Origin: an uncultured Acidobacteriota bacterium
Lineage (GTDB): Bacteria; Acidobacteriota; Vicinamibacteria; Fen-336
Direction of reading: 5' to 3'
Length of the DNA stretch: 64,000 bases
Assembly: GCA_963742595.1 (NCBI GenBank)
Contig: CAVUMT010000001.1
Span: 3,854,314 to 3,918,313 of the forward strand
Shown: positions 1 through 64,000 of the stretch, piece by piece
Layout: each line of letters starts with the position of its first letter
How positions within the stretch are numbered: position 1 is the first letter of the stretch
Made by a program: the position numbers and the translations under genes
The notes under the pieces: generated by a model
Told to the model about the DNA's origin: nothing
What the model saw: the letters and a program-made list of their open reading frames with translations, nothing else
Database searches by the model: none

Positions 1-1526
1 AGACGCACGCTCGCGTCGCCCTCTCCGCAGCCCATGGAGCGGAACACGGACAGCGATCCGTCGGGGTCGCGGCAGGAACACCGCTCCCGCGTCGAGCCCG
101 AGCGCCGCGTTCACACCTTCGAGCAGGCGATCCGTCATCCGGGCGCAGGTCGGCGAGGTCGCGCGTTCAGGTCCTGGGAGAGCCGCAGCGAGGGCCCGGC
201 GCGAGCTGTAGCGCTCGCGGTAGAAGAGCCGCTCGATCCCCTCCTGGATCCGGCTCTTCACGGGCGTGAAGAGCAGGATCACGACGAGGGTCGAGAGGAG
301 CGCGATGATCGTGGTGTGGGGCTCCTCGTCCCCCGCGAGGAGGACGTTGGCGAGGCCCACCGTGAGCAGGCACGATGCCGAGGATCGCCGCCACCGCCAG
401 CGTGTAGACGAGCGTGCGGCGGAAGATGAGCTCGACGTCCATCAGACGGTGCTTGACCACCGCGTAGGCCAGGGACAGCGGGATGAGGGCGAGCGGGATG
501 TACCCGGCGAGCTCCATGGCCAGTCGCGGCTCGCGGCCCAGCGCGAAGGGCATCGCGTAGAAGAGCGAGGAAGGGCAGGACGCCCGCGCCCGTGCCCCAC
601 ACCAGCCACTTCATCTGCCGGCGCGCGGTGAGGCTGCCGCGTGCGGCGGTAGGAGTCGAGGAGGACGACGAAGGAGAGCGGCGAAGAGAGCGGCGAAGTA
701 GAGCGGCTTCGCCGCGGTCGATGGCCTCGGTGATCGCCCAGAGGGCGCTCGTCTCCCGGCCGGTGGTGAAGAAGCACCTGGCTCGCTACCGCCGCCCCCG
801 CGAGGGCCAGGGCGGGCAGGTAGAGCGCGGGCACCACCCAGGCCGCGGCGACCGGCGAGGCGGCGCTCCGGGAACGACAGGCAGAAGTGCAGGAAGACCA
901 CGGGCAGGAAGAGGATCGCGAGGTGGTCGGCCCAGAAGAGCGTCCAGTCGGCCACGTTGAGCTGTCCCGTGTACGAGGTCGAGTACATCAGGAAGAAGAG
1001 GACGCAGATCGCGTAGAAGTGGAGCGCGGCGCGATCGGGCGGGCGCCGCAGCATCACGATCGTGCCCACCACGAGGCTGAAGAAGCCGACGAGGGAGAGG
1101 TAGTAGAAGAGCGTGACGTTGCCCTGGGACAGCGGCTCGATCGTCACCACGAGCGAGCGGCGCTCCGACTCGCGCAGGAGCGCGTACTGGACGCGCTCGC
1201 CCGCCTGCCGGTGGCGCAAGGACGCCTCCACCTGCTCGGGGGAAAGGACCTCGTCCCCGTCGATCGCGAGGAGGACGTCGCCCGATACGCACGCCCGCTC
1301 GGTCCCCCGGGCCTCCCGCGGCCACGCGTCCCGCGACCACTCCCGTCGGGCTGAGGCGCCAGAACACGCCGTCGTCCAGGAGCGTCCAGGTGGCCTTCAG
1401 GACGATGTTGTAGACGCCAAGGGCGGCCAGGGTCAGCCCGGCCGCAAGCACTACGAGATTCTTGATTCGCCGTCGGGCGATCAGGGCCATGGCTTTTGCT
1501 TGGTGCGCCGTCAAAGGAGTTAGCAA
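1..1526 (-). CDS. PDZ-domain membrane sensor protein (C-terminus beyond window edge; at least 2 frameshifts)
   Basis: Minus-strand ORFs 786-1526, 611-1231 and 167-553 join into one protein. N-terminal TM helix plus PDZ-like segment (VLLAIDGD...EQV), polytopic TM block (FYYLSLVGFFSLVVG...), LFYRERY motif near the edge. Confidence 0.4.
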
Positions 1527-1733
1527 GCTACATGCCTACCTTGGAGTTACCAGCCGCTCGGCCAAGACGCTCAAAAAAATGGACTTGGAAACTCGATCCC
1601 GCGAACGGATCCGGACACTTGAAGACATAAACCACGAAAATGGATCACTTCTCCGAGCCAAAAAAAGCGAGGCTTGTGAGCCTCGCCCGCCTCTTCGCTG
1701 TGCACGACCCGCGGCAATCCTCCTCCGCCCCCC

Positions 1734-3453
1734 TCAGAAGCGGACGGAGATTCCTCCCATCACCCGCTTCGGCGGATGCAAAACGACGAGCTCGTCGAGG
1801 GTCGCACCCTCGGCCGCCTCGTAGAAGAGGTTGCGAAACGCCACGAGCACCTCCCAGTCCGCCCGCGTCAGCGTCTGCAGGAACGGCAGGCCCTGGCCGA
1901 GCTGCACGTCGAAGCGGGTGTTGCTGCAAGCGGAATGCCCGCCCCGGCCGTCCCCCTCCGGGTTCAGGCTGTTGAATCGGTAGAAGGCGCGAGACCCGCG
2001 TGTCGGTCCAGTCGATGATGGTCTCCACGCGCGCGACGAGATCGTGGAAGTCGGCCTCTTCGTACCCGAGGAGGTCGAAGCCGCTCGCCACGGCCGCGGC
2101 GCCCCCGAGGCCGCCGTCCCGCGTCGTGCGGCCGTAGGTGTAGGTGAGCGAGCCGTTGACCAGCTCGCCGAGGTGCCGCGCCCACCGTGAGGCCCACTCC
2201 CCGCGCGTCGATGCTGCCGCCGTTCAGGATGCGCAGGCTTCGGGCCGCGGCCTCGTCGAAGACGTTGACGAGCTGGTCGGCAGCGTCCTCGTAGAAGACG
2301 TGCGCGCCCGACCGTGGCGGGGCCGACCGCGCGTCGGCGGACGCCAGCTCGTAGCGCCAGGTGCGCTCGGGCCGCAGCCCCTCCTGCAGGTCGGGCGTAG
2401 GCAGGTCACGGGCGCGGTCGCGAGCGTCGACAGGGTGAGCAGGTCGCCGCCCGGGAGCCAGCGTTCGCGACGACACGTCGGCGCGGATCGCCGGCGTCTG
2501 ACCCTCGCGGTACTCGATCGCCGAGCGTCGTGTCCAGGTGGTTGCGATCGTCGAGGAAGCCGATGTAGGAGTAGCGGGCCGCCCACGGTGCCGTGAGGCG
2601 TTCCGGCGCCAGCGCGAAGCGGTCCTGCGACGAACACCGCGCCCACGCTGCGCTCGTCGAGCGCGTCGGCGCTTGCCGACGTCGGGCTGCGGAGGTAGCG
2701 CGTCCCGTAGCCGGCGCCGGTCTGGATCTCGTGCCCGCCGCCCGGCTCGAGCACGAACTCCGCGCGCCATGCGCCACGTCCGTGTTCTCGCTCTCGGTCA
2801 CGAGGCCGCCCAGGCTCCAGCGTCCGGAGTCGGCGAGGCGTCCCTGGAGACGTACGGCCCCCTGGCTGGCGTTCGGGCTGTCCGACCCGACCGTGTCCAC
2901 GTCCAGCCCGAGGGTCGAAGGACTGGTCACGAGCTCGACGGATCCCGCGAGCTCCGGGACCCAGCGCCACGGGCGGCGAGGGCCACGGCGGCGGACGGCG
3001 GCAGCTCCACGACTACCGCGTCCTCACCGGACTCGAGCACGGAGCGGCGCTTGTGACGGAGGAGCCACTCGCCACTCCCGCACGGAGAGCGTCTCCGATT
3101 CCGGAGCCGCTGCCTGGCGGTCGGGCGGCGACGCGCGGCGGCGGCCTCGCCGATCGGGGTCAGGCTGACGGTGAAGACGGAGTCCTGGTCGGGCAGGACC
3201 GTGATCCTCCTGGCGGCGCGCGGGCTGGTGGCCCGTGCCCAGCGCGCGCACGGTGTAGGAGCCGGCGGGCAGCGCGGGCAGGGAGAAGTGGCCGGCGCTG
3301 TCGGACGAGCGTGACCAGGCTGCCCCCGCGGATGCCCTTGCCGAAGAGGGAGATGACGGCCCCCGCCACGGGGAGCGCCACGGCTGTTCTCGACCCAGCC
3401 CATGAGCCCTCCGTCCCGTTCCCCAGCGTGCGCGGCTCACGCGCGAGCAGCAT
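1734..3453 (-). CDS. Outer-membrane beta-barrel, TonB-dependent-receptor-like, with N-terminal carboxypeptidase-regulatory-like domain (multiple frameshifts)
   Basis: CarbopepD_reg motif (GHFSLPALPAGSYTVRA) near N-terminus. C-terminal ...LVVLHPPKRVMGGISVRF* ends in an aromatic residue as outer-membrane barrels do. Pieces are spread over about 5 minus frames. Confidence 0.35.
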
Positions 3454-3623
3454 GGCGGCCGTAGATTGCGGCCCCCCGGGACCGGTGGGCGATCGTCAAT
3501 CCTGGGCCTCCACGAAATGGGACTCGCCCTTCAACAATCTGCACGCTATCAGGCGGATGCGTGGACGCCGTGTCAACCGTGCCGCATGCCGGCCGTGTGC
3601 TATAAGTGTCGGCCTCGCCGGCC

Positions 3624-4250
3624 CATGGCCAAGATCAACGACGTGACCGTCCCGCTCTCGCCGGACCTGCCGACGCTTCCCGGGCGACCCCCCCTTCGAG
3701 ATCGAGTTCACCCACAGGATCGCGGACGGCGACCCCTACAACGTCGCCCGGCTCACCCTGGGGACCCACACGGGCACCCACGTGGACGCCCCGTACCACT
3801 TCCTGGCCGACGGGGCGACCGTCGACGAGCTCCCGCTGGAGATCCTGATCGGCAAGGCCGCGTGGTCGAGCTGCATGGCCCGCGAGCGGGTCGAGCGCGC
3901 CGACCTCGAGGCGCTCGACCTGCGCGACGACCTGCGCGTGCTCCTCAAGACGCGCATGTCGGGGCAGCTCCGGCAGGCCGCGAGTTCCAGGAGGACTACG
4001 TCTACCTGACGGCGGACGCGGCGAGCTACCTCGCCCAGGTCGGGATCAAGCTCGTGGGCATCGACTACCTGTCGGTCGAGAAGTTCGGCACCGCCGACTA
4101 TCCCGCGCACCACGCGCTGCTGGAGGCGGGAGTCGTGATCGTCGAGGGTCTCGACCTCTCGGAGGTGGAGCCGGGAGAGTACGACATGACCTGCCTGCCC
4201 CTGCGCATCGTCGGGCGCCGACGGCTCTCCCGCCCGCGTGATCCTTGCGC
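3624..4250 (+). CDS. Cyclase family protein (kynurenine formamidase-like), frameshifted
   Basis: MAKINDVTVPLSPDLPTLPG..., ...GTHVDAPYHFLADGATVDELPLE... and ...IDYLSVEKFGTADYPAHHALLEAGVVIVEGLDL... lie in 2 frames. Confidence 0.6.
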
Positions 4251-4301
4251 ACCCGGCTCTAAGAGGCCGGGCGCTCGCATGAACGTCCTCCTCTGCGCGA
4301 C

Positions 4302-5558
4302 GTGGTGGCCGTGCTGCTGGCCGGCGGGGCGGGGGAGCGGCTCTATCCCGCTGACGCGCGACCGGGCCAAGCCCGCGGTCTCCTTCGGCGGCCCGTACCG
4401 GATCATCGACTTCACGCTCTCCAACTGCATCAACTCCGGCCTGCGCAAGATCTTCATCGCCACCCAGTACAAGGCCCAGAGCCTGAACCGGCACGTGCGC
4501 ATGGGCTGGAGCGTGGTGAACACGCGAGCTCGGCGAGTTCGTGGAGGTGCTGCCGCCGCAGAAGCGGGTGGGCGAGAACTGGTATCTCGGCACCGCGGAC
4601 GCCGTCTACCAGAACCTCTACTCGCATCGAGCGCGAGACGCCCGCGCTGGGTGATCGTCCTGTCCGGCGACCACATCTACAAGATGGACTACGGCAAGAT
4701 GCTCGACGTCCACATCGCGCGCGGGGCCGCGCTCACGGTGGCCGCCATCGAGGTGCCGGTCGCCGAGGCGCGCCGCTTCGGCGTCCTCGAGGTGGACGAG
4801 GACAGCCGCGTCATGGGCTTCCAGGAGAAGCCGGAGACCGCGGCCGCCCACTCCCTGGAACCCCGGCTTCTGCCTCGGGCTCGATGGGCATCTACATCTT
4901 CGACTTCGACGCTGCTGGTGCGCGAGCTGCAGCGCGACGCGGAGGAGGACACGAGCCACGACTTCGGCAAGGACATCATCCCCCAGCTCGTGCAGCCGGG
5001 CGAGCGCGTCTACGCCTACCTCTTCTGGGACGAGAACAAGAAGGAGTCGAAGTACTGGCGCGACGTGGGCACGCTCGACGCCTACTACGAGGCGCTCGAT
5101 GGACCTCATCCAGGTCGACCCCGTCTTCAACCTCTACGACCCGGACTGGCCGCTGCGCACGTACCAGCCGCAGTTCCCGCCCGCCAAGTTCGTCTTCTCG
5201 CGAGGACGGCCGGCACGGGCAGGGCCACCGACTCCATCGTCTCCATGGGCTGCATCGTCTCGGGCAGCGAGGTCCGGCGCTCGATCCTGTGCCCGGACGT
5301 GCGCGTGCACTCGTTCTGCGACATCGCAGGACTCGATCCTGCATGCCCAACGTGCACCGTCCACCGCCACGCGCCGCATCCGCCGCGCCATCGTCGACCG
5401 CGACGTCGAGGTGCCGCGGGGGCGCGATCATCGGCTACGACCCCGCGGAGGACCGGCGGCGCCACACCGTGTCGGACGGCGGCGTGGTGGTCGTGACCGC
5501 CGGCGAGGAGTGCCTCGTCGACCCCGCAGTTCCACGAACAGCCCCGGAGGGAGCGTAG
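4302..5558 (+). CDS. glgC: Glucose-1-phosphate adenylyltransferase (frameshifted)
   Basis: [61 protein letters not shown]; later blocks [24 protein letters not shown]; at least 3 frame switches. Confidence 0.8.
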
Positions 5559-7179
<1,621 letters not shown>

Positions 7180-7262
7180 CGGTTGTCCCGAAAAAATTAT
7201 GCAGGACAGGCGGTTCGTCGCTGTCAAGCGGCAACGTCGAAGGCCCGCGTACACGTGTTAAC

Positions 7263-8902
<1,640 letters not shown>

Positions 8903-8905
8903 GCG

Positions 8906-9865
8906 CACCGCCCCCTTCGTCTCGCGCTCGTTTCGTTTTCCGTCTCCGCCTGGAAGAAGTCGTGGCCCTCGCCTTCCTCCTGCCCACGACCTACCTCACG
9001 GTGGCCGCGAACGTCTACGCGCGGGAGGCGGGGGTGCTCGGGGCGCGGCACCCGGGCGGGCTCCTCCGGCTGGCCGTCGCCGTCCTCGCGCTCGCGGTGC
9101 TCGCCCTCGCCCTGTGGCATCCGGCCGCGGTCGCCGGTGGTGCAGACGCTGCGCGACATCCTGCCCTTCCTCGTCTGCATCCTCATCTACACGAACCTCC
9201 ACGACACGATCGGCTTCGTGAACCCGCACGACGTCCACCACTTCCTCATCGCCCTCGACCGGATGATCTTCGGCGTGGAGCCCTGCGTGTGGGCGGAGCG
9301 CTTCATCACCCCCGGCCGCACGGAGGTGATGCAGTTCTTCTACCTGAACTTCTTCTGGATCGCCCCGTCCACGGCACTCCTCCTGCTCGCCAAGCGCCGG
9401 TGGACGGAGTTCCGGGCCGCGACCATGGGCGTGCTCGTCTGCTTCTTCCTCGGGCTACGCGCTCTACGTGATCTTCCCCGCGGCGCCGCCGCGCCTCGTG
9501 CTCGCCCCCGAGTTCAAGAAGAACCTCTACGGCTATCCGCACTTCTTCTCGAACCTGTCCGCGCAGGCCTTCGTCCCTCCTGCCCGTGGACAGCCGGGCC
9601 GCCTTCCCGTCGCTGCACTCGGCGGTCTCGCTTGTGTCGCTCGTCTACGCCTGGCGCTACCTGCGGTCGTGGTTCTGGACGCTCCTGCCCTTCGTGCGTG
9701 GGGCTCTGGGTGTCGACGATCTACCTGCGCCACCACTACGCGGTGGACCTTCTCGCGGGATGGCTGCTGGCGCCCCTGGCAATGTGGCTGGCGCCGCGGC
9801 TCGACGCATGGTGGGCGGGGCGGCAGCGGGAACTCGGCTACGAGCCGGCGCGCGGGGCGGCGTGA
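8906..9865 (+). CDS. PAP2-superfamily membrane phosphatase (Aur1/PAP2_3-like), one frameshift
   Basis: TM-rich; PAP2 signature residues FPSLHSAVS and LRHHYAVDLLAG. Confidence 0.65.
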   Translation, partial: HRPLRLALVSFSVSAWKKSWPSPSSCPRPTSRWPRTSTRGRRGCSGRGTRAGSSGWPSPSSRSRCSPSPCGIRPRSPVVQTLRDILPFLVCILIYTNLHDTIGFVNPHDVHHFLIALDRMIFGVEPCVWAERFITPGRTEVMQFFYLNFFWIAPSTALLLLAKRRWTEFRAATMGVLVCFFLGLRALRDLPRGAAAPRARPRVQEEPLRLSALLLEPVRAGLRPSCPWTAGPPSRRCTRRSRLCRSSTPGATCGRGSGRSCPSCVGLWVSTIYLRHHYAVDLLAGWLLAPLAMWLAPRLDAWWAGRQRELGYEPARGAA

Positions 9866-9912
9866 GCGACTCGCCCCGGGGCGAGTCAGTTCAAGTGATT
9901 CTTGAAGTGACT

Positions 9913-9945
9913 CCGTCCGGAATGGGTAGGAAGGTAACGCGGAGG
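9913..9945 (-). repeat. Copy A (inverted) of 29-bp dispersed repeat CGTTACC(G)TCCTACCCATTCCGGACGGAGT
   Basis: Plus strand reads tccgtccggaatgggtaggaaggtaacg, the reverse complement of the copies at 20051 and 21294; sits in the convergent intergenic gap. Confidence 0.7.
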
Positions 9946-10184
9946 GGTCCTGCCTAACGAACGGGCAGGAACGGTTCGGCAGGAACGGTCAGAGATCGGT
10001 CCGGACCGGGTCGAAGGGCCAACGGCCAATCACCCGGCCCGGACCGATGACGTTTACTTCCCCGGCGTCACGTCGACCGACCAGCGTCCGGTCGCCCCAG
10101 GCCAGGATCGAGCGTGGCGCCGTCGCCCGCGGGCTTGAGGTCGATCGTGAAGCTGTCGACGGCGAGCGCCGGTCTTGCCGCTCT

Positions 10185-10647
10185 TCATGGGAGCCCGTGC
10201 GACCTCGGCTTGGCGATGTTCTTCTCGTAGCCGTCGAGGCGGGGCCAGGGCTCGTTCTTCATGTTGTCCGGAGCCTCGCCGCAGATCTTGCCCAGGGGGA
10301 TGCCCTGGTCGGAGTTGATGGCGAGCGACCAGTCGCCGCTCGCGGGGGCGTGGACGTAGAGCGAGTACTTGCCGGCCGGGACCTTCTTGCCGCCGACCAT
10401 GATGTCGCCCTCGGTGGTGAGGGTGGTGACCTGGTTCTCGCCCGCGCGCCACATGCGGTCCGCGGGGAGCTGCTTCGAGCAGCTCGTCGATGCTCCGGCC
10501 CTTGAGCGCGGGACGGCCGTAGTCGATCGAGACCTTCTTGCCGCCGACGCTGGCGGTGGCGGTGCCGCGCGGGTGGTCGGCGGCGGAGACGAGGCCGGCG
10601 ACCGCGAGCGCCGCGGCGAGGGATGCGAGACGCAGCTTCATTTTCAC
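10185..10647 (-). CDS. DUF2911 family secreted protein (one frameshift)
   Basis: Signal peptide MKMKLRLASLAAALAVAGLVSA; ...VSIDYGRP..., ...WRAGENQVTTLTTEGDIMVGGKKVPAGKYSLYVH... Confidence 0.6.
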
Positions 10648-10732
10648 GTTCTCCTTCGGTTCGAAGCTATTGACCCGAGTCGGGACGGCCCCCGACCCAC
10701 ATTACCACCGCCCGGAAGGGCGGTCGGTCGCT

Positions 10733-12231
10733 CAGGCCTGGTCGAGGGCCTTCTTGAGGAGCGCGTTCACGACCTGCGGGTTCGCCTTGCCCCCCGTCTC
10801 CTTCATGACCTGCCCCACGAACCAGCCGAGCGTGCTCGGTCTTGCCCTTGCGGTACGTCGCGACCTGCTCGGGGCTCGCGGCGATCACCTCGGCGACCGC
10901 GGCCTCGATCGGCGCCCTCGTCCGAGACCTGGGCGAGGCCCTCGCGCTCCACGATCGCGCCTCGGCGCCCTCGCCGCGTCGCCCACATCTTCTCGAACAC
11001 GTCCTTGGCGATCTTGCCGCTGATCGTGCCCGCGTCGATGAGCCGGATGAGCTCGGCCAGGCGCGGCGGGCGGCACCGGGCAGGCGGCGAGCGGCCGCGT
11101 CGTCCTCCTTGAGCTTGCGCAGCACCTCGGTCATCACCCAGTTGGAGGCGGCCTTGGCGTTGCCGCTCTCCCGCGCCACCGCCTCGAAGTAGTCGGCCAC
11201 CTCGCGGGACAGCGTGAGCACGCCCGCGTCGTAGTCGGGGAGGCCGTACTCGGCGACGAAGCGGCGGCGCTTGTCCGCGGGCAGCTCGGGCAGCGCCGCC
11301 CGCACCTCCTCGATCCAGGCCGCGGTCGACGACGAGGGGCGGCAGGTCGGGCTCGGGGAAGTAGCGGTAGTCGTGCGCCTCTTCCTTGGAGCGCATGGAC
11401 GCGGTCTCGCCGCGGTCGGCGTTCCAGAGGCGCGTCTCCTGGACGACCTGCCCCCCGGACTCGACGACCGCCGACCTGCCGCGCGATCTCGTGGTCGATG
11501 GCGCGGGCCACGTTGCGGAACGAGTTGAGGTTCTTGATCTCGGCCCGCGTGCCCGAAGGCCTCGGTGCCCGCGCGGGCGCACGCGAGACGTTGGCGTCGC
11601 AGCGCAGCGAGCCCTCCTCCATGTTGCAGTCGGAGACCTCGCGCGTAGAGGAGGACGGCCTTGAGCGCGGTCAGGTAGTCGTAGGCCTCCTCCGGCGCTG
11701 CGCATGTCGGGCTGCGGAGACGATCTCGATGAGGGGGACGCCGCTGCGGTTGAAGTCGACCCCGCTCTTCTCCGCCGACCAGGGGAAGCCCTCGTGGAGG
11801 AGCTTGCCCGCGTCCTCTTCCATGTGGATGCGGTGCGAGGCGCACGCGTCGGAAGCCGCTCGTCCGGCGGGGATCTCCACGTGGCCGTCGGTGGCCAGCG
11901 GCCGCTCGTACTGCGAGATCTGGTAGCCCTTGGGGAGGTCGGGGTAGAAGTAGTTCTTGCGGGCGAAGATCGACGTCTCGTGCACCGTGCAGTCCGTGGC
12001 GAGGGCGGCGCGCATGGCGAGCGTCACCGCCTGCCGCGGCGAGCACGGGCAGGGCGCCGGGCAGCCCGAGGCAGACCGGGCAGACGTTCGTGTTGGGCGC
12101 GTCGCCGAAGCGGTTGCGGCAGGCGCAGAAGATCTTGGTCTGCGTGAGGAGCTGGCAGTGCACCTCGAGGCCGATGACCGGCTCGTAGCGCGCGACCACG
12201 TCCCGGGACGACGCGGACGCCGTAGCCATGA
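10733..12231 (-). CDS. gatB: Asp-tRNA(Asn)/Glu-tRNA(Gln) amidotransferase subunit B
   Basis: Intact ORF; MATAS...[25 protein letters not shown]...; C-terminus ...[31 protein letters not shown]. Confidence 0.9.
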
Positions 12232-12292
12232 CCGGCGATATTAGCACCGGGGCCGGGCCGGACTAGAATGACGGCGCCCCGGAGACCCAGAC

Positions 12293-12802
12293 ATGAACAA
12301 GGAAGACCTCGGCCGCCTGCTCGACTACACGAAGTGGGCCAACCACAAGGTCGTCCGCCTCGCGGCCACGCTCACCGTCGAGGATTTCAAGAAGGACCTG
12401 GGCTCGAGCCACGGGGGCGTGCGGGGGACCCTCTGCCACATGCTCGGCGCGGAGTGGATCTGGCTCGAGCGCTGGAAGGGCGTCTCTCCGGTGAAGTTCA
12501 TCGACGAGGGGGAGTTCCGGGACGTCGTCGCCCTCTCCGACCGCTGGAAGGCGGTGGAGCGCCACCGCGATTCCTGGTTCCGGAACCTGAAGGACTCCGC
12601 CCCGCGCCAGAGGATCGCCTACAAGAACCTGGCGGGAAAGCCCTTCGAGGAACCCTTGTGGCAGCTCGTGCAGCACGTGGCGAACCACTCCACGTACCAC
12701 CGCGGCCAGGTCGTGACGATGCTGCGCCAGCTCGGGGCCAAGGTCGTCTCCACCGACCTCGTCTTCTGGGACCGCGAGCGCGCGGCGAAGGCGAAGGGGT
12801 GA
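12293..12802 (+). CDS. DinB-family (DinB_2) protein
   Basis: Intact 169 aa; ...LCHMLGAEWIWLERW...HVANHSTYHRGQVVTMLRQLG... Confidence 0.7.
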   Translation: MNKEDLGRLLDYTKWANHKVVRLAATLTVEDFKKDLGSSHGGVRGTLCHMLGAEWIWLERWKGVSPVKFIDEGEFRDVVALSDRWKAVERHRDSWFRNLKDSAPRQRIAYKNLAGKPFEEPLWQLVQHVANHSTYHRGQVVTMLRQLGAKVVSTDLVFWDRERAAKAKG

Positions 12803-12812
12803 CCGCCCTCGC

Positions 12813-14132
12813 CTAACGCGACGGGGTGTCGTTCTTGTAGACCTTCCCGCCCTTCATCACGAACCGCACCCGCTCCGTGGCCTTGACGTCGGCGAGGACG
12901 TCCCCGGGCACGGCCACGAGGTCGGCCTGCTTGCCCGCCTCGATCGTCCCGACCGTCTTGTCGAGGCCGAGGAGCTGCGAGCCCGAGGCGGTGCCCGTCC
13001 GGAGGGCGGCCGCGGGCGTCATGCCGTGGGCCACCAGGAGGCCGAACTCCTGGGCGTTCATGCCGTGGGGGCTCACGCCGGAGTCGGTCCCGAGGGCGAT
13101 CTTCACTCCCGCCTTGATCGCCGCCTTGAGCGCGGTCGCGTGGGCGTCGCCCGCGGCCTTGGCCTTGGCCGCGATCTCCGGCGGGTAGCCCCGGGGCCGG
13201 CGGGCCGTGAACTCCACGGCCATCGCCGTGGGGACGAGGAACGTGCCCCGCTCCTTCATGAGCTGGATCGCTTCCTCGTCGAGGAAGGAGCCGTGCTCGA
13301 TGGAGTCGATTCCTGCGCGGATCGCGACCTTGGCTCCGGCCGCGCCGTGGGCGTGGGCGGCGGCGCGATGGCCCAGCCGGTGGGTCTCCTCCACGAGCGC
13401 GTCCATCTCGGCTTGCGTGAGCTGGGGAGTGTCCACGGCGTCGCCCAGGGACAGGACGCCTCCGGTGGCGCACACCTTGATCACGTCCGCCCCGTACTTG
13501 AGCTGGAAGCGGACGGCGTCGCGGAAGCCGTCGGGCCCGCTCGCGATCCCTTCCGCGATCCCCGACTCCTTCCCGAAGAGCATGTAGGGGAAGCCCCCGA
13601 GGTCGCAGTGCCCGCCCCGCGCTCCCAGGGCGTTCGCGGAGACGACCAGGCGAGGACCCGGCACGACGCCCGCGTTGATCGCGTTCCTGAGGCCCACGTC
13701 CACGAACTCGCGCGCGCCGAGGCTGCGCACGGTGGTGAAACCCGTCATCAGGGTCTTGCGCGCGTATTCCGTGGAGCGGATCGCCTCCTCGGGGAGGTTT
13801 CTCCGCAGGTCGTCGACCGCGTCCTTGTACCAGTTCTCCCCGGACTCGCCGGTGATGTGCACGTGGGCGTCGATGAACCCGGGGAGGAGCGTCGCGTCTC
13901 CCAGCTCGATGACCTTGGCTCCCGAAGGAACCGCGAGCCCGGTGCCTACCGCTTTGATCGTCCCTCCCTCCACCACCACGACCGCGTTCGCCGAGGTGGA
14001 GTCGCCCTTGCCGTCAAACAGGTGCCTGGCCCGCAGGACCGTGACCTCGGGGGGAGGGGCGGCGGCGGGTGTTTGAGCTTCCGCCGCGGAAGCGGCGAGG
14101 CCGGCGGCGAGGATCAGCAGGTGGAGACGCAT
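12813..14132 (-). CDS. Secreted amidohydrolase-family metal-dependent hydrolase
   Basis: Intact; signal MRLHLLILAAGLAASAAEA; ...LLPGFIDAHVHI..., ...GADVIKVCATGG..., ...AAHAHGAAG... Confidence 0.8.
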   Translation of the reverse strand: MRLHLLILAAGLAASAAEAQTPAAAPPPEVTVLRARHLFDGKGDSTSANAVVVVEGGTIKAVGTGLAVPSGAKVIELGDATLLPGFIDAHVHITGESGENWYKDAVDDLRRNLPEEAIRSTEYARKTLMTGFTTVRSLGAREFVDVGLRNAINAGVVPGPRLVVSANALGARGGHCDLGGFPYMLFGKESGIAEGIASGPDGFRDAVRFQLKYGADVIKVCATGGVLSLGDAVDTPQLTQAEMDALVEETHRLGHRAAAHAHGAAGAKVAIRAGIDSIEHGSFLDEEAIQLMKERGTFLVPTAMAVEFTARRPRGYPPEIAAKAKAAGDAHATALKAAIKAGVKIALGTDSGVSPHGMNAQEFGLLVAHGMTPAAALRTGTASGSQLLGLDKTVGTIEAGKQADLVAVPGDVLADVKATERVRFVMKGGKVYKNDTPSR

Positions 14133-14271
14133 TTTTCGAGGGACCTCCTGGGAGCGCGCCATCCTATCCCAGGCCCGCGGGCGCCAGGATGGGAACTCGC
14201 CTCCGGAAGACAGACACTTCCAGATGAGCGAGAGGTGCTTGTAGAATCGCGCCCCGTCGGGTCACGCGAGT

Positions 14272-14313
14272 GTTACTTTTCGTACTCGTTCCGGAACGAG
14301 TACGAAAGGTAAC
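14272..14313. promoter_or_regulatory. 42-bp near-perfect palindrome (20/21 arm match) in divergent promoter region; candidate operator
   Basis: gttacttttcgtactcgttcc|ggaacgagtacgaaaggtaac, about 35 bp upstream of the S9 peptidase ATG and about 140 bp from the amidohydrolase start. Confidence 0.5.
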
Positions 14314-14348
14314 ATCCAGTACCCGCAGCAATCCTTTCGAGGTAACCC

Positions 14349-17246
14349 ATGGATTCCTCCTGCCTCACTCGTATCGTCCTCTTGTCCGTCGTCCTCGTGC
14401 CGGGGGCCACATCGCTCCACGCCGCCGACGAGCCGCGCCTTCTGACCGTCGACGACATCTACTCCCTGAAGACGGTCGCCGATCCCCGGCTCTCTCCCGA
14501 CGGACAGTCGGTCGCATTCACGGTGACCTCGCTGGACGCGGAGGAGGATCGGCAGCAGACGGACGTCTGGCTCGCTCCGATCTCGGGGGGCGAGGCGGCG
14601 CGTCTCACCGCGGGCCCGAAGTCGGTCACGAAGCCGCGCTTCAGCCCCGATGGCCGGTGGATCGCCTATCTCGCCGCGCCGCGCGACGCGAAGGGGAGCG
14701 GCCCCAGGCAGGTGTTCCTCCTTCCTCGCGCGGGGGGAGAGCCCACGAAGCTCACGAGCCTCCTCGGGGGCGTCTCCGACCTCGCGTGGTCGCCCGACGG
14801 GCGGAGGCTCGCCCTGCTCGTGAGCGACCCGGAGCCGGACGCCGCGGAGGCGAAGGGCGACAGCGAGAAGTCGCCCCGGCCGATCGTGACGCGAAGGCTG
14901 CAGTTCATGCGGGACACCGAGGGCTACCTCGCGGACCGGCGTACGCACGTGAACGTCTTCGACGTGGAGAAGAAGACGAGCTTCGCCCTCACGTCCGGCC
15001 CCTTCGACGACTCGTCGCCCGCGTGGTCGCCGGACGGCGAGTGGATCGCGTTCGTGAGCAACCGGACGCTTCCCGACGCCGACCGCACGGTCGACTCCGA
15101 CGTCTTCGTGGTGCGGAGCCGTCCCGGCGAGGTGCCGCGCGCGGTCACGGGCGCGCCCGCCCGCGACACGAGCCCCGCCTGGAGCCCCGATGGGAAGTGG
15201 ATCGCCTACGTGCAGGGCGGAGACCCTGCCGACCTCTGGTACGGGGCCAGCCACGTGGCGATGGTGTCCGCGGAGGGCGGCCTCCCCCATCCCCTGACGC
15301 AGGCACTCGACCGCAACGTCCTCAATCCGTCCTTCTCTCCGGACGGCCGCTCCGTCCTCTTCCGGCTGGAGGACGGGGGCAACGTGCACCTCGCCCGCGT
15401 CTCCGTGGACGGGGGACCCACGGAGCGCGTCGTGGGGGGAGAGCGCGAGGTGGAGGCCTACGACGCGGCGAGGGGAGGGGCGATCGTCGTCCTCGAGTCG
15501 TCGTCCGCGCAGCTTGCGGAGATCTCGTCCGTCTCCGGCGGCGACCTCGCGCGCGTCACGCGCGTCAACGACGCCTTCCTCCAGGGGCGGCGGCTCGCCC
15601 GCGTCGAGCGCTTCCGCACGCAGAGCCGGGACGGCACGCCGATCGACGGCTTTCTCACGTTCCCCCCGGACCACACGTCGGGGAAGAAGCTCCCCACGGT
15701 GCTCCGCATCCACGGCGGCCCCGCCTCGCAGTACTCCACGGGCTTCGAGCTCGAGTGGCAGATCCTCGCCGCCGCGGGCTACGCGGTGGTGGCCGCCAAT
15801 CCCCGCGGCTCCACCGGCTACGGCACCGCCTTCAGCCGCGCCATCTGGGCGGACTGGGGGAACAAGGACCACGAGGACGTGATGGCCGCGCTCCAGCACG
15901 CGGTGACCCAGGGCGTCGCGGACCCGGAGCGGCTGGGCGTGGGCGGCTGGAGCTACGGGGGGATGCTCACGAACTACGTGATCAGCAAGAGCGACCGCTT
16001 CAAGGCGGCGGTCTCCGGCTCCTCGATCTCCAACATCCTCGCCGGCTACGGCACCGACCACTACCAGTACCACTACGAGGTCGAGCTGGGCCTGCCCTGG
16101 AAGAGCCGCGAGGTCTGGTCGTCGCTGTCCGGCCCCTTCTTCGACGTGGAGAAGATCAACGCGGCGACGCTCTTCCTCTGCGGCGACAAGGACATGAACG
16201 TCCCGCTCCTCAACACGGAGCAGATGTACCAGGCGGTACGACGGGTGGGGAAGGTGCCGACCGAGCTCGTCATCTATCCGGGGGAGTGGCACGGCCTGCG
16301 CCGGCCGAGCTTCCTGAAGGACCGGCTCGTGCGCTACCTCGCCTGGTACGACACGTACCTGAAGCCGGGGACGACGCCGGCGGGGACGCGCGCGGAGGCC
16401 GTCTCGAAGCTCGGCATACCGCTTCTCGCCCAGGATCCCGCCCCGGACGCGCGGGCGCGCCTCCAGAAGGACCTGGAGGCGGCGGAAGCCGCTTTCCTGA
16501 AGACGCCGGACGACGTGGACACGATCGTGCGACTGGGCCGGCGGCTGTCCGCGCTCGGACGCTATCGCGAGGCGACCGAGGTCTACACGCGCGGGCTCGC
16601 CCGCTACCCGCTCGACCCGCGCCTCCTCCGCTTCCGCGGCCACCGGTACATCACGCTCCGCGACTACGACAAGGCGGTGGCCGACCTCACGCGGGCGGCG
16701 GACCTGACGCGAGGAAAGCCCGACCAGCCGGACGGCGATCCCCCGGCGGGTCCCCTCGCCGGCGCCTCGAGCACGCTGCAGTACAGCATCTACTACCACC
16801 TCGGCCTCGCCCACTACCTCCGCGGAGATTTCGCGCGCGCGCTGCCCGCGTACCGCGAGTGCCTGCGCGTCGCCCGGGGCAACGACGACCGCGTGGTGGC
16901 GGTCACCGACTGGCTCTACCTCACGCTGCGGCGGCTCGGCAAGGACGAGGAGGCGCAGAAGCTCCTCCCCGCCGACCTCGCGGCCTTGAACATCCAGGAG
17001 AACCAGCTTTATCGGAACCGGCTCCGGATGTACCGGGGCGAGCTCCAGCCCGATGACCTCCTCCGCACGGGCGGCGACGACGTCGGCCTCGCCACCTACG
17101 GCTACGCGGTGGGGACCTGGTACCTCCTGGCCGGAGAGAAGGACCGGGCGCGGGCCGCGTACACGCGCGTGGTCGAGGGACGCGCGTGGCCCGCCTTCGG
17201 CTTCGCGGCCGCGGAGGCCGAGCTCGTCCGTCTGCGTGCGCGTTGA
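14349..17246 (+). CDS. S9-family serine peptidase: beta-propeller + alpha/beta-hydrolase + C-terminal TPR-like domain
   Basis: Intact 965 aa; signal peptide; repeated SPDG(R/Q/K/E)(W/S)(I/V/L)AF propeller motifs; catalytic GGWSYGGMLTNYV; about 300-aa helical tail (residues ~670-965). Confidence 0.85.
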   Translation: MDSSCLTRIVLLSVVLVPGATSLHAADEPRLLTVDDIYSLKTVADPRLSPDGQSVAFTVTSLDAEEDRQQTDVWLAPISGGEAARLTAGPKSVTKPRFSPDGRWIAYLAAPRDAKGSGPRQVFLLPRAGGEPTKLTSLLGGVSDLAWSPDGRRLALLVSDPEPDAAEAKGDSEKSPRPIVTRRLQFMRDTEGYLADRRTHVNVFDVEKKTSFALTSGPFDDSSPAWSPDGEWIAFVSNRTLPDADRTVDSDVFVVRSRPGEVPRAVTGAPARDTSPAWSPDGKWIAYVQGGDPADLWYGASHVAMVSAEGGLPHPLTQALDRNVLNPSFSPDGRSVLFRLEDGGNVHLARVSVDGGPTERVVGGEREVEAYDAARGGAIVVLESSSAQLAEISSVSGGDLARVTRVNDAFLQGRRLARVERFRTQSRDGTPIDGFLTFPPDHTSGKKLPTVLRIHGGPASQYSTGFELEWQILAAAGYAVVAANPRGSTGYGTAFSRAIWADWGNKDHEDVMAALQHAVTQGVADPERLGVGGWSYGGMLTNYVISKSDRFKAAVSGSSISNILAGYGTDHYQYHYEVELGLPWKSREVWSSLSGPFFDVEKINAATLFLCGDKDMNVPLLNTEQMYQAVRRVGKVPTELVIYPGEWHGLRRPSFLKDRLVRYLAWYDTYLKPGTTPAGTRAEAVSKLGIPLLAQDPAPDARARLQKDLEAAEAAFLKTPDDVDTIVRLGRRLSALGRYREATEVYTRGLARYPLDPRLLRFRGHRYITLRDYDKAVADLTRAADLTRGKPDQPDGDPPAGPLAGASSTLQYSIYYHLGLAHYLRGDFARALPAYRECLRVARGNDDRVVAVTDWLYLTLRRLGKDEEAQKLLPADLAALNIQENQLYRNRLRMYRGELQPDDLLRTGGDDVGLATYGYAVGTWYLLAGEKDRARAAYTRVVEGRAWPAFGFAAAEAELVRLRAR

Positions 17247-17280
17247 CACGCACCGGCGCGGGACGGATGCTCTGCGCACC

Positions 17281-18306
17281 GTGAGCACCATCGATCTGCG
17301 CTCCGACACCGTCACCCGCCCCACTCCCGCCATGCGCAAGGCGATGGCGGAGGCGGAGGTGGGGGACGACCTCTACGGCGAGGATCCCACGGTCAACCGG
17401 CTGCAGGAGGAGGCGTCGCGCCGGCTCGGCTTCGACAAGGCGCTCTTCGTCCCGTCGGGGACGATGGCCAACGAGATCGCGATCCGCCTCCTCACCGAGC
17501 CCGGGCAGCTCGTGCTCGCGGAGGAGCGGAGCCACGTCGTGCAGAACGAGATGGGAGGGATGGCCGTCCTCTCCGGCTGCATGCCCACCACCGTCTCCGC
17601 CCCCGACGGCAAGGTCACGCCCGACCACATCCGCCGCGCGAACAAGCCGCCCTTGATCGTGCGCCCCGTCGTGGGTCTCGTGGTGCTCGAGAACACGCAC
17701 AACTTCGCGGGAGGCACCGTCTACACCGTGGAGGAGACCCGGCTCGCCATCGCCGCGGCCCGCGAGGCGGGATGGAAGGTCCACATCGACGGGGCGCGGC
17801 TCTGGAACGCGTCGGTGGCCCTCGGGGTGGCTCCCCGCGACCTCGCCGCGGGCGCGGACACGCTGATGGTGGACTTCTCGAAGGGCCTTTGCTGCCCGGT
17901 GGGGGCGCTCCTCCTCATGCCCACGTCGCTCTACGAAAGGGCGCGACGGGTCCGGCAGCAGCTCGGCGGGGGCATGCGGCAGGCCGGCGTGATCGCGGCC
18001 CCCGCCCTCGTGGCCCTGGACTCGATGGTGGACCGGCTCGCCGAGGACCACGCGAACGCCCGCCTCCTCGGGGAGGCCCTCGGCCGCTGCCGCGGCGTGC
18101 GCGTGGCCCCCGGACAGTCGAACATCGTGATCGCGCAGATCGAGGGCCGCCGGGCCTCGGACGTGGCGGCCGCCCTGCGGGCCCGGGGAGTGCTCATCCT
18201 CGCCCTCGACCTCACGACGCTCCGTCTCACCACCCACCACGACGTCTCGCGCGCGGAGTGCGAGCGGGCGGCGGCGGAGCTGCAATCCGTCCTGGGCGGC
18301 GCTTGA
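17281..18306 (+). CDS. ltaE: Low-specificity L-threonine aldolase
   Basis: TIDLRSDTVTRPTPAMRKAMAEAEVGDDLYGEDPTVNRLQEE...VPSGTMANEIA...; GTG start. Confidence 0.8.
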   Translation: MSTIDLRSDTVTRPTPAMRKAMAEAEVGDDLYGEDPTVNRLQEEASRRLGFDKALFVPSGTMANEIAIRLLTEPGQLVLAEERSHVVQNEMGGMAVLSGCMPTTVSAPDGKVTPDHIRRANKPPLIVRPVVGLVVLENTHNFAGGTVYTVEETRLAIAAAREAGWKVHIDGARLWNASVALGVAPRDLAAGADTLMVDFSKGLCCPVGALLLMPTSLYERARRVRQQLGGGMRQAGVIAAPALVALDSMVDRLAEDHANARLLGEALGRCRGVRVAPGQSNIVIAQIEGRRASDVAAALRARGVLILALDLTTLRLTTHHDVSRAECERAAAELQSVLGGA

Positions 18307-20027
18307 TCGCGGCCGTCCTCATCGTTCTCCTCGCCGCCCCGGAACCCGCGGTCGAGCGGGACGTTCCGGTACCGATGAGGGACGGGGTCGTCCTGCGGGC
18401 GGATGTCTGGCGGCCTTCGGGCTCCGGTCCCTTCCCCGTGCTCGTCTACCGGACGCCCTACGACAAGAAGGGCGCTCCCGAGGACTACACAACGGTGCGC
18501 CGCGCAGTGGCCCGCGGCTACGCGGTGGTGGTCCAGGACGTGCGCGGCCGCTACGCTTCCGCGGGCGAGTTCGACCCCTACCGCCACGAGAGCCGCGACG
18601 GCTACGACACGATCGAGTGGGCGGCGGCGCAGCCGTGGTCGAACGGCCGGGTGGGCACGTTCGGCCTGTCCTATCCGGGGGCGGTCCAGTGGCTGGCCGC
18701 CGTCGAGTCTCCGCCCCACCTCCTCGCCATGGTCCCGGCGATGACGTTCTCCCGGCCCGACAACTTCTTCAACTCCGGCGGGGTCTTCGATCTCTCGTGG
18801 ATCGGCTGGATCTGGAACAGCATCGCCCCCGACACCCGCCGGCGGCGCGACCTTCCCGGGCCGCGAACGGACGAGGAGGCGGAGAAGGCGTGGCCGTCCG
18901 TCCGGGACGGCCTGCGCCGGCGACTGCCCCTCGCCGACCTCCACGAGCTTCGCGATGCCGCGCCCTATTACTTCGTCTGGATGACGACACCTCCCGGCGA
19001 TCCCCGCTGGTCCTTCGCCGACCTGCGGGGCCGCTACGATCGCGTGAAGGCGGCGGTCCTCAACTTCTCGGGGTGGTACGACGAGGCCTACGGGCCCGAG
19101 GGCGCCCTCACCAACTTCACGGGTCTTCTCGCGGCGCGGCGGGCGGACACCGATCCCCGGACGCAGATCGTGCTCGGCCCCTGGATCCACGGCAGCGCCA
19201 CGGTCAACGACTCCAATCGACGGGTGCGATCCGGCGACCGCGTCTTCGGCGCGGCCGCGGGCGTCGACTACGACGAGCTCGTCCTACGCTTCCTGGACTT
19301 CCACGTCCGCGGCACGGCGAACGGCGTCGATCGGGAGCCCCGCGTGCGTGCCTTCGTGATGGGCGAGGACGTCTGGCGCGAGGCTTCGGAGTGGCCGCTC
19401 CCGGGGACCCGTCCGTTCACCCTGTATCTCGATCCCGTCGCGCGCGAGCGGAGCCGTCTCGTGGGCGAGCCTCCGCCTTCGCCGTCTTCGGTCTCGTTCG
19501 TGTCCGACCCGGCCGATCCCGTGGTGGACGTCTTCACCGACACACCGGGGGGGCACGACTATCGCGCGCTCGCGCTGCGTCCGGACGTGGCCGTCTTCGA
19601 GACGGAGCCTTTCGCCGAGGACCGTCGCGTGGTCGGGATGATCGACGCCTCCGTGGAGATCTCGACGGACGCGCCGGACGTCGACCTGTGGCTCAAGCTG
19701 TTCGACGTGGCCCCGGACGGAACGTCCTGGAACCTCATGAGCCCCGGCCTCGACGTGCGCCGGGCCAGCTACCGGGACGGGGGGCCTGAGCGGAAGCTCC
19801 TCACGCCCGGGACACGCTACGCGCTGCGCTTCGACACGCTCGCCACCGGCAACCTCTTCCGCAAGGGCCACCGCCTGCGTGTCGTCCTCTGCGGCAGCTT
19901 CTTCCCCGGCTTCTCGCGCAACCTGCAGACGGGGGAGCCCGAGGCCACGTCGGCGGCGATGCGAAAGGCCACGATCACGGTTCACGGCGGACCGTCTTCG
20001 CGGCTCGTCCTGCCTCTCGTCCCCTAG
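18303..20027 (+). CDS. CocE/NonD-family hydrolase (X-Pro dipeptidyl-peptidase S15-like)
   Basis: Intact; ...VPMRDGVVLRADVWRP...PVLVYRTPYDK...; TTG start overlaps the ltaE stop. Confidence 0.75.
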   Translation: MIAAVLIVLLAAPEPAVERDVPVPMRDGVVLRADVWRPSGSGPFPVLVYRTPYDKKGAPEDYTTVRRAVARGYAVVVQDVRGRYASAGEFDPYRHESRDGYDTIEWAAAQPWSNGRVGTFGLSYPGAVQWLAAVESPPHLLAMVPAMTFSRPDNFFNSGGVFDLSWIGWIWNSIAPDTRRRRDLPGPRTDEEAEKAWPSVRDGLRRRLPLADLHELRDAAPYYFVWMTTPPGDPRWSFADLRGRYDRVKAAVLNFSGWYDEAYGPEGALTNFTGLLAARRADTDPRTQIVLGPWIHGSATVNDSNRRVRSGDRVFGAAAGVDYDELVLRFLDFHVRGTANGVDREPRVRAFVMGEDVWREASEWPLPGTRPFTLYLDPVARERSRLVGEPPPSPSSVSFVSDPADPVVDVFTDTPGGHDYRALALRPDVAVFETEPFAEDRRVVGMIDASVEISTDAPDVDLWLKLFDVAPDGTSWNLMSPGLDVRRASYRDGGPERKLLTPGTRYALRFDTLATGNLFRKGHRLRVVLCGSFFPGFSRNLQTGEPEATSAAMRKATITVHGGPSSRLVLPLVP

Positions 20028-20049
20028 ACGCCTTCTGTTCGTCGTTCCC

Positions 20050-21138
20050 CTACGTTACCGTCCTACCCATTCCGGACGGATTTCGAGTCTTCCGGGTCGA
20101 ACCCCAGTCCCAGGACATCGCCTTCCTTCCGTAGTCGACCTCGGCCATCCGCTGGTTGTGGGCACGGCACAAAAGGCTGATGTTGTCGATCTCGGGGCCG
20201 CCCCCGATTCCGAACGGATGCCGGTGGTGGTACTCGAGGCGGTGACGTTCGGGACATCTTCGACCGTACGCGTCCACGAAGCGGCAACGCCCTCCGTCCC
20301 GCTGGTGCACGGCACGTCGAACCGCCGCCGGGATGTGCCGTGACGAAGGTTCACCTCGTACCGGCACCTTCCTGGGTGCGCGCGTCCGGCCGAATCGCCG
20401 CGCCTCCAGCCGCTCCAGCTTTTCGCTCACGGCCTGTTCGATGATCCGGGCAAGATCCCCGTCCGGTACCTCATGGCGCAGGAGAGCCCGAAGACGTTCG
20501 AGCTTGCCATAGAGCTCGGCTCCGGCAGTGAACTGCACCTTGTAACGGGCCGGTGAGAGGGGCTGGACGACGACAGTGCTCGCGGGGACCGTCATGGGAA
20601 TCGCGTCGGAACGATCTGCAGCTGCCGAGCCGGGAGCTCCGTCCAGAACGAGTCCGACGCTCCGGGGCTCCGCTCGACCCGGAGTGATCAGCCGCTGCGG
20701 CAGCTTTCGCATCCTGTCGGGAACGTCGGGTCGGGGAGCCCACTCGGCGATGAGCTCCTCGATCTGGCGTTTGGACTTGTGGACGGCGCGGGCGAGGAGC
20801 ACATCCCGGTTCTCCGGCGTGAGCAGCGGCGCCAGCTTCGCGATGCCGCTCAAATGGAGTCGACCGTCCGCGAGCATCTCGAGGAGGACGGAATGCTGCC
20901 GAGCTGCCCGGGCCACGGTGGTCCGCAGGTAGGCCTCGGCCTCCGAGAGATGGAGGGCATGCGTGCAGTAGACGAACATTGAAGGGAAGGCCTCGCGGGC
21001 GTAGAGCCGGCGGGCCTCTACCTCGCCGATGTGCGCGACCAGGTCGGCCTCGGCGCGACGGGATTGGCCGAGGATATCGGCGAGCCCGCGAAGGAGCGCA
21101 TCGTCGGAGAGCGATTCGAGCGGCTGTTCGAGTGACAT
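20050..21138 (-). CDS. DUF222 + HNH endonuclease domain protein (REP13E12-like)
   Basis: Intact 362 aa; C-terminal HNH: CRFVDAYGRRCPERHRLEYHHRHPFGIGGGPEIDNISLLCRAHN. Confidence 0.7.
   Translation of the reverse strand: MSLEQPLESLSDDALLRGLADILGQSRRAEADLVAHIGEVEARRLYAREAFPSMFVYCTHALHLSEAEAYLRTTVARAARQHSVLLEMLADGRLHLSGIAKLAPLLTPENRDVLLARAVHKSKRQIEELIAEWAPRPDVPDRMRKLPQRLITPGRAEPRSVGLVLDGAPGSAAADRSDAIPMTVPASTVVVQPLSPARYKVQFTAGAELYGKLERLRALLRHEVPDGDLARIIEQAVSEKLERLEARRFGRTRAPRKVPVRGEPSSRHIPAAVRRAVHQRDGGRCRFVDAYGRRCPERHRLEYHHRHPFGIGGGPEIDNISLLCRAHNQRMAEVDYGRKAMSWDWGSTRKTRNPSGMGRTVT
20051..20080 (+). repeat. Copy B of 29-bp dispersed repeat
   Basis: acgttaccgtcctacccattccggacgga, overlapping the 3' end of the HNH gene. 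Confidence 0.7.
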
Positions 21139-21293
21139 GCCACGACTGTAGACCCGAGACCGGACACAATGGGTCCGCGCCTAACGAATCAGAAACGATT
21201 GGATGGCCTTCGACACACGAATCTTGATTTCTCACAATCCGCCGCCCACGGCGGCTGAGTCTCGGAATGAGTAGCGAGGCGGTCCGTGTCCGA

Positions 21294-21322
21294 CGTTACC
21301 GTCCTACCCATTCCGGACGGAG
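21294..21322 (+). repeat. Copy C of 29-bp dispersed repeat
   Basis: acgttaccgtcctacccattccggacgga, upstream of the HNH start and about 1.24 kb from copy B. Confidence 0.7.
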
Positions 21323-21376
21323 TTCAAGCCCCCACGAGCTCAGCGGTCTCCCGGTACGAAAGCCGACAACTCACGC

Positions 21377-22017
21377 TCAGTCACCGAACCCCTGCTGCGG
21401 CGCACGAGCGTGGAGCCCGCTGCCCCCCGCCGCCACCACGGCCACGAACCAATGGCCGTCGTGCAGCACGTGACCCCCGAGAAGCTCGGCGGCCAGGCTG
21501 GCTCCGGTGAAGAACCGCTTGTAGACCCGGTGCTGCGAGCCATCGGCGAGCGAGCGCTCCTGCCACTCGTCCCGCGGCGCTCCCCCCCGCGGGCCCGCGT
21601 CCACGACCACGATCTCCCCCGCCACGGCGCGGGCCTCGTCGAGGAAGCCGGGCCGCTCGTCGGGAAGGACGTGCCCGTAGAGGTGCGCGGCGAAAACGCG
21701 CTCGAAGGCGGCATCGCCGAAGGGAAGGGCGAGGGCGTCCCCGCGCACCAGGAGAGCCGCGGGCGCCTGCTCCCGCGCCCGCGCCAGCATCGCCGCGCTC
21801 TGATCGCAGGCGACGACGGACCCGCGAAGATGACGCGTCAGGTACCCCGTGCCGCACCCCAGGTCGAGCGTGCGGGCCGGAGACAGCCCGGCCACGAGGC
21901 GCACGAGCGACGAGAGCTCCTCGTCCCAGCCCCGCCGCTCGCGCGAGGAGAACAGGCCGCCGCCCGTGTACCAGTCGTCGAACTCCGGAGCCCGGCGATC
22001 GTAGTAGGCCCTCACTA
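21377..22017 (-). CDS. Class I SAM-dependent methyltransferase
   Basis: ...RAYYDRRAPEFDDW...TLDLGCGTGYLTRHL... Confidence 0.65.
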
Positions 22018-22136
22018 TCGGGATGCTAGCAGGGGAGCCAACCTCTGCCGCGATTCGTGCGTCATAGGGGAGAGCGGGCGGGCGGGCGCCGGACGGCGAG
22101 GCCGGCCCGAGCCGCGTGGTAGGCTCGACGGGTCGA

Positions 22137-22552
22137 TGCGGCAGCGGACCGAGAGCGTCACCGTGTCCACCCGGCGCGGCCTCACCGAGATCACGAAGCC
22201 CGTACGTGCGGCGGTGCGCGCCGCGGGGGTGGCCGAGGGCCTGTGCACCGTCTTCCTGCGCCACACCTCGGCGAGCCTGGTGATCCAGGAGAACGCGGAC
22301 CCGGCGGTGCGCCGCGACCTGGAGGCCTTCCTGAGCCGTCTCGTGCCCGATGGCGATTCACTCTTCACGCACGTGGCGGAGGGCGACGACGACATGCCCG
22401 CCCACGTGAAGGCGGCGCTGCTCAAGACCTCGGAGCAGATCCCGGTGCGGGCGGGCGACCTCGTGCTCGGTACGTGGCAGGGCCTCTACCTCTGGGAGCA
22501 CCGGACGGGCGCGCACCGGCGCGAGGTGGTGGTCCACGTGCTGGGGGAGTGA
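22137..22552 (+). CDS. YjbQ/UPF0047 family protein
   Basis: Intact 138 aa; ...GLCTVFLRHTSASLVIQENADPAVRRDLEAFL... Confidence 0.7.
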
Positions 22553-22554
22553 CG

Positions 22555-24084
22555 GTGAGGCTCCGCACCCAGCTCGCCCTCGCCTTCCTGCTGCTCGCCG
22601 TCGTTCCCCTGCTCGGGATCACGGTCTGGTCCTACGTTTCCTCGGAGCGCGCCTTTCGCGTGGCCGTGCACGAGGAAGTGCAGGAGATGGCGCAGGAGAT
22701 GGGCGACCGCACGGAGGAGGTCCTGCAGGAGCTCTCCGACCGGCTGAAGCGGATGCGCGAGCGCCGTGCGGAGACGCCGGGCAGCGCGTTCGAGAAGGCG
22801 CGGGAGGAAGCGCTCCTCGCCGCGGAGCAGGCCGAGATGCGGCAGCTCCTGCTCACTATCCTCTCCGCGACGGAAAGGAAGCAAGGCGCCATCCCCTTCG
22901 CGTTCGACGCGAGCAAGCAGGTCTTCACGCCCGATCCCGGGGACGTGAAGAGGCTCCAGGGCTTCGGCGTCGTTCCCCGGCCTTCCGACGTGCCCGCCGA
23001 TCCGGACGGCGCGAACTGGGTGGTGGTGCTGAAGCCGGATCCCGCCGGTCTGACCGTGGGAGTGGCGCGGCCCGTGGGGGAGGGGCTCCGGGAGACGCGG
23101 CGTGCCGCCGTCCGGAACCTCGCGGTGGGCCTGGGCCTGGTGGGGCTGGCCCTCCTCGGGATCATTCCCGTCTCCGGGCGCATGACCCGCCACCTCCGCT
23201 CGCTGACCGAGGGTGCGGAGCGGCTCGCCGGGGGCGACCTCGACGTGCGCGTGCCCGTCCCCGGCGGAGCGGAGTTCGGCCGCCTCGCCGAGACCTTCAA
23301 CCGCATGGCCCGCGACCTTCGCGGCAACCAGGAACGGCGCATCCTCCAGGAGCGTCTCCACAAGGAGCTGGAGATCAGCCGCCGCATCCAGGAGGAGCTG
23401 CTTCCTCGCGGGCCGCTCGTCCTCCCGTTCGCGGAGGTGAGCGGCGTCTCCATCCCCGCCCGCGAGGTGGGCGGGGACTTCTTCAACTACTTCTCGCTCT
23501 CCGAGGAGGAGGCGGCCATCCTCGTGGGCGACGTGTCGGGCAAGGGAGTGCCCGCGGCCCTCCTCATGGCGAACCTCCAGGCGACGCTGCGCGCCCGGCT
23601 GCCCCTGGAGCGGGACCTGGCGCGGCTCGCCGACGCGCTGGACCGCGAGCTGGAGCGCAAGACGCCCGACGCCGCCTACCTCACCCTGTTCATCGCGGTC
23701 CTCGAGTCGAGCGGCCGTCTTCGGTACGTCAACGCCGGACACAACACCCAGTTCCTGCTCCGGGCGGAGGGGGGGCTGGAGCGGCTGGAGTCGACGGGAC
23801 GGCCGATCGGCCTTCTCCCCGGCGGCGGCTTCGAGCAGAGCTGCCTGACGATGAAGGACGGCGACTCGCTCTTCCTGTTCACCGACGGGCTCGTCGAGGC
23901 CGAGAACGAGGCGGAAGAGCCGTTCGGCACGGACCGCCTGGAGGGCCTTCTCCTCGACCAGCGCCAGCGCGACGTTTCCGCCCTCCTCGCCCGGGTCGAC
24001 CAGGCGATCCGGGAGCACCGCGGAGACGTGGACGCGGCGGACGACGCGACGATGGTCGTCCTCCGGGTCGGCCGCCCGGCCTGA
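22555..24084 (+). CDS. HAMP-domain PP2C-type (SpoIIE/RsbU-like) serine phosphatase
   Basis: Intact; N-terminal TM, second TM + HAMP, then ...AILVGDVSGKGVPAALLMANL...; GTG start just after the yjbQ stop. Confidence 0.75.
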   Translation: MRLRTQLALAFLLLAVVPLLGITVWSYVSSERAFRVAVHEEVQEMAQEMGDRTEEVLQELSDRLKRMRERRAETPGSAFEKAREEALLAAEQAEMRQLLLTILSATERKQGAIPFAFDASKQVFTPDPGDVKRLQGFGVVPRPSDVPADPDGANWVVVLKPDPAGLTVGVARPVGEGLRETRRAAVRNLAVGLGLVGLALLGIIPVSGRMTRHLRSLTEGAERLAGGDLDVRVPVPGGAEFGRLAETFNRMARDLRGNQERRILQERLHKELEISRRIQEELLPRGPLVLPFAEVSGVSIPAREVGGDFFNYFSLSEEEAAILVGDVSGKGVPAALLMANLQATLRARLPLERDLARLADALDRELERKTPDAAYLTLFIAVLESSGRLRYVNAGHNTQFLLRAEGGLERLESTGRPIGLLPGGGFEQSCLTMKDGDSLFLFTDGLVEAENEAEEPFGTDRLEGLLLDQRQRDVSALLARVDQAIREHRGDVDAADDATMVVLRVGRPA

Positions 24085-24104
24085 TCCGCCGTATCCTTCG
24101 CTCC

Positions 24105-24986
24105 GTGCCCCGGATCGTCCTCGTCCTCAAGCAGACGGTCCTCGCTCGAGGAGGCTCGGCGGCCCGGATGGCGCGCCGCGGCGACCCCACGGCGCACCGC
24201 CTTGCCGGGGCACACCGCGAGCACCGGCGCACGGTGGCGGCGGTCCGGCGGGCGCTCCACGCGCGCGCGCTCGGCTGGAAGGAGGTCCCGGGCCACCCGA
24301 TCACGCCGCGAGCGCGTCGGCTCCTTGGCCGCGCCGACCTCGTCGTCACGATCGGAGGCGACGGAACGCTCCTCGCCGCCGCCCACCACGTGACGTCGGG
24401 GGCGGTCCTCGGCGTGAACTCCGCGCCCGGCGACAGCATTGGCCACTTCTGCGGGGCGCACTGCGACTCGTTCGAGTCGACACTCGGGGCGGTGCTGGAG
24501 GGCCGGATCCGGCCCCGAGAGCTGACCCGGCTCGCGCTCCGCCTCGACGGGCGCCTCCTGCCCGAGCCCGCTCTCAACGACGTGCTGGTGGCCCATCCCG
24601 TCCCCGCCGCCACCACGCGTTACCGGCTCACGGTGGGCACGCGCACGGAAGAGCACCGGAGCTCCGGCCTCTGGATCAGCACGGCCGCGGGATCCACCGC
24701 GGGGATCCGCTCCGCGGGCGGGCGGGTGATGCCACTCGGCTCCCGGCGCCTGCAGTATCGCGTGCGCGAGCTGCTGCGGGAGCCCGGCCGGCGCTACCGC
24801 CTGGCGAGCGGCTTCGTGGGACCGTCCTCCGGCCTCACCGTCTCCTCCAAGATGCCGGAAGGCCTCCTGTGGATCGACGGCTCGCGCACCGTGCATCCGT
24901 TCCCGTTCGGGGCCCGCCTCCAGGTGGACACGAACGCTCCCGCGTTGCGACTCTTCCGGGAGGCCGGGCGCGCTTCACGGCCCTGA
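24105..24986 (+). CDS. nadK: NAD(+) kinase
   Basis: ...DLVVTIGGDGTLL... Confidence 0.75.
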   Translation: MPRIVLVLKQTVLARGGSAARMARRGDPTAHRLAGAHREHRRTVAAVRRALHARALGWKEVPGHPITPRARRLLGRADLVVTIGGDGTLLAAAHHVTSGAVLGVNSAPGDSIGHFCGAHCDSFESTLGAVLEGRIRPRELTRLALRLDGRLLPEPALNDVLVAHPVPAATTRYRLTVGTRTEEHRSSGLWISTAAGSTAGIRSAGGRVMPLGSRRLQYRVRELLREPGRRYRLASGFVGPSSGLTVSSKMPEGLLWIDGSRTVHPFPFGARLQVDTNAPALRLFREAGRASRP

Positions 24987-25014
24987 CGGGCGGGATGCTA
25001 TCGTCGCTCGTCCC

Positions 25015-26467
25015 ATGAAGCGCGACCTCGCGGCCCTCGCCGCGCGCGAGCACGACCTCCTCGTGATCGGGGGCGGCATCTACGGCGCGGCCGCGGCCTG
25101 GGACGCGGCGCAGCGCGGCCTCCGCGTCGCCCTCGTGGAGCGCGACGACTTCGGGGCCGGCGTGTCCTGGAACAGCCTCAAGACGATCCACGGCGGGCTC
25201 CGGCACCTGCCGCACGGACACCTCTCGAGCCTGCGCGAGTCCGTGCGCGAGAGGCGGGCGCTCCTTCGCATCGCTCCGGCGCTCGTCCGGCCTTTGGGAT
25301 TCCTCGTGCCCACGCGGGGCCTCGGGAAGGAGAGCCGCGCCGTCCTGGGCGCGGGCCTGGCCCTGAACGACCTGCTGAGCGCCGATCGGAACGAGGGGCT
25401 CGCGGAAGAGCAGCGGATCCCACGGGGCCGCGTGCTGTCGCGGGCGGAGGCGCTCCTTCTCGTCCCTGGCCTGCCTGGGGACGACCTGACGGGAGGTGCT
25501 TTCTGGCACGACGCGCAGGTGACGAGCAGCGAGCGGCTCACTCTCGGGTTCGTCCGGGCCGCCGCGGACGCGGGGGCACTCGTGGCGAACCACGCGGAGG
25601 CCGTCGGCCTCCGGCTCGACGGCACGCTCGTCGTGGGCGCTGTGGTGCGGGACGCCCTGACGGGCCACGAGGTGTCGGTGCGACGCCCCTCTCGTGCTTC
25701 TCGCCGCCGGGCCCGGCAGCGGCGCGCTCCTCGCAGGTGCGGGCATCGCGCGCCGCCCGGTGCCCTTCCTGCGCGCCCGGAACCTCGTGTTCGCCCGGCC
25801 TCCGGCGACGACCGTGGCGGTGGGGGCCCGGAGCCGCGGACGCTACCTGTTCTTCGTTCCCTGGAACGGACGCACGCTCGTCGGGACCCACTACGAAGAC
25901 GAGGGGGAAGGCAGCCGCTCCCGCGCCGTCCGCGAATTCCTCGAAGAGGTCCGGGCGGCCTTCCCCTGGGCCGGCCTCGAGCCGCGCGACCTGGCTCTCG
26001 TCCACGAAGGGCTCGTGCCCGGGGAGGGAGGGGCGGAGGGCCTCCGCCGGGGAGCCGACCTCCTCGATCACGAGAGAGAGGACGGGTTCTTTGGCCTCGT
26101 CACGGTGCTGGGCGCGAAGTACACGACGGCCCGCGCGGTGGCGGAGAGGTCGGTCGACCTGTGCCTCCGGAAGCTCAGGAAACCCGAGGTCGCGTGCCGC
26201 ACCGCGACGACGCCGCTCGTCCACGCGCGGCCTCTCGAGGGATCGTTGGCCGAGCGCACCCGCCGGGCGATCGACGACGAGATGGCCGTCACCCTGGCGG
26301 ACCTCGTCCGGCGCCGCCTCGACCTCGGCACCACCGGGGCGCCCTCGGAGGAGGACCTCCGGGCGGTGGAGGCCGCCGCCGTCGCTCTTCTGGGCTGGGA
26401 CGACCCGCGCCGGCGCGCCGAGCGCGCCTCGCTGGCCCGGACGTACGCGGACCCCCTGCTAGAATGA
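25015..26467 (+). CDS. FAD-dependent glycerol-3-phosphate dehydrogenase (GlpD/GlpA family), one frameshift near 25690
   Basis: ...HDLLVIGGGIYGAAAAWDAAQRGLRVALVERDDFGAGVSWNSLKTIHGGLRHL... Confidence 0.7.
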
Positions 26468-26470
26468 CGC

Positions 26471-27964
26471 ATGCCGTCAGAGCGACCGAAGAGGACGGGC
26501 GCCGCCGTCGACGCCAAGGCGCAGGACCGTTCGCTCCGGGCCCTCATGTCCCTGGTGGACGACCTCACGGTGGAGCGCGAGGAGGAGGGCCTCCTGCGCT
26601 CCACCCTCGAGCACGTGGTGGTCGCCCTCGGCCTTCACGAGCGGCGCTCACCTTCGTGCTCGGCGACGACGGCGAGCTGCGCATCGGCGGCGCGAGTTCC
26701 GATTCCCGGACGGTGGCTACGATCCCGCCCGTCGAGCTCGCGCGGCAGGCGCTCGAGCGCCGGACGGCCGACGGCCAGGGAGCTGCCCGACGGGGGCTGG
26801 CTGGCCGCGACCCCGCTGCGGGACCCGGCAGCGCGAGCTCGGGGTGCTGATCGTGCTTCGACGACGCGGGCGAGCGCCGCCCGCCGACCTCGAGCTGCTC
26901 GAGGCCCTCGGCAAGCAGATCGGCAACGGCCTCGAGAACGTGCGCCTCTACGCGGAGCTGCGCGCCTCCTCGCAGCCGCGTCGAGGTCCTGAACCGGATC
27001 ACCGCCACCCTCACCTCGGGCCTCGACCTCAAGACCGTGGTCCCCGCCGTTCGCCCGGGAGCTGCGGCGCCCTCCAGGCCTTCGACCGCCTGGCCTGCGG
27101 CTTCGTGAACGACTCGGGCGACTACATCGAGATCGTCGGCCTACCCCGAGGACGCCTCCTGGGGCCTCGGCAACGTGCATCCCGGTGGTGGGGAGCGGCC
27201 CCGGCTCCGTGGTCCTCAACAACAAGCCCTTCCTGCAGCGCGACCTCGTCCACAACCACCGCTTCATCGAGGACATGCGGCTGCTCGAGGACGGGCATCC
27301 GCTCCTACGTGCTCCTGCCCCTGAACGTCGCGCGGGCGGAGCATCGGCGTGCTCGCCCTCGGCGTCGCAGCAGAGCGCGGCCTACGACGACGCGACCCTG
27401 GCCCGCCTCCAGCCCCTGGCCGACTCGGTGGCCCTCGCCTTCGAGAACGTGCGCCTCTTCCAGAAGACCCGCGAGCTGAGCATCACCGACGAGGTGACGC
27501 CCCTCTACAACTTCCGCTACTTCCACCAGATCCTCGACCGCGAGCTGAAGCTCGTGGACCGCTACAAGTCGGTGCTCTCGCTCGTGTTCGTCGACCTCGA
27601 CCGCTTCAAGCCCATCAACGACCAGTACGGCCACCTGCGGGGGAGCCGCACCCTGCGCGAGGTCGGCTTCCTCATCCGGGCCGCGGTGCGCGAGACCGAC
27701 TATCCCGCGCGCTACGGCGGCGACGAGTTCGTGGTGATCCTGCCCCAGACCGACCGCGCCTCGGCCCGTGTCCCTGGCCGAGAAGCTGCGGCGCGCTCAT
27801 CGAGGGGCACACGTTCCTCCAGGAGGAGGGCATCAACGCCCGCCTCGGCGTCTCGCTCGGCGTCGCCACCTATCCCACGGAGGCCGCGACCAAGGAGGTC
27901 GCTCATCCGACTCGCCGACAAGCGGATGTACGAGGACAAGCTGGCGCGCAAGGCGGGGCGTTGA
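26471..27964 (+). CDS. GAF-GAF-GGDEF diguanylate cyclase (several frameshifts)
   Basis: ...LEALGKQIGNGLENVRLYAEL..., ...LADSVALAFENVRLFQKTRELSITDEVTPLYNFRYF..., ...RYGGDEFVVIL... Confidence 0.7.
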
Positions 27965-28378
27965 AGGAGTCGGCGGGGACGCTCCTCTACCGTTTACCGG
28001 GACGGCGCGGCCTCGAGGTCCTGATCGTGCACCCCTCCGGCGGCTACAACCGCACGCGCCCCTGGAGCATCCCCAAGGGGAAGCTCGATTCCGGGGAGAG
28101 CCCACGAAGCCGCGGCCCGCCGCGAGACCGTCGAGGAGACGGGGGTGAAGGCGGGGGAGCTCGTGGGCCTCGGGCAGCGTGGAGCTCGTCCGCGAGCCGC
28201 AAGCGCATCCACGGCTTCGCGGGGCCCGCGCCGGAGGGCGCGCCGCCGCGCTGCGCCTCCTGGGAGGTGGACCGCGCGGAGTTCGTGACCGTGGCGCGAG
28301 GCGCGCGAGCTGCTGCACCCCGACCAGGCGCCCTTCGTGGACTGGCTGGTCGCTCTCGTCGGCGCCGCGAAGTCCTGA
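27964..28378 (+). CDS. NUDIX hydrolase (frameshifted)
   Basis: ...LLYRLPGRRGLEVLIVHPSGGYNRTRPWSIPKGKLDSGES..., ...RETVEETGVKAGELVGLG... Confidence 0.55.
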
Positions 28379-28412
28379 CGTCCCCGCCATGTCGATGGAG
28401 TGGTCCAGAACG

Positions 28413-29804
28413 TCAGGGCGCGCACCCCGGCTCCACGTAGTGACGCTGTTGGCCGTCGGCGGCCACGAAGGTCCCGTGGCTGAGAGAGATCGAAGACACC
28501 GAGTTCGTGAGGCTGGCCAGGTGATCGGTGGCGTCGATGATGCCGTCACCGTCGGTGTCGCCGAAGAGTACGAGCGACGTTGACGTCGAGTCAGACGGGC
28601 TGATGACACCGTCACGGTTGACATCCAGGAATCCGAGCATCTCGAGCGCGCTCGCAGCCACTCTCGGGGAGTCGCCTGGACGCTGCACCCTGCGGCCCTC
28701 CGCCAGCAGCTGAATTCCATCAAGAGCTCGGCCGTCCGAGTCAAGAATCCTCCAGCCGAGTAGCTGCAGGGCCGAAGCGTCCACCGCCAGAAACCAGTCG
28801 TCGCTTCCGGCCACCGTCCAGCGCATGGTCTCGGGGTGGACCGAGAGAAGCGTAGTCGTCACCGAGCCGGAGAGGTCGAAGCCGTCTCCGCCCATGTCCA
28901 GGACCAGAGCATCCAGGCAGCCGATCGACGGAGGCAGGTCGCAGCCTTCATCGACAGTGCCGTCGCAATCGTCGTCGATGTCGTTGCAGGTCTCGGTTCC
29001 GGGCAGGATCTGCCCCAAGCAAGGGCCAAACACGCCTCTCTGACACACGCGTTCGCCGCTGTGGCATGCGGCGACACCACGCGTTGCCGGCGGGCCAGTG
29101 TAGCAGCCGACGAAGTCGCCTTCGGTGCACGCGAAAGGCGCCCCGGGGACGCCCGGATCTCCCTTGTCACCCTTTTCGCCTTTCACTCCAGGCGGACCCT
29201 GCTCACCCTGCGGCCCTTCCGGACCCGGAGGGCCCACGTCCGCCAACACCGCCTCCAGCTCGGGAGCGTGGCTGGTCAGGAGGCTTTCCTTGGTGTCGAT
29301 GACGACATTGACCGCGCCCGACCCACGCAGAGCCAAGCCGTGATTCTCCAGGAAGCCACGGGACCAGTCCTGCACCAGGCCGGTCACGTCTACGGCTATG
29401 AAGTGCAGCGTGTCGCCGCTCGCCACCGAGAAAGAGGCGACAGGTGAGCCCAACGCCGGGCTGTTGCCGGCCGTAATGCTGCCTTCCTGCCAGGGGGCCA
29501 GGACCGGCACCACCTCGATCGTGCCTGGTGCGAGCACTGTCAGGACCCACAGGCGCAGGATGGCTCTCTGCACCGTCGGGTTGTCGGGCAGGGCCGAGAG
29601 GTCGAAACGGGCATAGCTGTTGTGGACGGGCCCGCTGGAGCCCTGGCGCACCGCCATGGCGGGCAGCAGCCCGAGCTTGAGATTGGGAGGGGAGGAGGTG
29701 GTCTGGGCATCGGCCGCAACGTGCAACGTATCGGCCCAGACCCCGGACACGCTGCCGAGGCCTGAGCCAAAGGCCACTAACGCACACAGTGTGAGTCGCT
29801 TCAT
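28413..29804 (-). CDS. Secreted DNRLRE-domain / collagen-like / Cys-rich-repeat / dockerin-like protein
   Basis: Intact 463 aa; signal; GPPGPEGPQGEQGPPGVKGEKGDKGDPGVPG; TCNDIDDDCDGTVDEGCD; DVNRDGVISPSD / GDTDGDGIIDATD. Confidence 0.7.
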   Translation of the reverse strand: MKRLTLCALVAFGSGLGSVSGVWADTLHVAADAQTTSSPPNLKLGLLPAMAVRQGSSGPVHNSYARFDLSALPDNPTVQRAILRLWVLTVLAPGTIEVVPVLAPWQEGSITAGNSPALGSPVASFSVASGDTLHFIAVDVTGLVQDWSRGFLENHGLALRGSGAVNVVIDTKESLLTSHAPELEAVLADVGPPGPEGPQGEQGPPGVKGEKGDKGDPGVPGAPFACTEGDFVGCYTGPPATRGVAACHSGERVCQRGVFGPCLGQILPGTETCNDIDDDCDGTVDEGCDLPPSIGCLDALVLDMGGDGFDLSGSVTTTLLSVHPETMRWTVAGSDDWFLAVDASALQLLGWRILDSDGRALDGIQLLAEGRRVQRPGDSPRVAASALEMLGFLDVNRDGVISPSDSTSTSLVLFGDTDGDGIIDATDHLASLTNSVSSISLSHGTFVAADGQQRHYVEPGCAP

Positions 29805-29914
29805 GGCAAGCCTCCCCGCGCCCGGCAGCCACCCACGGGCCTCTCTTCCCTATAAGCGCAGGACGTGCGGAGGACGGAGTGGTGTCGGCGCCAAAATCCG
29901 GACCTCCCGCCGGC

Positions 29915-30697
29915 TCAGGGAACCGATGTGACCCCGCGGCGGCGGAACGTAGCGATCAGCATGTAGCCCGAGGCGGGGACGAGCGCGTCCAGGCGGCAGA
30001 CCGCCCAAACGAACGGATAGATGGCGGAGTAGGCGCGGAACATCTTTTCGTGGCGGGCCACGTCGGCGCCAGTGACCACCATCCCCTTGGCCGAGCCCTT
30101 CTTGCCGAGGCGCTCCACTCCCCAGTTGATCGCGGTGTCCACGAGCTCGGAGAAGAACCGGGAGTACGTGCGGTGGCCTTCCGGCGCGAACCCGGGCAGA
30201 AGCTCGCGCAGGCGCTCCGGCGTGTAGCCGGGACGGAGGTGGCCGTGCTTCTCGTCGGTCTGGCCGATGGCGAGGCGGAGCCGCCGGAGGAGGGTCGGCT
30301 TGAAGTGCGGTGTGTTCACGACGAGGCGGCCTTCGGGCTTCGTGACGCGGGCGAGCTCGCGCGCGAAAGCACCCTCGTCCACCACGTGCTCCATCATGTC
30401 CACGACCGCCACGCGGTCGAAGGTCCCGTCGGCGAAGGGGAGGCGGCCCTCCGCCACGAGGTGCACGTCCGTCTCCACGAGGTCGCGGATCGAGCCCACG
30501 GCCTCCTCCGTGAGGTCTCCCGAGGCCCAGGCGCCCCCCCGGCGCCGGAGGAGCAGGCTCACGACGCCGTTGTCCGAGCCGAGGTCCAGGCAGCGGAGGC
30601 CATCGGTGGGGCCGAGTGCTGCGACGAGCTCCGCGAGCTTCCGCTGCTTCAGGACGGACTTGTCGAAGAGCCGCAAGGCCCAATCGCGATCAGCCAC
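29915..30697 (-). CDS. Class I SAM-dependent methyltransferase
   Basis: Intact 260 aa; ...LRCLDLGSDNGVVS..., ...RLVVNTPH... Confidence 0.6.
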   Translation of the reverse strand: MADRDWALRLFDKSVLKQRKLAELVAALGPTDGLRCLDLGSDNGVVSLLLRRRGGAWASGDLTEEAVGSIRDLVETDVHLVAEGRLPFADGTFDRVAVVDMMEHVVDEGAFARELARVTKPEGRLVVNTPHFKPTLLRRLRLAIGQTDEKHGHLRPGYTPERLRELLPGFAPEGHRTYSRFFSELVDTAINWGVERLGKKGSAKGMVVTGADVARHEKMFRAYSAIYPFVWAVCRLDALVPASGYMLIATFRRRGVTSVP

Positions 30698-31544
30698 GGC
30701 GCTCCAGCCGCAGGATGACGGGGGAGCCGAGGGCGCTCGTCAGGCCCGTCGCCCGCAGCCCGACTTCGATCGCTCGTGAAGCAGCCGCGATCCCTGCGGC
30801 CCGGTGCAGGGCCATGGGGAGCAGGAACTGCGGCCGCCGTGCGGTAACCGCGAAGCCGGCGTCCGCGAACGCCCCCTCGATCTCGGCGTCGCGGAAGACG
30901 GTGAAGGGCCGGGTGTCGCCCTCGACACCCCTCTTCATGCCGAAGAACAGCCCGGAAACGGCGTTGACGCTCCTGCGCGTGGGGTAGTCCACGACCACGG
31001 CTCGCCGGGCGAGTCGGCCCAGCTCCGACACGAGAGCCGGCCAGCGGGAGACGTGCGGAAGCAGGCGGAAGCACACCACGACGTCGAATGCGCGGTCGGG
31101 CCAGGGAGCTTCGAGGAGGTCGCCCGCGCGGAAGGACGCAGACCCTCGGGCGACCAGCGACCGCACGCGCTCGCCGCAGGCGTCGCGGCTGCCGAGGATG
31201 GTCAGGGCGTGGCCCGCGTCGACGAGAGGGGCGGCGAGCTGCCCGTGGCCTCCCCCGACGTCGAGGACGGTGGCCCCGGGGAAGGGACGCAGGAGATCGA
31301 GGGTCGTGCGGGCCTGGACGTCGAGGAAGAAGCGGCCCACGGGTCCGGCGAAGCGCCGCGCGTACGCGTCGGACGATGTCTCGACGTCGGCCTCCTCGCG
31401 CTCGGGCACCCGGAGGATTGTAAGGCCGCAGCCTCCGCGGGTTATCCTCGCGGGCTCCATGCCTCGCGTCTCTCGCGGGCCCCTGTCGGGGGACGCCGCG
31501 ATCGAAGCCGCATTGCTGGCGATGTGCGTCTTCTGGGCGCTCAA
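30690..31544 (-). CDS. Class I SAM-dependent methyltransferase (second, tandem)
   Basis: ...ATVLDVGGGHGQLAAPLVDAG...; 3' end overlaps the neighbouring MTase start by 8 bp. Confidence 0.6.
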   Translation of the reverse strand: MSAQKTHIASNAASIAASPDRGPRETRGMEPARITRGGCGLTILRVPEREEADVETSSDAYARRFAGPVGRFFLDVQARTTLDLLRPFPGATVLDVGGGHGQLAAPLVDAGHALTILGSRDACGERVRSLVARGSASFRAGDLLEAPWPDRAFDVVVCFRLLPHVSRWPALVSELGRLARRAVVVDYPTRRSVNAVSGLFFGMKRGVEGDTRPFTVFRDAEIEGAFADAGFAVTARRPQFLLPMALHRAAGIAAASRAIEVGLRATGLTSALGSPVILRLERRG

Positions 31545-32409
31545 CGTGATCGTCCTGAAGCTGCTCCTGCGCGTGCTCCCGCCCGCCGCTCTCTCGGGGA
31601 GCCGCTACCTCATTGTGTGTGCGGTGGCGGTTGCGGTGGTCGCCGCGTGTCGAGGCCCCTGGACGGTGGCCCGGGCCGACCTTCCGCGTTTCCTCGCCTC
31701 CGGCTTCCTCGGCGTGACCCTCTATCAGGTCCTGTTCCTCGAGGGCCTCCACCGCAGCACCGCCTTCGCCACCAACCTCCTCGCCGGGATGGAGCCGCTC
31801 TTCGCCCTCGGCCTCCTGAGCCTCCGCGGCCGCTCGCGCGTCTCCCCCCGGCAGTGGGCCGGCGTCGGCTTGGCACTCGCGGGGGCGGCGGTCTTCTTCC
31901 TCGACCCCGCGAGGGGGCGGATGCAGCTCCTCTTCGGGCTGGGCGACCTCTTGAACCTCACGGGGGCCTTCGTCTTCGCCCTCTACGGCCTCGTCAGCGC
32001 TCCCGTGTTCACGCGCTATCCCGGACGTACGGCGATGGCCGTCAGCATGATCGCGGGGACGGTGCCGCTCGTCGTCTGGTCCGGGCCCGCGCTCCTGGCC
32101 GTGGACTGGTGGGGGCTCGGCCCTCTCGTCTGGACGGCACTCGTCGTCTCGACGATTCTTCCCCTCTACCTGGGCTTCTGGATCTGGAACTGGGCGGTGG
32201 CGCGGAAGGGCCTCGACCATGCCTCGCTCTACATGTACGTCGAGATCGTGATGAGCGGCGTCTTCGCCTGGGTGCTGCTCGGCGAGCGCTTCGGGCCCCT
32301 GCGGCTCCTGGGGGCGGCGGTGATCCTCGCGGGTGTCTTCCTCGCCCGGTCGGGAGAGAGGGGCGAGGCCGGATCAATCCTCGCGGAGCAGGTCGACGAG
32401 CGCGTGTAG
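31459..32409 (+). CDS. EamA/DMT-family transporter
   Basis: About 10 TM helices. Confidence 0.7.
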   Translation: MPRVSRGPLSGDAAIEAALLAMCVFWALNVIVLKLLLRVLPPAALSGSRYLIVCAVAVAVVAACRGPWTVARADLPRFLASGFLGVTLYQVLFLEGLHRSTAFATNLLAGMEPLFALGLLSLRGRSRVSPRQWAGVGLALAGAAVFFLDPARGRMQLLFGLGDLLNLTGAFVFALYGLVSAPVFTRYPGRTAMAVSMIAGTVPLVVWSGPALLAVDWWGLGPLVWTALVVSTILPLYLGFWIWNWAVARKGLDHASLYMYVEIVMSGVFAWVLLGERFGPLRLLGAAVILAGVFLARSGERGEAGSILAEQVDERV

Positions 32410-32799
32410 GAGGTCGTTGTCGGTGAGGATCCCGATGCACACTCCGTCCTCGACCACGGGGAGCGAGCCGTACTTGGTCGAGTAGAGCGTCTCCGCCGCC
32501 TTCAGGAGCGGGGTGTCGGCGCTGACGGTCAGGGGCTCGTGGATCATGATCCGGGAGATGGGAGTCGTTTCCATGACCTGGTTGAAGTGGTCCTGGGTGT
32601 CGGAGAGGGTCGAGGGCTCGGCCCGCTTCACGTCGCCTTCCGCGACGAGGCCCACGAGCTCGCCGGCGAGGACGACCGGGATGTGGCGCACGCCCAGCCG
32701 CCGCATCAGCTCGAGGACGTGGTTCAGGGTGTCCTCGGGCTCGAGGGTCACCGGATCCGATGTCATGTAGTCACGGACGACCGGAACCTTCTTCGCCAC
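32374..32799 (-). CDS. CBS-domain pair protein
   Basis: Intact 141 aa; two CBS motifs (...MTSDPVTLEPEDTL... / ...IHEPLTVSADTPL...). Confidence 0.7.
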   Translation of the reverse strand: MAKKVPVVRDYMTSDPVTLEPEDTLNHVLELMRRLGVRHIPVVLAGELVGLVAEGDVKRAEPSTLSDTQDHFNQVMETTPISRIMIHEPLTVSADTPLLKAAETLYSTKYGSLPVVEDGVCIGILTDNDLLHALVDLLRED

Positions 32800-32809
32800 G
32801 ATTCGAATA

Positions 32810-33765
32810 CTACGCCTCGCCCGGTGGCGGGCTCGTGTCGACGGTCACAGGAGGGGGTGACGGGCTTGGAGACTCTGCCGGCGGGACTTCCGCCGGAGCT
32901 TCCGAAGGAACTTCCGTCGGACCCTCGGCCGTGGGGGCGGGGGCCGGGGCCTCCATCGTCGGAAGCTCCGCGTCCTCCTCCACCACGACCACAGGCGGCG
33001 GCTCGCTGCCCAGGCCCGCCACGTCGCGCTCGATGTAGCCGGCGCTGGCCATCAGCCAGAGCACTCGCTCGCCGCGCGGGCGTTGCGGGCGGGGTCGCGC
33101 TCCGGGTTCATCCGGCGCGGGCTCGGGATCATGGCGGCGAGGGCCGCCGCCTCCTCGACGGTGAGGTCGGAGGCGGGCTTCCCGAAGTAGCGGCGCGAGG
33201 CCGCTTCCGCGCCGTAGACGCCGTCGCCCCACTCGATCACGTTCAGGTAGAGGGTCAGGATGCGCCGCTTGGTGAGGTCCTCCTCCATCCAGCGCGTGAC
33301 CACGAGCTCGCGGAGCTTCCGGGCGAGCGTCTTCTGCGTGCCGAAGTAGAGGTTCTTGGCGAGCTGCTGCGTGATCGTGCTGCCCCCGCGGAGGGCCCGG
33401 CCCTTCTCCACGTTCTTCTCGAGCGACTCCTGGACGGCCTGCCAGTCGACGCCCTCGTGGCCGAAGAACTTCTGGTCCTCGGAGGCGATGACCGCCTGGA
33501 TCAGGTGGCGCGAGACGCGCTCGAGGCCCACCCACGTCTGGTCCACGCGGGCCTTCCGGTTGCGGGCGCGCGCCTCCGCCTCGCGCTGGCGCATGAGCGC
33601 GGTGGTCCCGGGGTTCGTCGACACGAGGCTGCTTACCTCGCTCCGCGACGGCAGCCCCCACCAGAGGAAGCCGACGCCGGCGCCGACGAGGACTCCGAGA
33701 CCGGCAAGAAGCCATCTGCGCTTCATCGAGGGCGCGAGGTTAGGCGAGGCCCCGGCGGCGGTCAA
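32810..33765 (-). CDS. mtgA: Monofunctional biosynthetic peptidoglycan transglycosylase with Pro-rich C-terminal tail (one frameshift)
   Basis: ...[16 protein letters not shown]...[15 protein letters not shown]... Confidence 0.75.
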
Positions 33766-33834
33766 GGTTGCGGTTGCCGCCCTCCGGGCCTTTGTCTACC
33801 ATGGCCGAAGCGCGCGATCGCCGGAGGGCTCCAT

Positions 33835-35027
33835 TGGACTTCGAGCTGAACGAGGAGCAGAAGCTCCTGCAGGAAGACCGTCCGCGATTTCGCGGAGGCG
33901 GAGATCGGGCCCCACTCGCGGGAGTGGGACGAGAAGCAGGAGTTCCCGCGCGAGGTCTTCGCGCAAGCTCGGCGGAGCTGGGGCTCATGGGCGTCGCCTG
34001 GCCCGCGGAGTACGGCGGGGTCCGGGCTGTCGACGCTCGACTGGGCCATCGTGATGGAGGAGCTGTCCCGCGTGGACGCGGGGGTCGCCCTCTCCCTGGC
34101 CGCCCACCACAGCCTCTGCTCGGGCCACATCTTCCTCGCGGGCAGCGAGGAGCAGAAGAAGAAGTACCTGACGCCCTCTCGCGAAGGGCGAGAAGGTGGG
34201 CTGCTGGGGCCTCACCGAGAACAGCGCGGGCTCCGACGCCGGAGGGACGCGCACGACCGCCGTGCGGGACGGCGACTCGCTGGGTGCTGAACGGCTCGAA
34301 GACGTTCATCACGAACGGCCGCGTCGCGGACACCGCGGTGGTGATGGCGGTGACCGACCGGAGCAAGGGCAAGAAGGGCATCTCCGCGTTCGTGGTGGAG
34401 CGCGGGACGAAGGGCTTCCGCTCGGGCAAGAAGGAGGACAAGCTCGGCGTGCGCTGCTCCGACACCTCGGAGCTGGTGTTCGAGGACTGCCGCGTCCCCG
34501 CGGACAACCTCCTGGGCCGGAGGGCTACGGCTTCGTGGACACGCTGCGCATCCTCGACCGCGGCCGCATCGGCATCGCCGCCTTCTCGCTCGGCATCGCC
34601 CAGGCCAGCCTCGAGGCGTCGATGAAGCTACGCGCTCGGAGCGCAAGCAGTTCGGCCACGCCATCGCCGACTTCCAGGCCGTCCAGTTCAAGATCGCGGA
34701 CATGGCCACCCAGGTCGCAGGCGGCGCGCCTGCTCACCTGGCGCGCGGCCGCGCTGCGCGACGCGGGCAAGGAGCACACCACCGAGTCCTCCATGGCCAA
34801 GCTCTTCGCCGGGGAGGCCGCGGTGGAGGTCGCCCTCGACGCGATCCAGATCCACGGCGGCTACGGCTACCTCAAGGAGTACAAGGTCGAGCGCTACCTC
34901 CGCGACGCCAAGCTCGGGCACGATCGGCGAGGGCACGAGCGAGGTCCAGCGGCTCGTCATCGCCCGCGAGCTCCTGGGGCTGCAGGGGGATGGTGCGGTA
35001 GGCGGGGGGCGACTCATCCCGTGATAG
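33835..35027 (+). CDS. Acyl-CoA dehydrogenase (heavily frameshifted)
   Basis: [13 protein letters not shown]..., ...[13 protein letters not shown]..., ...[22 protein letters not shown]... across 3 frames. Confidence 0.7.
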
Positions 35028-35050
35028 CATTGCTATCAAGGAGGTGTCGC

Positions 35051-35284
35051 GTGGCCCAGCTCATCGTCCGGAACCTCGACGAGGAGACCGTGCGCGCCCT
35101 GAAGCGCCGGGCGGCGCGCAACGGGCGCTCGACCGAAGCCGAGCATCGGGAGATCCTCAGGGCCACCCTCCGCCGGCCGCGCTCCGCGAAGACCCTGAAG
35201 CAGATGCTCCTTGAGATGCCGGCCGTGGGCCGCGACGATGACTTCGTGCGTCCCCGTGACCGCGGGCGACGGGTCAAGCTTTGA
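35051..35284 (+). CDS. vapB: Type II antitoxin, FitA/VapB-like (ribbon-helix-helix)
   Basis: ...IVRNLDEETVRALKRRAARNGRSTEAEHREIL...; 4-bp overlap with vapC. Confidence 0.7.
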   Translation: MAQLIVRNLDEETVRALKRRAARNGRSTEAEHREILRATLRRPRSAKTLKQMLLEMPAVGRDDDFVRPRDRGRRVKL

Positions 35285-35697
35285 GCTACCTTCTCGACAC
35301 GAACGTTCTGTCCGAGCTCCGCAAGGGGCGACGCTGCCATCCTGCGGTCGCGAGCTGGTATTCGACGCTCGGCGAGGACGACGTGTATCTCAGCGTTCTC
35401 GTCATTGGCGAGATCCGTCTGGGAATCGAGAGGCTAAGGCGCCGCGATCCGGCTTCGGCGCGTGTGATCGACCGCTGGCTCGCCGCCATTGTCTCCACCC
35501 ACGCGGATCGAATACTCCCGGTGGATCGGGAGATTGCGGAGGAATGGGGACGACTGGCCTCTCCCCGTCCGTTGCCCGTAGTGGACGGGTTGCTCGCGGC
35601 CACCGCCAAGATTCGTGGCCTGACATTGGCCACGCGGAATCTCGTGGACGTGTCGGAAACCGGTGTCGCCTGCGTCGACCCGTTCGAGGTTCAGTGA
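35281..35697 (+). CDS. vapC: Type II toxin, PIN-domain VapC/FitB-like
   Basis: Intact 138 aa; MSYLLDTNVLSELRKG...; acidic PIN residues. Confidence 0.75.
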   Translation: MSYLLDTNVLSELRKGRRCHPAVASWYSTLGEDDVYLSVLVIGEIRLGIERLRRRDPASARVIDRWLAAIVSTHADRILPVDREIAEEWGRLASPRPLPVVDGLLAATAKIRGLTLATRNLVDVSETGVACVDPFEVQ

Positions 35698-36660
35698 CGT
35701 CGTCACCGGACCTCACCGCCGCGGTCCTGCGCGGCGACGTGCGCGCGGTGGCGCGGGCCATCAGCCTGGTGGAGGACGGTCGGCCCGAGGCGCCCGCGGC
35801 TGCTGGCCGCGCTCTTCCCCCACGCCGGCCGGGCCCTCGTCGTCGGGGTGACGGGGCCGCCGGGGGCGGGCAAGTCGACGCTCGTCGACCGCCTGACCGC
35901 GCACCTGCGCGCAAGCAGGGGAAGACCGTGGGGATCGTGGCCGTCGATCCCACGTCGCCCTACAGCGGGGGCGCGATCCTCGGCGACCGCATCCGCATGC
36001 AGGCCCACGCCCTCGACCCCGGGGTCTTCATCCGCTCGATGGCCACGCGCGGCCATCTGGGCGGGCTCGCCGCCGCCACCGGCCACGTCGTCACCGTGCT
36101 CGCCGCGTCCGGGAAGGACGTGGTCCTCGTGGAGACCGTGGGGGTGGGGCAGGACGAGGTGGAGATCGTGGGCACCGCCGACGTGAGCGTCGTGGTGCTC
36201 GTGCCCGGCCTCGGGCGACGAGGTCCAGGCCCTGAAGGCCGGGATCATGGAGATCGCCGACGTGTTCGTGGTGAACAAGGCCGACCGCGAGGGCGTCGAC
36301 CGGGTGGTGGCGGAGATCGAGTCGATGCTCTCGCTCGCCGCCCACGACGGCCACGTGCCCGCGATCGTCAAGACGGTGGCCTCCGAGGACCAGGGAGTCG
36401 CGGAGCTCCTCGCGCGCGATCGAGGCCTTCCGGACGAAGGCCGAGGCCTCGGGCCTCCTCGCTCGAGAAGCGCCGCGCGCACCTGCGCCAGCAGTTCGAG
36501 GACACCGTGCGCGCGCGGCTTCTGGCCAGCACGCCTGGTCGAAGCGTCCTCGACCGCGGACGAGCTCGAGGCCACGGTCGACCGCCTGGCCCGGCGCGAG
36601 CTCGATCCCTTCACGCGCCGCGGACGCGCGTCCTGCGTAGAGATGGGGCTCGAGCATGAA
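35694..36660 (+). CDS. meaB: Methylmalonyl-CoA-mutase-associated GTPase MeaB/ArgK (frameshifted)
   Basis: ...GVTGPPGAGKSTLVDRL..., ...ILGDRIRMQ..., ...VLVETVGVGQDEV..., ...VVNKADREG...; GTG start overlaps the vapC TGA. Confidence 0.75.
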
Positions 36661-37069
36661 GATCCTGAAGATCGACCACCTGGGCATCGCGGTGCCCGGA
36701 CATGGAGGAGGCGCGTCCGGGCCTTCGAGGCCCTCGGCTTCGAGGTGGAGGCCGACGCACGACGTGCCCACCGAGAAGGTGAAGACGGCCTTCCTGCCCG
36801 TGGGCGAGTCGCACCTCGAGCTGCTGGAGCCCACCGACCCCACCTCCGTCATCGCGAAGTTCCTGGAGAAGCGCTCCGGCCTCCACCACGTGTGCGTCGC
36901 TCGTGGACGACATCGAGGCGGCGCTCGCCGAGCTCGAAGGCGCGGGGCGTGCGCTCTCATCGACGAGACGCCGCGGGTGGGCGCGGGTGGGTGCCGCGTC
37001 GCCTTCGTCCACCCCAGGGCGGCGGGGGGCGTGCTGCTCGAGCTCAAGGAAGAGGCCTCCACGGTGTGA
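36656..37069 (+). CDS. Methylmalonyl-CoA epimerase (VOC/glyoxalase fold), frameshifted
   Basis: MKILKIDHLGIAV..., ...GLHHVCV..., ...VAFVHPRAAGGVLLEL... Confidence 0.65.
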   Translation: MKILKIDHLGIAVPGHGGGASGPSRPSASRWRPTHDVPTEKVKTAFLPVGESHLELLEPTDPTSVIAKFLEKRSGLHHVCVARGRHRGGARRARRRGACALIDETPRVGAGGCRVAFVHPRAAGGVLLELKEEASTV

Positions 37070-39960
37070 AGGCGGTCCTGGTCGCGGCGACGCTTCTTCT
37101 CGTCCCGTGCGCCGCGCACGCTCTCGATCCCGGCCGCGCCATCACCCAGTACCGCCTCCAGACCTGGAGCACGGGCGACGGCCTGCCCCAGAGCTCCGTG
37201 GAGGCGATCGTCCAGACCCGCGACGGCTATCTCTGGCTGGGCACCCAGGAAGGGCTCGTCCGCTTCGACGGCGTGCGTTTCGTCGTCTTCGACAAGACGA
37301 ACACGAAGGCCCTCCGGCCAACCGCGTCATCTCGCTCTCCGAGGACCGCAAGGGCGACCTCTGGATCGGCACGGAAGGCGGGGGCCTCACCCGCATGCGG
37401 CACGGCGAGTTCACCACGTGGCGCAAGGCGGACGGCCTGCCCAACGACCGAGTGGCGGCGCTCGCGGAGGACGCGTCGGGCGTGCTGTGGGTGGGCACGG
37501 ACCGCGGCCTCGCCCGCGCGCAGGAGGGGGGATTCGTGGCCGCCGGGCTCGCGGGGAAGTACGTGCAGTCCCTGGCCGCGGGGAAGGACGGAACGGTGTG
37601 GGCGGGGGCGCGCGACGGCGGCGTGCTGGCGCGTCCGGGACGGCAAGATCGGGGAGCCGCTCTCCCTTCCCGGGACGGGCGGCATCGGTGCCCTCTGGGA
37701 GGACGACGACGGCACTTTGTGGGTGGGACGGAGGGACGCGCTCGTGCGCGTTTCTCCCGGCTCGGTGCGCGCGTTCACCGGCCGCGACGGCCTGCCCGGG
37801 CGCTCGGTCACGGACATCCACCGCGACCGCCACGGCAGCCTCTGGGTGGGGACGGAGAACGGCGGGCTCGCGCGCCTGCGGGACGACCGGTTCGAGATCT
37901 TCACCACCCGGGAGGGGCTCTCGAACAACATGGTGCTGCGGGTCCTCGAGGACCGCGAGGGCAACCTCTGGGTGGGCACGCAGGACGGGGGACTGAACCG
38001 GCTCGCGGACGGGAAGTTCGTGACCTGGACGACGCGCGAAGGCCTGGCCGGGGACATCGTGTGGCCGGTGATGGGGGACCGCGAGGGGAACCTCTGGGTG
38101 GGCACGAGCAACGGCGGGCTCAGCCGCTTCCGCGACGGCCGCTTCACGAACTTCACCACCCGCGACGGGCTGTCGAGCAACTCCATCCAGTCGCTGGCCC
38201 AGGACGCGGAGGGTGCGATCTGGGTGGGCACGCGCGGGGGCGGCTTGAACCGCCTGCAAGGACGGTCGGTGGACGCGGTGGTCCACCCGCGACGGCCTGC
38301 CCTCCGATTCCGTGACCGCGCTCCTGCCCGACCGCGACGGCCGGCTCTGGATCGGCATGCGCGACGCGGGGCTCGCCTGGATGGTCCGCGGGCGCATCGT
38401 CCCCGTGGGGGGCGCAGAGCCTGCAGCGCGAGGTCGCGCACTACATCCACCAGGACCGGCGGGGCGACGTGTGGATCGCCACCAACGGCCGCGGCCTCGT
38501 GCGCTACTCGGGCGGCGTCTTCACCTCGGTGACCACCAAGGAAGGGCTGTCCTCCGACATCGTGAACGTCGTGCACGAGGACGCGGACGGCGCGCTCTGG
38601 GTGGGGACGTTCGGCGGGGGACTGAACCGGCTGCGCGACGGCAAGATCGACCGCTGGACCACCGCGGAGGGCCTCTTCGACGACGCGATCTTCCAGGTCC
38701 TCGAGGACGGGCGGGGCCACCTCTGGATGAGCTGCAACAAGGGCGTCTTCCGCGTGAGCAAGCAGGAGCTCGACGAGGTGGCGCGCGGCGCGCGCCGCTC
38801 GCTGCAGCCCGTCGTCTACGGCCAGCTCGACGGCATGCGCAACCAGGAGTGCAACGGCGCCAACCAGCCTCCGGGCTGGAAGATGGCGGACGGGCGTCTC
38901 TTCTTCCCGACCATCGAGGGGCGTGGTCATGGTCGACCCCGAGCGGATGCACGCCAACCGCATCCCGCCCCCGATCGTGCTCGAGCAGGTGCGGGCCGAC
39001 GGCGAGCCGGTCGCCCTCGCGGAGAGCCTCGACTTTCCTCCCGACCGCGAGAACTTCGAGTTCCACTACACGGCGCCCAGCCTCTCCGTCCCCGAGCGCG
39101 TGCGCTTCCGCTACCAGCTCGAGGGCCTGGACCGCGACTGGGTGGAGGCGGGAACGCGGCGCGTGGCCTACTACACGCGCATCCCTCCCGGGCGCTACCG
39201 CTTCGTGGTCACGGCCGCCAACGAGGACGGGGTGTGGAACGAGAGCGGGGTCTCGGTGGCCTTCCGGCTCCATCCGCACTTCTGGCGCACGGGATGGTTC
39301 TTCGCCCTGAGCGGCGGTCGTCGTGGGGGCGACGGGCGTCTTCGGCTATCGCCTGCGCGTGCGCCAGCTCCACCGCCGGGAGGAGCTGCTCGTGCGCCTG
39401 GTGGAGGAGCGCACGCGCCAGCTCGAGGAGGCGAACCGCACGCTCGAGCGCCTCTCCCAGCTCGACGGCCTGACGGGGGTCGCCAACCGCCGGCGCTTCG
39501 ACGAGGTCGCTCGACGCGGAGTGGCGGCGCGGCTGCCGCACGGGGGCGCCGCTGTCTCTCGTGCTCCTGGACATCGACGCGTTCAAGGCCTTCAACGACA
39601 CCTACGGCCACCTGCGGGGGGACGAGTGCCTGCGCCAGGTGGCGGCCGCCCTCGCGGGAGCGCTCGGCCGCGCCGGCGACCTCGTGGCCCGCTACGGCGG
39701 CGAGGAGTTCGCGGCACTCCTCTCGGGGGTGGGGGCCGACGAGGCGGCGGTGGTCGCGGAGCGGCTGCGGGCCAACGTGCAGGCGCTGCGCGTTCCCCAC
39801 GGCGACCTCTCCCGCCTCGGGGGTCGTGACGATCAGCGGGGGAGTGGCGACGCTCACGCCGACGGAGCGCGGCGACCCCGCGACACTCGTGGCCGCGGCC
39901 GACCAGGCCCTCTACGAGGCCAAGCGCCAGGGACGCAACCGGGTGGTCGCCTCCGCCTGA
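37066..39960 (+). CDS. Sensor diguanylate cyclase with Reg_prop beta-propeller repeats + Y_Y_Y domain + TM + GGDEF (at least 7 frameshifts)
   Basis: Many ...DG.LW.GT.GGL.R... repeats; ...YRFVV.A.N.DGVW...; ...RYGGEEFA... Confidence 0.75.
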
Positions 39961-39961
39961 G

Positions 39962-40381
39962 TCAGGGCTTGGGCGCGGGCTCGGGCCGCTTCGTCAACGG
40001 GTGCTTGTCCCCGCGGTGGCAGGTGTAGCAGGTCACCTTCATCTCTCCCGCGGCGGCGGGCTCGCCCACGTCCTTGAGCATCTCGTTGTCGTGCATCACC
40101 ATCCGCAGCATCAACCGGGCCGTCTTCTTGTTCTCCTTCTCGTCGCTGGCGAAGTCGAACGCGGCGAGATCGTCCGGGTTCGAGCCCTTGAACACGTGGC
40201 AGGACTGGCAGCGGACGCCCAGGCCCTGCACGAATCCCTTCATCGTCGCCACCACGGTCCGCGGGCTCGTGTCCTTCGGAAGGACTTGCAGGTTCGTGGG
40301 GGTGGGGGGCGACCATTGCTGGGCGAACGCGGCCGTTCCTCCGGCGGCTGCCGCCATCGCCATCACGAGCAACGTTCTCAT
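39962..40381 (-). CDS. Small periplasmic dihaem c-type cytochrome
   Basis: Intact 139 aa; signal peptide; two CXXCH motifs (CQSCH, CYTCH). Confidence 0.65.
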   Translation of the reverse strand: MRTLLVMAMAAAAGGTAAFAQQWSPPTPTNLQVLPKDTSPRTVVATMKGFVQGLGVRCQSCHVFKGSNPDDLAAFDFASDEKENKKTARLMLRMVMHDNEMLKDVGEPAAAGEMKVTCYTCHRGDKHPLTKRPEPAPKP

Positions 40382-40396
40382 CGTCGGCCTCCTTGC

Positions 40397-41320
40397 TCAT
40401 CTCCTCCGATACACGTCGGTGCTCACGTACTTGAGCCCGGAGTCGGCCATGAGCGTGACCACCTTGGCCCCCGGCCCCAGACGCTCGGCGACCCGGATCG
40501 CGGCCACGACGTTCGCGCCCGACGACGTCCCCGCGAAGAGCCCCTCCTCGCGCGCGATGCGGCGCGCCATCTCCTTCGCCTCGTCCGTCCGGACGGGCAG
40601 GATCTCGTCCACGAGGGCCGGCTCCCAGAGCGGGGGGGTGTAGCCGATGCCGACGCCTTCGATCTTGTGGGGGCCCGGTTGACCGCCGAGGAGCACGGAG
40701 GATTCCGCGGGCTCCACGACCACGATCCGGACGCCGGGCTTGTGGCGCTTCAGGACGGTCGCGACTCCTCGCGAAGAGGCGGCCGTGCCCACGGAATGCA
40801 CGAAGGCGTCGACCTGTCCCTTCGTCTGGGTCCAGATCTCCTCGCCCAGCGCGTGGTAGCCGGCGATGCTGTCCTGGTTGTTGAGCTGGTCGGTCCAGTA
40901 GGTGCGCGGCCGCAGGCTCAGCTCGCGGGCCGTCTCGATCATGTCCAGGATCAGCTTCTTGGTCGTGAGCCCTCCCTCGCTCGGGACGAGGGTCAGCTCC
41001 GCGCCGAGCGCGGCCATGTGGTCGAGCTTCTCCTTGCTGAAGGCGTCCGAGCTGACGATCTGGAGACGGTAGCCCTTGGCCGCGCAGACGAGCGCGAGCG
41101 AAGCCCCGGTGCTGCCTCCCGTGTACTCGACCACGGTGTCCCCGGGCTTCAGCCGTCCGTCCTGCTCCGCACGCGCGATCACGGCCTGGGCCATTCGGTC
41201 CTTGACGCTGCCCGTGGGGTTCTCCCACTCGAGCTTCACGAGCACGTCGGCGCTGCCGGAGGGTACGACCTTGCGCAGCCTGACGATCGAGGTGTTTCCG
41301 ATGGCGTCGAGAAGGTCCAT
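40397..41320 (-). CDS. cysK: Cysteine synthase (PLP-dependent)
   Basis: Intact 307 aa; ...LEWENPTGSVKDRMA... Confidence 0.85.
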   Translation of the reverse strand: MDLLDAIGNTSIVRLRKVVPSGSADVLVKLEWENPTGSVKDRMAQAVIARAEQDGRLKPGDTVVEYTGGSTGASLALVCAAKGYRLQIVSSDAFSKEKLDHMAALGAELTLVPSEGGLTTKKLILDMIETARELSLRPRTYWTDQLNNQDSIAGYHALGEEIWTQTKGQVDAFVHSVGTAASSRGVATVLKRHKPGVRIVVVEPAESSVLLGGQPGPHKIEGVGIGYTPPLWEPALVDEILPVRTDEAKEMARRIAREEGLFAGTSSGANVVAAIRVAERLGPGAKVVTLMADSGLKYVSTDVYRRR

Positions 41321-41391
41321 GGAGGGCCATGGTAACGCCTAACGCAAGGGCGAGTCCACGATCGGTTCTGGCGGGCCAGGAACTCGCTGCT

Positions 41392-41885
41392 TCAGTCAGG
41401 CGCGAATCGGCCAGGCGCGTATTCTGTCCCCAGCCGACCTTCCACGAGCCCTCGCGCCGTGTCACGACCAGGAACTTGCGACTTCGAACCACCTTGTCCG
41501 GAGACCGCTCGTCTCCGGACAGCGTGCTGTAGAACCTCACGACGGCGGCATCGGGACCGACGAAGGTCAGCTCTTCGAGACGCTCCCGTTGAATGCTGTT
41601 GCGGAAGACCGTCTTGTGCACGGCAGCGTGACCGTCCTCGATCGCCGCCCTTCCCGTCCAGACGGCACCCGTCCACAGGATCCAGGTGGCGTCTTCGTGG
41701 AACAAGCGCGCGAACGCTCGCATGTCGTGGCTGTTCCACGCTTCTTCCCACCGCTGGACGAGTGCCGTGATCTGTTCGCGGTCGCCAGCCCTCTCGACGG
41801 CTGGCGAGTCCTGGCCGACCGCCGCGGACGCAGCGGCCAAGAAGCTAAAGACGACGACAGCGATCCGAAAGCCAGTCCTATCCAT
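41392..41885 (-). CDS. Secreted SnoaL-like / DUF4440 (SgcJ/EcaC-type) protein; 3' end uncertain (probable frameshift)
   Basis: Signal peptide; ...ITALVQRWEEAWNSHDMRAFARLFHEDATW... Confidence 0.5.
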
Positions 41886-41900
41886 GACGCCCTTTCCGTC

Positions 41901-42860
41901 TCAGTAGACTTCCAGATCGCGGCCCACGACGACGTGGCCCGGATAGCGCGACATCTCGGCGAGCAAAGTCGCGGGCGTCGACCGCTCAGAGTCGACGGAG
42001 GGTCGCAGCGACAAGGACGCGTGAGAGAGCACCAGCAGCCGCGGCCTGGCCTGCGTGGCGAGCTCGACGAGCTGCGATGTCGTCGTGTGGAACTGCGCCG
42101 CATAGGCGCGAAAGTCCGGGCGCCTGGCCAGCCATTCGTGCGTCAGCACTTCGTGAACCAGCACGTCGCAGCCCCGGCAGGCGTCGATCGTCGCCTGCGT
42201 GGGGTTGGTGTCGCCCGATATCACGATGCTGCGGTCGGGTGTGTCGAACCGGTAGCCGTAGCTCTCCATGGCGTGCTTGGTCGCGAACGCCGTGACGGTG
42301 ACGTTGGCGTCCTTGTAGACCACCCCGGCGCGGATCTCGTGCGCGTTCACCTGGTGGCCTTCGGGGAACGCTCCCACCGTGAAGAGGCCGCGGTCCTTCG
42401 TCCGCGTCTCGAAGTCGGCCTTGTAGGCCTCGAGGACATGCTCGGTCATCCCCGTGATCCCGGCTGGCCCGTAGACCTCCAGAGGGACGCGGCGTCCGAG
42501 CACCCACGGCGTGAGAATGAGGTCCGGATACCCGACCGTGTGGTCGGAATGGAGATGCGTCGCGAAGACGACCCGCAGGTTGACGGGCTCCAGCGCGGGG
42601 ATTCCCCGGTCGACCGCCGCCGCTTTCGCGCGCCGCACGACTCCCGCGCCGAAATCCACGAGGTACGGCGTGCCGTCGACGACGACGGCGGTCGCGGGTC
42701 CCGAGCGGTCGGGATCGGCAGGGGGGGTGCCGGTCCCCAGGAGCACCACCTGCGTGCGAGTCGGTGCGGCCGGGGTCGGCGGCTGTCCCTGCGCCGCCTC
42801 CATCGTGACGACCAGGGCGGAGACCACGACCGCTAGCCGAAGCGTGTGCGAGAGAGGCAT
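41901..42860 (-). CDS. Secreted MBL-fold metallo-hydrolase
   Basis: ...FATHLHSDHTVG...; signal peptide. Confidence 0.7.
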   Translation of the reverse strand: MPLSHTLRLAVVVSALVVTMEAAQGQPPTPAAPTRTQVVLLGTGTPPADPDRSGPATAVVVDGTPYLVDFGAGVVRRAKAAAVDRGIPALEPVNLRVVFATHLHSDHTVGYPDLILTPWVLGRRVPLEVYGPAGITGMTEHVLEAYKADFETRTKDRGLFTVGAFPEGHQVNAHEIRAGVVYKDANVTVTAFATKHAMESYGYRFDTPDRSIVISGDTNPTQATIDACRGCDVLVHEVLTHEWLARRPDFRAYAAQFHTTTSQLVELATQARPRLLVLSHASLSLRPSVDSERSTPATLLAEMSRYPGHVVVGRDLEVY

Positions 42861-42984
42861 TCGCCGAACGCCCATCAATCGAGGAGTGACAGCGCGATGA
42901 GAGGCGCCAGCCGGAACCATCTGGCGTGGATGCGCTGGATCAAATTGCGCCCGAACACCCAGGCCAGGAACCACGTCAGCATGG

Positions 42985-43725
42985 TCAACTTCTCCTCCCC
43001 TCGCTGAAGAATATGGGCTGCCCTACCGCGAGGCGCCCGCGTCGAGTGACGGTGCCGTAGACCCCAGCCTTGTTGTCCCTCACTCGAACGATCGCCTTCA
43101 ACATTTCGGCGGCGAGGCGTGCCGAGTCAGGATCGAAGTTCACCATCGAGCAGCGCTCGTCGCGATTGGTGATGGCTATGGCCGCGCCCTCGTTGGTTTC
43201 TCCGAACGAGAGGACGCCCCCCACCCATTCGTCCTCCTCGAAGGGCACTGATCGACGCGATGCCACCAGGATGTTCGGTCGGAATCTTCGGACGTCCGGA
43301 GGCTGGGCCGCGAGCCTCGCGACCTCGCCGACCGTGGAGGAGGCAATCACGGAGACGCTCGCTTCGTCGAAGATGCCGCGGTTGAGATGCATCATTTCGA
43401 CCGGCGAACCATGGCGGCGACCGACCTCCGTCGCCAGTTCCTGGCCGAACAGAGCCAGCTCCTCTCCCTCCGGTGTGCGAACGTGCGTGGGGAGGTATCC
43501 ATCGACGGCGGGCCCCCGCCGCAGTGGAGCAAAGAGAATCAGCTCCGGAAGCGTGCTGGCGGTCAGCCAGGGGAAACCGCCGCGATCGCCAGTCCGACGG
43601 AATGCCAGGCGCCGGTCGCCGTCAAGACCGTGCCAGCCCAGGTCGGCGACCTCGAGCGGCTCGCCTCTCATGGACTTCACCGGGTACCGGAAGAGCGCCT
43701 CTACTTCACCGATCTTGATTGGCAT
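42985..43725 (-). CDS. MOSC-domain protein
   Basis: MPIKIGEVEALFRYPVKSMRGE... Confidence 0.65.
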   Translation of the reverse strand: MPIKIGEVEALFRYPVKSMRGEPLEVADLGWHGLDGDRRLAFRRTGDRGGFPWLTASTLPELILFAPLRRGPAVDGYLPTHVRTPEGEELALFGQELATEVGRRHGSPVEMMHLNRGIFDEASVSVIASSTVGEVARLAAQPPDVRRFRPNILVASRRSVPFEEDEWVGGVLSFGETNEGAAIAITNRDERCSMVNFDPDSARLAAEMLKAIVRVRDNKAGVYGTVTRRGRLAVGQPIFFSEGRRS

Positions 43726-44032
43726 GTTCGATGTCGTCGCTAGGCTGTCGTACCAGTGCAACTCGGCCCACGGAGTTGACCGTGAGACAGCCGGACCATC
43801 GCTTCACCCTTCATCTCGAGCCGTGCCTCGTCCGCCGCATCGCATCGTTCGTCGGCCTCCACGCTCATGCTAGCCCTCGTCGTGTCAACCAGCTCTTCAG
43901 CCGCGCTCCAATTCCCGGAAGGCGGGGGAAAAAGGTGCGGCCCAGGTCGGCGAGGAGAGGATGGTCTGGACAAGCCTCACGAAGGATGCCGAGCCAATGA
44001 TCGAAGGCGTCTTGAGTCATCGGCTCAGCCCT

Positions 44033-44668
44033 TCATGAATCGGTGCTCAGACCGAGGCGCTTTGCGACGAGTTCCACGGTACCGCGAAAAGGTGAGCTAC
44101 CCGCGCCTCCCAGTGCACGCTGGATCTGTTCCCGAGCCTCTGACAAGAGGCCCTTCTCAACAGCGAGCATCGCGTGGACAAGGGGCGCTTGGCTCGGTAT
44201 CAAGCCCGGAAGGCCTCCGCTCTCCCGCAGGCCACTCAGCAGTGCATCGCTGTTCACGAACCTGTCGAGGAAGGGCACGCCATATGCTATGACGGCGTCC
44301 GCGACTTCCCCTGAGACCGCGGCCAAGTCAATGTTGGCGTCTACCTTCCACCAGTGATCGCACCGCGACGGCATGAGAGCGCCGATCCGCTGACAGACGG
44401 GGTAGAGAGCCGTTGCCGGGTTCGAAGGTATCGGCCTCGAGGTCCACAAGGTGTAGAGCCAGGGCGATGTCACCCCGAGGTTGACCGTAAACGAACCGGA
44501 TGTCGCAGTACCCCACTGACTCGACTGAAAGTGGACGCCGTGGATCACACCTTGATGAAGACGATGGAGGTGAAGCCCCTGTCGACGAAAGCCGGCGCTC
44601 TTGAGGCCTCGGTCGCTGGCAGCCTTCGCCGCCGCCGCCATGGCGAGCCGTGTTCGTGAAGGTGGCAT
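44033..44668 (-). CDS. DUF4304-like hypothetical protein; possible distal-most cassette or flanking gene
   Basis: Intact 211 aa; begins immediately after attC_a; no clear attC downstream. Confidence 0.4.
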   Translation of the reverse strand: MPPSRTRLAMAAAAKAASDRGLKSAGFRRQGLHLHRLHQGVIHGVHFQSSQWGTATSGSFTVNLGVTSPWLYTLWTSRPIPSNPATALYPVCQRIGALMPSRCDHWWKVDANIDLAAVSGEVADAVIAYGVPFLDRFVNSDALLSGLRESGGLPGLIPSQAPLVHAMLAVEKGLLSEAREQIQRALGGAGSSPFRGTVELVAKRLGLSTDS

Positions 44669-44692
44669 CTCACCTCAGTCGGCCGAACACTG

Positions 44693-44796
44693 CGGATCAC
44701 CTGCGAAGCCGCGACTCAATGAAGAAAGGTGCGTCTGGGTACTCTTCCTCCAGGTAAGCCACGCACTTTGTCAGGTGCATCCGCTTGTTGGGCGGC
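44693..44796. other. Integron attC-like recombination site (a)
   Basis: gccgAACACtgcggatcacCTGCGAAG...CTTTGtCAGGtgcatccgcTTGTTgggc; arms pair with bulged bases. Confidence 0.7.
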
Positions 44797-44810
44797 TCAC
44801 GCGACTCCCT

Positions 44811-45206
44811 TTAAGGATGCCTTGCCTTCAGGCTGATGATGCACCAGAAGCCCATGACAGCGTGACCAACGACGATGGGCCAGAGGGCGATCCCGGACAC
44901 TCCCCAGACGAGAGCCGCATGGACAAGAATCGTAAGGACCCCGGCGTTGTAGAGCGCCATCGCGCCTACAAGGCCCCGCACCGCGCGAGTGCCTTCGTCA
45001 TGCCGCGCCAGCCAGCATGTAACTCCCAAAGCCAGCAGCGCCACCCCTGCGACACGCGCGACGACGAGCGCAGCGACCGAATCGAGTAATGAACCCAGTA
45101 TCAGAGACGACACGAGGGAGGGTTGTGCCAATAGCCCAAGACCAGTAGCGGCTTCCAGCACCGCGGTGACGGTCAGAACCTTGTTCATGCCCGATCTCTC
45201 CAGCAC
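44811..45206 (-). CDS. Cassette ORF: small 4-TM membrane protein
   Basis: Intact 131 aa; hydrophobic. Confidence 0.5.
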   Translation of the reverse strand: MLERSGMNKVLTVTAVLEAATGLGLLAQPSLVSSLILGSLLDSVAALVVARVAGVALLALGVTCWLARHDEGTRAVRGLVGAMALYNAGVLTILVHAALVWGVSGIALWPIVVGHAVMGFWCIISLKARHP

Positions 45207-45299
45207 GCGTCGCCCATGGGTTGTCTATCATCCTCGGGAACTCCGCCTCGGTCTTCCACCGAAGCGTCTGGGCTTGACCCGTTTTGGTAGACAGTCTCT

Positions 45300-46153
45300 C
45301 TATGCCGCCGGTTGATCGCCAACAGAGTAACGCCGTTCCATCTCGGCAGGGCTCGCGTATCCGAGGGACGAGTGTCGGCGCTGCTGGTTGTAGAACACCT
45401 CGATGTAGTCGAACAGCTGGTCCTTGGCATCACCTGGGGTATCGAACCGCTCGCCGAGCTCGAACTTGAGCGTCGAGAACCAGCTCTCCATGGCAGCGTT
45501 GTCGTAGCAGTTGCCACGGCGGCTCATGCTGCAGGTGATTCCACGAGCGGCCGAGTGTCCGACGGTAGTCCTCGCTGGCGTACGTACTGCCCTGGTCGGA
45601 GTGATGAAGCAGCCCGGCGTGCGGATCCGCGGCGCTGCAGCGCCTGGTCCAGGGCTCGAAGGGTGAGATGGCGATCGTTGACAGCGCTGATCGCCCAGCC
45701 GACGATGAGCCGCGAGTACAGGTCGAGGACGGCGGCGAGGTAGAGCTGCCGCTTCCCGCGAGCAACTCCGTGGTGTCACCGACCCACCGCTGGTTCGGCG
45801 ATGTGGCGTCGAACCGGCGGGCGAGCAGGTTCGGAGCGACCGGCTGATCGTGCTCGCTCATCGTGGTGCACTGGTACCGGCGACGGACACGAGCCTTGAG
45901 GCGCCCCTGGCGCATGAGTCGCGCGATCCGCTTGCGGCCCACGTGCTCTCCCTGAGGCCAGCTCGGCGTGGACGCGCGGGCTGCCGTAGGTTCGGCGACT
46001 GCGCTCGTGAGCCGCCTGGACCAGAACCGTCGAGCCTCCGATCCTCGCGCGCCCACCGCGACTCCGGGCGCTCCTGCCAGGCGTAGAAGCCAGCCCGAGA
46101 CACCGAGAGCACAGCGCACATCCTCGAAATCGGATACGCCGCCTTCTCCGCAT
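45300..46153 (-). pseudogene. IS3 transposase OrfB (DDE integrase), at least 2 extra frameshifts
   Basis: ...NQRWVGDTTELLAGSG..., ...CYDNAAMESWFSTLKFEL...YNQQRRHSSLGY... in 3 frames. Confidence 0.7.
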
Positions 46154-46168
46154 CGATGAACGCGAACC

Positions 46169-46498
46169 TCACGCGTTCTCCTTCGCGAAGAAGGCCGCGG
46201 CTTTTTTTAGGATGTCGCGCTCCATCCGCAGCTCGCGGTTCTCCTTGCGCAGCCGCGCGAGCTCCGCACGCTCCTCGGTGGTCAGGCCCGTCTTGCCCTT
46301 GGATCGGTCCGCGCTCGCATGGGAGACCCACGTCGCCACGGAATTGGCACTCAGGTCCAGGTCGCGAGCAACCTGGGCGATCGTCTTGCCTTCGTCCAGC
46401 ACCAGGCGCACCGCCCCGGCCTTGAACTCCTCCGTGAACGCCCGCCGCAGACGCTTGCTCCTACCCTCTTGCTCCTTCATGCTCGACATCGTATCCAC
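46169..46498 (-). CDS. IS3 transposase OrfA (HTH)
   Basis: MDTMSSMKEQEGRSKRLRRAFTEEFKAGAVRLV...; AAAAAAG heptamer at its end. Confidence 0.8.
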   Translation of the reverse strand: MDTMSSMKEQEGRSKRLRRAFTEEFKAGAVRLVLDEGKTIAQVARDLDLSANSVATWVSHASADRSKGKTGLTTEERAELARLRKENRELRMERDILKKAAAFFAKENA

Positions 46499-46538
46499 CT
46501 TTCATCGGGTGTCTACGAAATCGGGTCAAGCCCAGTCC

Positions 46539-46630
46539 GCCCAACACCGGGGTTGAGCTGCAAGCCTCCCCCGGCCAGCCGGGCCCGCAACCGTGGCTTG
46601 TCAGGTCCAGATACCCCTTGTTGGGCCGCG
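46539..46630. other. attC-like site (b)
   Basis: cccAACACcggggttgAGCTGCAAG...CTTGTCAGGTccagatacccCTTGTTgggc; IS copy 1 inserted 2-4 bp from its edge. Confidence 0.65.
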
Positions 46631-46641
46631 CCTTCACTCCG

Positions 46642-47397
46642 CTAGCCGGTAGACCTGACGAGCAAAGCCGACCGGGTCTTGGGCTTCGCCACTGATGGCC
46701 CTGTCAAGATAGCCCAGTCGGAGTTCTGAATGAGCGCCTCCATAGCATGGAATGGCTTTGCCGGAGGCCTCCACGCTCCGTCATGGCAGTGACTCAGAAG
46801 AGTTCCTCCATCCTCCAATCTGATCGCCAGCGCGTCGAGGGCGGCTTGCCGCTCGTCTGGAGCGAATACCTGAAGGGTGCGACGCTCAATGATGAGGTCA
46901 AACGGACCCCTACAGAGGGACGGGTCCACAATGCTGCCGACCACGTACTCCAAGGTACCGCCGGGTCGTCGGAGACTTGGGTTGAGCATCCGCTCGGATT
47001 CTCCGGGCCGAGGATCCCAGGTCTGTGCCAGCCTCAGGGCGACGGGAGATATGTCGAGGGCAACCACTTGAAGGCCTGCTTCGGCAAGGACCCGAGGCTC
47101 CTGCGACATCCCGCAACCAGCACAGAAAACCCGCGTCATGACATGACGGTTCATGAATTCAACTAGTTCGGTATCGTCGCAGAACATGTCGAACAATGGC
47201 GGGGCAAGTCCGTGGGCCACCTGCTCGCTCCAGTATTGGTCCCATGCAGCCGGGTCCCTTGTAGTGGAAGGAGGAAGGAGCCACCCGAGCTCATCTGCCC
47301 TTGCCTTCAGCCGCGAGGCCGCCAAGGCCCTGGCCGAGGTCCCCGGGTCGTAGCCTCTGGTGAACCAGTCCAGAAGGCCGCGAAGCGCTCGGATCAT
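46642..47397 (-). CDS. Cassette ORF: class I SAM-dependent methyltransferase-like
   Basis: Intact 251 aa; ...VFCAGCGMSQEPRVLAEAGLQVVALDISPVA... Confidence 0.55.
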   Translation of the reverse strand: MIRALRGLLDWFTRGYDPGTSARALAASRLKARADELGWLLPPSTTRDPAAWDQYWSEQVAHGLAPPLFDMFCDDTELVEFMNRHVMTRVFCAGCGMSQEPRVLAEAGLQVVALDISPVALRLAQTWDPRPGESERMLNPSLRRPGGTLEYVVGSIVDPSLCRGPFDLIIERRTLQVFAPDERQAALDALAIRLEDGGTLLSHCHDGAWRPPAKPFHAMEALIQNSDWAILTGPSVAKPKTRSALLVRSTG

Positions 47398-47413
47398 CGC
47401 CCCCTCCCTAACG

Positions 47414-47488
47414 TCGGCCCAACACCAGATCAGCTGTGGCGCTCAAGTCCTGCCGGCGCCGTCAGCCGCATCTTGTTGTTCTACGGCC
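47414..47488. other. attC-like site (c)
   Basis: ggcccAACACcagatcAGCTGtggcgc...gcgccgtCAGCcgcatctTGTTGTTc. Confidence 0.6.
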
Positions 47489-47496
47489 TCGCTCTT

Positions 47497-47718
47497 CTAT
47501 GAGGCTCGAACAGCCAGGATGTCGTTCGCGGCTACCGAGCGCAGGTCGGCCGCCGGCAACGTAAGCAAGGCCTTGGTGTGACCAGACGCGCGAACAAACT
47601 CCACCTCGAGAGCATCTGATCCGTGGAGCTCAACGACGGCACCGAGATCACCCGCACGCAAACCATGCTCAGGGAGATCTCGGTTTAGTACCACAGTATC
47701 CAGCAGCGCAAACTTCAT
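47497..47718 (-). CDS. Cassette ORF: DUF4926-like small protein
   Basis: 73 aa; ...VVLNRDLPEHGLRAGDLGAVVELHGSDALEVEF... Confidence 0.5.
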   Translation of the reverse strand: MKFALLDTVVLNRDLPEHGLRAGDLGAVVELHGSDALEVEFVRASGHTKALLTLPAADLRSVAANDILAVRAS

Positions 47719-47720
47719 GC

Positions 47721-48050
47721 TTACCTCGGGCGAACGGTGACGAGCCTGACATCAGCGCGCCCTGGTTCCTGGACCCACACCGTCACCACCGCTAGGCTTC
47801 CTGTGGGTCCAGTCAGATCGCCACGAACAGTGTACTTCCGCCCATAGTCGAAGTCCTCCACCTCGGCAACGTCTCCCACCACCGCGATGCGCCGAACTTC
47901 GGCAATAAAGTCGTCCGCCTTCGCATCGTCAAAGCCTACAGCGGCGAAGACCCTGGCCTTGAATCGCCCAACAGGATGGGTTGGGGACAGGAGGTAGGCG
48001 CGAATCTTGTGGGCGTCGATCTGGACCGCCTCAGCCTGCGGGAGCTTCAC
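47721..48050 (-). CDS. Cassette ORF: DUF6883-like partner of DUF4926 (putative toxin-antitoxin-like pair)
   Basis: 109 aa; 2 bp upstream of the DUF4926 ORF. Confidence 0.4.
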   Translation of the reverse strand: MKLPQAEAVQIDAHKIRAYLLSPTHPVGRFKARVFAAVGFDDAKADDFIAEVRRIAVVGDVAEVEDFDYGRKYTVRGDLTGPTGSLAVVTVWVQEPGRADVRLVTVRPR

Positions 48051-48607
48051 TCCTCGTCTCTCTCCTCACGGTCCGTCGAACTCCAAGGATCGGCTGCGAA
48101 GCACGACTCAATGACGCCGGCGCGCGAAGGCGCGCCTACGAAAGGAACACCGCGCTTCGTCAGCTGCATCCGCTTGTTCGGCTGCCGCTGCAGGACTTCA
48201 GAGGACTCAATGTCAACAGCAAGGTGCCAGCGCAGGCCACGATTCTCTGCCTCTTCCAGGAGATGCTGAAAGCCGACCAGTTCCAACGTCACGCCCCTGC
48301 TCTCGGGGATGGCTCCGGGATGATCGTCGAGGTACGCGATCAGAGCTCGAACGGTAGCCAACCCTTCGGCAGGCGCAAACCATTCTTCTTCGGGAACGGT
48401 CTCGGCTGTGAGACCTGTGTTGAACTGCTCAGCTTCGGCCAAAGCGTCCGCGGGATTCATGCTGAAGAAGGACATCAGCGAAGCAACCCCCAGCTTCTCC
48501 GCAAGCTTCCCAAGTTCTTCGTCGGCGCGCGAAAGATCATGACCGTCGACGTAAGTGTCAAAGCCGGGAGCGTCGGTGTTCAGAACGATGTAGAGCGCAG
48601 CGCCCAT
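48047..48607 (-). CDS. Cassette ORF: hypothetical protein (C-terminus reads through attC_d)
   Basis: 186 aa; C-terminal ...NKRMQLTKRG... encoded by the attC arm. Confidence 0.45.
   Translation of the reverse strand: MGAALYIVLNTDAPGFDTYVDGHDLSRADEELGKLAEKLGVASLMSFFSMNPADALAEAEQFNTGLTAETVPEEEWFAPAEGLATVRALIAYLDDHPGAIPESRGVTLELVGFQHLLEEAENRGLRWHLAVDIESSEVLQRQPNKRMQLTKRGVPFVGAPSRAGVIESCFAADPWSSTDREERDEE
48072..48184. other. attC-like site (d)
   Basis: gtcgAACtccaaggatcgGCTGCGAAGc...gCTTCGtCAGCTgcatccgcTTGTTcggc. Confidence 0.7.
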
Positions 48608-48620
48608 CGTTAGCTCAGGT

Positions 48621-48697
48621 CAGCCGAACACTGAGGATAACCTGTGAAGCTCCTTCGCTTGCGCTGGCTTCGCCAGGTTCATCTCTTGTTGGGCCGC
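48621..48697. other. attC-like site (e)
   Basis: gccgAACACtgaggataaCCTGTGAAGc...gCTTCGCCAGGttcatctcTTGTTgggc. Confidence 0.7.
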
Positions 48698-48963
48698 CCC
48701 GTCGATCCCCCGAGGCGCGACACGCGAATCCGGGAACAACTCTGCTGCAGCTTCTGGTTGAGATAGCTAGGATCGCGTGCAGCATGACGCTTGATCCGAT
48801 AGATGTTGTATGCGTCCATCAGGCAGTAGCAGGTGACGAGCATGAGGGGAATCAGCGTCGCCTTGCCTGGGTACTTGTAGGCGAGGCCGAGTAGTCCCAC
48901 GATTACCACGCTCAGGAACTTGACCGACGCCTGAGATTGCCGGAGCGCCGTCTTGTACTTCAC
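48679..48963 (-). CDS. Cassette ORF: small 2-TM membrane protein
   Basis: 94 aa; hydrophobic. Confidence 0.4.
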   Translation of the reverse strand: MKYKTALRQSQASVKFLSVVIVGLLGLAYKYPGKATLIPLMLVTCYCLMDAYNIYRIKRHAARDPSYLNQKLQQSCSRIRVSRLGGSTGRPNKR

Positions 48964-49168
48964 GCCCTCTCACCCCGTAGCAGTAACGCTTGCGCCATGC
49001 TTCGCGGAGGGAACGCTGGCGACCGTCACTTGCACGACGCCGTTAGCAGCAGACGTCGCAGAGCAACGGACCTCAACGTCGGACTGGAATTCCTCCGCCC
49101 AAGCCCACGACGCTGCGACCGCACTCCTCGCACCTCCACGCGTCTGCTTCCCGTTCGACCTTATCCGT

Positions 49169-49253
49169 CCGCAGAACACTGCGGATGAGCTGCGAACGGC
49201 GCCTCCGTCTTGGCTCGGGCGACGTTCGTCAGCTCCATCCGCTCGTTCGCCCG
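49169..49253. other. attC-like site (f)
   Basis: gcagAACACtgcggatgAGCTGCGAAcg...cgTTCGtCAGCTccatccgcTCGTTcgc. Confidence 0.7.
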
Positions 49254-49262
49254 CTCGCTCAC

Positions 49263-49502
49263 CTACTTCGGAACATCCTCCAGTCGGGTCCCGAGGCCGG
49301 CTCTGATTGCAGTCCGTGCCTGCTCGATCTGGCGTAAAAACTCCGGATGATTCTCAAGCCTGTACTCGAACCAGTCATCCTCGCTTTCGAAACCGATCAA
49401 CACGCCGGCTGGTCTTCCGTGGCGGGTGATCAGAATCTCCCGGTCGGCTGCGAGCTTTAGGTACCGCGAGAGGTCGTCCTTCACCTCCGCCAAGGCGACC
49501 CG
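49263..49502 (-). CDS. Cassette ORF: Phd/YefM-family antitoxin
   Basis: ...LAEVKDDLSRYLKLAADREILITRHGRPAGVLIGFESEDDWFEYRLENHPEF... Confidence 0.6.
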   Translation of the reverse strand, partial: RVALAEVKDDLSRYLKLAADREILITRHGRPAGVLIGFESEDDWFEYRLENHPEFLRQIEQARTAIRAGLGTRLEDVPK

Positions 49503-49797
49503 GCGGGGTTGGGGTAGCCTCTTGCGCGAGCCAGCCCTCCGCCTGCTCCTTCGGGATGATGGCGAGGACTTCAACCGTCGTTTCCGTGACGTCATAGAAC
49601 ACCCTAACCTCATTCACCCTGAGCCGATACTGCGGCCGATTCAGTCCACGCAAGCGCTTGATACGACTCTTGCTGAGCTTGGTCGGCTCGTGGCGCAGGT
49701 GCAGCTCGATGGCATCCCGGACTCCCGTCTGGAAGTCAGCTCTCAGGGCCTTCAGACCCCTGACAGCCTGAGGGGCCAAGACGATCTCGAACGGCAT
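49500..49797 (-). CDS. Cassette ORF: RelE/ParE-family toxin (ORF track extends to 49375 without a stop)
   Basis: MPFEIVLAPQAVRGLKAL...SRIKRLRGLNRPQYRLRVNEVRVFYDVTETTVEVLAIIPK... Confidence 0.6.
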
Positions 49798-49844
49798 CTG
49801 GCCAGATTATAGCCAGAATGCTATCTCGTCGCTCCCTCAATGTC

Positions 49845-49958
49845 GGGCGAACACCAAGGATCAGCTGCAAAGCGCGACTCAGTTAAGGAAGCCGATCCGC
49901 GGAACCCTTCCTCCAAGTCTAGCTCGCGCTTTGCCAGCTGCATCCGCTCGTTGGACGG
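49845..49958. other. attC-like site (g), long-loop variant
   Basis: cgAACACcaaggatcAGCTGCAAAGcgcgactcag...ctagctcgcgCTTTGcCAGCTGcatccgcTCGTTggac. Confidence 0.65.
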
Positions 49959-50345
49959 CTCCCTCGATCTCTGGCTTTACGTGGTGCGTTCCATGGCTCT
50001 TCGAACTCTCCAAGCGTAGATCCCGCTTCACGTAAGGCCACTCGCTTCCCAAGGAGGCGTGGCGCGGCGCGTGCTCGCCCTGCAAGGGATGTGACGCCCC
50101 TCGGGACGCCATAGCTCCCTTCATTGCCCAGCAACCTCATGATGCCAGATCCCCGACGAGTGCCGCGAAGGTCTGCGCTCTCGCGGGAGACTCCACTGCC
50201 CAGCTCACTCTTCGCTCGCGGAGTCCTCTCGATTGCCGTGGGGGCGGCGCATCCCTTGCTACCACTGCACGCGACGTGACACGCCGGATTCGAACGACGA
50301 TCTCCACCTACTCACCGCGTCCGTTTCCCACACGATCCGTTAGGC
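49958..50345. repeat. About 390-bp cassette-like element (copy 1), no convincing ORF; duplicated at 55591-55980
   Basis: Near-identical to 55591-55980 (starts ggctccctcg(a/c)tctctggctttacgtggtgcgttccatggctc...). Confidence 0.75.
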
Positions 50346-50428
50346 CGTCCAACACTGGATTGAGCTGCAAAGGCCGCGGTTCCTCGCCGGCGCGGACTTC
50401 GTCTGCTCCAATCCTTTGTTGGGCGGCA
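50346..50428. other. attC-like site (h)
   Basis: gtccAACACtggattgAGCTGCAAAGg...cTTCGtCTGCTccaatccTTTGTTgggc. Confidence 0.7.
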
Positions 50429-50441
50429 CCGTGATTCCACC

Positions 50442-50780
50442 TCATCGTAACGCTGACGCATCGCCCGTGCGACGCGCACGCCTCACGCGGCCGAGCCATA
50501 AGACTAGCCCCACGAACAGGGATGCGGCGATCAGGGATGCCACTGCTGCGTCGACCACGGGACCAACAATGTATCTCGCCTCGAAGATGTTGAGGCTCCC
50601 CCAGAGGAGCCAACAGAGTCCGCCCGCAACGACGTTCAACGGTAGGAAGAGCCACGAGAAGACTGCTTCGAACGCGGAGAACCAGGACTCGCTCTGATTG
50701 CTGGTCACGAAGACCCACCAGCAGAGTATGTGGAGACCTGAATAGCCGTAGACGGCGCTGACAACCCACCGTACGTTCAT
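50442..50780 (-). CDS. Cassette ORF: small membrane protein
   Basis: 112 aa; 3-4 TM. Confidence 0.45.
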   Translation of the reverse strand: MNVRWVVSAVYGYSGLHILCWWVFVTSNQSESWFSAFEAVFSWLFLPLNVVAGGLCWLLWGSLNIFEARYIVGPVVDAAVASLIAASLFVGLVLWLGRVRRARRTGDASALR

Positions 50781-50794
50781 GATTCAGTCAATCT

Positions 50795-50880
50795 CAGACA
50801 AGTTGGTTCGGAGGCGGCCAGTGTGGCTTCGTGCCCCTCAGCATGTCCGCCCGCTCACGAAGGGCCCAATGTTCCTACCG
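50795..50880. other. Degenerate attC-like site (i)
   Basis: ggccagtgtggCTTCGTGcccc...gctCACGAAGggcccaatgttcc; correct position between cassettes but atypical arms. Confidence 0.35.
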
Positions 50881-50901
50881 GCCGCTCGCGGCGCGACGAG
50901 T

Positions 50902-51189
50902 TCATGCGACCTCCATCTCATGTGGGGCAAGGCCAATGCTGTGGCTGCGGGATCCGTCGCTTTCATCCCAGACCCTCTCGACCCAGGCAGAGCCGAACTC
51001 GTCGATCTCATACACCTCAAAGACTGCCCCGAGCATGGACTCGATGTCCGGCCGCTCATCAACCGGCAGCTTTGCGATTAGCGACACCGGAATCTCAAGT
51101 ACACGCACTCTTGTGCCCACCGTGATCTGCCGGCCTGACCGGTCGGTCGTCGCCTTATGTTGCTGCATCGTCAAATGCCCGCCCAACAC
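50902..51189 (-). CDS. Cassette ORF: hypothetical soluble protein
   Basis: 95 aa; no family recognised. Confidence 0.4.
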   Translation of the reverse strand: MLGGHLTMQQHKATTDRSGRQITVGTRVRVLEIPVSLIAKLPVDERPDIESMLGAVFEVYEIDEFGSAWVERVWDESDGSRSHSIGLAPHEMEVA

Positions 51190-51258
51190 TGGATTAAGCT
51201 GCGAAGCGCGTCCAATCTAGCCACCGCGCTTCGTCAGCTTCAATCCATTGTTCGACGG
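51177..51258. other. attC-like site (j)
   Basis: cgcccAACACtggattaAGCTGCGAAGcgcg...cgcgCTTCGtCAGCTtcaatccaTTGTTcgac. Confidence 0.75.
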
Positions 51259-51295
51259 CCCTTCACTTGGAGGCGTCGCCTCTCAACCACCGTTC

Positions 51296-51631
51296 TCATC
51301 CGGTCACGACACCCAAAACGACCAGGACGCTCACGCCAACGGCGAAACATGCCGTCAGCACCATCTCTGAGTTGGCAAGTCCAACGCCCGCTCTCCGCCC
51401 TCGAACGATGCACACCACGGAGACCAGTAGGTACACAGGTGACGCCCAAAGCGCCATTCCCAGCCCCACGAGAAGCAGAGTAGCTGGACTCGGAGATGTA
51501 TGGACGTTGAGAGCCGGCGCGGCCAGGCCTCCTAGCACGCCCAGACCAACGACTACCCATCCTGATCGCACGAGCCATGACGGGAGGACGCCGTCGTCAA
51601 CTGTAGAATCGCTGTGCCCAACTCCGGTCAT
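51296..51631 (-). CDS. Cassette ORF: small membrane protein
   Basis: 111 aa; 3 TM. Confidence 0.45.
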   Translation of the reverse strand: MTGVGHSDSTVDDGVLPSWLVRSGWVVVGLGVLGGLAAPALNVHTSPSPATLLLVGLGMALWASPVYLLVSVVCIVRGRRAGVGLANSEMVLTACFAVGVSVLVVLGVVTG

Positions 51632-51687
51632 CGCGCCCCGGAGACTGAGTTGTCAGCTCGGCAGGTCATCATCTCCGCTTCACTCGG

Positions 51688-51766
51688 TCCGTCGAACACC
51701 GGGGATAAGCTGCGAGCGTCCAATATGCTCAACGCTCGTCTGCTTCATCCCCTTGTTCGACGCCGC
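51688..51766. other. attC-like site (k)
   Basis: gtcgAACACcggggataAGCTGCGAGCGtccaatatgctcaACGCTCGtCTGCTtcatccccTTGTTcgac; near-identical to site p. Confidence 0.75.
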
Positions 51767-52307
51767 CGCCCTTCCGCCGAGCCACACCACTGGGCTCAGA
51801 CTCTACTCCCCAGAATGCCGATAGCGCTTGAATCATCGAACGCGCACGCGACCTTGCGGTGTACTGGTGCGCGAATCCGACAGCTGCCATGAACACGAGC
51901 CAGCCACCCAGGAACCTGGCTTCGTTCGCATGCCAGGCGAGGCCGAGAAGGCTGATGCCAGCCAACACGCACACAGCCGAGACGAGGTTGCCCCAGGGAT
52001 CCTCGGTGAGCTCAACCCTCACCATGCTCGCCATACTTTCGGCTGGCTTGACGACGCCTTGGGCACGGAAGCGGCTTCGGAGGACTAAGTAGAGGATGTC
52101 GAACTTGTCGCCTTCGGCTGCGACGCTCGCGAGGAACAGGCCGCGTGGCGACCATCGATGACTTGGCGGAACCTGCCGGACATCCGTCGCCTTCCTCAAC
52201 CTCGCGACGACCTCTGCGGGAGGCTCCCCTAGGGTGATATCAGCCGCGGCGATCATTCGCCACATGGCCAGCGTGCCTCCAGCGCTCCTCGACAAGGCGG
52301 CGAACAC
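51729..52307 (-). CDS. Cassette ORF: hypothetical membrane protein (C-terminus ...QGDEADER encoded by attC)
   Basis: 192 aa ORF; shares its attC-encoded tail with the ORF at 54637. Confidence 0.4.
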   Translation of the reverse strand: MFAALSRSAGGTLAMWRMIAAADITLGEPPAEVVARLRKATDVRQVPPSHRWSPRGLFLASVAAEGDKFDILYLVLRSRFRAQGVVKPAESMASMVRVELTEDPWGNLVSAVCVLAGISLLGLAWHANEARFLGGWLVFMAAVGFAHQYTARSRARSMIQALSAFWGVESEPSGVARRKGGGVEQGDEADER

Positions 52308-52378
52308 TGAGATGAGCTGCGAGGGCCGCGCCGCCTCGCCGTCGCGGACCTCGTCAGCTCCATCTCATTGTTGGGCGT
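52297..52378. other. attC-like site (l)
   Basis: gcgAACACtgagatgAGCTGCGAGGgccgcg...cgcggaCCTCGtCAGCTccatctcaTTGTTgggc; gagatg/catctc covary. Confidence 0.75.
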
Positions 52379-52449
52379 CTGGTGATTTGGCTGACCTGCC
52401 CGGGCCACCTCGGCTTGCCCGCTGCCGGCGGAGCGAGGCAGGCACGCCC

Positions 52450-52866
52450 TCACTTGCGGTACGCAGACGCAAATGGCCCGTAAAGCACCGGAGCCTCTTT
52501 GTCGCGAGAGCGCTTCTCGATGACTACCGTGACGTTGTCACCCGACCGATACACCGCGTACCGCGGCCACGACGACCCACTGGAGGAGATGCGACATTTC
52601 GAGTAGTCGGGTCCGAGGGGGGGACCGGCGTAAACGTGTCTCGGGTCAGACAGCTGCCCTTTCGATTCGAGAGTCTTGATAAGCGCTTCAAGCGCCGGCT
52701 CGCACTCCTCCAGCGGCACCGCTTTGCTCGCCACGGCGTTCACGGGCGACGCGATCGTGCTCGCAAGGAGGGCACAGAGCACGCCCCTCGCAAGCCAGCG
52801 CGGCGGGGAGGCGAAGGCAAGATCGTTTTCCGTCTGCATGGACCCTCTATTGCACGCCCAACACAT
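52450..52866 (-). CDS. Cassette ORF: small secreted protein
   Basis: Signal-like ...LARGVLCALLASTIASPVNA... Confidence 0.45.
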   Translation of the reverse strand: MCWACNRGSMQTENDLAFASPPRWLARGVLCALLASTIASPVNAVASKAVPLEECEPALEALIKTLESKGQLSDPRHVYAGPPLGPDYSKCRISSSGSSWPRYAVYRSGDNVTVVIEKRSRDKEAPVLYGPFASAYRK

Positions 52867-52933
52867 GGATCAGCTGCGAGCGGCGTCCATTCTCGCCGCG
52901 CCGCTCGCCAGCTGCATCCATTTGTTATCCGGC
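52855..52933. other. attC-like site (m)
   Basis: gcccAACACatggatcAGCTGCGAGCGGCGtccattctcGCCGCGCCGCTCGcCAGCTGcatccatTTGTTatcc. Confidence 0.75.
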
Positions 52934-52953
52934 TGCTCCTTCCCGCGCAAGGC

Positions 52954-53451
52954 TCAGGGCTTCCCTGAAGCGGGCGCAACCACGAGAACACCAGTATCGG
53001 GATCCTTGGACCGCTCCTCGAAGGCAGCCTGGAGAGCCGCGTCCTTGAGGAGAGCATCGAAGTAACGCTTGGATGCGGTAACCAGGGCCGCGTAGAAGTC
53101 CTCTGCGTTCAGGACTGTGAGACCGCCATCCGTCGTGAGATGGACTTGGCTGTTGTGGTGAGTGAGCTTGTAGGGACCGGGTGAGAACCCATGAACGGCT
53201 GCGTTGCGGAGCTTCCACAGAGGATCGGCGTGGCTCGGGTACGGATCGGCGAAGTAGTCCTTCAGGAATCCCCTGAAGCGCGCACCATTTCCTTCGTTCG
53301 GCTTGAGAAAGCCACCGAGCGCCTCGATAGCCGTGAGGGAACAGATGAACGAGAGAAAGGCGCCATCATCGTTCAGGAGGCAGGGAATGCCCCCCAGGTA
53401 AATTCGGCCGAAGTTGCCTGCAACGTGCTTGATTAGGTCCGGCGTGCTCAT
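52954..53451 (-). CDS. Cassette ORF: hypothetical protein
   Basis: Intact 165 aa; soluble; no family recognised. Confidence 0.45.
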   Translation of the reverse strand: MSTPDLIKHVAGNFGRIYLGGIPCLLNDDGAFLSFICSLTAIEALGGFLKPNEGNGARFRGFLKDYFADPYPSHADPLWKLRNAAVHGFSPGPYKLTHHNSQVHLTTDGGLTVLNAEDFYAALVTASKRYFDALLKDAALQAAFEERSKDPDTGVLVVAPASGKP

Positions 53452-53482
53452 GCTCGTCTCCAGCCGCGCTCTTCAGATGTCC

Positions 53483-53556
53483 GGATAACACTGCGTTCAG
53501 CTGCGAGCGGCGTCCATTCTCGCCGCGCCGCTCGTCAGCTGCAACGCATTGTTCGA
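53483..53556. other. attC-like site (n)
   Basis: ggatAACACtgcgttcAGCTGCGAGCGGCG...CGCCGCTCGtCAGCTGcaacgcaTTGTTcgac; same loop as site m with covarying stem hexamer. Confidence 0.75.
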
Positions 53557-53564
53557 CGGTGCCT

Positions 53565-54062
53565 TCAAGGGTGCTCGCTCGCGGGCGCAGCGACACGTCG
53601 CTTGCGACGGTTCAGGTATGCCGCGCCGGCCCACCCGATCGCCCACCACTGAGCGCAGCTCACGACGACGAATACTCCAGTGGCGACCCAACTCGCAGCC
53701 CGTAGCCCCAGCCGGCCTTCGAAGGCCGCGGAGGTCAGAGCAGCGAAAAGCGCGCCTGGGAGGTTCACCAAGATCGCCGCCACCTTGAGGGGGCCGTCCT
53801 CCCAGTAGTGGCCTCCGAAGCCGCGCTCGGCCAGGACGAGCATCGAACGCGTACCGGAACGCAGATGGAACTCGACCCCCGTGGCGGTGTGAACCTCCCA
53901 CGAGTCGGGTGTCACAAAGTACTCGGCAGGCAGGCGAGGGGTGCTGACGACGAGGGCCAGCCAGAACGCTACGTGAACCGCTACGAGGCCGTTGGCGAGT
54001 GCAGTCACTCGCTCAGACACCCACGCCACCAGTTGCTCGCTCCTTGATCCATGTCCGAGCAT
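53565..54062 (-). CDS. Cassette ORF: membrane protein
   Basis: 165 aa; 4 TM. Confidence 0.45.
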   Translation of the reverse strand: MLGHGSRSEQLVAWVSERVTALANGLVAVHVAFWLALVVSTPRLPAEYFVTPDSWEVHTATGVEFHLRSGTRSMLVLAERGFGGHYWEDGPLKVAAILVNLPGALFAALTSAAFEGRLGLRAASWVATGVFVVVSCAQWWAIGWAGAAYLNRRKRRVAAPASEHP

Positions 54063-54064
54063 CC

Positions 54065-54140
54065 GTCGAACACTGGAGTTAAGCTGCGAAGCTCCGAAGT
54101 CTACCAGGCTTCGTCAGCTTCAACTCCTTGTTCGGCGGCC
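54065..54140. other. attC-like site (o)
   Basis: gtcgAACACtggagttaAGCTGCGAAGCtccgaagtctaccagGCTTCGtCAGCTtcaactccTTGTTcggc. Confidence 0.75.
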
Positions 54141-54161
54141 TCGCCCCACCCCCGAGATGTA

Positions 54162-54656
54162 TCACAGCAAGGGGATGTTGTAGTCGGGATACCGGAGTGG
54201 CGTCAGGTGCACCAACGCTGATATCGCGCACAAGAGCACGACGAGGAGAACCAGAATGATCCGCTCGGTTGGGCTTGTGGTCACTCCGTTCTGGCGTGCG
54301 CGGAAGACCTTCACCAGGGCGACTGGAATCCACACGAACGCTGCGAGATAACCCCAGCTGCCCAGCCACGCCAAACCGAAATCGACGTTCATGATACGAA
54401 GGTCGAACTGCGCACCACCGTTAGCGTCGATACGCAGTGGCTGCTCCGGCTGCCACCATTGGCCCGGCAGTCTAGGGAGGAGTAGCAGGAGATCAAAGAG
54501 GACGAGAGCAATCCCGAACGCACAGAGCCACCCGACCAGTCGCATTCGTCGGCTCAACACGGGCTGCGCGGTCGTCACGCGTCGCTCTCCAACGGTCCGC
54601 CGAACACTGGGGATAAGCTGCGAGCGTCCAATATGCTCAACGCTCGTCTGCTTCAT
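54162..54656 (-). CDS. Cassette ORF: membrane protein
   Basis: 164 aa ORF; likely starts at internal MRLVGWLCAFG...; 3-4 TM. Confidence 0.45.
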   Translation of the reverse strand: MKQTSVEHIGRSQLIPSVRRTVGERRVTTAQPVLSRRMRLVGWLCAFGIALVLFDLLLLLPRLPGQWWQPEQPLRIDANGGAQFDLRIMNVDFGLAWLGSWGYLAAFVWIPVALVKVFRARQNGVTTSPTERIILVLLVVLLCAISALVHLTPLRYPDYNIPLL

Positions 54657-54673
54657 CCCCTTGTTGGACCGCC
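54597..54673. other. attC-like site (p)
   Basis: gccgAACACtggggataAGCTGCGAGCGtccaatatgctcaACGCTCGtCTGCTtcatccccTTGTTggac. Confidence 0.75.
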
Positions 54674-55152
54674 CCGTCGATCCACCTCACTGAGCCACCG
54701 AACCGGCGCGCCAGTTCTCTCGCGAGTTCCTCTGCCACCGTTCCGATAATGTGGATGGGGGCGTCAGCCGCGAACGCGTCAGGCCACTCCACCAGAGGCG
54801 CATCACCTCCATAGATGAAGAGGTGATCGGCCAATTCGGGTTCTGCATTTGCTGCAGCGAGTCTGCCGAGTTCTTCAAGGACCGCAGAAGTGAAGGGGAG
54901 GCGCCACTGCTCGGAGCGTGGCCACATGGTCTGCGGAGCTGGGAGGTACGGGCCCGGCACTCGAAGCTGCTCGAGCGACTGCCGCACCGACTGGGATTGG
55001 GAAGTCCCCTCCAGAAACAGAGTGCTTCCGCCGATCGCAACTGAACCCACGTTCTCGAAGAACCGCTGGGCATTAGTGACACCCAGTACCTCCCACCGCG
55101 GCTGGTCCCACAGACTCAACGGCACTCTAGCAGTCACGTTGCCTGCGTCCAA
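54637..55152 (-). CDS. Cassette ORF: hypothetical protein (tail ...QGDEADER from attC)
   Basis: 171 aa; soluble; no family recognised. Confidence 0.4.
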   Translation of the reverse strand: MDAGNVTARVPLSLWDQPRWEVLGVTNAQRFFENVGSVAIGGSTLFLEGTSQSQSVRQSLEQLRVPGPYLPAPQTMWPRSEQWRLPFTSAVLEELGRLAAANAEPELADHLFIYGGDAPLVEWPDAFAADAPIHIIGTVAEELARELARRFGGSVRWIDGAVQQGDEADER

Positions 55153-55164
55153 TCTCGAAAGGTC

Positions 55165-55242
55165 GGTCCAACACCGGGGATAAGCTGCGAAGCTCCATCG
55201 CTTGCGCCGGCTTCGTCTGCTTCATCCACTTGTTGGGCCGCA
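55165..55242. other. attC-like site (q)
   Basis: ggtccAACACcggggataAGCTGCGAAGCtccatcgcttgcgccgGCTTCGtCTGCTtcatccacTTGTTgggc. Confidence 0.7.
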
Positions 55243-55386
55243 CCGTGATTCGACCGCACTAAGGACCGGTCTCTGACGTGTGGTACGCCACGACGCGCCA
55301 GGCATCGCTTGTACGCACGTAGACCTTCATGAAGCGCCAGTGGGCTTGACCCGATTTCGTAGACACCCGATGAAAGGTGGATTACG

Positions 55387-55590
55387 ATGTCGAGCATGAA
55401 GGAGCAAGAGGGAAGGAGCAAGCGTCTTCGACGGGCGTTCACGGAGGAGTTCAAGGCCGGGGCGGTGGGCCTGGTGCTGGACGAAGGCACGACGATCGCC
55501 CAGGTTGCTCGCGACCTGGACCTGAGTGCCAATTCCGTGGCGACGTGGGTCTCCCATGCGAGGGCGGACCAATCCAAGGGCAAGACGGGC
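55387..55590 (+). pseudogene. IS3 OrfA, truncated after ...SKGKTGLT by internal insertion
   Basis: MSSMKEQEGRSKRLRRAFTEEFKAGAVGLVLDEGTTIAQVARDLDLSANSVATWVSHARADQSKGKTGLT then unrelated sequence. Confidence 0.7.
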
Positions 55591-56118
55591 CTGACGGCTC
55601 CCTCGCTCTCTGGCTTTACGTGGTGCGTTCCATGGCTCTTCGAACTCTCCAAGCGTAGATCCCGCTTCACGCAAGGCCACTCGCTTCCCGAGGAGCGTGG
55701 AGCCGCGCGGCTGCCTGCAAGGGATGTGACGCCCCTCGGGACGCCATAGCTCCCTTCATTGCCCAGCAACCTCATGATGCCAGATCCCCGACGAGTGCCG
55801 CGAAGGTCTGCGCTCTCGCGGGAAGACTCCACTGCCCAGCTCACTCTTCGCTCGCGGAGTCCTCTCGATTGCCGTGGGGGCGGCGCATCCCTTGCTACCA
55901 CTGCACGCGACGTGACACGCCGGATTCGAACGACGATCTCCACCTACTCACCGCGTCCGTTTCCCACAGCGATCCGTTAGGCCGTCAACCGCGGATCAGC
56001 TGCAAAGCGCGACTCAGTTAAAAAAGCCGATCCGCGGACCTTCTTCCAAGGAGACTGCGCTTTGCCAGCTGCATCCGCTCGTTGGACGGCTCCCTCGCTC
56101 TCTGGCTTTACGTGGTGC
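55591..56118. repeat. Insert inside IS copy 2: 390-bp element copy 2 + attC-like site (55983-56091, near-identical to site g) + 36-bp direct repeat of the element start
   Basis: Circular permutation of the unit attC_g + element seen at 49845-50345; direct repeats ggctccctcgctctctggctttacgtggtgcgttc at 55591 and 56083. Confidence 0.7.
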
Positions 56119-56983
56119 GTTCATGGCCTTGCGGAGAGGGCGGCGTATCCGATTCGAGGATGTGCGCTTTTCTCTCGGTGTCTCGGGCTGGCTTCTATGC
56201 CTGGCAGGAGCGCCCGGAGTCGCGGTGGGCGCGCGAGGATCGGAGGCTCGCGGTTCTGGTCCAGGCGGCTCACGAAGGGCAGTCGCCGAAGCTACGGCAG
56301 CCCCCGCGTGCATGCCGAGCTGGCCTTTCAGGGAGAGCACGTGGGCCGGAAGCGGATCGCGAGACTCTGCGCCAGGGGCGCCTCAAGGCTCGTGTCCGTC
56401 GCCGGTACAAGAGCACCACGATGAGCGAGCACGATCAGCCGATTGCTCCGAACCTGCTCGCCCGCCGGTTCGACGCCACATCGCCGAACCAGCGGTGGGT
56501 CGGTGACACCACGGAGTTGCTCGCGGGAAGCGGCAAGCTATACCTGGCCGCCGTCCTCGACCTCTACTCCAGGCTCATACGCTGGCTGGGCGATCAGCGC
56601 TGTGAACGATCGCCATCTCACCCTTCGAGCCCTGGACCAAGCATCTGCAGCGCCGGGATCCGCACGCCGGGCTGCTTCATCATTCCGATCAGGGCAGTAC
56701 GTACGCCAGCGAAGACTACCGTCGGACACTGGCCGCTCGTGGAATCACCTGCAGCATGAGCCGCCGTGGGGACTGTTACGACAACGCGGCCATGGAGAGC
56801 TGGTTCTCGACGCTCAAGTTCGAGCTCGGCGAGCGGTTCGATACCCCAGGTGATGCCAAGCACCAGCTCTTCGACTACATCGAGGTGTTCTACAACAAGA
56901 AGCGCAGACACTCGTCCCTGGGATACGCGAGCCCTGCCGAGATGGAACGGCGTTACTCTGTTGGCGATCAACCGGCGGCATAG
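56119..56983 (+). pseudogene. IS3 OrfB (DDE transposase), frameshifted
   Basis: ...EKAAYPISRMCAFLSVSRAGFYAWQERPESRWAREDRRL..., ...NQRWVGDTTELLAGSGKLYLAAVLDLYSRLI..., ...CYDNAAMESWFSTLKFEL... Confidence 0.7.
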
Positions 56984-57014
56984 AGAGACTGTCTACCACA
57001 ACGGGTCAAGCCCA

Positions 57015-57324
57015 AGCGGTCAACACGCCCGTCTCGCCGACGCCAGCGGTGTAGAGCCGTTTCCCGTTCAGGTGCACCTCGAACCCGACCATGATCAGCG
57101 TGCCCTCCAATCTGTCGGTGTCATCGCCCGCTTAGCAACGTCCGCAGAACACTTAGTATCTTGCAAGGATAACGCCTTTGGCCTTGCGTGGTTTGCAAGG
57201 TAACGCCGAGGATCCAGTTCCGAGGAGGGGGAAGTAACGCCCGGGAAGGAGGTTGCGGGGGGCGGGTGGTTTCACGAGGGTGATAGCTTGCGTCGGATAA
57301 CGTTTTGGCCACGCGAAGGCTTGG
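57015..57324. other. Candidate attI / Pc region between IS copy 2 and the intI 3' end
   Basis: Contains gcagaacactt (half-attC-like junction) followed by direct repeats cttgcaaggataacgcc / tttgcaaggtaacgcc (IntI-binding direct-repeat-like). Confidence 0.35.
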
Positions 57325-58390
57325 TCAGGGGGTCGGGTCGGCGGCGATGGAGTCGAGGGGGCTGCGGACGCCGCGACCGCCGCGGTTGAGGACGTGGGTG
57401 TAGATCATGGTGGTGGAGACGTCGCTGTGGCCCAGGAGCTCCTGGATGGTGCGGATGTCGTAGCCGCTCTCCAGCAGGTGCGTGGCGAACGAATGGCGGA
57501 GGCTGTGGCAGGTCGCGGGCTTTGAGATGTTGGCGGAGCGCACTGCGTTCTTGAAGGCTCGCTGAATGGCGGATTCGTGCAGGTGGTGGCGGAGCCGCTC
57601 GCCCGTCTTTGGATCGACGTACAGCCGGCTGGCCGGGAAGACCCACTGCCAGGGCCACTCGCGACGAGGCGTTCGGGTATTTTTCGGCGAGGGCGTGGGG
57701 AAGCCGCACGGTGCCCACACCGGCCCGCCGATCGTTGTCGTAGCGGGTGCGGACACGGTCGATGTGGGCGCGCAGTGGAGGGGCCAGGCGATCCGGGCAG
57801 CATCGTGACCCGGTCCTTGTCGCCCTTGCCGGAGCGGACGGTGAGCTCTCCCCGAGCGAAGTCGACGTCCTTGATCCGGAGCTGGGCGCACTCGAGGACG
57901 CGGAGGCCCGCGCCGTACATCAGCGACGCCATCAGGCCGAACGCACCGTTCAAGTGGCTCAGGATGAGCGCCACCTCCTGCCGCGTGAGGGTCTGGGGCA
58001 GCCGCTCCGGCCTCTTGGCGCGCACCACCTTGTCCAGCCCCTCGAGCTCGCGTCCCAGGACTTCGCGGTAGAGGAACAGCAGCGCGCTGAAGGCCTGGTT
58101 CTGCGTGCCGGCGCTCACACTCGGCGTGTACGGCGAGGCGCGTCAGGTAGGCGCCGACGTCGTCTGCGCCCAGGGACTCCGTGTCGCGGCCCCGGTGGAA
58201 CGCGCAATAGCGCTGGATCCAGCCGAGATACGCCTTCTCCGTTCGGCGGCTGTAGTGACGCGTCCGAAGCAGATCGCGCGTGCGGTCGATCAGCGGCTTG
58301 GGCGGACCGCCGTTGGAGCGCCGTCGAACCTGTCCGGTGACCACGATGCGCGCCGGGCCGGTGAAGTCGGTACGCGGGTCGGGCGGGCGG
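57325..58390 (-). CDS. intI: Integron integrase IntI (tyrosine recombinase with IntI-specific insertion), two frameshifts; maximal ORF to 58491
   Basis: ...[24 protein letters not shown]..., ...[36 protein letters not shown]...[37 protein letters not shown]..., ...[106 protein letters not shown]. Confidence 0.85.
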
Positions 58391-58567
58391 AAATCGGGGG
58401 GAGGCGCGACGCTCGTCGTCACGCGCCCTCCGCGGGCGCGAGGCGGGGACGTCGCCGGCCAGGGCGGAGTGCCGCCGAGCGGATTGCCCATCGGCCAAGC
58501 CTAGTCGGGAGGGCGGACGGGGGAGGTCCGGAACGGATTGCGGTCTGGACGACACACCGGTGCGCCC

Positions 58568-60069
58568 TAGACGACCGAGTCGCGCTCCACCCGCCGGATG
58601 GCGCGATAGCGGTCGAACGCCGTGCGCTCGGGCTCCAGGCCCAGCCAGGAGCGCCAGGTGCTGCCGCGGAAGGTGTGGGCGAGCATGGCGCGGCCGTGGC
58701 GCAGGACGAAGCCGGGTCTGCTGAGCGAGGGCGGCGGGGAAGTGGCGGACCTTCATCCAGCGCTCCGCGCCGCCAGCGCAGGAACTCGATCTCGTCCGCG
58801 GACAGGTGCTCGCTGCGCACCACCGCGGTGGTGCCGTCGTACTCCTCGACGCGCTCGTTCACGATGAGGCCCCGGTCGCGCAGGTCGCGGGTCATGGGCG
58901 TGCGCGGGTAGGGCGTCGGGTGCTGGATGTACGGCCAGTCCACGTAGCGGCGGGCGAAGTCGAGGTTCGCCTCGATCGACTCGCGGGTGTCGTCCGGGGT
59001 TGCCGACGATGAGGCCGCCCACCACGTACATGCCGTTGCGGTGCAGAGCCTCGATGGCGTCGATGGTGGCGTTGCCGGTGCGGCGGCCGTGCTCGCGCTT
59101 GCGCGTTCTTGGCGCTCGCCTTCAGGAAGCCGAGGTCCTCCTCGAGGACGTTCTCGATCCCCAGGAAGACGTAGCGGAAGCCGGCCTCGCGCATGAGCGG
59201 GGCGAGCGTCTCCGCCGGAGTTCGCGATGGCCGAGGTCATGCCCTGGACCATGTACTCGACGTGGTGGAGACCCGCCTCCACGATCGCCCGGCACAGGGC
59301 CTCGAAGCGCGTCGACGTTGAGCGTGATGTTGTCGTCCACCATGAAGATGGCGCGCGCCCCGTGGTCGCGCGCGTCGCGGATGTCGTCGAGCACGCGGTC
59401 GAAGGCGAAGGTGTGGAAGTTGCGGCCGCGCATCTCGATGATCGAGCAGAAGCTGCAGTCGAAGGTGCAGCCGCGCGAGGTCTCGATCACGTCCACCGGC
59501 CGGCCCAGGAGGGTGTAGCCGCGAGAGGACGCGCGCGGCGCGCTGGGGCGGCCGGATCTGACCGTTCTCGAGTCCGTGTGACCGGTCGGGCGTGTTCGTG
59601 CGGTATTCCTGCCCGTCGCGATAGGCCAGCCCGGGATGTCTTCGAGAGCCCGTCCCGTTCTCCAGCGCGCGCAGCAGCTCGCGGAACGTCGATCTCCCCC
59701 TCGCCCCGCACGACGAAGTCGGCGGTGCCGTCCGTCCAGGCCTCGGGCGCGAGGCTCGGGTCGTAGCCGCCGACCACGATCCGGGCTTCGGGCCGCAGCG
59801 CCGCGCACGATCGCGACGATCCGCCGGGCGGTGCGGCGCTGGAAGGTCATGACGGAGAGGCCGACCACGTCGGGCTGGCGCTCGCGGACGAGCCGCGTCC
59901 ACCGTCTCGCGCACCGCCCCTGGGCCAGGATGAGGTCCGCGACCGCCACCCGGTGGTGGGGATCGACGTTGCCGGCCAGGGAGGAGAGCGCGCCGTTGGG
60001 CATGCGGATGGCCACCGAGGACATGTGCTCGAAGGAGTCCGGCATCGACAGCAGCAGGACGTTCATCGG
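58568..60069 (-). CDS. B12-binding-domain radical SAM protein (frameshifted)
   Basis: N-terminal MNVLLLSMPDSFEHMSSVAIRMPNGALSSLAGNVD... (B12-binding); ...ETSRGCTFDCSFCSI... (CX3CX2C). Confidence 0.65.
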
Positions 60070-60172
60070 ACGGCTTCCGCGAGGACATGGTACGCCCGTG
60101 CGCAAGCTCGGTCTGTCAACTCGGAAAAGATCGGCTACGATCAGGCGGGTCGTCCAACGCGAACGGCGGGGC

Positions 60173-61065
60173 ATGAGCGGAGAGCGGGCGGACGTCGGCA
60201 TCATCGGGGGCAGCGGCCTCTACGAGATGGAGGGCTTCCGGAGGTCGCGCGAGGTGGCGGTCGAGACGCCCTTCGGCCCGCCCTCCGACCGCTTCATGCG
60301 TGGGCACGCTCGAAGGCCGGCGCGTCGCCTTCCTGCCCCGCCACGCGCCGCGGCCACCGCCTCCTGCCCGCGCGAGCTGCAACTTCCGGGCCAACATCTT
60401 CGCCCTGAAGGCGCTGGGCGTGGAGCGGATCCTCTCCGTCTCCGCGGTGGGCTCGCTCAAGGAGAAGTACGCGCCCCTGCACATGGTGATCCCCGACCAG
60501 TTCGTGGACCGCACGCACGCAGCGGAAGTCCACGTTCTTCGGCCGCGGCCTCGTGGCCCACGTGGCCTTCGCCCATCCCTTCTGCGCCGACCTCTCGCGC
60601 GCGTGCTGGCCGAGGCCTGCGCGGAGGCCGGGCGCCACCATCCACGTGGGCGGCACCTACGTCTGCATCGAGGGCCCGCAGTTCTCCACCCGCGCCGAGT
60701 CGGAGCTCTACCGCTCGTGGGGCATGGACGTCATCGGCATGACCAACCTGCAGGAGGCGAAGCTCGCCCGCGAGGCGGAGATCTGCTACGCGACGCTGGC
60801 CATGGTCACCGACTACGACTGCTGGCACCCCGACCACGACGCGCGTGACCGTCGGAGCAGGTCATCGGCGAACCTCGGCGCAGAACGCGGCCACGGCCCA
60901 GGCCGTGCTGCGGGCGGCGGTGCGCCGCATGCCGGGCACGCCGCGCGAGCTGCGAGTGCGCGCAGCGCGCTGCGGAACGCGCTCATGACGCCCGCCGACG
61001 CTGGTGCCGGACGCAGGTCAAGCGCGACCTCGCGCCCATCATCGGGAAGTACATGCAGGTGAGCG
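60173..61065 (+). CDS. mtnP: S-methyl-5'-thioadenosine phosphorylase (frameshifted)
   Basis: ...[17 protein letters not shown]..., ...[26 protein letters not shown]..., ...[31 protein letters not shown]... Confidence 0.75.
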
Positions 61066-61986
61066 ATGTCCATCCTCGTCGTCGGCAGCGTCGCGTTCGA
61101 CACCGTGGAGACGCCCTTCGGCACGGCGGAGCAGGTGCTGGGCGGCAGCGCCTCCTTCTTCTCGGTGGCCGCGTCCTTCTTCGCCCCCGTGAACCTGGTG
61201 GGGGTGGTGGGCGAGCGACTTCGGCGAGAAGGAGCTCGCCGCCTTCCGCGGGCCGGCCCATCGACCTCGAGGGCCTCGAGCGCATGGACGGCGCAGACCT
61301 TCCACTGGCAGGGCAAGTACTCCTACGACCTGAACTCGCGCGAGACCATCTGCACCGACCTGAACGTGTTCGAGTTCTTCAAGCCCAAGATCCCCGCGAC
61401 GCTACCGGGCCTCGGAGCACGTGTTCCTCGGCAACATCGACCCCGTGCTCCAGCGCGACGTGCTCGACGCAGGTGGAGAAGCCGCGGCTCGTGGCCTGCG
61501 ACACCATGAACTTCTGGATCTCGCGGCAAGCCCGAGGAGCTGCAAGAAGACGCTCGCGCGGGTGGACGTCCTCCTGATCAACGACGCCGAGGCGCGCGAG
61601 CTGTCGGGCGAGTGGAACATCGTGAAGGCGGCGCGGGCGATCCGGGCCATGGGGCCGTCGACGCTCGTGGTCAAGAAGGGCGAGCACGGGGTCGCTGATG
61701 TTCTCGGAGCGCGGGCACCTTCGCGGCCCCCGCCTATCCGCTCGAGGACGTCTTCGACCCCACCGGCGCGGGCGACACCTTCGCCGGCGGCTTCCTGGGC
61801 TACCTGGCGGCGCCGCGCGAGCCTCGGACGACGAGGCCCTGCGCCGCGCCGTGATCATGGGCAGCACGCTCGCCTCGTTCTGCGTGGAGGCCTTCAGCCT
61901 CGACCGCCTGCTCACGCCTGACCCGGCCGGAGATCGACGAGCGCTTCCGGCTGTTCAAGCGGCTCACGCACTTCGAAGAGCTGTAG
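61066..61986 (+). CDS. PfkB-family carbohydrate/nucleoside kinase (multiple frameshifts)
   Basis: MSILVVGSVAFDTVETPFG..., ...DPTGAGDTFAGGFLGYLA... Confidence 0.6.
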
Positions 61987-61996
61987 CCGGCGCCGC

Positions 61997-62378
61997 CTAG
62001 CTGGTGGCGCGCGACTCCAGCATCGTGTTGACGATGGTCAGGAGCTTGTTCGCCGTGAAGGGCTTGTTGATGTACATGACGGCCCCCGACTCGAAGCCCT
62101 CGGCGAGCGCCTCGCCCCCGCCCTTGGCGGTGAGGAAGATGACGGGCACGTCCTTGAGGCGCGGGTCTTCCTTGATCTTCCGGCAGACGGTGAAGCCGTC
62201 GACCTCCGGCATCATCACGTCGAGCAGGACGAGGTCGAAGGCGTGCTCGGCCAGGAGCTTCAGGGCCTCCGGCCCCGCCGCCCGCGGCCGTCACGTCGAA
62301 CCCCTTCTGCTCGAGGATCGTGCGCTCGAGGCTCAGGATGTTCTCGTCGTCGTCCACGACCAGGATCCTCTTGGCCAT
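61997..62378 (-). CDS. Single-domain response regulator (CheY-like), one frameshift
   Basis: MAKRILVVDDDENILSLE..., ...LVLLDVMMPEVDGFTVCRKIKEDPRLKDVPVIFLTAKG... Confidence 0.7.
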
Positions 62379-62475
62379 CAGGACCTCCGGAGCCGACGTC
62401 TCCGCAACCCGGCGATTCTAGCAAGCCACCACCGCGTTGTCAGCAATGGGTTTGTCGGGCTTCGAGCCAAAGCGC

Positions 62476-63069
62476 TCATTGCACGCGGACGCCGCCGCAG
62501 ACGCCCGACTGGCTGCACGCTTCGTAGAGACCCGGTCCGTAGGCGAAGACGAGGAACTGGTTCTCGGGGTGGTTCCCGCAGAAGGGCGGCCGGATGGCCC
62601 CTTCCACGCAGGGCCTCAGGTTCGCGGTCCAGGTCGGGCCGTAGCGGTTCGTGTCCGCCGCCCTCCCCACGAGGACCGCGTCGCACATGGTCCGCTCGGG
62701 ATGTCCTTCGGGCCGCGGCGGGCAGAACCGGCGGCGGTCCGTGAAGCCGATGGCCTCGCAGTAGTCCGGGTCGGGTCCGACGATCGGCGTCGAGTCCAGG
62801 ATGAGTCGCGACGCGCCGACGATGTGGATTCCTACATCCACGCGCGCGAGCGGCGGCGGCTTGGGGCTCGCGCACGCCGAGGGGTCGATGTCCGGGGGCC
62901 GGGCCGGCGGGCGCTCCGACTCTTCGGGAGAAGGAGTGGCGGACGGTTGGGGAGTGGGAGCGAGCGCCAGGGGCTGGGGTACCGGCCGGGTCGGGGCGGG
63001 GGAGCCGCAGCCGACGACCGACGCGACGATCGCGGCGATTCCGCCCCGGCCCCACGCCGCTCGCGCCAC
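62476..63069 (-). CDS. Cys-rich lipoprotein, paralog 1 (unknown family)
   Basis: Lipobox VVGCGS; Pro-rich linker; about 110-aa C-terminal domain with 8 conserved Cys (...RLILDSTPIVGPD..C..IGFTD.R.FCP.RPEGHP...NHP.NQFLVFA...GVCG...). Confidence 0.6.
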   Translation of the reverse strand: MARAAWGRGGIAAIVASVVGCGSPAPTRPVPQPLALAPTPQPSATPSPEESERPPARPPDIDPSACASPKPPPLARVDVGIHIVGASRLILDSTPIVGPDPDYCEAIGFTDRRRFCPPRPEGHPERTMCDAVLVGRAADTNRYGPTWTANLRPCVEGAIRPPFCGNHPENQFLVFAYGPGLYEACSQSGVCGGVRVQ

Positions 63070-63145
63070 CGGCCCTCCGTATCCCGACTCCTGCCAGAGC
63101 AGGCTCGGCGCCGTAAGAGTACGTCAACTGGGGAACGCGAGCGAG

Positions 63146-63835
63146 CTATTGGGCGGTGTACGAGCCGCACACGCCGTTCGGCCCGCACGCCCGGAACGTC
63201 CCGGCGCCCACGGCGAAGACGAGGAACTGGTTGCCGGGGTGGTTGTTGCAGTAGGGCAGGTTCCCGTCGCCAGCGGTGCAGGGATGGTTGTTCGCGCTCC
63301 AGGTCGGTCCGATGCGCCCCGTGTCCCCGGCCGTTCCGATGATGCCGGCCTCGCAGGCGAATCGATCGGGATGCCCCTCCGGCCGCACCGGACAGAACTG
63401 GCGGCCGTCGGTGAAGCCGATCTCGCGGCAAAAGGCGGCGTTGGGCCCCACGAGGGGCGTCGAGTCCAGGATGAGCCGCCCCGCGCCGACGATCAGCAGC
63501 CCGACCTGGATCCTCCCGAGCGGCGGCGGCGTGGGAGCGCTGCAGGAGCCGGACGGAGGGCTCCCCCCGCCTCCTCCGGGCGGGGGATCGTCCGGGGTGG
63601 GGGTGGGGCTCGGCCGCACCGTCGGCTGGGGAGCAGGCGCCGCCGGTATCGGGTTGATCGGGGTCAGTGGACCGCCGCCGGCGGGAGGGCCGGGGGCGGT
63701 CGGAGGATCCTCGTTGACCGTCTCGGAGCACCCCAGGAGCGCAAGGAGGCCGGCCGCGAGAAAAAGCGAGCGCGGGAGGGGGGTTCCCAGTGCGCGCATG
63801 ACGACGAGGGTCACACGGGGCGGTGGGGCTGTCAA
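63146..63835 (-). CDS. Cys-rich lipoprotein, paralog 2
   Basis: Lipobox LLALLGCSE; same C-terminal domain as paralog 1. Confidence 0.6.
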   Translation of the reverse strand: MTAPPPRVTLVVMRALGTPLPRSLFLAAGLLALLGCSETVNEDPPTAPGPPAGGGPLTPINPIPAAPAPQPTVRPSPTPTPDDPPPGGGGGSPPSGSCSAPTPPPLGRIQVGLLIVGAGRLILDSTPLVGPNAAFCREIGFTDGRQFCPVRPEGHPDRFACEAGIIGTAGDTGRIGPTWSANNHPCTAGDGNLPYCNNHPGNQFLVFAVGAGTFRACGPNGVCGSYTAQ

Positions 63836-63880
63836 CCCGAAATGCGCCTGGCCCCTACCGCTCCACCACCACTTCTCCGC

Positions 63881-64000
63881 AGTAGATCCCCTGGAAGCAG
63901 GCGGTGTACAGCCCGCTCTTGTAGGCCCAGAGGAGGTACTGGTTGTCCGGGTGATTCGCGCAGTTGATCAACCCGTCGCAGAAAGCGCCGTCGCGTTTCC
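63881..64000 (-). CDS. Cys-rich lipoprotein, paralog 3 (C-terminal fragment; gene runs off window)
   Basis: ...CANHPDNQYLLWAYKSGLYTACFQGIYCGEVVVER*. Confidence 0.45.

Follow-up and report, generated by a model that had tools for sequence, protein, structure and literature searches.

Does the region between 43.8 and 58.4 kb of the window (the whole 64,000-nucleotide stretch of DNA analyzed here) constitute a chromosomal integron and, if so, how are its parts arranged? A preliminary description had read it as one, with intI, an attC array and an attI candidate; each of these elements was tested and is present, and we consider it very likely that the region is a chromosomal integron of reverse (co-oriented) architecture. 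Iterated nhmmer searches from one seed element recovered 17 repeat copies (44678–56090) in a single orientation. A covariance model (R1), built from these same repeats and cross-validated on other loci, identified 17 attC sites where repeats had been described, far beyond chance and all on the minus strand (56.8–86.3 bits, E = 4e-11 to 7e-18). No other attC sites were found in the 64-kb window, the best further R1 match with filters off being 14 bits.

The sites are 75–119 nt long and spaced 500–870 bp apart. Starting from attC1 (44678–44796, 70 bits), which is the last complete site and of a long-loop type, they comprise attC2 (46535–46628, 63.1 bits), attC3 (47413–47487, 61.4 bits, R' GTTGGGC at 47423–47417), attC4 (48071–48185, 73.4 bits, long-loop type), attC5 (48619–48697, 74.5 bits), attC6 (49167–49253, 76.1 bits), attC7 (49842–49959, 78.8 bits, a long-loop site of 118 nt), attC8 (50345–50427, 80.7 bits), attC9 (51179–51259, 84.3 bits), attC10 (51687–51762, 82 bits), attC11 (52299–52377, 76.9 bits), attC12 (52856–52933, 72.8 bits), attC13 (53479–53559, 77.2 bits, with the loop and stem of attC12), attC14 (54062–54139, 76 bits), attC15 (54595–54672, 85.6 bits, R' GTTCGGC at 54604–54598, 94% identical to attC10), attC16 (55162–55241, 86.3 bits) and attC17 (55988–56090, R'' GTCCAAC at 56087–56081 and R' GTTGACG at 55989–55983, found by both nhmmer and R1). 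A decayed half-site on the same strand (43825–43860, 14 bits, E = 0.31), in which the R''/L'' arm (GCCGACGAACGATGCGATGCGGCGGACGAGGC) survives without a matching L'/R' arm, marks the distal array end, which adjoins a chromosomal MOSC gene (42985–43761). With 17 full sites and this half-site, the earlier count of at least 16 attC-flanked cassettes holds.

The sites carry boxes of the RYYYAAC/GTTRRRY type (R'' = GYCSAAC, R' = GTTSGRC), together with variable-length loops and conserved bulged bases. The boxes quoted previously, taken from the plus strand, represent R' and R'' by their bottom-strand complements. Of the cells in the named stem, 96.3% are paired compared with 84.2% in shuffled controls (none of 500 as high) and 28–42% in register-shifted controls; compensatory changes affect 9 of the 18 stem pairs, and doubly compensated cells number 36 against 11 expected. 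Folding with DNA parameters, a check proposed at the outset, gave z-scores down to -9.5 (attC10), with a bulged T and C on the R''-L'' arm of the bottom strand. Since GC-rich imperfect hairpins following ORFs also resemble REP elements and terminators, the repeats could in principle be generic REP/MITE-like palindromes or terminators lying by chance beside a XerC/D-type recombinase. Against this stand the fixed polarity of the boxes, the loops of variable length and the conserved bulges, the absence of the repeats from the remaining 50 kb of the window and a search that found no T-tract terminators. In other genomes, moreover, R1 finds arrays only beside intI genes, with legal geometry in 59 of 60 matches, and the adjacent recombinase fits the IntI model far better than those of XerC and XerD (see below). 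This generic reading is so improbable as to be negligible.

The recombinase gene, intI, is located at 57325–58422 on the minus strand, its GTG start being assigned by homology with an intact 364-aa ortholog (P0001); the open frame continues upstream to an ATG at 58491 (ORF 57325–58491). Both this ORF and its WPWQWVF patch exist as first described, but three breaks in the frame had been overlooked. As written, the gene matches TIGR02249 in two fragments with 231.8 bits, under the cutoff of 265, and the codons for the box I arginine and catalytic lysine fall in a segment that is out of frame. When the frame is repaired by removing three single-base insertions (a T at ~58119, one in the CCCGG run at 57797–57793 and a C at 57661), the product scores 459.2 bits in a single stretch covering positions 2–314 of 315, compared with 148 bits on the XerC model and 143 bits on that of XerD. 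Alignment with VchIntIA (2a3v) is full-length (E = 5.8e-84, residues 9–318) and includes the IntI-specific segment, and the HxxR, H and Y motifs are accompanied, after repair, by the box I arginine and the lysine. The enzyme is thus an IntI, as had been claimed, rather than a generic XerC/D. It differs from VchIntIA and the TIGR02249 family in an N-terminal extension of ~45 residues, in addition to being frameshifted as written. On NF011946, a class-1-type equivalog model, it reaches 344 against a cutoff of 435, and therefore does not belong to that equivalog.

Three independent breaks in a gene whose ORF falls in two fragments under the family cutoff raise the possibility that the +1 frameshifts are real and the locus is a dead relic, its IS copies decayed and its array a frozen, CALIN-like remnant that no longer rearranges. 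Thirteen indels in 903 bp separate the two IS copies, each of which is also frameshifted, the terminal attC is decayed, the first cassette is disrupted, and chromosomal integrons with an inactivated intI have been well documented (PMC3108266, PMC4889954). However, similar frame breaks occur in core metabolic genes of the window that are distant from the integron, namely those for methylmalonyl-CoA mutase, acyl-CoA dehydrogenase, a GlgC-like protein and MTAP. Stitching across the frame hops raises the methylmalonyl-CoA mutase match from 231 bits to 544 bits, and the acyl-CoA dehydrogenase and a radical SAM gene gain likewise. The breaks are patchy, with clean stretches between them, a pattern that makes poor biological sense and that indel errors in a consensus typically produce. 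Leaving the inserted bases aside, intI shares 94% identity with the intact ortholog, which reads through all three break points; it retains all conserved motifs and has no stop codon, and the attC stems keep near-perfect pairing. A dead relic is therefore unlikely. Because this kind of breakage extends to housekeeping genes throughout the window, assembly error is a likelier cause of the intI breaks than loss of the integrase, which, judging from these comparisons, is probably intact in the organism.

Since intI and the cassettes share a strand, the candidate attI is placed downstream of the intI stop codon. The preliminary description had named an attI candidate, and one does lie next to intI, but it had missed the co-orientation and hence its position 3' of the gene. 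The candidate (57142–57302, minus strand) consists of four direct CGTTA[C/T] repeats (57302–57297, 57239–57234, 57205–57200 and 57174–57169) followed by the core ACTAAGTGTTCTGCGG at 57157–57142, in which crossover is predicted at G|TT, the G being position 57150; in its right half the core matches the R' end of attC6 exactly. The core, ACTAAG-GTT, recurs in relatives: in three of their loci (L001, L003 and L004) an ACTAAG-(Y)GTTRRRY junction lies ~190–310 nt past the intI stop, with TTATCC-type repeats ahead of it, and most other co-oriented relatives examined have a similar GTT-type junction 70–320 nt past the stop that lacks the complete ACTAAG core. The interval between intI and the array yielded no sigma-70-type promoter.

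The arrangement is common to the closest relatives, in which R1 places arrays directly 3' of intI on the same strand (L001, L004, L002, L003 and others; 20 matches of 45–79 bits in L001), whereas in proteobacterial loci the sites lie upstream of intI on the opposite strand. Among the sampled relatives, integrases from co-oriented loci are about as far from the one described here as those from classical loci (57–68% identity), the nearest named relatives being from Candidatus Eisenbacteria (67%) and Vicinamibacteria (66%) MAGs. The order PfkB, PNP_UDP_1, B12-radical SAM, intI is conserved on the contig of the intact ortholog. Homologues of two cassette proteins occur inside the L001 array and the attC sites are 75–89% identical to those of L001 and L004; the cassette pool is shared with relatives. 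The flanks of the integron carry housekeeping genes, and GC content falls from ~0.70 to ~0.62 across 43–57 kb.

The array comprises 17 attC-terminated cassettes and then one final cassette with a decayed attC, and the cassette content is as previously reported. All located cassette ORFs whose strand is given here are on the minus strand. The last ORF encodes a DUF4304 protein by domain match (211 aa, 44033–44668) and is preceded by one for a small protein with four TM-like segments (44811–45206); further small membrane-protein cassettes lie at 50442–50780, 51296–51631, 53565–54062 and 54162–54578. A SAM-dependent methyltransferase (251 aa, 46642–47397) matches TPMT and Methyltransf_11/25/12. 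Two cassettes hold gene pairs: a toxin–antitoxin-like pair at 47497–48050 (DUF6883, 47721–48050; DUF4926, 47497–47718) and a ParE-like toxin with a Phd/YefM-like antitoxin at 49263–49797, the ORFs of which overlap as written. Cassette X (501 bp, 49852–50352, minus strand) has no ORF and contains within it an inverted repeat of 19 nt whose arms are 140 nt apart; a second copy of the cassette, 96% identical, is found at 55593–56007.

The description of the array as a run of repeats was confirmed but had missed two interrupting IS3-family elements. The distal element (1266 bp, 45269–46534, minus strand), which is inserted 4 bp past the end of the 7-nt R' box of attC2, has the features of its family: TG...CA inverted repeats, orfA (an HTH of the HTH_Tnp_1 type), orfB (HTH_21, rve, rve_3), an A-AAA-AAG-type slippery site (CTAAAAAAAGCC) and a 3-bp target duplication (GAC/GAC). 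Given that this duplication is intact, and that attC1, outside the IS pair, is oriented as attC2–16, the orientation is native. The proximal copy (55341–57014, plus strand) is inverted relative to the distal one, 94–97% identical to it, and interrupts the first cassette without a clean target duplication. The attI-proximal position is, with its first cassette disrupted, not in its native state. Within the proximal copy, 522 bp of array sequence (55596–56116) occupy the place of the 118-bp orfA/orfB junction and consist of a copy of the cassette X body, attC17 (91% identical to attC7) and a 33-bp X tail, with short microhomologies (GAC; GAACGC) at the junctions. To our knowledge, an IS3-family copy whose frameshift window is replaced by an attC-bearing piece of array has not been described. 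This mosaic, though not the integron as a whole, might be an assembly artefact of collapsed or mis-joined repeats, as the window has patchy consensus errors and the junctions fall in multi-copy sequence (X tail three times, IS twice). We regard this as rather improbable: the copies have diverged (91–97% identical) and are hence distinguishable, and genuine illegitimate recombination would be expected to leave such microhomologies. Subsequent alterations of the array were duplication of cassettes, insertion of two inverted IS3-family copies, one breaking the first cassette, and a replacement bounded by microhomology inside that copy.

Like the sedentary chromosomal integrons of Vibrio cholerae (the superintegron), Xanthomonas and others, which are complete integrons in the terms of IntegronFinder, the locus is chromosomal and carries many cassettes whose attC sites closely resemble one another. 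Most of the cassettes are of unknown function, toxin–antitoxin pairs are among them, some are duplicated, and the array is interrupted by IS, as are 23% of complete integrons (PMC4889954). It differs in the reversed orientation of intI and in having attI 3' of it, and its 17–18 sites fall slightly short of the '>19 attC' rule of thumb applied by Cury et al. to the sedentary class (PMC4889954). In having intI, attI and all 17 attC on one strand it resembles the reverse integrons of Treponema (T. denticola type), a likeness of layout, the host being an uncultured high-GC environmental bacterium of another lineage.

If the steps established for other integrons apply, IntI, transcribed from the minus strand toward an attI just 3' of its stop and an array continuing on that strand, would bind the folded bottom strand of attC (here the window plus strand), which it would recognise by the R/L boxes and by conserved extrahelical bases, and would cleave the R' box between its C and AA, a position that corresponds to G|TT on the top strand. 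Cassettes would be excised as circles by attC x attC recombination and re-inserted at attI, and we infer that the system may be recombination-active and its cassettes expressed. The co-oriented arrangement of intI and cassettes is an already known atypical type, of which this locus is an ordinary further example.

Between 43 and 57 kb the GC content of the window falls to ~0.62, down from ~0.70. Iterated nhmmer searches, seeded with one inverted repeat (51690–51762) reported by a repeat-finding tool, recovered 17 elements in a single orientation between positions 44678 and 56090. As had been proposed in the preliminary description, these hairpin repeats have the form of attC sites. Read on the minus strand, all 17 consist of an R'' box, an imperfect stem, a variable loop, a return stem and an R' box, with a total length of 75–119 nt. 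Their R'' boxes (GCCCAAC, GTCCAAC, GTCGAAC and similar) fit RYYYAAC and their R' boxes (GTTGGAC, GTTCGGC, GTTCGAC and similar) fit GTTRRRY. A covariance model, R1, was built de novo from the window's own 17 repeats and cross-validated on additional loci with intI. An unfiltered search of all 64 kb with R1 found exactly these 17 sites, all on the minus strand and scoring 56.8–86.3 bits, the next independent match elsewhere in the window reaching only 14 bits. An Rfam scan of the whole window at gathering thresholds gave zero matches, repeats included; since no Rfam family reaches threshold on the repeats, this result says nothing against them.

The proposed structure was then compared with randomized controls. 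Standard base pairs occupy 96.3% of the attC stem cells versus 84.2% in shuffled sequences, the observed value being reached by 0 of 500 shuffles, and register-shifted controls pair just 28–42% of the cells. Compensatory double changes were seen in 9 of the 18 stem pairs, with 36 such cells compared to 11.2 expected. Folding with DNA energy parameters, the bottom-strand check suggested earlier for these repeats, showed the sites to be 1.4–9.5 standard deviations more stable than dinucleotide shuffles. In addition, two conserved bulged bases, a T and a C, lie on the 3' arm of the plus strand, which corresponds to the bottom-strand R''–L'' arm, where the extrahelical bases of canonical attC sites are located. 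We conclude that the attC structure is conserved, beyond sequence alone.

The array is tandem, with all 17 sites on the minus strand, cassettes of 501–867 bp and ORFs on the same strand, and it starts 175 bp from the intI stop codon. Two pairs of sites are closely related: attC10 is 94% identical to attC15, and attC12 has its stem and loop in common with attC13. At the distal end, the last cassette encodes a DUF4304 protein and is followed by a remnant (~43860–43825) in which only an R''/L''-like arm is found, beside a chromosomal MOSC gene. This brings the total to 17 full attC sites plus one terminal remnant, and the array is complete from attI to a decayed terminal site.

The integrase gene is broken in the assembly. 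As written, the minus-strand ORF at 57325–58491 matches the integron integrase model TIGR02249 at 231.8 bits (cutoff 265) in two stretches, corresponding to the N- and C-terminal parts only, and the middle of the ORF is rich in Pro, Arg and Ala. Three-frame translation located the conserved IntI blocks missing from the main frame in the other two frames, the switch points being three single-base insertions within conserved motifs (~58119, 57797–57793 and 57661). With these removed, the protein matches TIGR02249 at 459.2 bits in one stretch (positions 2–314 of 315), compared to only 148 and 143 bits for the XerC and XerD models, and it aligns with residues 9–318 of VchIntIA (PDB 2a3v; E = 5.8e-84). 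This alignment spans the IntI-specific segment and runs through the patch without gaps, with one single-residue gap just upstream. The catalytic residues R-K-H-R-H-Y are likewise all present once the insertions are removed; in the sequence as it stands, the box I R and the K fall outside the reading frame. These alignments place the recombinase in the IntI family, with its specific segment, and the possibility of a generic XerC/D enzyme, raised in the preliminary description, can be set aside.

An intact ortholog, P0001, comes from a JGI metagenome, where it is annotated as 'integron integrase' (364 aa, 94% identical), and it reads through all three break points. It also sets the intI start, a GTG codon at position 58422. 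On the P0001 contig, intI follows genes for a 496-aa B12-binding radical SAM protein, PNP_UDP_1 and PfkB, and the same synteny is found at 58.5–62 kb of the window; in the P0001 genome, too, the chromosomal location of intI is behind the B12-radical SAM gene. A metagenome scan for DNA of this ortholog gave nothing closer than 65%, and the nearest named relatives, in a scan of GTDB representatives where none exceeded 67%, belong to MAGs of Candidatus Eisenbacteria (67%) and Vicinamibacteria (66%).

Our first reading of the three insertions was that intI is a true pseudogene. However, the B12-radical SAM gene next to it itself changes frame ~8–10 times, and a frame map of the whole window, obtained with a GC3-phase Viterbi procedure, showed that same-strand frame switching at very high GC3 is patchy. 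It affects ~1–12.3, 27–28.4, 34.1–39.9 and 58.7–62.3 kb, and clean stretches lie at 12.8–26.6, 28.4–33.8 and 39.9–43.8 kb. Within the patches, the switches recur every 70–350 bp. Frame-broken genes include those for a GlgC-like protein (4.2–5.3 kb), methylmalonyl-CoA mutase (7.6–8.9 kb), acyl-CoA dehydrogenase (33.8–35.0 kb), a Y_Y_Y/GGDEF-type protein (37.1–39.9 kb), the B12-radical SAM protein (58.7–60.2 kb), and MTAP and PfkB (60.3–62.0 kb). Stitching across frames raises the score of methylmalonyl-CoA mutase from 230.9 bits in three pieces to 543.8 bits in a single one, recovers each of the three domains of acyl-CoA dehydrogenase, and gives the radical SAM protein a full 166-position domain together with the B12-binding domain. 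Full-length Pfam matches were obtained for five genes of the clean stretches. Since so many pseudogenes among core genes would be implausible, the frame switching is more simply put down to patchy indel errors of the assembly, and the intI frame breaks are therefore poor evidence for a dead integrase. The frameshifts are probably not biological, and true inactivation of intI, downgraded by the frame map and the stitched housekeeping genes, now appears unlikely. To call the gene a pseudogene from such an error-prone, patchily broken assembly would be wrong, or at least unsafe.

The candidate attI site (57142–57302, minus strand) adjoins intI. Four direct CGTTA[C/T] repeats lie downstream of the intI stop codon (57327–57325), and after them, at 57157–57142, comes the core ACTAAGTGTTCTGCGG, whose right half matches the R' end of attC6 exactly. 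Crossover is predicted at G/TT, with the G at 57150. In related loci fetched by IntI homology, the same junction is found downstream of intI in L001 (CAGACTAAGTGTTGGGCAG), L003 (GATACTAAGCGTTCTGTGG) and L004 (TCCACTAAGTGTTCGACTG), preceded in each by TTATCC-type repeats, and weaker forms are present in other relatives. This recurrence supports the attI call, and we describe the site, at the level of sequence, as a candidate attI with a GTT crossover. A scan of 56950–58800 for promoters and terminators found none.

The minus strand carries intI as well as all attC sites, and transcription of intI therefore runs toward the array. Because two inverted IS copies flank attC2–attC16, inversion between them since insertion of the distal IS had to be excluded as the cause of this co-orientation. 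The GAC/GAC target duplication of the distal IS is intact and attC1, which is not enclosed by the two IS copies, points the same way as the other sites; such an inversion was therefore rejected. R1 was also run on the loci fetched via IntI homology, each set with intI on the plus strand. In 17 related loci, R1 matches lie downstream of intI on the plus strand, including L001 (20 matches, 45–79 bits) and loci from Vicinamibacteria, other Acidobacteriota, Candidatus Eisenbacteria, Nannocystaceae, Omnitrophota and Elusimicrobiota. Eight loci have upstream, minus-strand matches (Nitrosomonas, Halothiobacillus, Crenothrix, Comamonas, Contendobacter, Steroidobacteraceae, one verrucomicrobial and one cyanobacterial). 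Altogether, 59 of 60 R1 matches on related loci have one of these two legal geometries, which validates the attC model independently.

In a crude neighbour-joining tree, the backbone of which is poorly resolved, the window IntI groups with those of L001, L004, L002 and L003, all co-oriented. Among the sampled relatives, the co-oriented layout is the rule for loci from MAGs that are labelled Acidobacteriota, Eisenbacteria, Nannocystaceae, Omnitrophota and Elusimicrobiota. Reverse architecture is known from Treponema denticola and other Treponema species (PMC3607928), Spirochaetota IntIs are described as 'generally in reverse orientation' (PMC9668308), and integrons have previously been reported in Acidobacteriota and Gemmatimonadota (PMC8618304). 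The Treponema-type layout is the one seen in the window, and it is common to the 17 related loci. Among related arrays, L003 (14322–15987) and L001 (12544–13327) contain attC runs of near-equal score spaced only ~300–325 bp apart, the sites in the L001 run being 133 nt long, which points to tandemly duplicated tiny or ORF-less cassettes. Related co-oriented arrays also carry insertion sequences: an IS3-family relative of the window's IS in the related locus L053 (16264–17100) and a DDE_Tnp_1 element in L001 (18722–20092).

The recognizable cassette products are a SAM-dependent methyltransferase, a DUF6883/DUF4926 pair, a ParE-like and Phd/YefM-like pair and the DUF4304 protein. Small proteins with two to four TM-like segments are encoded in at least five cassettes, and the rest of the cassette ORFs, including ten further ORFs, had no Pfam match. 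This agrees with the small membrane unknowns, methyltransferase and toxin–antitoxin pairs listed in the preliminary description. PADLOC identified no defence system, only generic methyltransferase similarity, and the cassettes showed neither resistance nor defence genes. In the ParE-like/Phd pair (49263–49797, minus strand), the ParE-like ORF precedes the Phd/YefM-like ORF and the two overlap by ~240 nt as written, reflecting either a reversed, toxin-first gene order or another frame error.

An ORF-less cassette, X (49852–50352, minus strand), is duplicated, the copy at 55593–56007 being 96% identical. Both copies (50082–50259 and 55717–55895) contain an inverted repeat of 19 nt, GCAAGGGATGTGACGCCCC / GGGGCGGCGCATCCCTTGC, whose arms are separated by 140 nt; it had no Rfam match and may be either a structured RNA or an element with a regulatory role. 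Nucleotide similarity between the window array and those of L001 and L004 is found only in the attC sites (75–89%), and two cassette proteins have homologues within the L001 array, both of which fit a shared cassette pool. The duplicated cassette, the near-identical attC pairs and the cassette homologues elsewhere hint, indirectly, at recombination by IntI.

An IS3-family element is present twice in the array, with TG...CA inverted repeats (IRL TGGGCTTGACCCGATTTCGTAGACA), orfA encoding HTH_Tnp_1 and orfB encoding HTH_21, rve and rve_3. IS are found among the cassettes in 23% of complete integrons (PMC4889954). The distal copy (45269–46534, minus strand, 1266 bp), which sits 4 bp past the end of the attC2 R' box, shows all the IS3 family traits, namely inverted repeats, orfA/orfB, a -1 slippery site (CTAAAAAAAGCC) and a 3-bp target duplication. 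The proximal copy (55341–57014, plus strand), inverted relative to the distal one and 94–97% identical to it, interrupts the first cassette. It keeps both terminal inverted repeats and is without the slippery region and without a clean target duplication. The fragments flanking it on the minus strand (57015–57091, beginning MVGFEVHLNGKRLYTAGVGETGVLTA, and 55242–55340, ending in WRFMKVYVRTSDAWRVVAYHTSETGP and a stop) are jointly too short for one gene; insertion of the IS probably went along with loss of neighbouring sequence from the first cassette or cassettes.

In place of the 118-bp orfA/orfB junction, the proximal copy has 522 bp of array sequence (55596–56116), comprising the cassette X body, attC17 and a 33-bp X tail in permuted order and bounded by microhomologies of 3 bp (GAC) and 6 bp (GAACGC). 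Insertion of a cassette circle by IntI was considered as its origin and rejected, as the order is permuted and the junctions lie away from R' G/TT. The mosaic may be the product of illegitimate recombination or of misassembly. A further idea, that the proximal IS, mobilised in trans by the near-identical copy 10 kb away, acts as a transposable vehicle for an attC site and cassette, is very improbable. Should the mosaic be real and a true vehicle, it would offer one route to the abundant CALINs (attC clusters without an integrase) and to the seeding of new arrays.

The integron is flanked by chromosomal housekeeping genes. Outside it, a FitA-like ribbon-helix-helix antitoxin domain (63 bits) is encoded at ~35050–35280 on the plus strand, immediately past the acyl-CoA dehydrogenase gene, and the downstream segment (35281–35907) may encode its toxin partner. 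According to Cury et al. 2016 (PMC4889954), sedentary chromosomal integrons have >19 attC sites or are present in all genomes of a species; with 17 full sites and one remnant, the window's array falls just under that threshold. The integron interpretation advanced in the preliminary description is upheld by an IntI-family recombinase, a candidate attI and an attC array. We conclude that the region holds a genuine chromosomal integron whose reverse orientation is of a known type; comparison supports its candidate attI, and two IS are inserted in it. It adds a clearly delimited example from an uncultured high-GC lineage that has been poorly sampled. As most integrons have no known attI (PMC4889954), the shared attI core, ACTAAG-GTTRRRY preceded by TTATCC-type repeats, could aid attI annotation in the co-oriented group.

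Follow-up and report, generated by a model that had tools for sequence, protein, structure and literature searches.

The bottom strands of attC sites carry extrahelical bases on the arm opposite 5'-AAC-3', at positions 16 and 23/24 with a 6-bp stem between them (Nivina 2016, PMC5027507), and the same placement has been described by Bouvier 2009 (PMC2727003). The identity of the first of these bases is non-essential, replacement of G by C giving a 1.2- to 2.7-fold change (Bouvier 2009, PMC2727003). Known sites also have a spacer of 5-6 nt that is largely unpaired, and annealing of the spacer reduced the activity of IntI1 on VCR (PMC2727003). Integrons of an "inverted integrase" type have been described as well (PMC3575428 and PMC13323075).

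The window considered here, the whole stretch of 64,000 nucleotides that was analysed (69% G+C), holds 17 repeats which are, to judge from their sequence, very probably the attC recombination sites of a sedentary chromosomal integron. The first-pass annotation of this DNA had drawn attention to compensatory changes in the stems of the repeats and to bulged bases on one side only; both are textbook attC features, and the observation was correct but ordinary.

Number and architecture of the repeats

A covariance model built for this analysis (R1) was applied without filters to both strands of the whole window and identified 17 sites on the + strand between 44682 and 56087 (E <= 3e-11) and beyond these nothing with E < 0.1. 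At the same 17 loci the - strand scored lower by 35-50 bits, and by the same model the repeat family is not present in the other 50 kb of the window. Of the 17 sites, 16 are inside the interval first described and the seventeenth (55981-56087) is outside it, within an IS copy.

In each site the R box (..AAC/GTT..) is followed by a very small internal loop and then by a variable 6-bp stem; a bulged C separates this from the NAGCTG stem, which a bulged T or C in turn separates from the CGARS stem, with a variable loop at the tip. In the model alignment AAC is found in 16 of the 17 sites and GTT in all of them; the consensus RYYYAAC / GTTRRRY around these bases is followed in part: the fourth position may be G, C or T, and in seven sites C stands in place of the first R of GTTRRRY. 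Their length of 68-112 nt, with loops of ~16 to 57 nt, falls inside the published range of 57-141 bp (PMC5027507). The spacer between the R and L boxes leaves one C x T mismatch unpaired, with one extra base on the 5' arm in 11/17 sites (ACT vs TT), and its internal loop is 2x1 or 1x1 in 13/17, so that it is reduced rather than absent. Three sites are irregular (46539, 47417 and 48623), and fold z-scores are as low as -8.5. The G+C content goes from ~0.71 to ~0.62 across the array. The sites are as follows, with R1 scores in bits and with the letters j, l, m and n of the first-pass annotation.

44682..44793 (+), predicted attC: R' GCCGAAC; variable stem GCGGAT/ATCCGC; bulges C (44778) and T (44771); folds; 67.9 bits
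46539..46626 (+), predicted attC: 3' arm irregular (extra GAT); IS copy 1 abuts 3 nt upstream; 61.8 bits
47417..47484 (+), predicted attC: the weakest and most irregular of the 17; fold z-score -1.5; 50.3 bits
48075..48182 (+), predicted attC: long variable loop; bulges at 16 and 23; 67.2 bits
48623..48694 (+), predicted attC: variable stem one base short on the 3' arm; 63.3 bits
49171..49251 (+), predicted attC: 5' box and flank CGTCCGCAGAACACT identical to the attI junction; 74.9 bits
49846..49956 (+), predicted attC: its cassette is duplicated within IS copy 2; 72.2 bits
50347..50424 (+), predicted attC: variable stem GGATT/AATCC; 70.7 bits
51181..51256 (+), predicted attC, site j: variable stem TGGATT/AATCCA; fold z-score -8.5; 75.1 bits
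51691..51761 (+), predicted attC: central part identical to that of site 54599; 75.2 bits
52299..52376 (+), predicted attC, site l: variable stem TGAGAT/ATCTCA; 75.5 bits
52856..52930 (+), predicted attC, site m: variable stem ATGGAT/ATCCAT; 72.5 bits
53483..53557 (+), predicted attC, site n: variable stem TGCGTT/AACGCA; 5' box GGATAAC; 72.1 bits
54065..54136 (+), predicted attC: 73.5 bits
54599..54669 (+), predicted attC: 72.3 bits
55166..55238 (+), predicted attC: attI-proximal cassette, broken by IS copy 2; 73.5 bits
55981..56087 (+), predicted hybrid attC in IS copy 2: 5' box of site 50347 and hairpin of site 49846; 55.5 bits
43819..43857 (+), decayed terminal half-site: 3' arm alone recognisable (CCTCG T CCGCCG C ATCGCA TC GTTCGTC); repeat family D1, 69% identity; just 8.7 bits over 43765-43853

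The R boxes are chimeric, for in 12 of 15 pairs of successive sites the 5' box of the second is perfectly complementary to the 3' box of the first. Site m, with GTTATCC as its 3' box, is exactly matched in this way by the 5' box of site n. The corresponding counts are 2/16 for the site's own 5' box and 0/15 for that of the previous site, and in 100,000 permutations none exceeded 10. Integrated sites are thus hybrids of neighbouring cassettes, and the R boxes pair poorly within one site because its six 5'-most bases come from the neighbouring cassette. The hybrid site at 55981..56087 is the junction of a circularised or tandem cassette: the permuted cassette copy in which it lies (55596-56129) gives 227/240 matches to the junction predicted for a crossover at AA|C in the + strand 5' box, against 192 for the alternative crossover in the right box.

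Integrase gene, attI and cassettes

The other features of the locus lie around and within the array.

57325..58491 (-), intI: integron integrase, on the same strand as the cassettes; +1 frameshifts near 58117, 57795 and 57664
57144..57324 (-), candidate attI: crossover GCAGAA|C at 57144-57150 (+); four RRTAACGYY repeats (GCGTTAYY on the top strand) at 57168, 57199, 57233 and 57296
43854..55165 (-), cassette array: ORFs include DUF4304, a SAM methyltransferase, DUF6883 with DUF4926, and ParE with Phd/YefM
45268..46535 (-), IS3-family copy 1: HTH_Tnp_1, HTH_21 and rve domains; 3-bp target duplication GTC; inverted repeats I1-I13; in the cassette adjoining attC 46539
55341..57014 (+), IS3-family copy 2: inverted relative to copy 1; 128 bp replaced by the 534-bp permuted cassette (55596-56129)

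On the - strand the order is intI, attI, cassettes, with the array downstream of intI at lower coordinates, and the layout is of the known "inverted integrase" type. The motif ACTAAGTGTT of the candidate attI, with the core ACTAAGTG|TT, is conserved 3' of intI in two related loci (L001 and L004), and four of the ten matches of its repeat motif in the window are packed into 137 nt, the number expected for the window as a whole being 1.7. A scan near the candidate attI for a sigma-70-type promoter (Pc), a type that may not be the organism's own, found none.

The content of the cassettes is typical, with toxin-antitoxin pairs, domains of unknown function and proteins without a family match. All seven Pfam-supported ORFs, spread over five cassettes, lie on the - strand, as does one more ORF, which has a homologue in a different array, and the longest ORF is on that strand in 13 of 16 cassettes; the remaining cassette ORFs are without a family match. 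An independent short-read contig encodes three of the cassette proteins in identical form. The first-pass statement that every cassette ORF is on the minus strand stands where it is testable.

As intI carries three +1 frameshifts in the assembly, the platform may be dead. It is possible, albeit unlikely, that the array is a fossil in which the attC sites are genuine, intI is a pseudogene and the structure is inherited and no longer maintained by recombination; neither IS copy is intact, one of the cassette toxin-antitoxin pairs has overlapping reading frames, and three attC sites are irregular and the terminal site decayed, all of which would fit. However, frameshifts of this kind are common throughout the assembly and equally dense in unrelated genes, with ~8, nearly all +1, in the neighbouring B12/radical-SAM gene and as many, again nearly all +1, in a GGDEF sensor gene (36.9-39.9 kb), and the encoded peptides remain well conserved, which points to indel errors of a long-read assembly (a single 4.73 Mb contig). 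It is because of its three frameshifts that intI as read scores 231.8 bits against TIGR02249, in two stretches and below the cut-off of 265. Once stitched, IntI scores 460.1 bits over model positions 2-314 of 315, and it aligns full length to VchIntIA 2a3v (residues 9-318), including the IntI-specific segment KYPNA..EW.W..FP. Furthermore, a relative that is 94% identical (P0001) is intact and has the same upstream radical-SAM gene, and 87.8% of cells are paired in the model alignment of the 17 sites. The system may be active at the present day.

Stem covariation and the recombinogenic strand

In a structure-blind MAFFT alignment of the 17 sites the paired share of cells is 87.1%, falling to 30-45% once the partners are displaced by 1-3 columns, and 13 pairs (58 cells) have changed on both sides. 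The covariation score of 0.323, compared with 0.131 in shuffles, was reached by none of 500 shuffles. When 36 candidate columns are ranked by mutual information, the predicted partner comes first for 10 of the 17 variable columns of the 5' arm. The same is seen elsewhere: across 52 distinct sites from 15 other loci (genomes) 90.6% of cells are paired, against 27-45% when slid, with 20 pairs (288 cells) changed on both sides. The compensatory substitutions proposed in the first-pass annotation, and the covariation that it had looked to an alignment of the sites to reveal, are both present. Its individual stem hexamers fared less evenly: those of m and n are correct, that of j (ggatta/caatcc) includes the bulged C, the real pair being tggatt/aatcca, and that of l (gagatg/catctc) is complementary solely since the bulge may be either of two Cs. 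The stems would be free to drift whilst remaining complementary because IntI recognises shape rather than sequence.

Sites m and n had been singled out as sharing a loop on different stems. The loop quoted for them is indeed the same, the central 44 nt being 98% identical; in the outer parts identity is 68%, less than the 76% that is the mean for the array. A stepwise origin through compensatory point mutations under selection, as had been implied, seems improbable. It is true that four of six variable-stem pairs have changed on both sides around a centre of 98% identity, but the identical part is one contiguous tract outside which everything differs on both sides, R boxes included, and a single gene-conversion or recombination tract is simpler than eight coordinated substitutions. 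The pattern itself holds, and a mosaic accounts for it better than compensation point by point, though selection for pairing is still needed to account for the self-complementary outer parts of the two sites.

When the sites are folded without constraint as single-stranded DNA, a pure one-base bulge is found on the 3' arm, counting from the 3' end, at position 16 (or 17) in 14/17 and at position 23 in 12/17, with position 22 in one more, and no pure 5'-arm bulge is found beyond the spacer in the stems of the 17 sites. The model alignment gives C in 17/17 for the first bulge (column 110, position 16) and T in 13 and C in 4 for the second (column 103, position 23). A 6-bp stem separates the two, both being on the 3' arm of the + strand and opposite 5'-AAC-3', as in the bottom strands of Nivina 2016 and Bouvier 2009; this agrees with the extra T or C reported earlier on the right arm of that strand. 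The first bulge is C, not the usual G, in most related sites also.

The earlier proposal that the + strand is the recombinogenic bottom strand is supported, since four independent lines of sequence evidence agree on it: the position of the bulges, the coding strand of the cassettes, the junction of the permuted copy and a strand rule in related loci. When 81 such loci are oriented by intI, R1 matches the intI-coding strand if the array is upstream (the classical layout) and the opposite strand if it is downstream, a rule that holds for 98/99 R1 sites. The + strand fold is not the more stable of the two (mean -0.12 kcal/mol), whereas the bottom-strand advantage in mobile-integron sites is ~2.1 kcal/mol (PMC5027507).

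Were the + strand to become single-stranded, each site would fold into an imperfect hairpin, with IntI dimers binding the R box (GNNNAAC/GTTNNNC) and the L box (NAGCTG stem), and the unpaired C16 and T/C23 of the 3' arm would flip out, making the + strand hairpin, and not its complement, the substrate. Cleavage and strand exchange would then take place between A and C of 5'-AAC-3' in the 5' box, with attI or another attC as the partner, and the junction would be resolved by replication.

It is very improbable that the covariation stems from RNA hairpins, such as terminators or mRNA stabilisers 3' of the cassette ORFs, rather than from recombination sites in single-stranded DNA. The sites do come after - strand ORFs and would fold equally well as RNA, both strands being equal in fold energy, but T tracts are absent, a scan of 56900-58700 found no terminator-like site, and an RNA role leaves unexplained the invariant AAC/GTT boxes, the chimeric R boxes, the bulges at 16 and 23 and the linkage to intI in the 81 loci, in both layouts. 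A search of Rfam gave no match for the repeats. Another kind of intergenic palindromic repeat (REP/BIME-like or a miniature transposon) merely resembling attC is scarcely credible, for these repeats, although short, palindromic and intergenic with a conserved sequence core, share one orientation, the attC box consensus and the bulge geometry, occur in the window only beside the integron integrase, and belong to a family that flanks intI in many other genomes.

Comparison with known systems

The repeats resemble mobile-integron sites of the attCaadA7 type (G16, T23) in their RYYYAAC/GTTRRRY-type boxes with invariant AAC/GTT, in the imperfect hairpin with a variable terminal loop, and in the two unpaired bases of the R''-L'' arm at 16 and 23 with a 6-bp stem between. 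They differ from these in that the first bulge is an invariant C and not G, AAC is followed by A and not by the usual G, the central spacer is almost fully paired and the bottom strand has no stability advantage; they are also 60-76% identical to one another, as in chromosomal arrays.

The VCR repeats of Vibrio cholerae (G16, T20, T24) likewise form a sedentary chromosomal array of related sites with the first bulge at 16, some long variable loops, toxin-antitoxin cassettes and an integrase, VchIntIA, to which that of the window is homologous over its full length. Unlike VCR, the sites of the window have two bulges rather than three and a smaller spacer, and unlike in V. cholerae intI is on the cassette strand and the array is much smaller (17 sites).

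Taxon-specific attC families of soil bacteria, including an Acidobacteria covariance model, were reportedly described by Ghaly et al. 2021. The likeness to them is that of a sequence-level family common to other genomes, as judged by R1: sites in a Vicinamibacteria MAG (L004) score 73-77 bits and those of L001 reach 72 bits, on a par with the sites of the window.

Finally, the "inverted integrase" integrons are said to be a grouping of Boucher 2007 and a category in IntegronFinder 2.0. The layout is common to L001-L004, L015, L055 and others among the related loci, and the closest intI relatives fetched with it include Candidatus Eisenbacteria, Vicinamibacteria, other Acidobacteriota, Coriobacteriia and Nannocystaceae MAGs. 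As in those integrons, intI and the attC top strand share one strand here and the array follows intI downstream, with no structural difference between them.

attC sites and the covariation of their stems

The locus is a sedentary chromosomal integron; its layout is of the inverted-integrase type, and its attC sites are canonical and carry two bulges. It lies in a window of 69% G+C (~62% between 44 and 58 kb), and in the 44-58 kb stretch a repeat finder revealed families of left- and right-arm repeats, 35-45 nt long and spaced every 0.45-2.7 kb. On the + strand the attC sites follow a common plan:

Outer 5' part: a G-N-N-N-A-A-C box, then AC or ACT, then a variable 6-nt segment
Inner 5' part to loop: NAGCTG, CGARS, then a loop of ~16 to 57 nt
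Inner 3' part: SYTCG, one extra base, CAGCTN, one extra C
Outer 3' part: the complement of the variable segment, TT or TC, then a G-T-T-N-N-N-C box

The parsed sites were aligned with MAFFT, and a covariance model derived from them was run over both strands of the whole window with filters off; it identified exactly 17 attC sites, all on the + strand, at 50-75 bits (E <= 3e-11); the - strand scores 35-50 bits lower at these loci, and neither strand of the window holds any further match at E < 0.1. Sixteen of the sites fall within the interval marked by the first-pass annotation (44693-55242), the 17th (55981-56087) being inside an insertion sequence. There is also a decayed half-site at 43819-43857, the last site of the array, of which the 3' arm alone remains; in place of its 5' arm is sequence that leads into the start of a MOSC-domain gene (42985-43761). 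An Rfam scan of the window gave no match, which is uninformative for attC because no Rfam family is known for this DNA site.

The first-pass annotation had claimed that the stems vary from copy to copy yet keep their complementarity, and this is confirmed. In the structure-blind MAFFT alignment of the 17 sites standard pairs occupy 87.1% of cells, against 30-45% after the partners are shifted by 1-3 columns, two-sided change is found in 13 pairs (58 cells), and the covariation score is 0.323 compared to 0.131 for shuffled alignments, with none of 500 shuffles reaching the observed value; an alignment fitted to the model gives the same covariation numbers. Blind mutual information on the MAFFT alignment ranks the predicted partner best of 36 candidate columns for 10 of the 17 variable 5'-arm columns, the failures being two columns with a gap misplaced by MAFFT and those of the outer 5'-AAC and GTT-3' boxes (R boxes), which fail because these boxes are chimeric. 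Because sites within a single array share ancestry, 81 loci around relatives of the integrase gene, intI, were fetched and searched with the same model, and the 52 distinct sites from 15 of these loci agree: 90.6% of cells are paired as opposed to 27-45% when slid, with 20 pairs and 288 cells altered on both sides. Two of the hexamers first quoted as examples need small corrections, and the "variable hexamer" corresponds to positions 10-15, that is the inner spacer together with the first three pairs of the L box, the NAGCTG stem.

Two sites, those starting at 52856 and 53483, have a contiguous 44-nt central tract that is 98% identical, with an identity of only 68% outside it in the stems and R boxes. 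The identical loop and differing stems noted earlier for these two sites stand. A mosaic, with a single conversion or recombination tract across the centre, explains the pattern better than point-by-point compensation, for which eight substitutions would have to be coordinated. The self-complementarity of each outer part nevertheless calls for selection on pairing, a need borne out by the 52 sites from other loci.

One-sided bulges and the bottom strand

When the 17 sites were folded as ssDNA by unconstrained energy minimisation, a pure one-base bulge was found in the 3' arm of 14 of them at position 16 counted from the 3' end, or at 17, the alternative arising because two Cs make the bulge ambiguous. 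Twelve sites have a second 3'-arm bulge at position 23, one more with an arm shorter by a base has it at 22, and none of the 17 folds has a pure 5'-arm bulge in the stem beyond the spacer; the unpaired T or C consistently seen at first pass on the right arm of the + strand is thus borne out. The model alignment places a C at the first bulge of every site, and at the second a T in 13 sites and a C in the other 4. The complementary strand forms a mirror-image fold of equal energy (mean difference -0.12 kcal/mol).

Within a site, positions two and four of the R boxes pair poorly. The complement of the 3' box of one site is, however, a perfect match to the 5' box of the next in 12 of 15 neighbouring pairs, compared to 2 of 16 for its own 5' box and 0 of 15 for the box of the previous site, and across 100,000 permutations there were at most 10 such next-box matches. 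Such chimeric boxes are the trace left by cassettes that were added singly, each via a crossover within the R box.

Cassette 49957-50346 occurs again in circularly permuted form (55596-56129) inside copy 2 of an insertion sequence, and the attC of this permuted cassette consists of the 5' box of site 50347 and the hairpin of site 49846. Its junction has 227 of 240 matches to the AA|C crossover of the + strand 5' box, and only 192 to a crossover in the right-hand box; the hairpin of lower coordinate therefore belongs to the cassette body, in keeping with a coding (top) role of the - strand. When the 81 loci are oriented by intI a strand rule emerges that holds for 98 of 99 model matches: where the array is upstream of intI the model matches the intI-coding strand, and where it is downstream the opposite strand. 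The classical layout, with the array upstream, is seen in Nitrosomonas, Comamonas, Halothiobacillus and others. By this rule the strand matched by the model acts like the bottom strand throughout. Four independent lines, including the AA|C junction and the strand rule, argue that the + strand is probably the recombinogenic bottom strand, as had been proposed. Two of the related arrays (L003:14639-15980 and L001:12550-13320) contain runs of identical attC matches in tandem at a spacing of ~316-325 nt, which suggests the amplification of very short cassettes.

Integrase, cassettes and insertion sequences

The ORF at 57325-58491 (- strand) matches Phage_integrase and Phage_int_SAM_4, with the integron-integrase model TIGR02249 matched in two pieces below its cut-off. 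It carries three +1 frameshifts, which as assembled would kill the enzyme; once these are corrected, IntI scores 460 bits over the whole TIGR02249 model (cut-off 265) and aligns with residues 9 to 318 of VchIntIA (2a3v), including the integron-specific segment. An intact homologue of 94% identity is found in a metagenome contig downstream of the same B12/radical-SAM gene. Relatives from a genome scan have 67% identity or less, and in a tblastn search with every ORF of the window none of the 81 loci had flanking genes in common with it. There are ~8 frameshifts in the neighbouring B12/radical-SAM gene (58568-60100) and ~8 in an unrelated propeller-GGDEF sensor gene 20 kb away (36900-39950), as counted by direct reading of three-frame translations, a crude frame-switch detector having been dropped as too noisy. 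Nearly every frameshift in these three genes is of the +1 type, whilst good conservation persists at the peptide level. The sequence comes from one contig of 4.73 Mb, and the simplest reading is that these are insertion errors of long-read assembly and not pseudogenes. Other long genes, for example 14349-17246, are intact.

The integrase and the cassettes are encoded on one strand with the array downstream of intI, an arrangement known as the "inverted integrase" type (PMC3575428, PMC13323075) that is also found in the closest relatives fetched. An inversion between the two inverted insertion sequence copies was considered as its cause and rejected, as site 44682 lies outside the pair in the same orientation as the sites inside and copy 1 retains its own GTC target duplication. 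One candidate attI was located:

Between the intI stop and the array: candidate attI, core ACTAAGTG|TT, conserved in the related loci L001 and L004

It contains four GCGTTAYY repeats within 137 nt; a promoter and terminator scan near it found nothing. A 15-mer across the crossover point, CGTCCGCAGAACACT, occurs unchanged at the attI junction (57139-57153) and at the 5' box of attC 49171 (49166-49180); at both places it is non-complementary to the 3' box of its expected hairpin, and it may have come from the native attI half-site as a displaced copy.

All cassette ORFs assigned to a Pfam family (DUF4304, a methyltransferase, DUF6883 with DUF4926, and ParE with Phd/YefM) are on the - strand, so that the earlier statement placing every cassette ORF on this strand holds for these; the remaining cassettes have no family match. 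G+C by codon position was discarded as a guide to the coding strand, as it pointed to the wrong strand in cassettes with clear Pfam matches on the - strand. An independent short-read contig encodes three of the cassette proteins with identical sequence. At 49263-49797 (- strand) the ORFs of the ParE-like toxin and Phd/YefM-like antitoxin lie in different frames and overlap by ~240 nt, the toxin being the upstream one, and this cassette probably contains a frameshift as well. The cassette array of another genome (L001:20786-21052) encodes a homologue, at 51% identity, of the protein of 54162-54656 (- strand), itself without a family match; the integrase of that integron is 69% identical to that of the window.

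The two insertion sequence copies, both of the IS3 family, are mutually inverted and ~nine single-base indels apart. Copy 1 (45268-46535, - strand) is flanked by a 3-bp target duplication and lies 3 nt from the 5' box of attC 46539, and copy 2 (55341-57014, + strand) has no matching duplication (CAG vs AGC). In copy 2 the 128 bp containing the A7G frameshift window are replaced by the 534-bp permuted cassette, one full unit plus 34 nt. Insertion by the integrase at a secondary site was rejected, since the cassette copy is not linearised at AA|C and instead starts just after a 3' box and ends 34 nt beyond the next; it may stem from illegitimate recombination with a cassette in circular or tandem form, or from chimeric assembly.

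Comparison with known integrons

The bottom strand of published attC sites carries two or three extrahelical bases, one at position 16 that is usually G and the last, a conserved T, at 23 or 24, and efficient recombination by IntI1 requires a 6-bp stem between the first and last of them (Nivina et al. 2016, PMC5027507). Where these bases lie sets the strand choice, and which base comes first matters little (Bouvier et al. 2009, PMC2727003). The exact 16/23 geometry of attCaadA7, which is of the two-bulge type, is also that of the window sites. Differences are found in the first bulge, which is C instead of the published G, in the base after AAC, which is A and not the usual G, and in the central spacer, which is almost closed (one C x T mismatch, with an extra 5'-arm base in 11 sites) whereas the classical spacer is largely unpaired. 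Furthermore, unlike in published sites, the bottom strand has no stability advantage.

The sites, with their invariant C16, T23 and a covarying 6-bp stem in place of the unpaired spacer, belong to a subfamily common to same-strand ("inverted") integrons of soil lineages of the Acidobacteriota/Eisenbacteria type; that this subfamily is mechanistically distinct seems unlikely. Were it so, synapse flexibility and the block on reverse strand exchange would be achieved otherwise than in VCR and class 1 sites, and cassette-specific recombination rates would be set by the hypervariable closed spacer stem. The only mildly unusual traits are the invariant C16 and the nearly closed spacer, which could guide the choice of natural sites for gauging how much spacer opening IntI needs.

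Compensatory change and one-sided bulges are defining attC properties, and because they have already been published as such a specialist would be unsurprised to find them. What is gained is mainly confirmation, in an uncultured high-G+C soil-type bacterium, of rules derived from Vibrio and class 1 sites: shape is kept and sequence is not, the bulges at 16 and 23 are on the arm opposite AAC, and the R boxes are chimeric. These rules are unchanged though integrase and cassettes share a strand, and the bulges alone sufficed for calling the recombinogenic strand from raw sequence; the current picture of integrons is unaltered.

Follow-up and report, generated by a model that had tools for sequence, protein, structure and literature searches.

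An IS3-family element (IS2) lying beside the attachment site of an integron is interrupted by a circularly permuted copy, slightly longer than one unit, of a cassette (cassette g) that also stands in the adjoining array. Judging from the sequence, we suggest, with a probability of about 50%, that cassette g was copied into IS2 by an integrase-independent route, from a cassette circle or (less likely) from a tandem g-g duplication. If real, the insert is evidence, at the level of the sequence, for integrase-independent copying of an excised or duplicated cassette into DNA. It would also show that an attC site can come to lie within a transposable element, and cassettes and attC sites would have one possible way out of integrons. 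The locus is a curiosity built of known kinds of element, not a new system, and it also carries a caution, in that fine repeat mosaics in long-read metagenome assemblies may mimic exotic recombination.

Integron platform and cassette array

All features described here lie in one 64-kb window (that is, the whole stretch of DNA that was analysed). The integron platform comprises the following:

57328-58330, minus strand: intI (integron integrase gene), in the same orientation as the cassettes; consensus with three frame changes
57140-57320, minus strand: putative attI, with the crossover core GTG|TTCTGCGGAC at 57152-57140 and the crossover at 57150

Stitched across its three frames, intI has all IntI motifs (including KYPNA...EWPWQWVFP...RHH), and the ORF as read scores 231.8 bits against TIGR02249, under the cut-off of 265. 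Four GGCGTTAY-type repeats lie between the putative attI core and intI. Adjoining attI is a minus-strand cassette array with 17 co-oriented attC sites (43827 to 55242), which have R''/R' cores, are predicted to fold into hairpins (z-scores of -2.2 to -5.6) and share a single orientation, as in a chromosomal (sedentary) integron. The 64-kb window holds no further attC sites outside 43827-55242, and an Rfam scan of 43500-59000 at E<=0.1 gave no match. The TPMT and DUF4926 proteins encoded by cassettes at 46642-47718 are identical to proteins in two independent short-read assemblies.

Two copies of an IS3-family element

Elements of the IS3 family are about 1.2-1.6 kb long, have imperfect terminal inverted repeats (5'-TG...CA-3'), generate 3-5-bp target-site duplications and carry overlapping orfA (HTH) and orfB (DDE/rve) genes that are joined by -1 frameshifting at an A-rich slippery site. 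The array contains two copies of a 1266-bp element of this family, in opposite orientation and 94-97% identical:

45269-46534, minus strand: IS1, 1266 bp, IS3 family
45266-45268: IS1 target-site duplication, copy 1 (GTC on the plus strand)
46535-46537: IS1 target-site duplication, copy 2 (GTC), within the conserved GTTGGGCGGAC after the attC_b crossover
46535-46626, minus strand: attC_b, adjoined by IS1; R' (GTTGGGC) at 46545-46539, R'' at 46626-46620
55341-57014, plus strand: IS2, 1674 bp, the same IS, interrupted

Both copies, whose coordinates had been given exactly in an earlier note on this DNA, have the terminal repeats TGGGCTTGACCCG...CGGGTCAAGCCCA, and their size and ends fit the IS3 family. 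A 109-aa ORF (106 aa counted from ATG; IS nt 46 to 366 in IS1) matches PF01527 and represents orfA, fragments of orfB match rve, rve_3, HTH_21 and NF033516 (IS3 transposase), and an A7G slippery site is found at IS nt 327 (46208-46201 in IS1). The orfB of IS1 was read across five private indels, and compared with an intact relative (L081; 1266 bp, with overlapping orfA and orfB of 106 and 290 aa), 5-7 corrections of frame, possibly due to sequencing error, are required in the orfB of either copy. Given that intact relatives such as L081 exist, the segment interrupted in IS2 is native IS sequence. The two copies differ by 41 substitutions in about 900 nt, with 97% identity between IS1 nt 1-254 and 55341-55595 and 94% between IS1 nt 372-1266 and 56117-57014. 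As IS2 is missing the frameshift window altogether, at least this copy is non-autonomous.

IS1 starts right after the GTTGGGCGGAC of attC_b, 10 nt beyond the G|TT crossover, and the 3-bp duplication previously proposed for its target is indeed present. IS2 is situated 135 nt into the first cassette; its flanks (CAG| and |AGC) have AG alone in common and form no clean 3-bp duplication. A core site abutting IS2 (GTGTTGACC) was considered and rejected, as the true attI crossover was found at 57140-57152.

A permuted cassette within IS2

The array cassette and its counterpart within IS2 have the following parts:

49852-50352, minus strand: cassette g, 501 bp with G|TT at both ends; element of ~395 bp plus attC_g
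49846-49956, minus strand: attC_g; R' (GTTCGCC) at 49852-49846, R'' (GTCCAAC) at 49956-49950
55596-56129, minus strand: cassette-g-derived insert in IS2, circularly permuted, 1.09 units
55593-55640: left direct-repeat copy, the last 46 nt of the cassette body beside R''; IS joint at a shared GAC
56085-56130: right direct-repeat copy; IS joint within GCGTTC(C)ATGGC
55984-56087, minus strand: attC inside IS2, complete, with a recombinant (circle-type) R' junction and a fully paired R box

Read in six frames, cassette g has no convincing ORF, and its GC3 signal is weak. The insert measures about 521-537 bp, against 492-501 nt for the cassette unit, and consists of two blocks, in which 55593-55986 corresponds to 49954-50349 of cassette g and 55993-56130 to 49858-50001. 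The earlier interpretation of the insert as a circular permutation of attC_g plus element therefore stands, with the unit now placed at 49852-50352; the terminal repeat of the element start, first given as 36 bp, is 46-48 nt long. Similarly, the replacement of around 130 bp at the end of the IS2 orfA agrees with our measurements: IS nt 255-371/382 are missing around the orfA/orfB frameshift site (that is, the 3' end of orfA, the frameshift site itself and the start of orfB), which amounts to 117 bp, or to 131 bp with the right joint set at 56130. Apart from short patches, only 2 substitutions and a few indels of 1 nt separate the insert from cassette g (~99.5% identity). As the insert is nearly identical to cassette g and IS1 and IS2 are well diverged, the capture was recent relative to the IS1/IS2 split.

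The interior join of the insert leads from the left arm of attC_g through G|TTG(G)ACGGCC into the start of cassette g, and equals the product of an attC_h x attC_g excision. Such a recombinant attC junction is expected solely from a circularised or tandemly duplicated cassette. The attC in IS2 has a predicted folding energy of -33.4 kcal/mol, compared with -29.2 for the array copy. One outer joint falls within R'', at GTC|CAAC, and the other, in GCGTTC(C)AT, is 46 nt upstream of R''; both are, as had been claimed, off the canonical G|TT, and each coincides with a microhomology of 3-8 nt to the IS (GAC on the left, GCGTTC(C)AT on the right). As these joints are microhomologies and not G|TT, IntI did not make them. 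Microhomology at the distal joint had been recognised before, but the 'GGg' there, once taken for a hybrid of element and IS, is the ancestral IS base according to the intact L081.

The 64-kb window holds only the two known copies of the element, and likewise only two copies of the IS. A search of JGI metagenomes with an exact 22-mer of the element gave no match, nor did a BLAST comparison of the element with 107 retrieved loci, and the searches made found no free cassette circle, no second copy of cassette g and no other IS::cassette case. Exact-protein look-ups returned no match for intI as read, for P0001 or for the two ORFs that span the IS2 joints; given the latter, the joints rest on this one assembly.

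A possible route of capture

Of the routes to this structure, copying or joining mediated by microhomology, with a cassette circle as its source, is the likeliest. Two diverged IS3-family copies would have transposed into the array, IS1 past the attC_b crossover and IS2 into the first cassette beside attI. Later, a DNA end may have arisen in the orfA/orfB frameshift stem-loop region of IS2, paired over 3 nt (GAC/GTC) with the cassette, where the attC hairpin has its foot, been extended slightly over one turn of the ~500-nt circle and, by means of the GCGTTC..AT microhomology, become joined again to IS2 117-131 nt further downstream. The outcome is an IS2 that is unable to make the OrfAB transposase, keeps both of its ends and carries a whole cassette with a complete attC, bracketed by direct repeats of 46 nt. 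The sequence itself shows this structure, with its circle-type attC junction, its joints off G|TT, their microhomologies and the missing IS segment, whereas we infer that the template was circular, which way synthesis ran and that the break arose at the frameshift hairpin; it concerns one locus in one assembly, and a circle and a tandem g-g template would fit the sequence alike.

Templated insertion of the MMBIR/FoSTeS type and end-joining with filler DNA use 1-10 nt of homology per joint and no recombinase core site, frequently lose target sequence and copy nearby DNA. The IS2 insert resembles such events in its microhomology on both sides, its target loss and its origin from nearby DNA, and differs in its presumed template, a small circle that would have been read for over one turn. 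One could go further and regard the insert as the fossil of a free cassette circle that templated over-one-turn rolling repair synthesis and, in view of the enrichment of this IS lineage in cassette arrays, picture the IS3 lineage as shuttling between arrays and moving their content, a proposition that we consider improbable. Were it true, an IS with intact ends that carries a complete cassette and a functional attC could be mobilised in trans by sister copies, the cassette and its attC could leave the integron and seed attC sites elsewhere, and recombination between the repeats could regenerate the cassette circle.

IS-like patches and consensus quality

The exchange of IS for cassette sequence described in the earlier note is real, but too simple as a description, as the insert also holds IS-like patches in register. 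These patches are absent from that note:

55688-55713, plus strand: IS-derived patch 1, matching IS nt 257-285 at 26/27
56024-56054, plus strand: IS-like patch 3 in the attC centre (AAAAAA, CCTTCTTC, AAGGAGA), corresponding to the IS frameshift window

In patch 1, 30 nt of cassette sequence are swapped for 29 nt, in register, and in patch 3, 16-18 nt stand for 19 nt of cassette sequence. All differences from cassette g in both patches are toward the IS, with collinear switches every 3-10 nt. The 117-nt segment of IS1 scores 25 on the insert, against 11-13 +/- 2 for shuffled sequences. For cassette g of the array, the score against the same segment equals the shuffle mean, and descent of cassette g from IS sequence was rejected on this basis. 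Such a fine in-register mosaic is not predicted by a simple one-step template switch, and we attribute the patches either to a consensus artefact of mixed reads or to gene conversion, rating the artefact slightly above.

In the former case, which falls a little short of even odds, the insert is real and its IS-like patches and many small indels are artefacts of consensus or polishing: reads of an uninterrupted IS were aligned over the insert and partly won the base calls, and the true insert is more or less exactly cassette g. The mixed reads may stem from IS2 with and without the insert or from cross-mapped IS reads. This would touch the second layer of the structure only and is compatible with integrase-independent capture. 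Differences that are all IS-ward and in register are the signature of an alignment-based merge, as is in keeping with the score of the IS1 segment on the insert, and the consensus is demonstrably uneven (at least 7 frame breaks in gatB, three in intI and 5-7 private indels in each IS copy), such breaks in the essential gatB and in intI proving that the window contains consensus errors. Conversely, the agreement of the TPMT and DUF4926 proteins with two short-read assemblies indicates that the array is partly accurate, and a majority of insert-free reads should have removed the loops too.

A biological origin of the mosaic, through gene conversion or heteroduplex repair with an uninterrupted IS or through several template switches during capture, appears doubtful. 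It would agree with the IS1/IS2-lineage variant in patch 1 (GAGCGTG, where the outgroup L081 has GAAAGGG), with the collinearity of the patches with the IS and with the presence of IS1 9 kb away in the same replicon. However, conversion over a 400-nt heterology normally keeps or removes the entire insert, switching every few nucleotides with loops of 92, 270 and 60 nt is no known outcome of mismatch repair in bacteria, and no significant similarity by which pairing could be guided existed beforehand between cassette g and the IS.

Integrase-mediated insertion and assembly error

In IntI-mediated integration, cleavage of the cassette takes place at the G|TT of R', which leaves an insert with TT... 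at one end and ...G at the other, exactly one cassette unit is added and no target DNA is lost. The IS2 insert is like an IntI insertion at an attI, attC or secondary (attG) site in comprising a cassette with its attC and in having the internal junction that IntI circularisation makes; it is unlike one in its joints off the G|TT of R', its 1.09 units and the 117-131 nt of target that are gone. A secondary site in IS2 might still have received cassette g from IntI, in one or two insertions, with deletions on both sides then trimming the product, as intI and attI both lie within about 1.2 kb of the insert and low-frequency use of secondary sites by IntI is known (PMC8876359). We consider this highly improbable: two insertions and two deletions would be required, neither joint now stands at G|TT, no GTT or GWT occurs at the joints on the IS side (CTGA|CC and TTCAT|C), and the deletion ends would have to leave a 46-nt direct repeat by chance. 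Of the two alternatives first offered, illegitimate recombination is favoured over classical IntI insertion by the joints, the unit length, the interior attC, the microhomology and the target loss, and secondary-site IntI recombination is not supported, since there, too, the cassette would be cut at G|TT. That the entire IS2::cassette structure is an assembly chimera or repeat collapse is just as improbable despite the repeat-rich locus (IS1/IS2, g/g') and uneven consensus, given that assemblers join at long shared repeats and not at 3-8-nt microhomologies, that no repeat graph explains two joints 0.5 kb apart around a permuted unit of more than one length, that IS1 and IS2 are separable at 94-97% identity and that short-read contigs of two runs stop exactly at the edge of IS1, as a real repeat would cause.

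The inverted IS pair

IS1 and IS2 bracket 8.8 kb, with 255 + 898 nt alignable and a longest identical block of 91 nt; the copies are homologous and inverted, and their identity should be enough for RecA. The pair would therefore provide a ready-made switch to flip 15 attC sites. There is precedent in Vibrio cholerae N16961, in which homologous recombination between two inverted IS3 copies inverted the 79 kb of array between them (Richard et al. 2024, PMC11023631), and array flipping in that species alters cassette excision rates. Both loci have two ~1.26-kb IS3 copies with overlapping orfA/orfB in opposite orientation among the cassettes of a sedentary integron. Here, however, the copies are 94-97% identical and 8.8 kb rather than 79 kb apart, no inversion is detectable, and one copy is broken by a cassette-derived insert, which has no counterpart there. 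We found no sign of a past inversion: all attC sites point the same way, whether they lie between the two IS copies or beyond them, and the target duplication of IS1 is undisturbed. Of the earlier suggestion that the pair could mediate inversion or deletion, the inversion is thus plausible, whereas inverted repeats give no simple deletion.

Distribution of the IS lineage

The IS lineage is enriched in cassette arrays of soil metagenomes, which account for at least 6 of ~17 metagenomic insertion sites. In this respect it is like the IS1111-attC group (IS110 family) and group IIC-attC introns, but it is an IS3-family DDE element without a fixed position relative to attC. Its insertions lie inside attC or 10, 25, 58, 83 or 135 nt past the crossover, in both orientations, and strict attC site-specificity was rejected on account of this variation; the enrichment may instead reflect tolerance of arrays to insertions, not targeting. 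Full metagenomic copies have no clear target duplication, possibly through chimeric contigs. The plasmid database contains no relative above about 67% identity, and among species-representative genomes, a scan with OrfA gave a best match of 75%, with matches in Vicinamibacterales, Myxococcales and Acidobacteriota MAGs.

The cassette array and its integrase

The stretch of about 43.8-57.1 kb, with a G+C content of ~62% (~70% in the window), is an integron cassette array. We located 17 attC sites, all in a single orientation, with two repeat families (D1 and D2) and with weight matrices derived from these; the matrices found no matches in the remaining 49.7 kb of the window. Each site reads, on the minus strand, R'' (RYYYAAC) ... 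R' (GTTRRRY) and then the conserved cassette start TTSGRCGGAC, and hairpin folding is predicted. The principal features are as follows.

Features of the array
43827-55242, minus strand, the 17 attC sites
45269-46534, minus strand, IS1, first IS3-family copy
49852 and 50352, minus strand, G|TT boundaries of cassette g (501 bp)
55341-57014, plus strand, IS2, second IS3-family copy
57140-57320, putative attI
57328 to about 58330, minus strand, integron integrase gene (TIGR02249, 231.8 bits, below the cut-off of 265)

The attI assignment is based on a crossover core at 57140-57152 (minus strand GTG|TTCTGCGGAC) that has no R'' partner and is followed by four GGCGTTAY/AACGTTAT-type repeats reaching ~57320. 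The integrase gene (intI) lies directly beyond it and shares the transcriptional direction of the cassettes (the 'inverted integrase' layout); its consensus contains three frame changes, and the stitched product carries every IntI hallmark. The array contains two near-duplicate attC pairs (51685-51778 and 54593-54686, 89%; 52860-52926 and 53487-53553, 87%), each closer than the family average, which may point to duplication of cassettes or exchange of attC sites inside the array.

Two IS3-family copies in opposite orientation

Both IS copies lie exactly where the earlier note had placed them and have a textbook IS3-family architecture: a 1266-bp element with the ends TGGGCTTGACCCG...CGGGTCAAGCCCA, orfA encoding an HTH_Tnp_1 domain, orfB encoding rve domains, and A7G as the slippery site (IS nt 327). 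Metagenome assemblies contain close intact relatives, among them a 1266-bp copy with 93.5% identity (L081; orfA, 106 aa; orfB, 290 aa), and 72,556 plasmids contained no relative closer than about 67%. With L081 and two further relatives (L082 and L083) as the reference, IS1 and IS2 have 28 derived substitutions in common; private to IS1 are 30 substitutions and 5 indels, and private to IS2 are 11 substitutions and 6-7 indels.

IS1 directly follows GTTGGGCGGAC of the site attC_b and is flanked by a GTC target duplication, and IS2, 135 nt into the first cassette, is flanked by CAG| and |AGC (that is, no clean duplication). Relative to IS1, IS2 has kept nt 1-254 at 97% identity and nt 372-1266 at 94%, with both ends retained; as the lost segment contains the 3' end of orfA, the slippery site and its stem-loop, and the start of orfB, IS2 is unable to make transposase.

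A permuted cassette inside IS2

The halves of IS2 are separated by 521 bp (537 bp with the right joint set at 56130) that match cassette g with its order permuted, 55593-55986 corresponding to 49954-50349 and 55993-56130 to 49858-50001; the permuted cassette copy proposed from the sequence alone is thus borne out. The insert begins at the outer edge of R'', proceeds through the entire cassette body, crosses a join, at G|TT, between the end of attC_g and the start of cassette g, continues through a complete attC, and finally runs 46-48 nt into the cassette body a second time. Such an internal join is exclusive to a circularised cassette (excised by attC_h x attC_g recombination), for which the expected junction is ...CCTTGGTG|TTGGACGGCC..., or to a tandem g-g duplication. 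Consistent with a join of either type, the attC inside IS2 has a fully paired R box (-33.4 kcal/mol), whereas in the array copy (-29.2 kcal/mol) the R' half of attC_g comes from the neighbouring cassette. Apart from three short clusters, the insert is distinguished from cassette g by two substitutions and a few single-base indels; compared with an IS1/IS2 divergence of 4.5%, this near-identity indicates a recent capture.

In the body of cassette g itself (49957-50345, roughly 395 bp), the GC3 signal is weak and none of the reading frames contains a convincing ORF; Rfam gave no match, the fetched loci and the metagenome scan gave no relative, and cassette g may be a non-coding cassette.

Origin of the joints

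At joint 1, IS and insert share GAC, which on the cassette strand forms the first 3 nt of R'' (GTC|CAAC), joint 2 falls within GCGTTC(C)ATGGC, and G|TT is absent from both. As the crossover point and the unit length are wrong and target DNA has been lost, these joints were not made by IntI. What the earlier note had taken for a 'GGg' hybrid of element and IS sequence is an ancestral IS base, present in L081.

The simplest account of the insert, judged from its joints and layout, would be microhomology-mediated copying and joining, in which the structured frameshift region of IS2 supplied a DNA end that primed on a cassette circle, synthesis proceeded ~1.09 turns round it, and the copied end rejoined the IS downstream. 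One joint lies at the foot of the attC hairpin, as it might if a polymerase had stalled at the folded strand. The same product could also have come from a tandem g-g template or from end-joining capture of a multimeric fragment. The interpretation in the earlier note is supported in part: illegitimate joining stands, and secondary-site insertion by IntI is conceivable but unparsimonious, as two fortuitous deletions would have had to follow. Assembly chimerism is unlikely, given that repeat collapse does not yield 3-8-nt microhomology joints around a permuted insert longer than one unit, that the repeat copies are divergent enough to separate, and that two independent short-read assemblies stop at the IS1 boundary. 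In these assemblies (Logan; runs ERR12040024 and ERR15459712, compared at the protein level), the proteins of the TPMT and DUF4926 cassettes (46642-47718) are identical to ours, and the TPMT contigs end 107 nt past the stop codon, which is the IS1 boundary (46535). For the IS2 joints, protein look-ups of joint-spanning ORFs and a k-mer search of JGI metagenomes gave no independent confirmation.

IS-like patches and consensus quality

The earlier note made no mention of the short clusters in which the insert diverges strongly from cassette g, and in alignments all differences inside them shift towards IS sequence. Two parts of the 117-nt IS1 segment that is absent from IS2 each align to the insert with a local score of 25 (nt 2-38, shuffles 12.9 +/- 1.9; nt 41-109, shuffles 11.3 +/- 1.7), whereas the score of the array cassette g lies at the mean of the shuffles. 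In a jumping alignment, IS nt 257-285 fall at 55688-55713 (26/27 identical; this patch contains GAGCGTG, a variant peculiar to the IS1/IS2 lineage), and IS nt 341-358 fall at 56039-56054 (16/18 identical), each patch replacing a cassette stretch of nearly equal length. For the third, small cluster (55987-55992), which gives better pairing in the attC stem, an IS origin is not required. In the attC of IS2, the R/L box spacer (55987-55996, against 49852-49861 in the array) is CCGCGGAT in place of CCAAGGAT; it pairs better with the opposite arm (GCGGAT), and a quasi-palindrome (templated) correction could account for it in place of an IS origin.

The mosaic remains in register, switches every few nucleotides and keeps loops of 92, 270 and 60 nt, the pattern expected from merging two aligned versions; a consensus caller fed mixed reads could have produced it or, less plausibly, heteroduplex repair. 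The consensus of the window is demonstrably uneven: the essential gene gatB (10667-12247) needs at least seven frame changes, and the frame indicated by GC3 jumps at intervals of a few hundred bases in 1-12 kb and 32-39 kb but is steady across 12.7-20 kb and 39.9-42.7 kb. By contrast, the TPMT and DUF4926 cassettes, as called, encode exactly the proteins seen on the contigs of the two short-read runs. Any small indel in the window is suspect, given this unevenness, and we treat the patches and the small indels in the IS copies as possibly technical in origin. The cassette capture is a one-off and unusual rearrangement whose fine structure may in part be technical.

Inversion potential and the IS lineage in other arrays

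Inversion between two inverted IS3 copies has been shown in the Vibrio cholerae array (PMC11023631), and the pair described here, with 94-97% identity and uninterrupted matches of up to 91 nt, could likewise invert 46535-55340 (15 attC sites). As IS1 retains an intact duplication and the attC sites within and outside the pair are all co-oriented, the array is either native or has been flipped an even number of times. The IS elements and the inversion potential are ordinary, and the precedent is already published.

The exact 27-nt IS left end occurs on 23 JGI metagenome contigs (L085-L107), many from related samples, representing about 17 distinct sites, and the IS copies concerned are 78-95% identical. 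Arrays with attC sites of the same type are present at at least 6 of these ~17 sites (L086, L088/L091, L089, L090, L093/L098 and L105), and three more are suggestive of arrays.

Example array loci with the IS
L088, 44-4908
L105, 211-3138
L093, 196-1823
L089, 563-2174

IS positions relative to attC and IS orientations vary among the sites, which argues for enrichment in arrays rather than site-specificity. At one locus (L103), the IS copy lies at the 3' end of a tyrosine-recombinase gene. More distant relatives in acidobacterial and delta-proteobacterial MAGs (L012, L015 and L008; OrfA identity of 66-72%) are accompanied by several matches to the attC matrices of the window, and the association of the IS with arrays may extend past the close lineage.

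Follow-up and report, generated by a model that had tools for sequence, protein, structure and literature searches.

A probable sedentary chromosomal integron of the inverted-integrase type in an uncultured high-GC bacterium

The window analysed here, a stretch of 64,000 nucleotides from an uncultured Acidobacteriota bacterium, carries an integron integrase gene (intI), a putative attI site past its 3' end and a cassette array interrupted by two insertion sequences (IS). The features of the locus are listed below, where R1 and R2 are two covariance models of attC sites and P0001 is the closest database protein to the window IntI (94% identical).

58567..60066, minus strand: radical-SAM gene with a B12-binding domain, upstream of intI and transcribed in the same direction; chromosomal border; many frame switches
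57325..58491, minus strand: intI, integron integrase (full TIGR02249 profile and tblastn of P0001)
57148..57246, minus strand: putative attI, with the core ACTAAGTGTT at 57157..57148, the crossover at 57150|57149 and GCGTTAY boxes upstream
57015..57149, minus strand: 5' part of cassette 1, opening with the R'-derived TTCTGCGGAC and an ORF start; cut by IS#2
55341..57014, plus strand: IS#2, an IS3-family element in cassette 1 (HTH_Tnp_1, HTH_21, rve), its interior partly replaced
55982-56089, top strand minus: 17th attC site, inside IS#2 (R1 and R2)
55164..55340, minus strand: 3' part of cassette 1, with its own attC at 55164-55240
44680..55240, top strand minus: cassette array with 16 attC sites (R1 and R2)
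44680-44795, 46537-46628, 47415-47486, 48073-48184, 48621-48696, 49169-49253, 49844-49958 and 50345-50426 (plus-strand coordinates), top strand minus: attC sites 1-8 of the array
51179-51258, 51689-51763, 52297-52378, 52854-52932, 53481-53559, 54063-54138, 54597-54671 and 55164-55240 (plus-strand coordinates), top strand minus: attC sites 9-16 of the array
45269..46534, minus strand: IS#1, an IS3-family element (HTH_Tnp_1, HTH_21, rve) with the 3-bp target duplication GTC
43763..43855, minus strand: possible degenerate terminal attC; weak, with 10.6 bits for R1 and no R2 match

Between 44.7 and 56.1 kb, in a region of ~62% GC as compared with ~70% in the flanks, repeat finding and a hairpin scan detected a set of related imperfect palindromes. 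The 17 sites align as a single family, in which 96.7% of cells are paired in the hairpin and 9 of 18 pairs show compensatory changes, with a covariation score of 0.364; shuffles scored 0.129, and slid controls no higher than 0.078. Folding of the plus strand leaves a T and a C bulged out singly, with a 6-bp stem between them, on the 3' arm, the arm opposite 5'-AAC-3'. The position of the bulged bases is a published criterion for the recombinogenic bottom strand (PMC5027507). As the bulges mark the plus strand as the bottom strand, the attC top strand, which has the sense of the cassettes, is the minus strand. All 17 sites thus combine imperfect hairpins, AAC/GTT R boxes and extrahelical bases on one arm, the features by which attC sites are recognized.

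An ungapped arm-matching scan for attC returned no sites because the arms carry bulges, and a hairpin scan based on minimum free energy (MFE), usable within the array, was noisy in the 70% GC flanks; we used covariance models instead. R1, built from the 17 attC sites of the window, recovers exactly these sites, all on the minus strand, at 57-82 bits. R2, built only from attC sites of other loci, themselves found with R1, recovers 17 of 17 on the minus strand at 42-69 bits and reaches only 13-27 bits on the plus strand. With filters off, R1 found nothing significant in the whole window beyond the 17 sites, including the 5.5 kb 5' of intI, and R1 and R2 together detected no attC to the right of 56089 or 5' of intI; the two models share an ancestry in the window sites, and a very different attC class elsewhere could escape both.

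The six cassette ORFs with significant Pfam matches (DUF4304, methyltransferase families, DUF6883, DUF4926, ParE and Phd) all lie on the minus strand and, together with the 17 attC top strands, bear out the first-pass annotation, which had described intI and the cassettes as co-oriented on this strand. Two of the cassettes contain two genes each, DUF6883 with DUF4926 at 47500-48065 and ParE with Phd at 49266-49806; in the latter the toxin ORF lies upstream and, in a different frame, overlaps the antitoxin ORF. Sedentary arrays typically include toxin-antitoxin cassettes. The conserved flank, homogeneous attC sites and length of the array are those of a sedentary chromosomal integron, with the qualification that its 17 attC sites fall below the threshold of >19 applied by some authors. 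At the distal end, a minus-strand ORF (43023-43727), which looks by eye like a MOSC-domain protein, starts 36 nt past the weak terminal attC at 43763-43855, and the GC content is back to the flank level near 43.0 kb. This ORF may be either the last cassette or the first chromosomal gene.

The integrase gene appears in the ORF list as a 388-codon minus-strand ORF (58491..57325), the middle third of which is out of the integrase frame. Three-frame translation of the minus strand shows that the integrase reading passes from frame 0 to 1, to 2 and back to 0, and a tblastn search with P0001 (364 aa) aligns residues 1-364 in four segments in frames -3/-1/-2/-3 without any in-frame stop. The frame breaks correspond to three single-base insertions, a T near 58118 (GAG-T-GTG), a G near 57795 and a C near 57661, and two of the three lie clearly outside homopolymers. 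Owing to these three frameshifts, intI as written is not translatable. Once they are corrected, IntI scores 453 bits against the NCBIfam profile TIGR02249 'integron integrase' (cut-off 265), covering positions 2-314 of 315, and by this profile it is an integron integrase. It also matches Pfam Phage_int_SAM_4 and Phage_integrase, and a database search with it returns thousands of homologues titled 'integron integrase'. The corrected protein keeps the conserved catalytic-site motifs and is 91-94% identical to P0001 in three segments (residues 102-364) and 82% identical in the N-terminal segment. Comparison with P0001 indicates that the real start is likely the GTG at 58422, as in that protein.

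We traced the coding frames with a GC3-periodicity HMM run over the window. Zones with a frame switch every 100-350 bp (1-12300, 26600-28400, 33800-39950 and 57300-62500) are set apart from zones with kilobase-long coherent frames (12800-26600 and 39949-42831), an alternation that looks like uneven assembly or polishing quality and that bears on any ORF-based reading of the window. All 16 frame switches between 57328 and 61260 share one direction. Such switches are at least as dense in the radical-SAM, MTAP and PfkB genes next to intI as in intI itself, and other parts of the window are clean. Frame-by-frame Pfam scans found single domains split over frames: the B12-binding domain is divided between two frames (profile positions 43-80 and 77-115), and so is PNP_UDP_1 (profile positions 36-146 and 104-208). 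The contig encoding P0001 carries unbroken counterparts of these genes, namely a 496-aa B12/radical-SAM protein, PNP_UDP_1, PfkB and the 364-aa IntI.

We interpret the insertions in intI as part of the local error background and not as the sign of a pseudogene, since frame switches are at least as dense in the neighbouring genes and the matching genes of the P0001 contig are intact. Judged from the sequence, assembly error fits the switch pattern better than decay. The locus could otherwise be regarded as a decaying relic, in which three frameshifts had made intI a pseudogene and the array was frozen, in effect a CALIN beside a dead integrase, and such a relic would agree with the three frame changes, the two IS insertions in the array (one within cassette 1) and the internal rearrangement of IS#2. 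We consider it improbable given the shared direction and the wider spread of the switches, the intact genes of the P0001 contig, and a corrected IntI with no in-frame stop, its catalytic-site motifs and its close identity to P0001.

The array had been proposed to abut the 3' end of intI, and the crossover at 57150|57149 indeed lies 175 bp past the stop codon (57325-57327), where the minus strand reads ...GGGCGTTACTTCC...CGGCGTTACCTTGCAAACCACGCAAGGCCAAAGGCGTTATCCTTGCAAGATACTAAGTG|TTCTGCGGAC.... The sequence 3' of G|TT resembles the R' end of the window's own attC sites, as expected at a cassette boundary, and the half-attC-like junction gcagaacac described earlier is found at 57144-57152. Both direct repeats reported for the candidate attI are also present, at 57160-57176 and 57192-57207, and are joined by a third box, GCGTTAC, at 57230-57242, forming a series of GCGTTAY boxes with a spacing of 31-34 bp. 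As GCGTTAYC has 5 matches in the whole window against 1.7 expected, which is weakly above chance, the support for attI comes from local clustering and from conservation across loci.

The core ACTAAGTG|TT is identical in the related loci L001, L004, L077 and L082, 150-220 nt past intI, and ACTAAGTGTT occurs in one copy in each of them, on the intI strand and at the same distance past the integrase; L004 and L077 are Vicinamibacteria loci. At attI, L082 agrees with the window over a run of 27 bases, GGCGTTATCCTTGCAAGATACTAAGTG, and has a second GCGTTATCC box 31 nt upstream, a spacing as in the window, and the corresponding region of L083 retains ...GGCGTTAC..GCAA..TACTAAG. Divergence begins directly past G|TT in every related locus compared. 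Because the integron side is conserved and the cassette side is variable, we assign the candidate site as attI. On these comparisons, the attI adjoining intI, at which insertion would occur at G|TT, appears to have kept its core in five loci. By analogy with attI1 and its repeats DR1 and DR2, the GCGTTAY boxes are presumed to be accessory sites for IntI binding. Separately, an attI-like GCGTTATCAGCTGCTATCTAAGTGTTAATCG occurs on the intI strand ~710 nt past intI in L080 (positions 1680-1730), a Methylophilales locus of the otherwise canonical clade, where it may reflect chance or a second type of site.

The 5' end of intI faces, across 75-144 bp, the 3' end of the radical-SAM gene that had been placed there, a B12-binding, co-directional gene at 58567-60066. 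The order Response_reg, TonB_C, PfkB, PNP_UDP_1, radical SAM, intI is the same on the P0001 contig, and a search for flanking genes common to the window and 81 related loci gave no match at E<=1e-8. A second attC array on the 5' side of intI would have spoken against a co-oriented integron; neither covariance model, with filters off, detects one there, and the region is syntenic housekeeping DNA. The 5' side offers no space for an attI or an array and shows no sign of either. In principle the array could be foreign to intI, with the true attI located 5' of the gene and the downstream array adjacent by chance. Nothing beyond the canonical expectation favours this arrangement, and it is extremely improbable in view of the short distance from intI to the stop of a co-directional housekeeping gene, the lack of attC sites on that side and the conserved attI core downstream of intI.

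Two further repeat regions were observed in the window. Three small paralogous genes in tandem (62476-63967, minus strand) contain 246-nt repeats at 74% identity, spaced by 670-712 bp, and adjoin the position that the TonB_C gene occupies on the P0001 contig. A large plus-strand gene at 37340-38730 has 126-nt periodic repeats, which look like two-component-regulator propeller repeats.

Both IS copies have the HTH_Tnp_1, HTH_21 and rve architecture typical of the IS3 family and are 94-97% identical to each other in opposite orientation. IS#1 is inserted at a cassette boundary, 9 nt from the AAC of the attC at 46543. IS#2, which occupies 55341-57014, directly below 57015, and is absent from the first-pass annotation, lies 135 bp beyond the crossover; it separates intI and attI from the remaining array but not from each other. 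It is flanked by CAG on one side and AGC on the other, with no clean 3-bp target duplication. In place of positions 321-437 of the element (117 bp) there are 521 bp derived from a cassette (55596-56116), with the attC at 55982-56089 inside them.

This 521-bp insert repeats the cassette at 49850-50350 (region 49844-50372) in circularly permuted order, as tail, attC and cassette start to tail, with ~44 nt duplicated and identities of 96% and 90%. Neither junction is at the canonical G|TT; one lies at GTC|CAAC, at the edge of the R'' box. An IntI-mediated, attG-like insertion of the cassette DNA was considered and rejected as unproven, neither junction being at the G|TT of R'.

Being located inside cassette 1, beyond attI, IS#2 did not create the layout. 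We also considered that intI might be a fragment relocated by IS activity; the gene is full length, and no IS separates it from attI. A divergent integron of the canonical type could have acquired its co-orientation through an IS-mediated inversion, or through misassembly across the inverted IS copies, and the near-identity and opposite orientation of the two copies, together with the proximity of IS#2 to attI (135 bp) and its lack of a clean target duplication, would fit such an event. This origin is very improbable: minus-strand polarity is already evident on the intI side of IS#2, in the attI core, the R'-type junction and the start of cassette 1; the attC outside the IS pair (44680-44795) and those between the copies are oriented alike; the GTC duplication of IS#1 is intact; and five relatives that have no IS at this position carry the same attI at the same place past intI.

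Taken together, our data lead us to interpret the locus, with a probability of roughly 85%, as an 'inverted integrase' integron, chromosomal and sedentary, of an uncultured high-GC bacterium, into which IS elements inserted later without changing its orientation. The sequence itself establishes what IntI is and that it is complete, how the attC sites are built and which way they point, that attI is conserved, and the order of the genes; recombination by IntI and the mode of cassette expression are inferred. The minus strand encodes the IntI tyrosine recombinase, and attI, lying ~175 bp downstream of the intI stop codon, comprises the conserved core and three or four GCGTTAY boxes, which recur at about every third turn of the helix and are presumed to be accessory sites for IntI binding. 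Incoming circular cassettes would recombine through the folded attC bottom strand, the plus strand of the window, with attI at G|TT, 57150|57149. Insertion at this point means that each new cassette would land directly past intI and in the same transcriptional direction. Repeated insertion would have built the array of ~17 cassettes reaching down to ~43.8 kb, and the two IS3-family elements would have entered afterwards, one of them into cassette 1, leaving the orientation unchanged.

To place this layout among its relatives, we assembled 80 loci from species-representative genomes and four from metagenome contigs and oriented them by attC strand with R1 and R2, of which 54 gave attC matches. 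Half of these (27/54) are co-oriented, with attC sites on the intI strand and downstream of intI, and the other half (27/54) are canonical, with attC sites on the opposite strand and upstream of intI; no third configuration was observed. The nine relatives of at least 63% identity with an orientation call are all co-oriented (9/9):

P0001, 94%: co-oriented, called by synteny only
L082, 74%; L084, 70%; L001, 68%; L083, 68%: co-oriented, metagenome contigs
L002, 67%; L005, 66%: co-oriented, Eisenbacteria
L004, 66%: co-oriented, Vicinamibacteria
L055, 63%: co-oriented, Acidobacteria gp6

The co-oriented set also spans Elusimicrobiota, Bacteroidota, Omnitrophota, Planctomycetia, Thermoanaerobaculia and others. 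The canonical set consists mostly of Proteobacteria, with Verrucomicrobiae, Nitrospira, Methylomirabilis, Anaerolineae and cyanobacterial loci represented by one each. R1 alone gave no orientation for the classical 'inverted' taxa Chlorobiaceae, Planctomycetia and cyanobacteria, some of which were resolved with R2. A neighbour-joining (NJ) tree without bootstraps and without Treponema references groups the window IntI with the co-oriented L001 and L004, and the canonical loci called by that stage all fell into one other clade. With fuller orientation calls, one intermediate clade contains both co-oriented and canonical loci, in agreement with the published view that the inverted group is not cleanly monophyletic (PMC4889954).

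These results do not sustain the suggestion that the locus extends a rare layout to a new lineage, as the co-oriented arrangement accounts for half of the orientable loci, is universal among the closest of them and belongs to a group already in the literature. The inverted-integrase layout is described in PMC3607928, PMC4889954, PMC8352920, PMC9668308 and PMC13323075, and PMC3575428, citing Boucher 2007, names the 'inverted integrase group' as one of three broad IntI groups. PMC8352920 reports this group as a sub-clade from soil and freshwater, PMC4889954 reports it as paraphyletic, and current pipelines handle both layouts as standard (PMC13323075). The locus adds an ordinary member to a known type and does not extend a rare one. 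Co-oriented intI and cassettes are common in metagenome-assembled genomes (MAGs) from soil and not unusual in themselves.

A promoter and terminator scan of 56900-58700 found no sigma-70-like site that could serve as Pc and no intrinsic terminator, the sigma-70 consensus being one that the host may not share. Our best guess is that transcription reading through from intI, or from the operon upstream of it, expresses the cassettes, or that the 175-bp spacer contains an unrecognised promoter. A broader proposal, which we advance tentatively and regard as doubtful, is that the co-oriented layout with a 3' attI (ACTAAGTG|TT and phased GCGTTAY boxes) is the default in a large non-proteobacterial IntI radiation, with no dedicated Pc and read-through from intI or the housekeeping operon. 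Expression of the integrase and of the first cassette would then be coupled, unlike the divergent Pint/Pc regulation of model integrons. As a clean, well-delimited inverted-integrase example with a comparatively supported attI, the locus could serve as a template for studies of cassette expression and attI in an understudied half of integron diversity.

The known picture of integron types is unchanged by this locus, which shares features with several of them. It belongs to the same broad IntI radiation as the canonical soil/freshwater integrons of Nitrosomonas, Methylobacter and Gallionella (L044, L014 and L058; 55-62% identity), and the attC sites of such integrons are detectable with the same covariance models; the arrays of L044 and L014, however, lie upstream of intI on the opposite strand, and L058 gave no attC match. 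In class 1 integrons, attI1 consists of a simple site and the direct repeats DR1 and DR2 of the GTTAY type. The window attI likewise has direct repeats of this type, GTTATCC and GTTACCT, ahead of a G|TT crossover, but attI1 is positioned 5' of the divergent intI1 with Pc nearby, whereas the window attI is positioned 3' of intI and has a repeat spacing of 31-34 bp, and the scan around it found no Pc. Archaeal integrons have a semi-conserved attI immediately downstream of intI, with the canonical insertion point (PMC9668308), and resemble the window in the location of attI directly past intI; they belong to another domain of life, and the window has the ACTAAGTG|TT core and the GCGTTAY boxes. 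In Treponema integrons, intI is transcribed toward attI, in the direction of the cassettes (PMC3607928). The host in the present case is a high-GC soil-type bacterium and not a spirochaete, and the window IntI most resembles the IntI proteins of MAGs from Vicinamibacteria, Eisenbacteria and Acidobacteria (66-68%), but as in the Treponema denticola-type inverted integrons the array lies 3' of intI and is chromosomal and sedentary, and IS elements within such arrays are known there too (PMC3607928).
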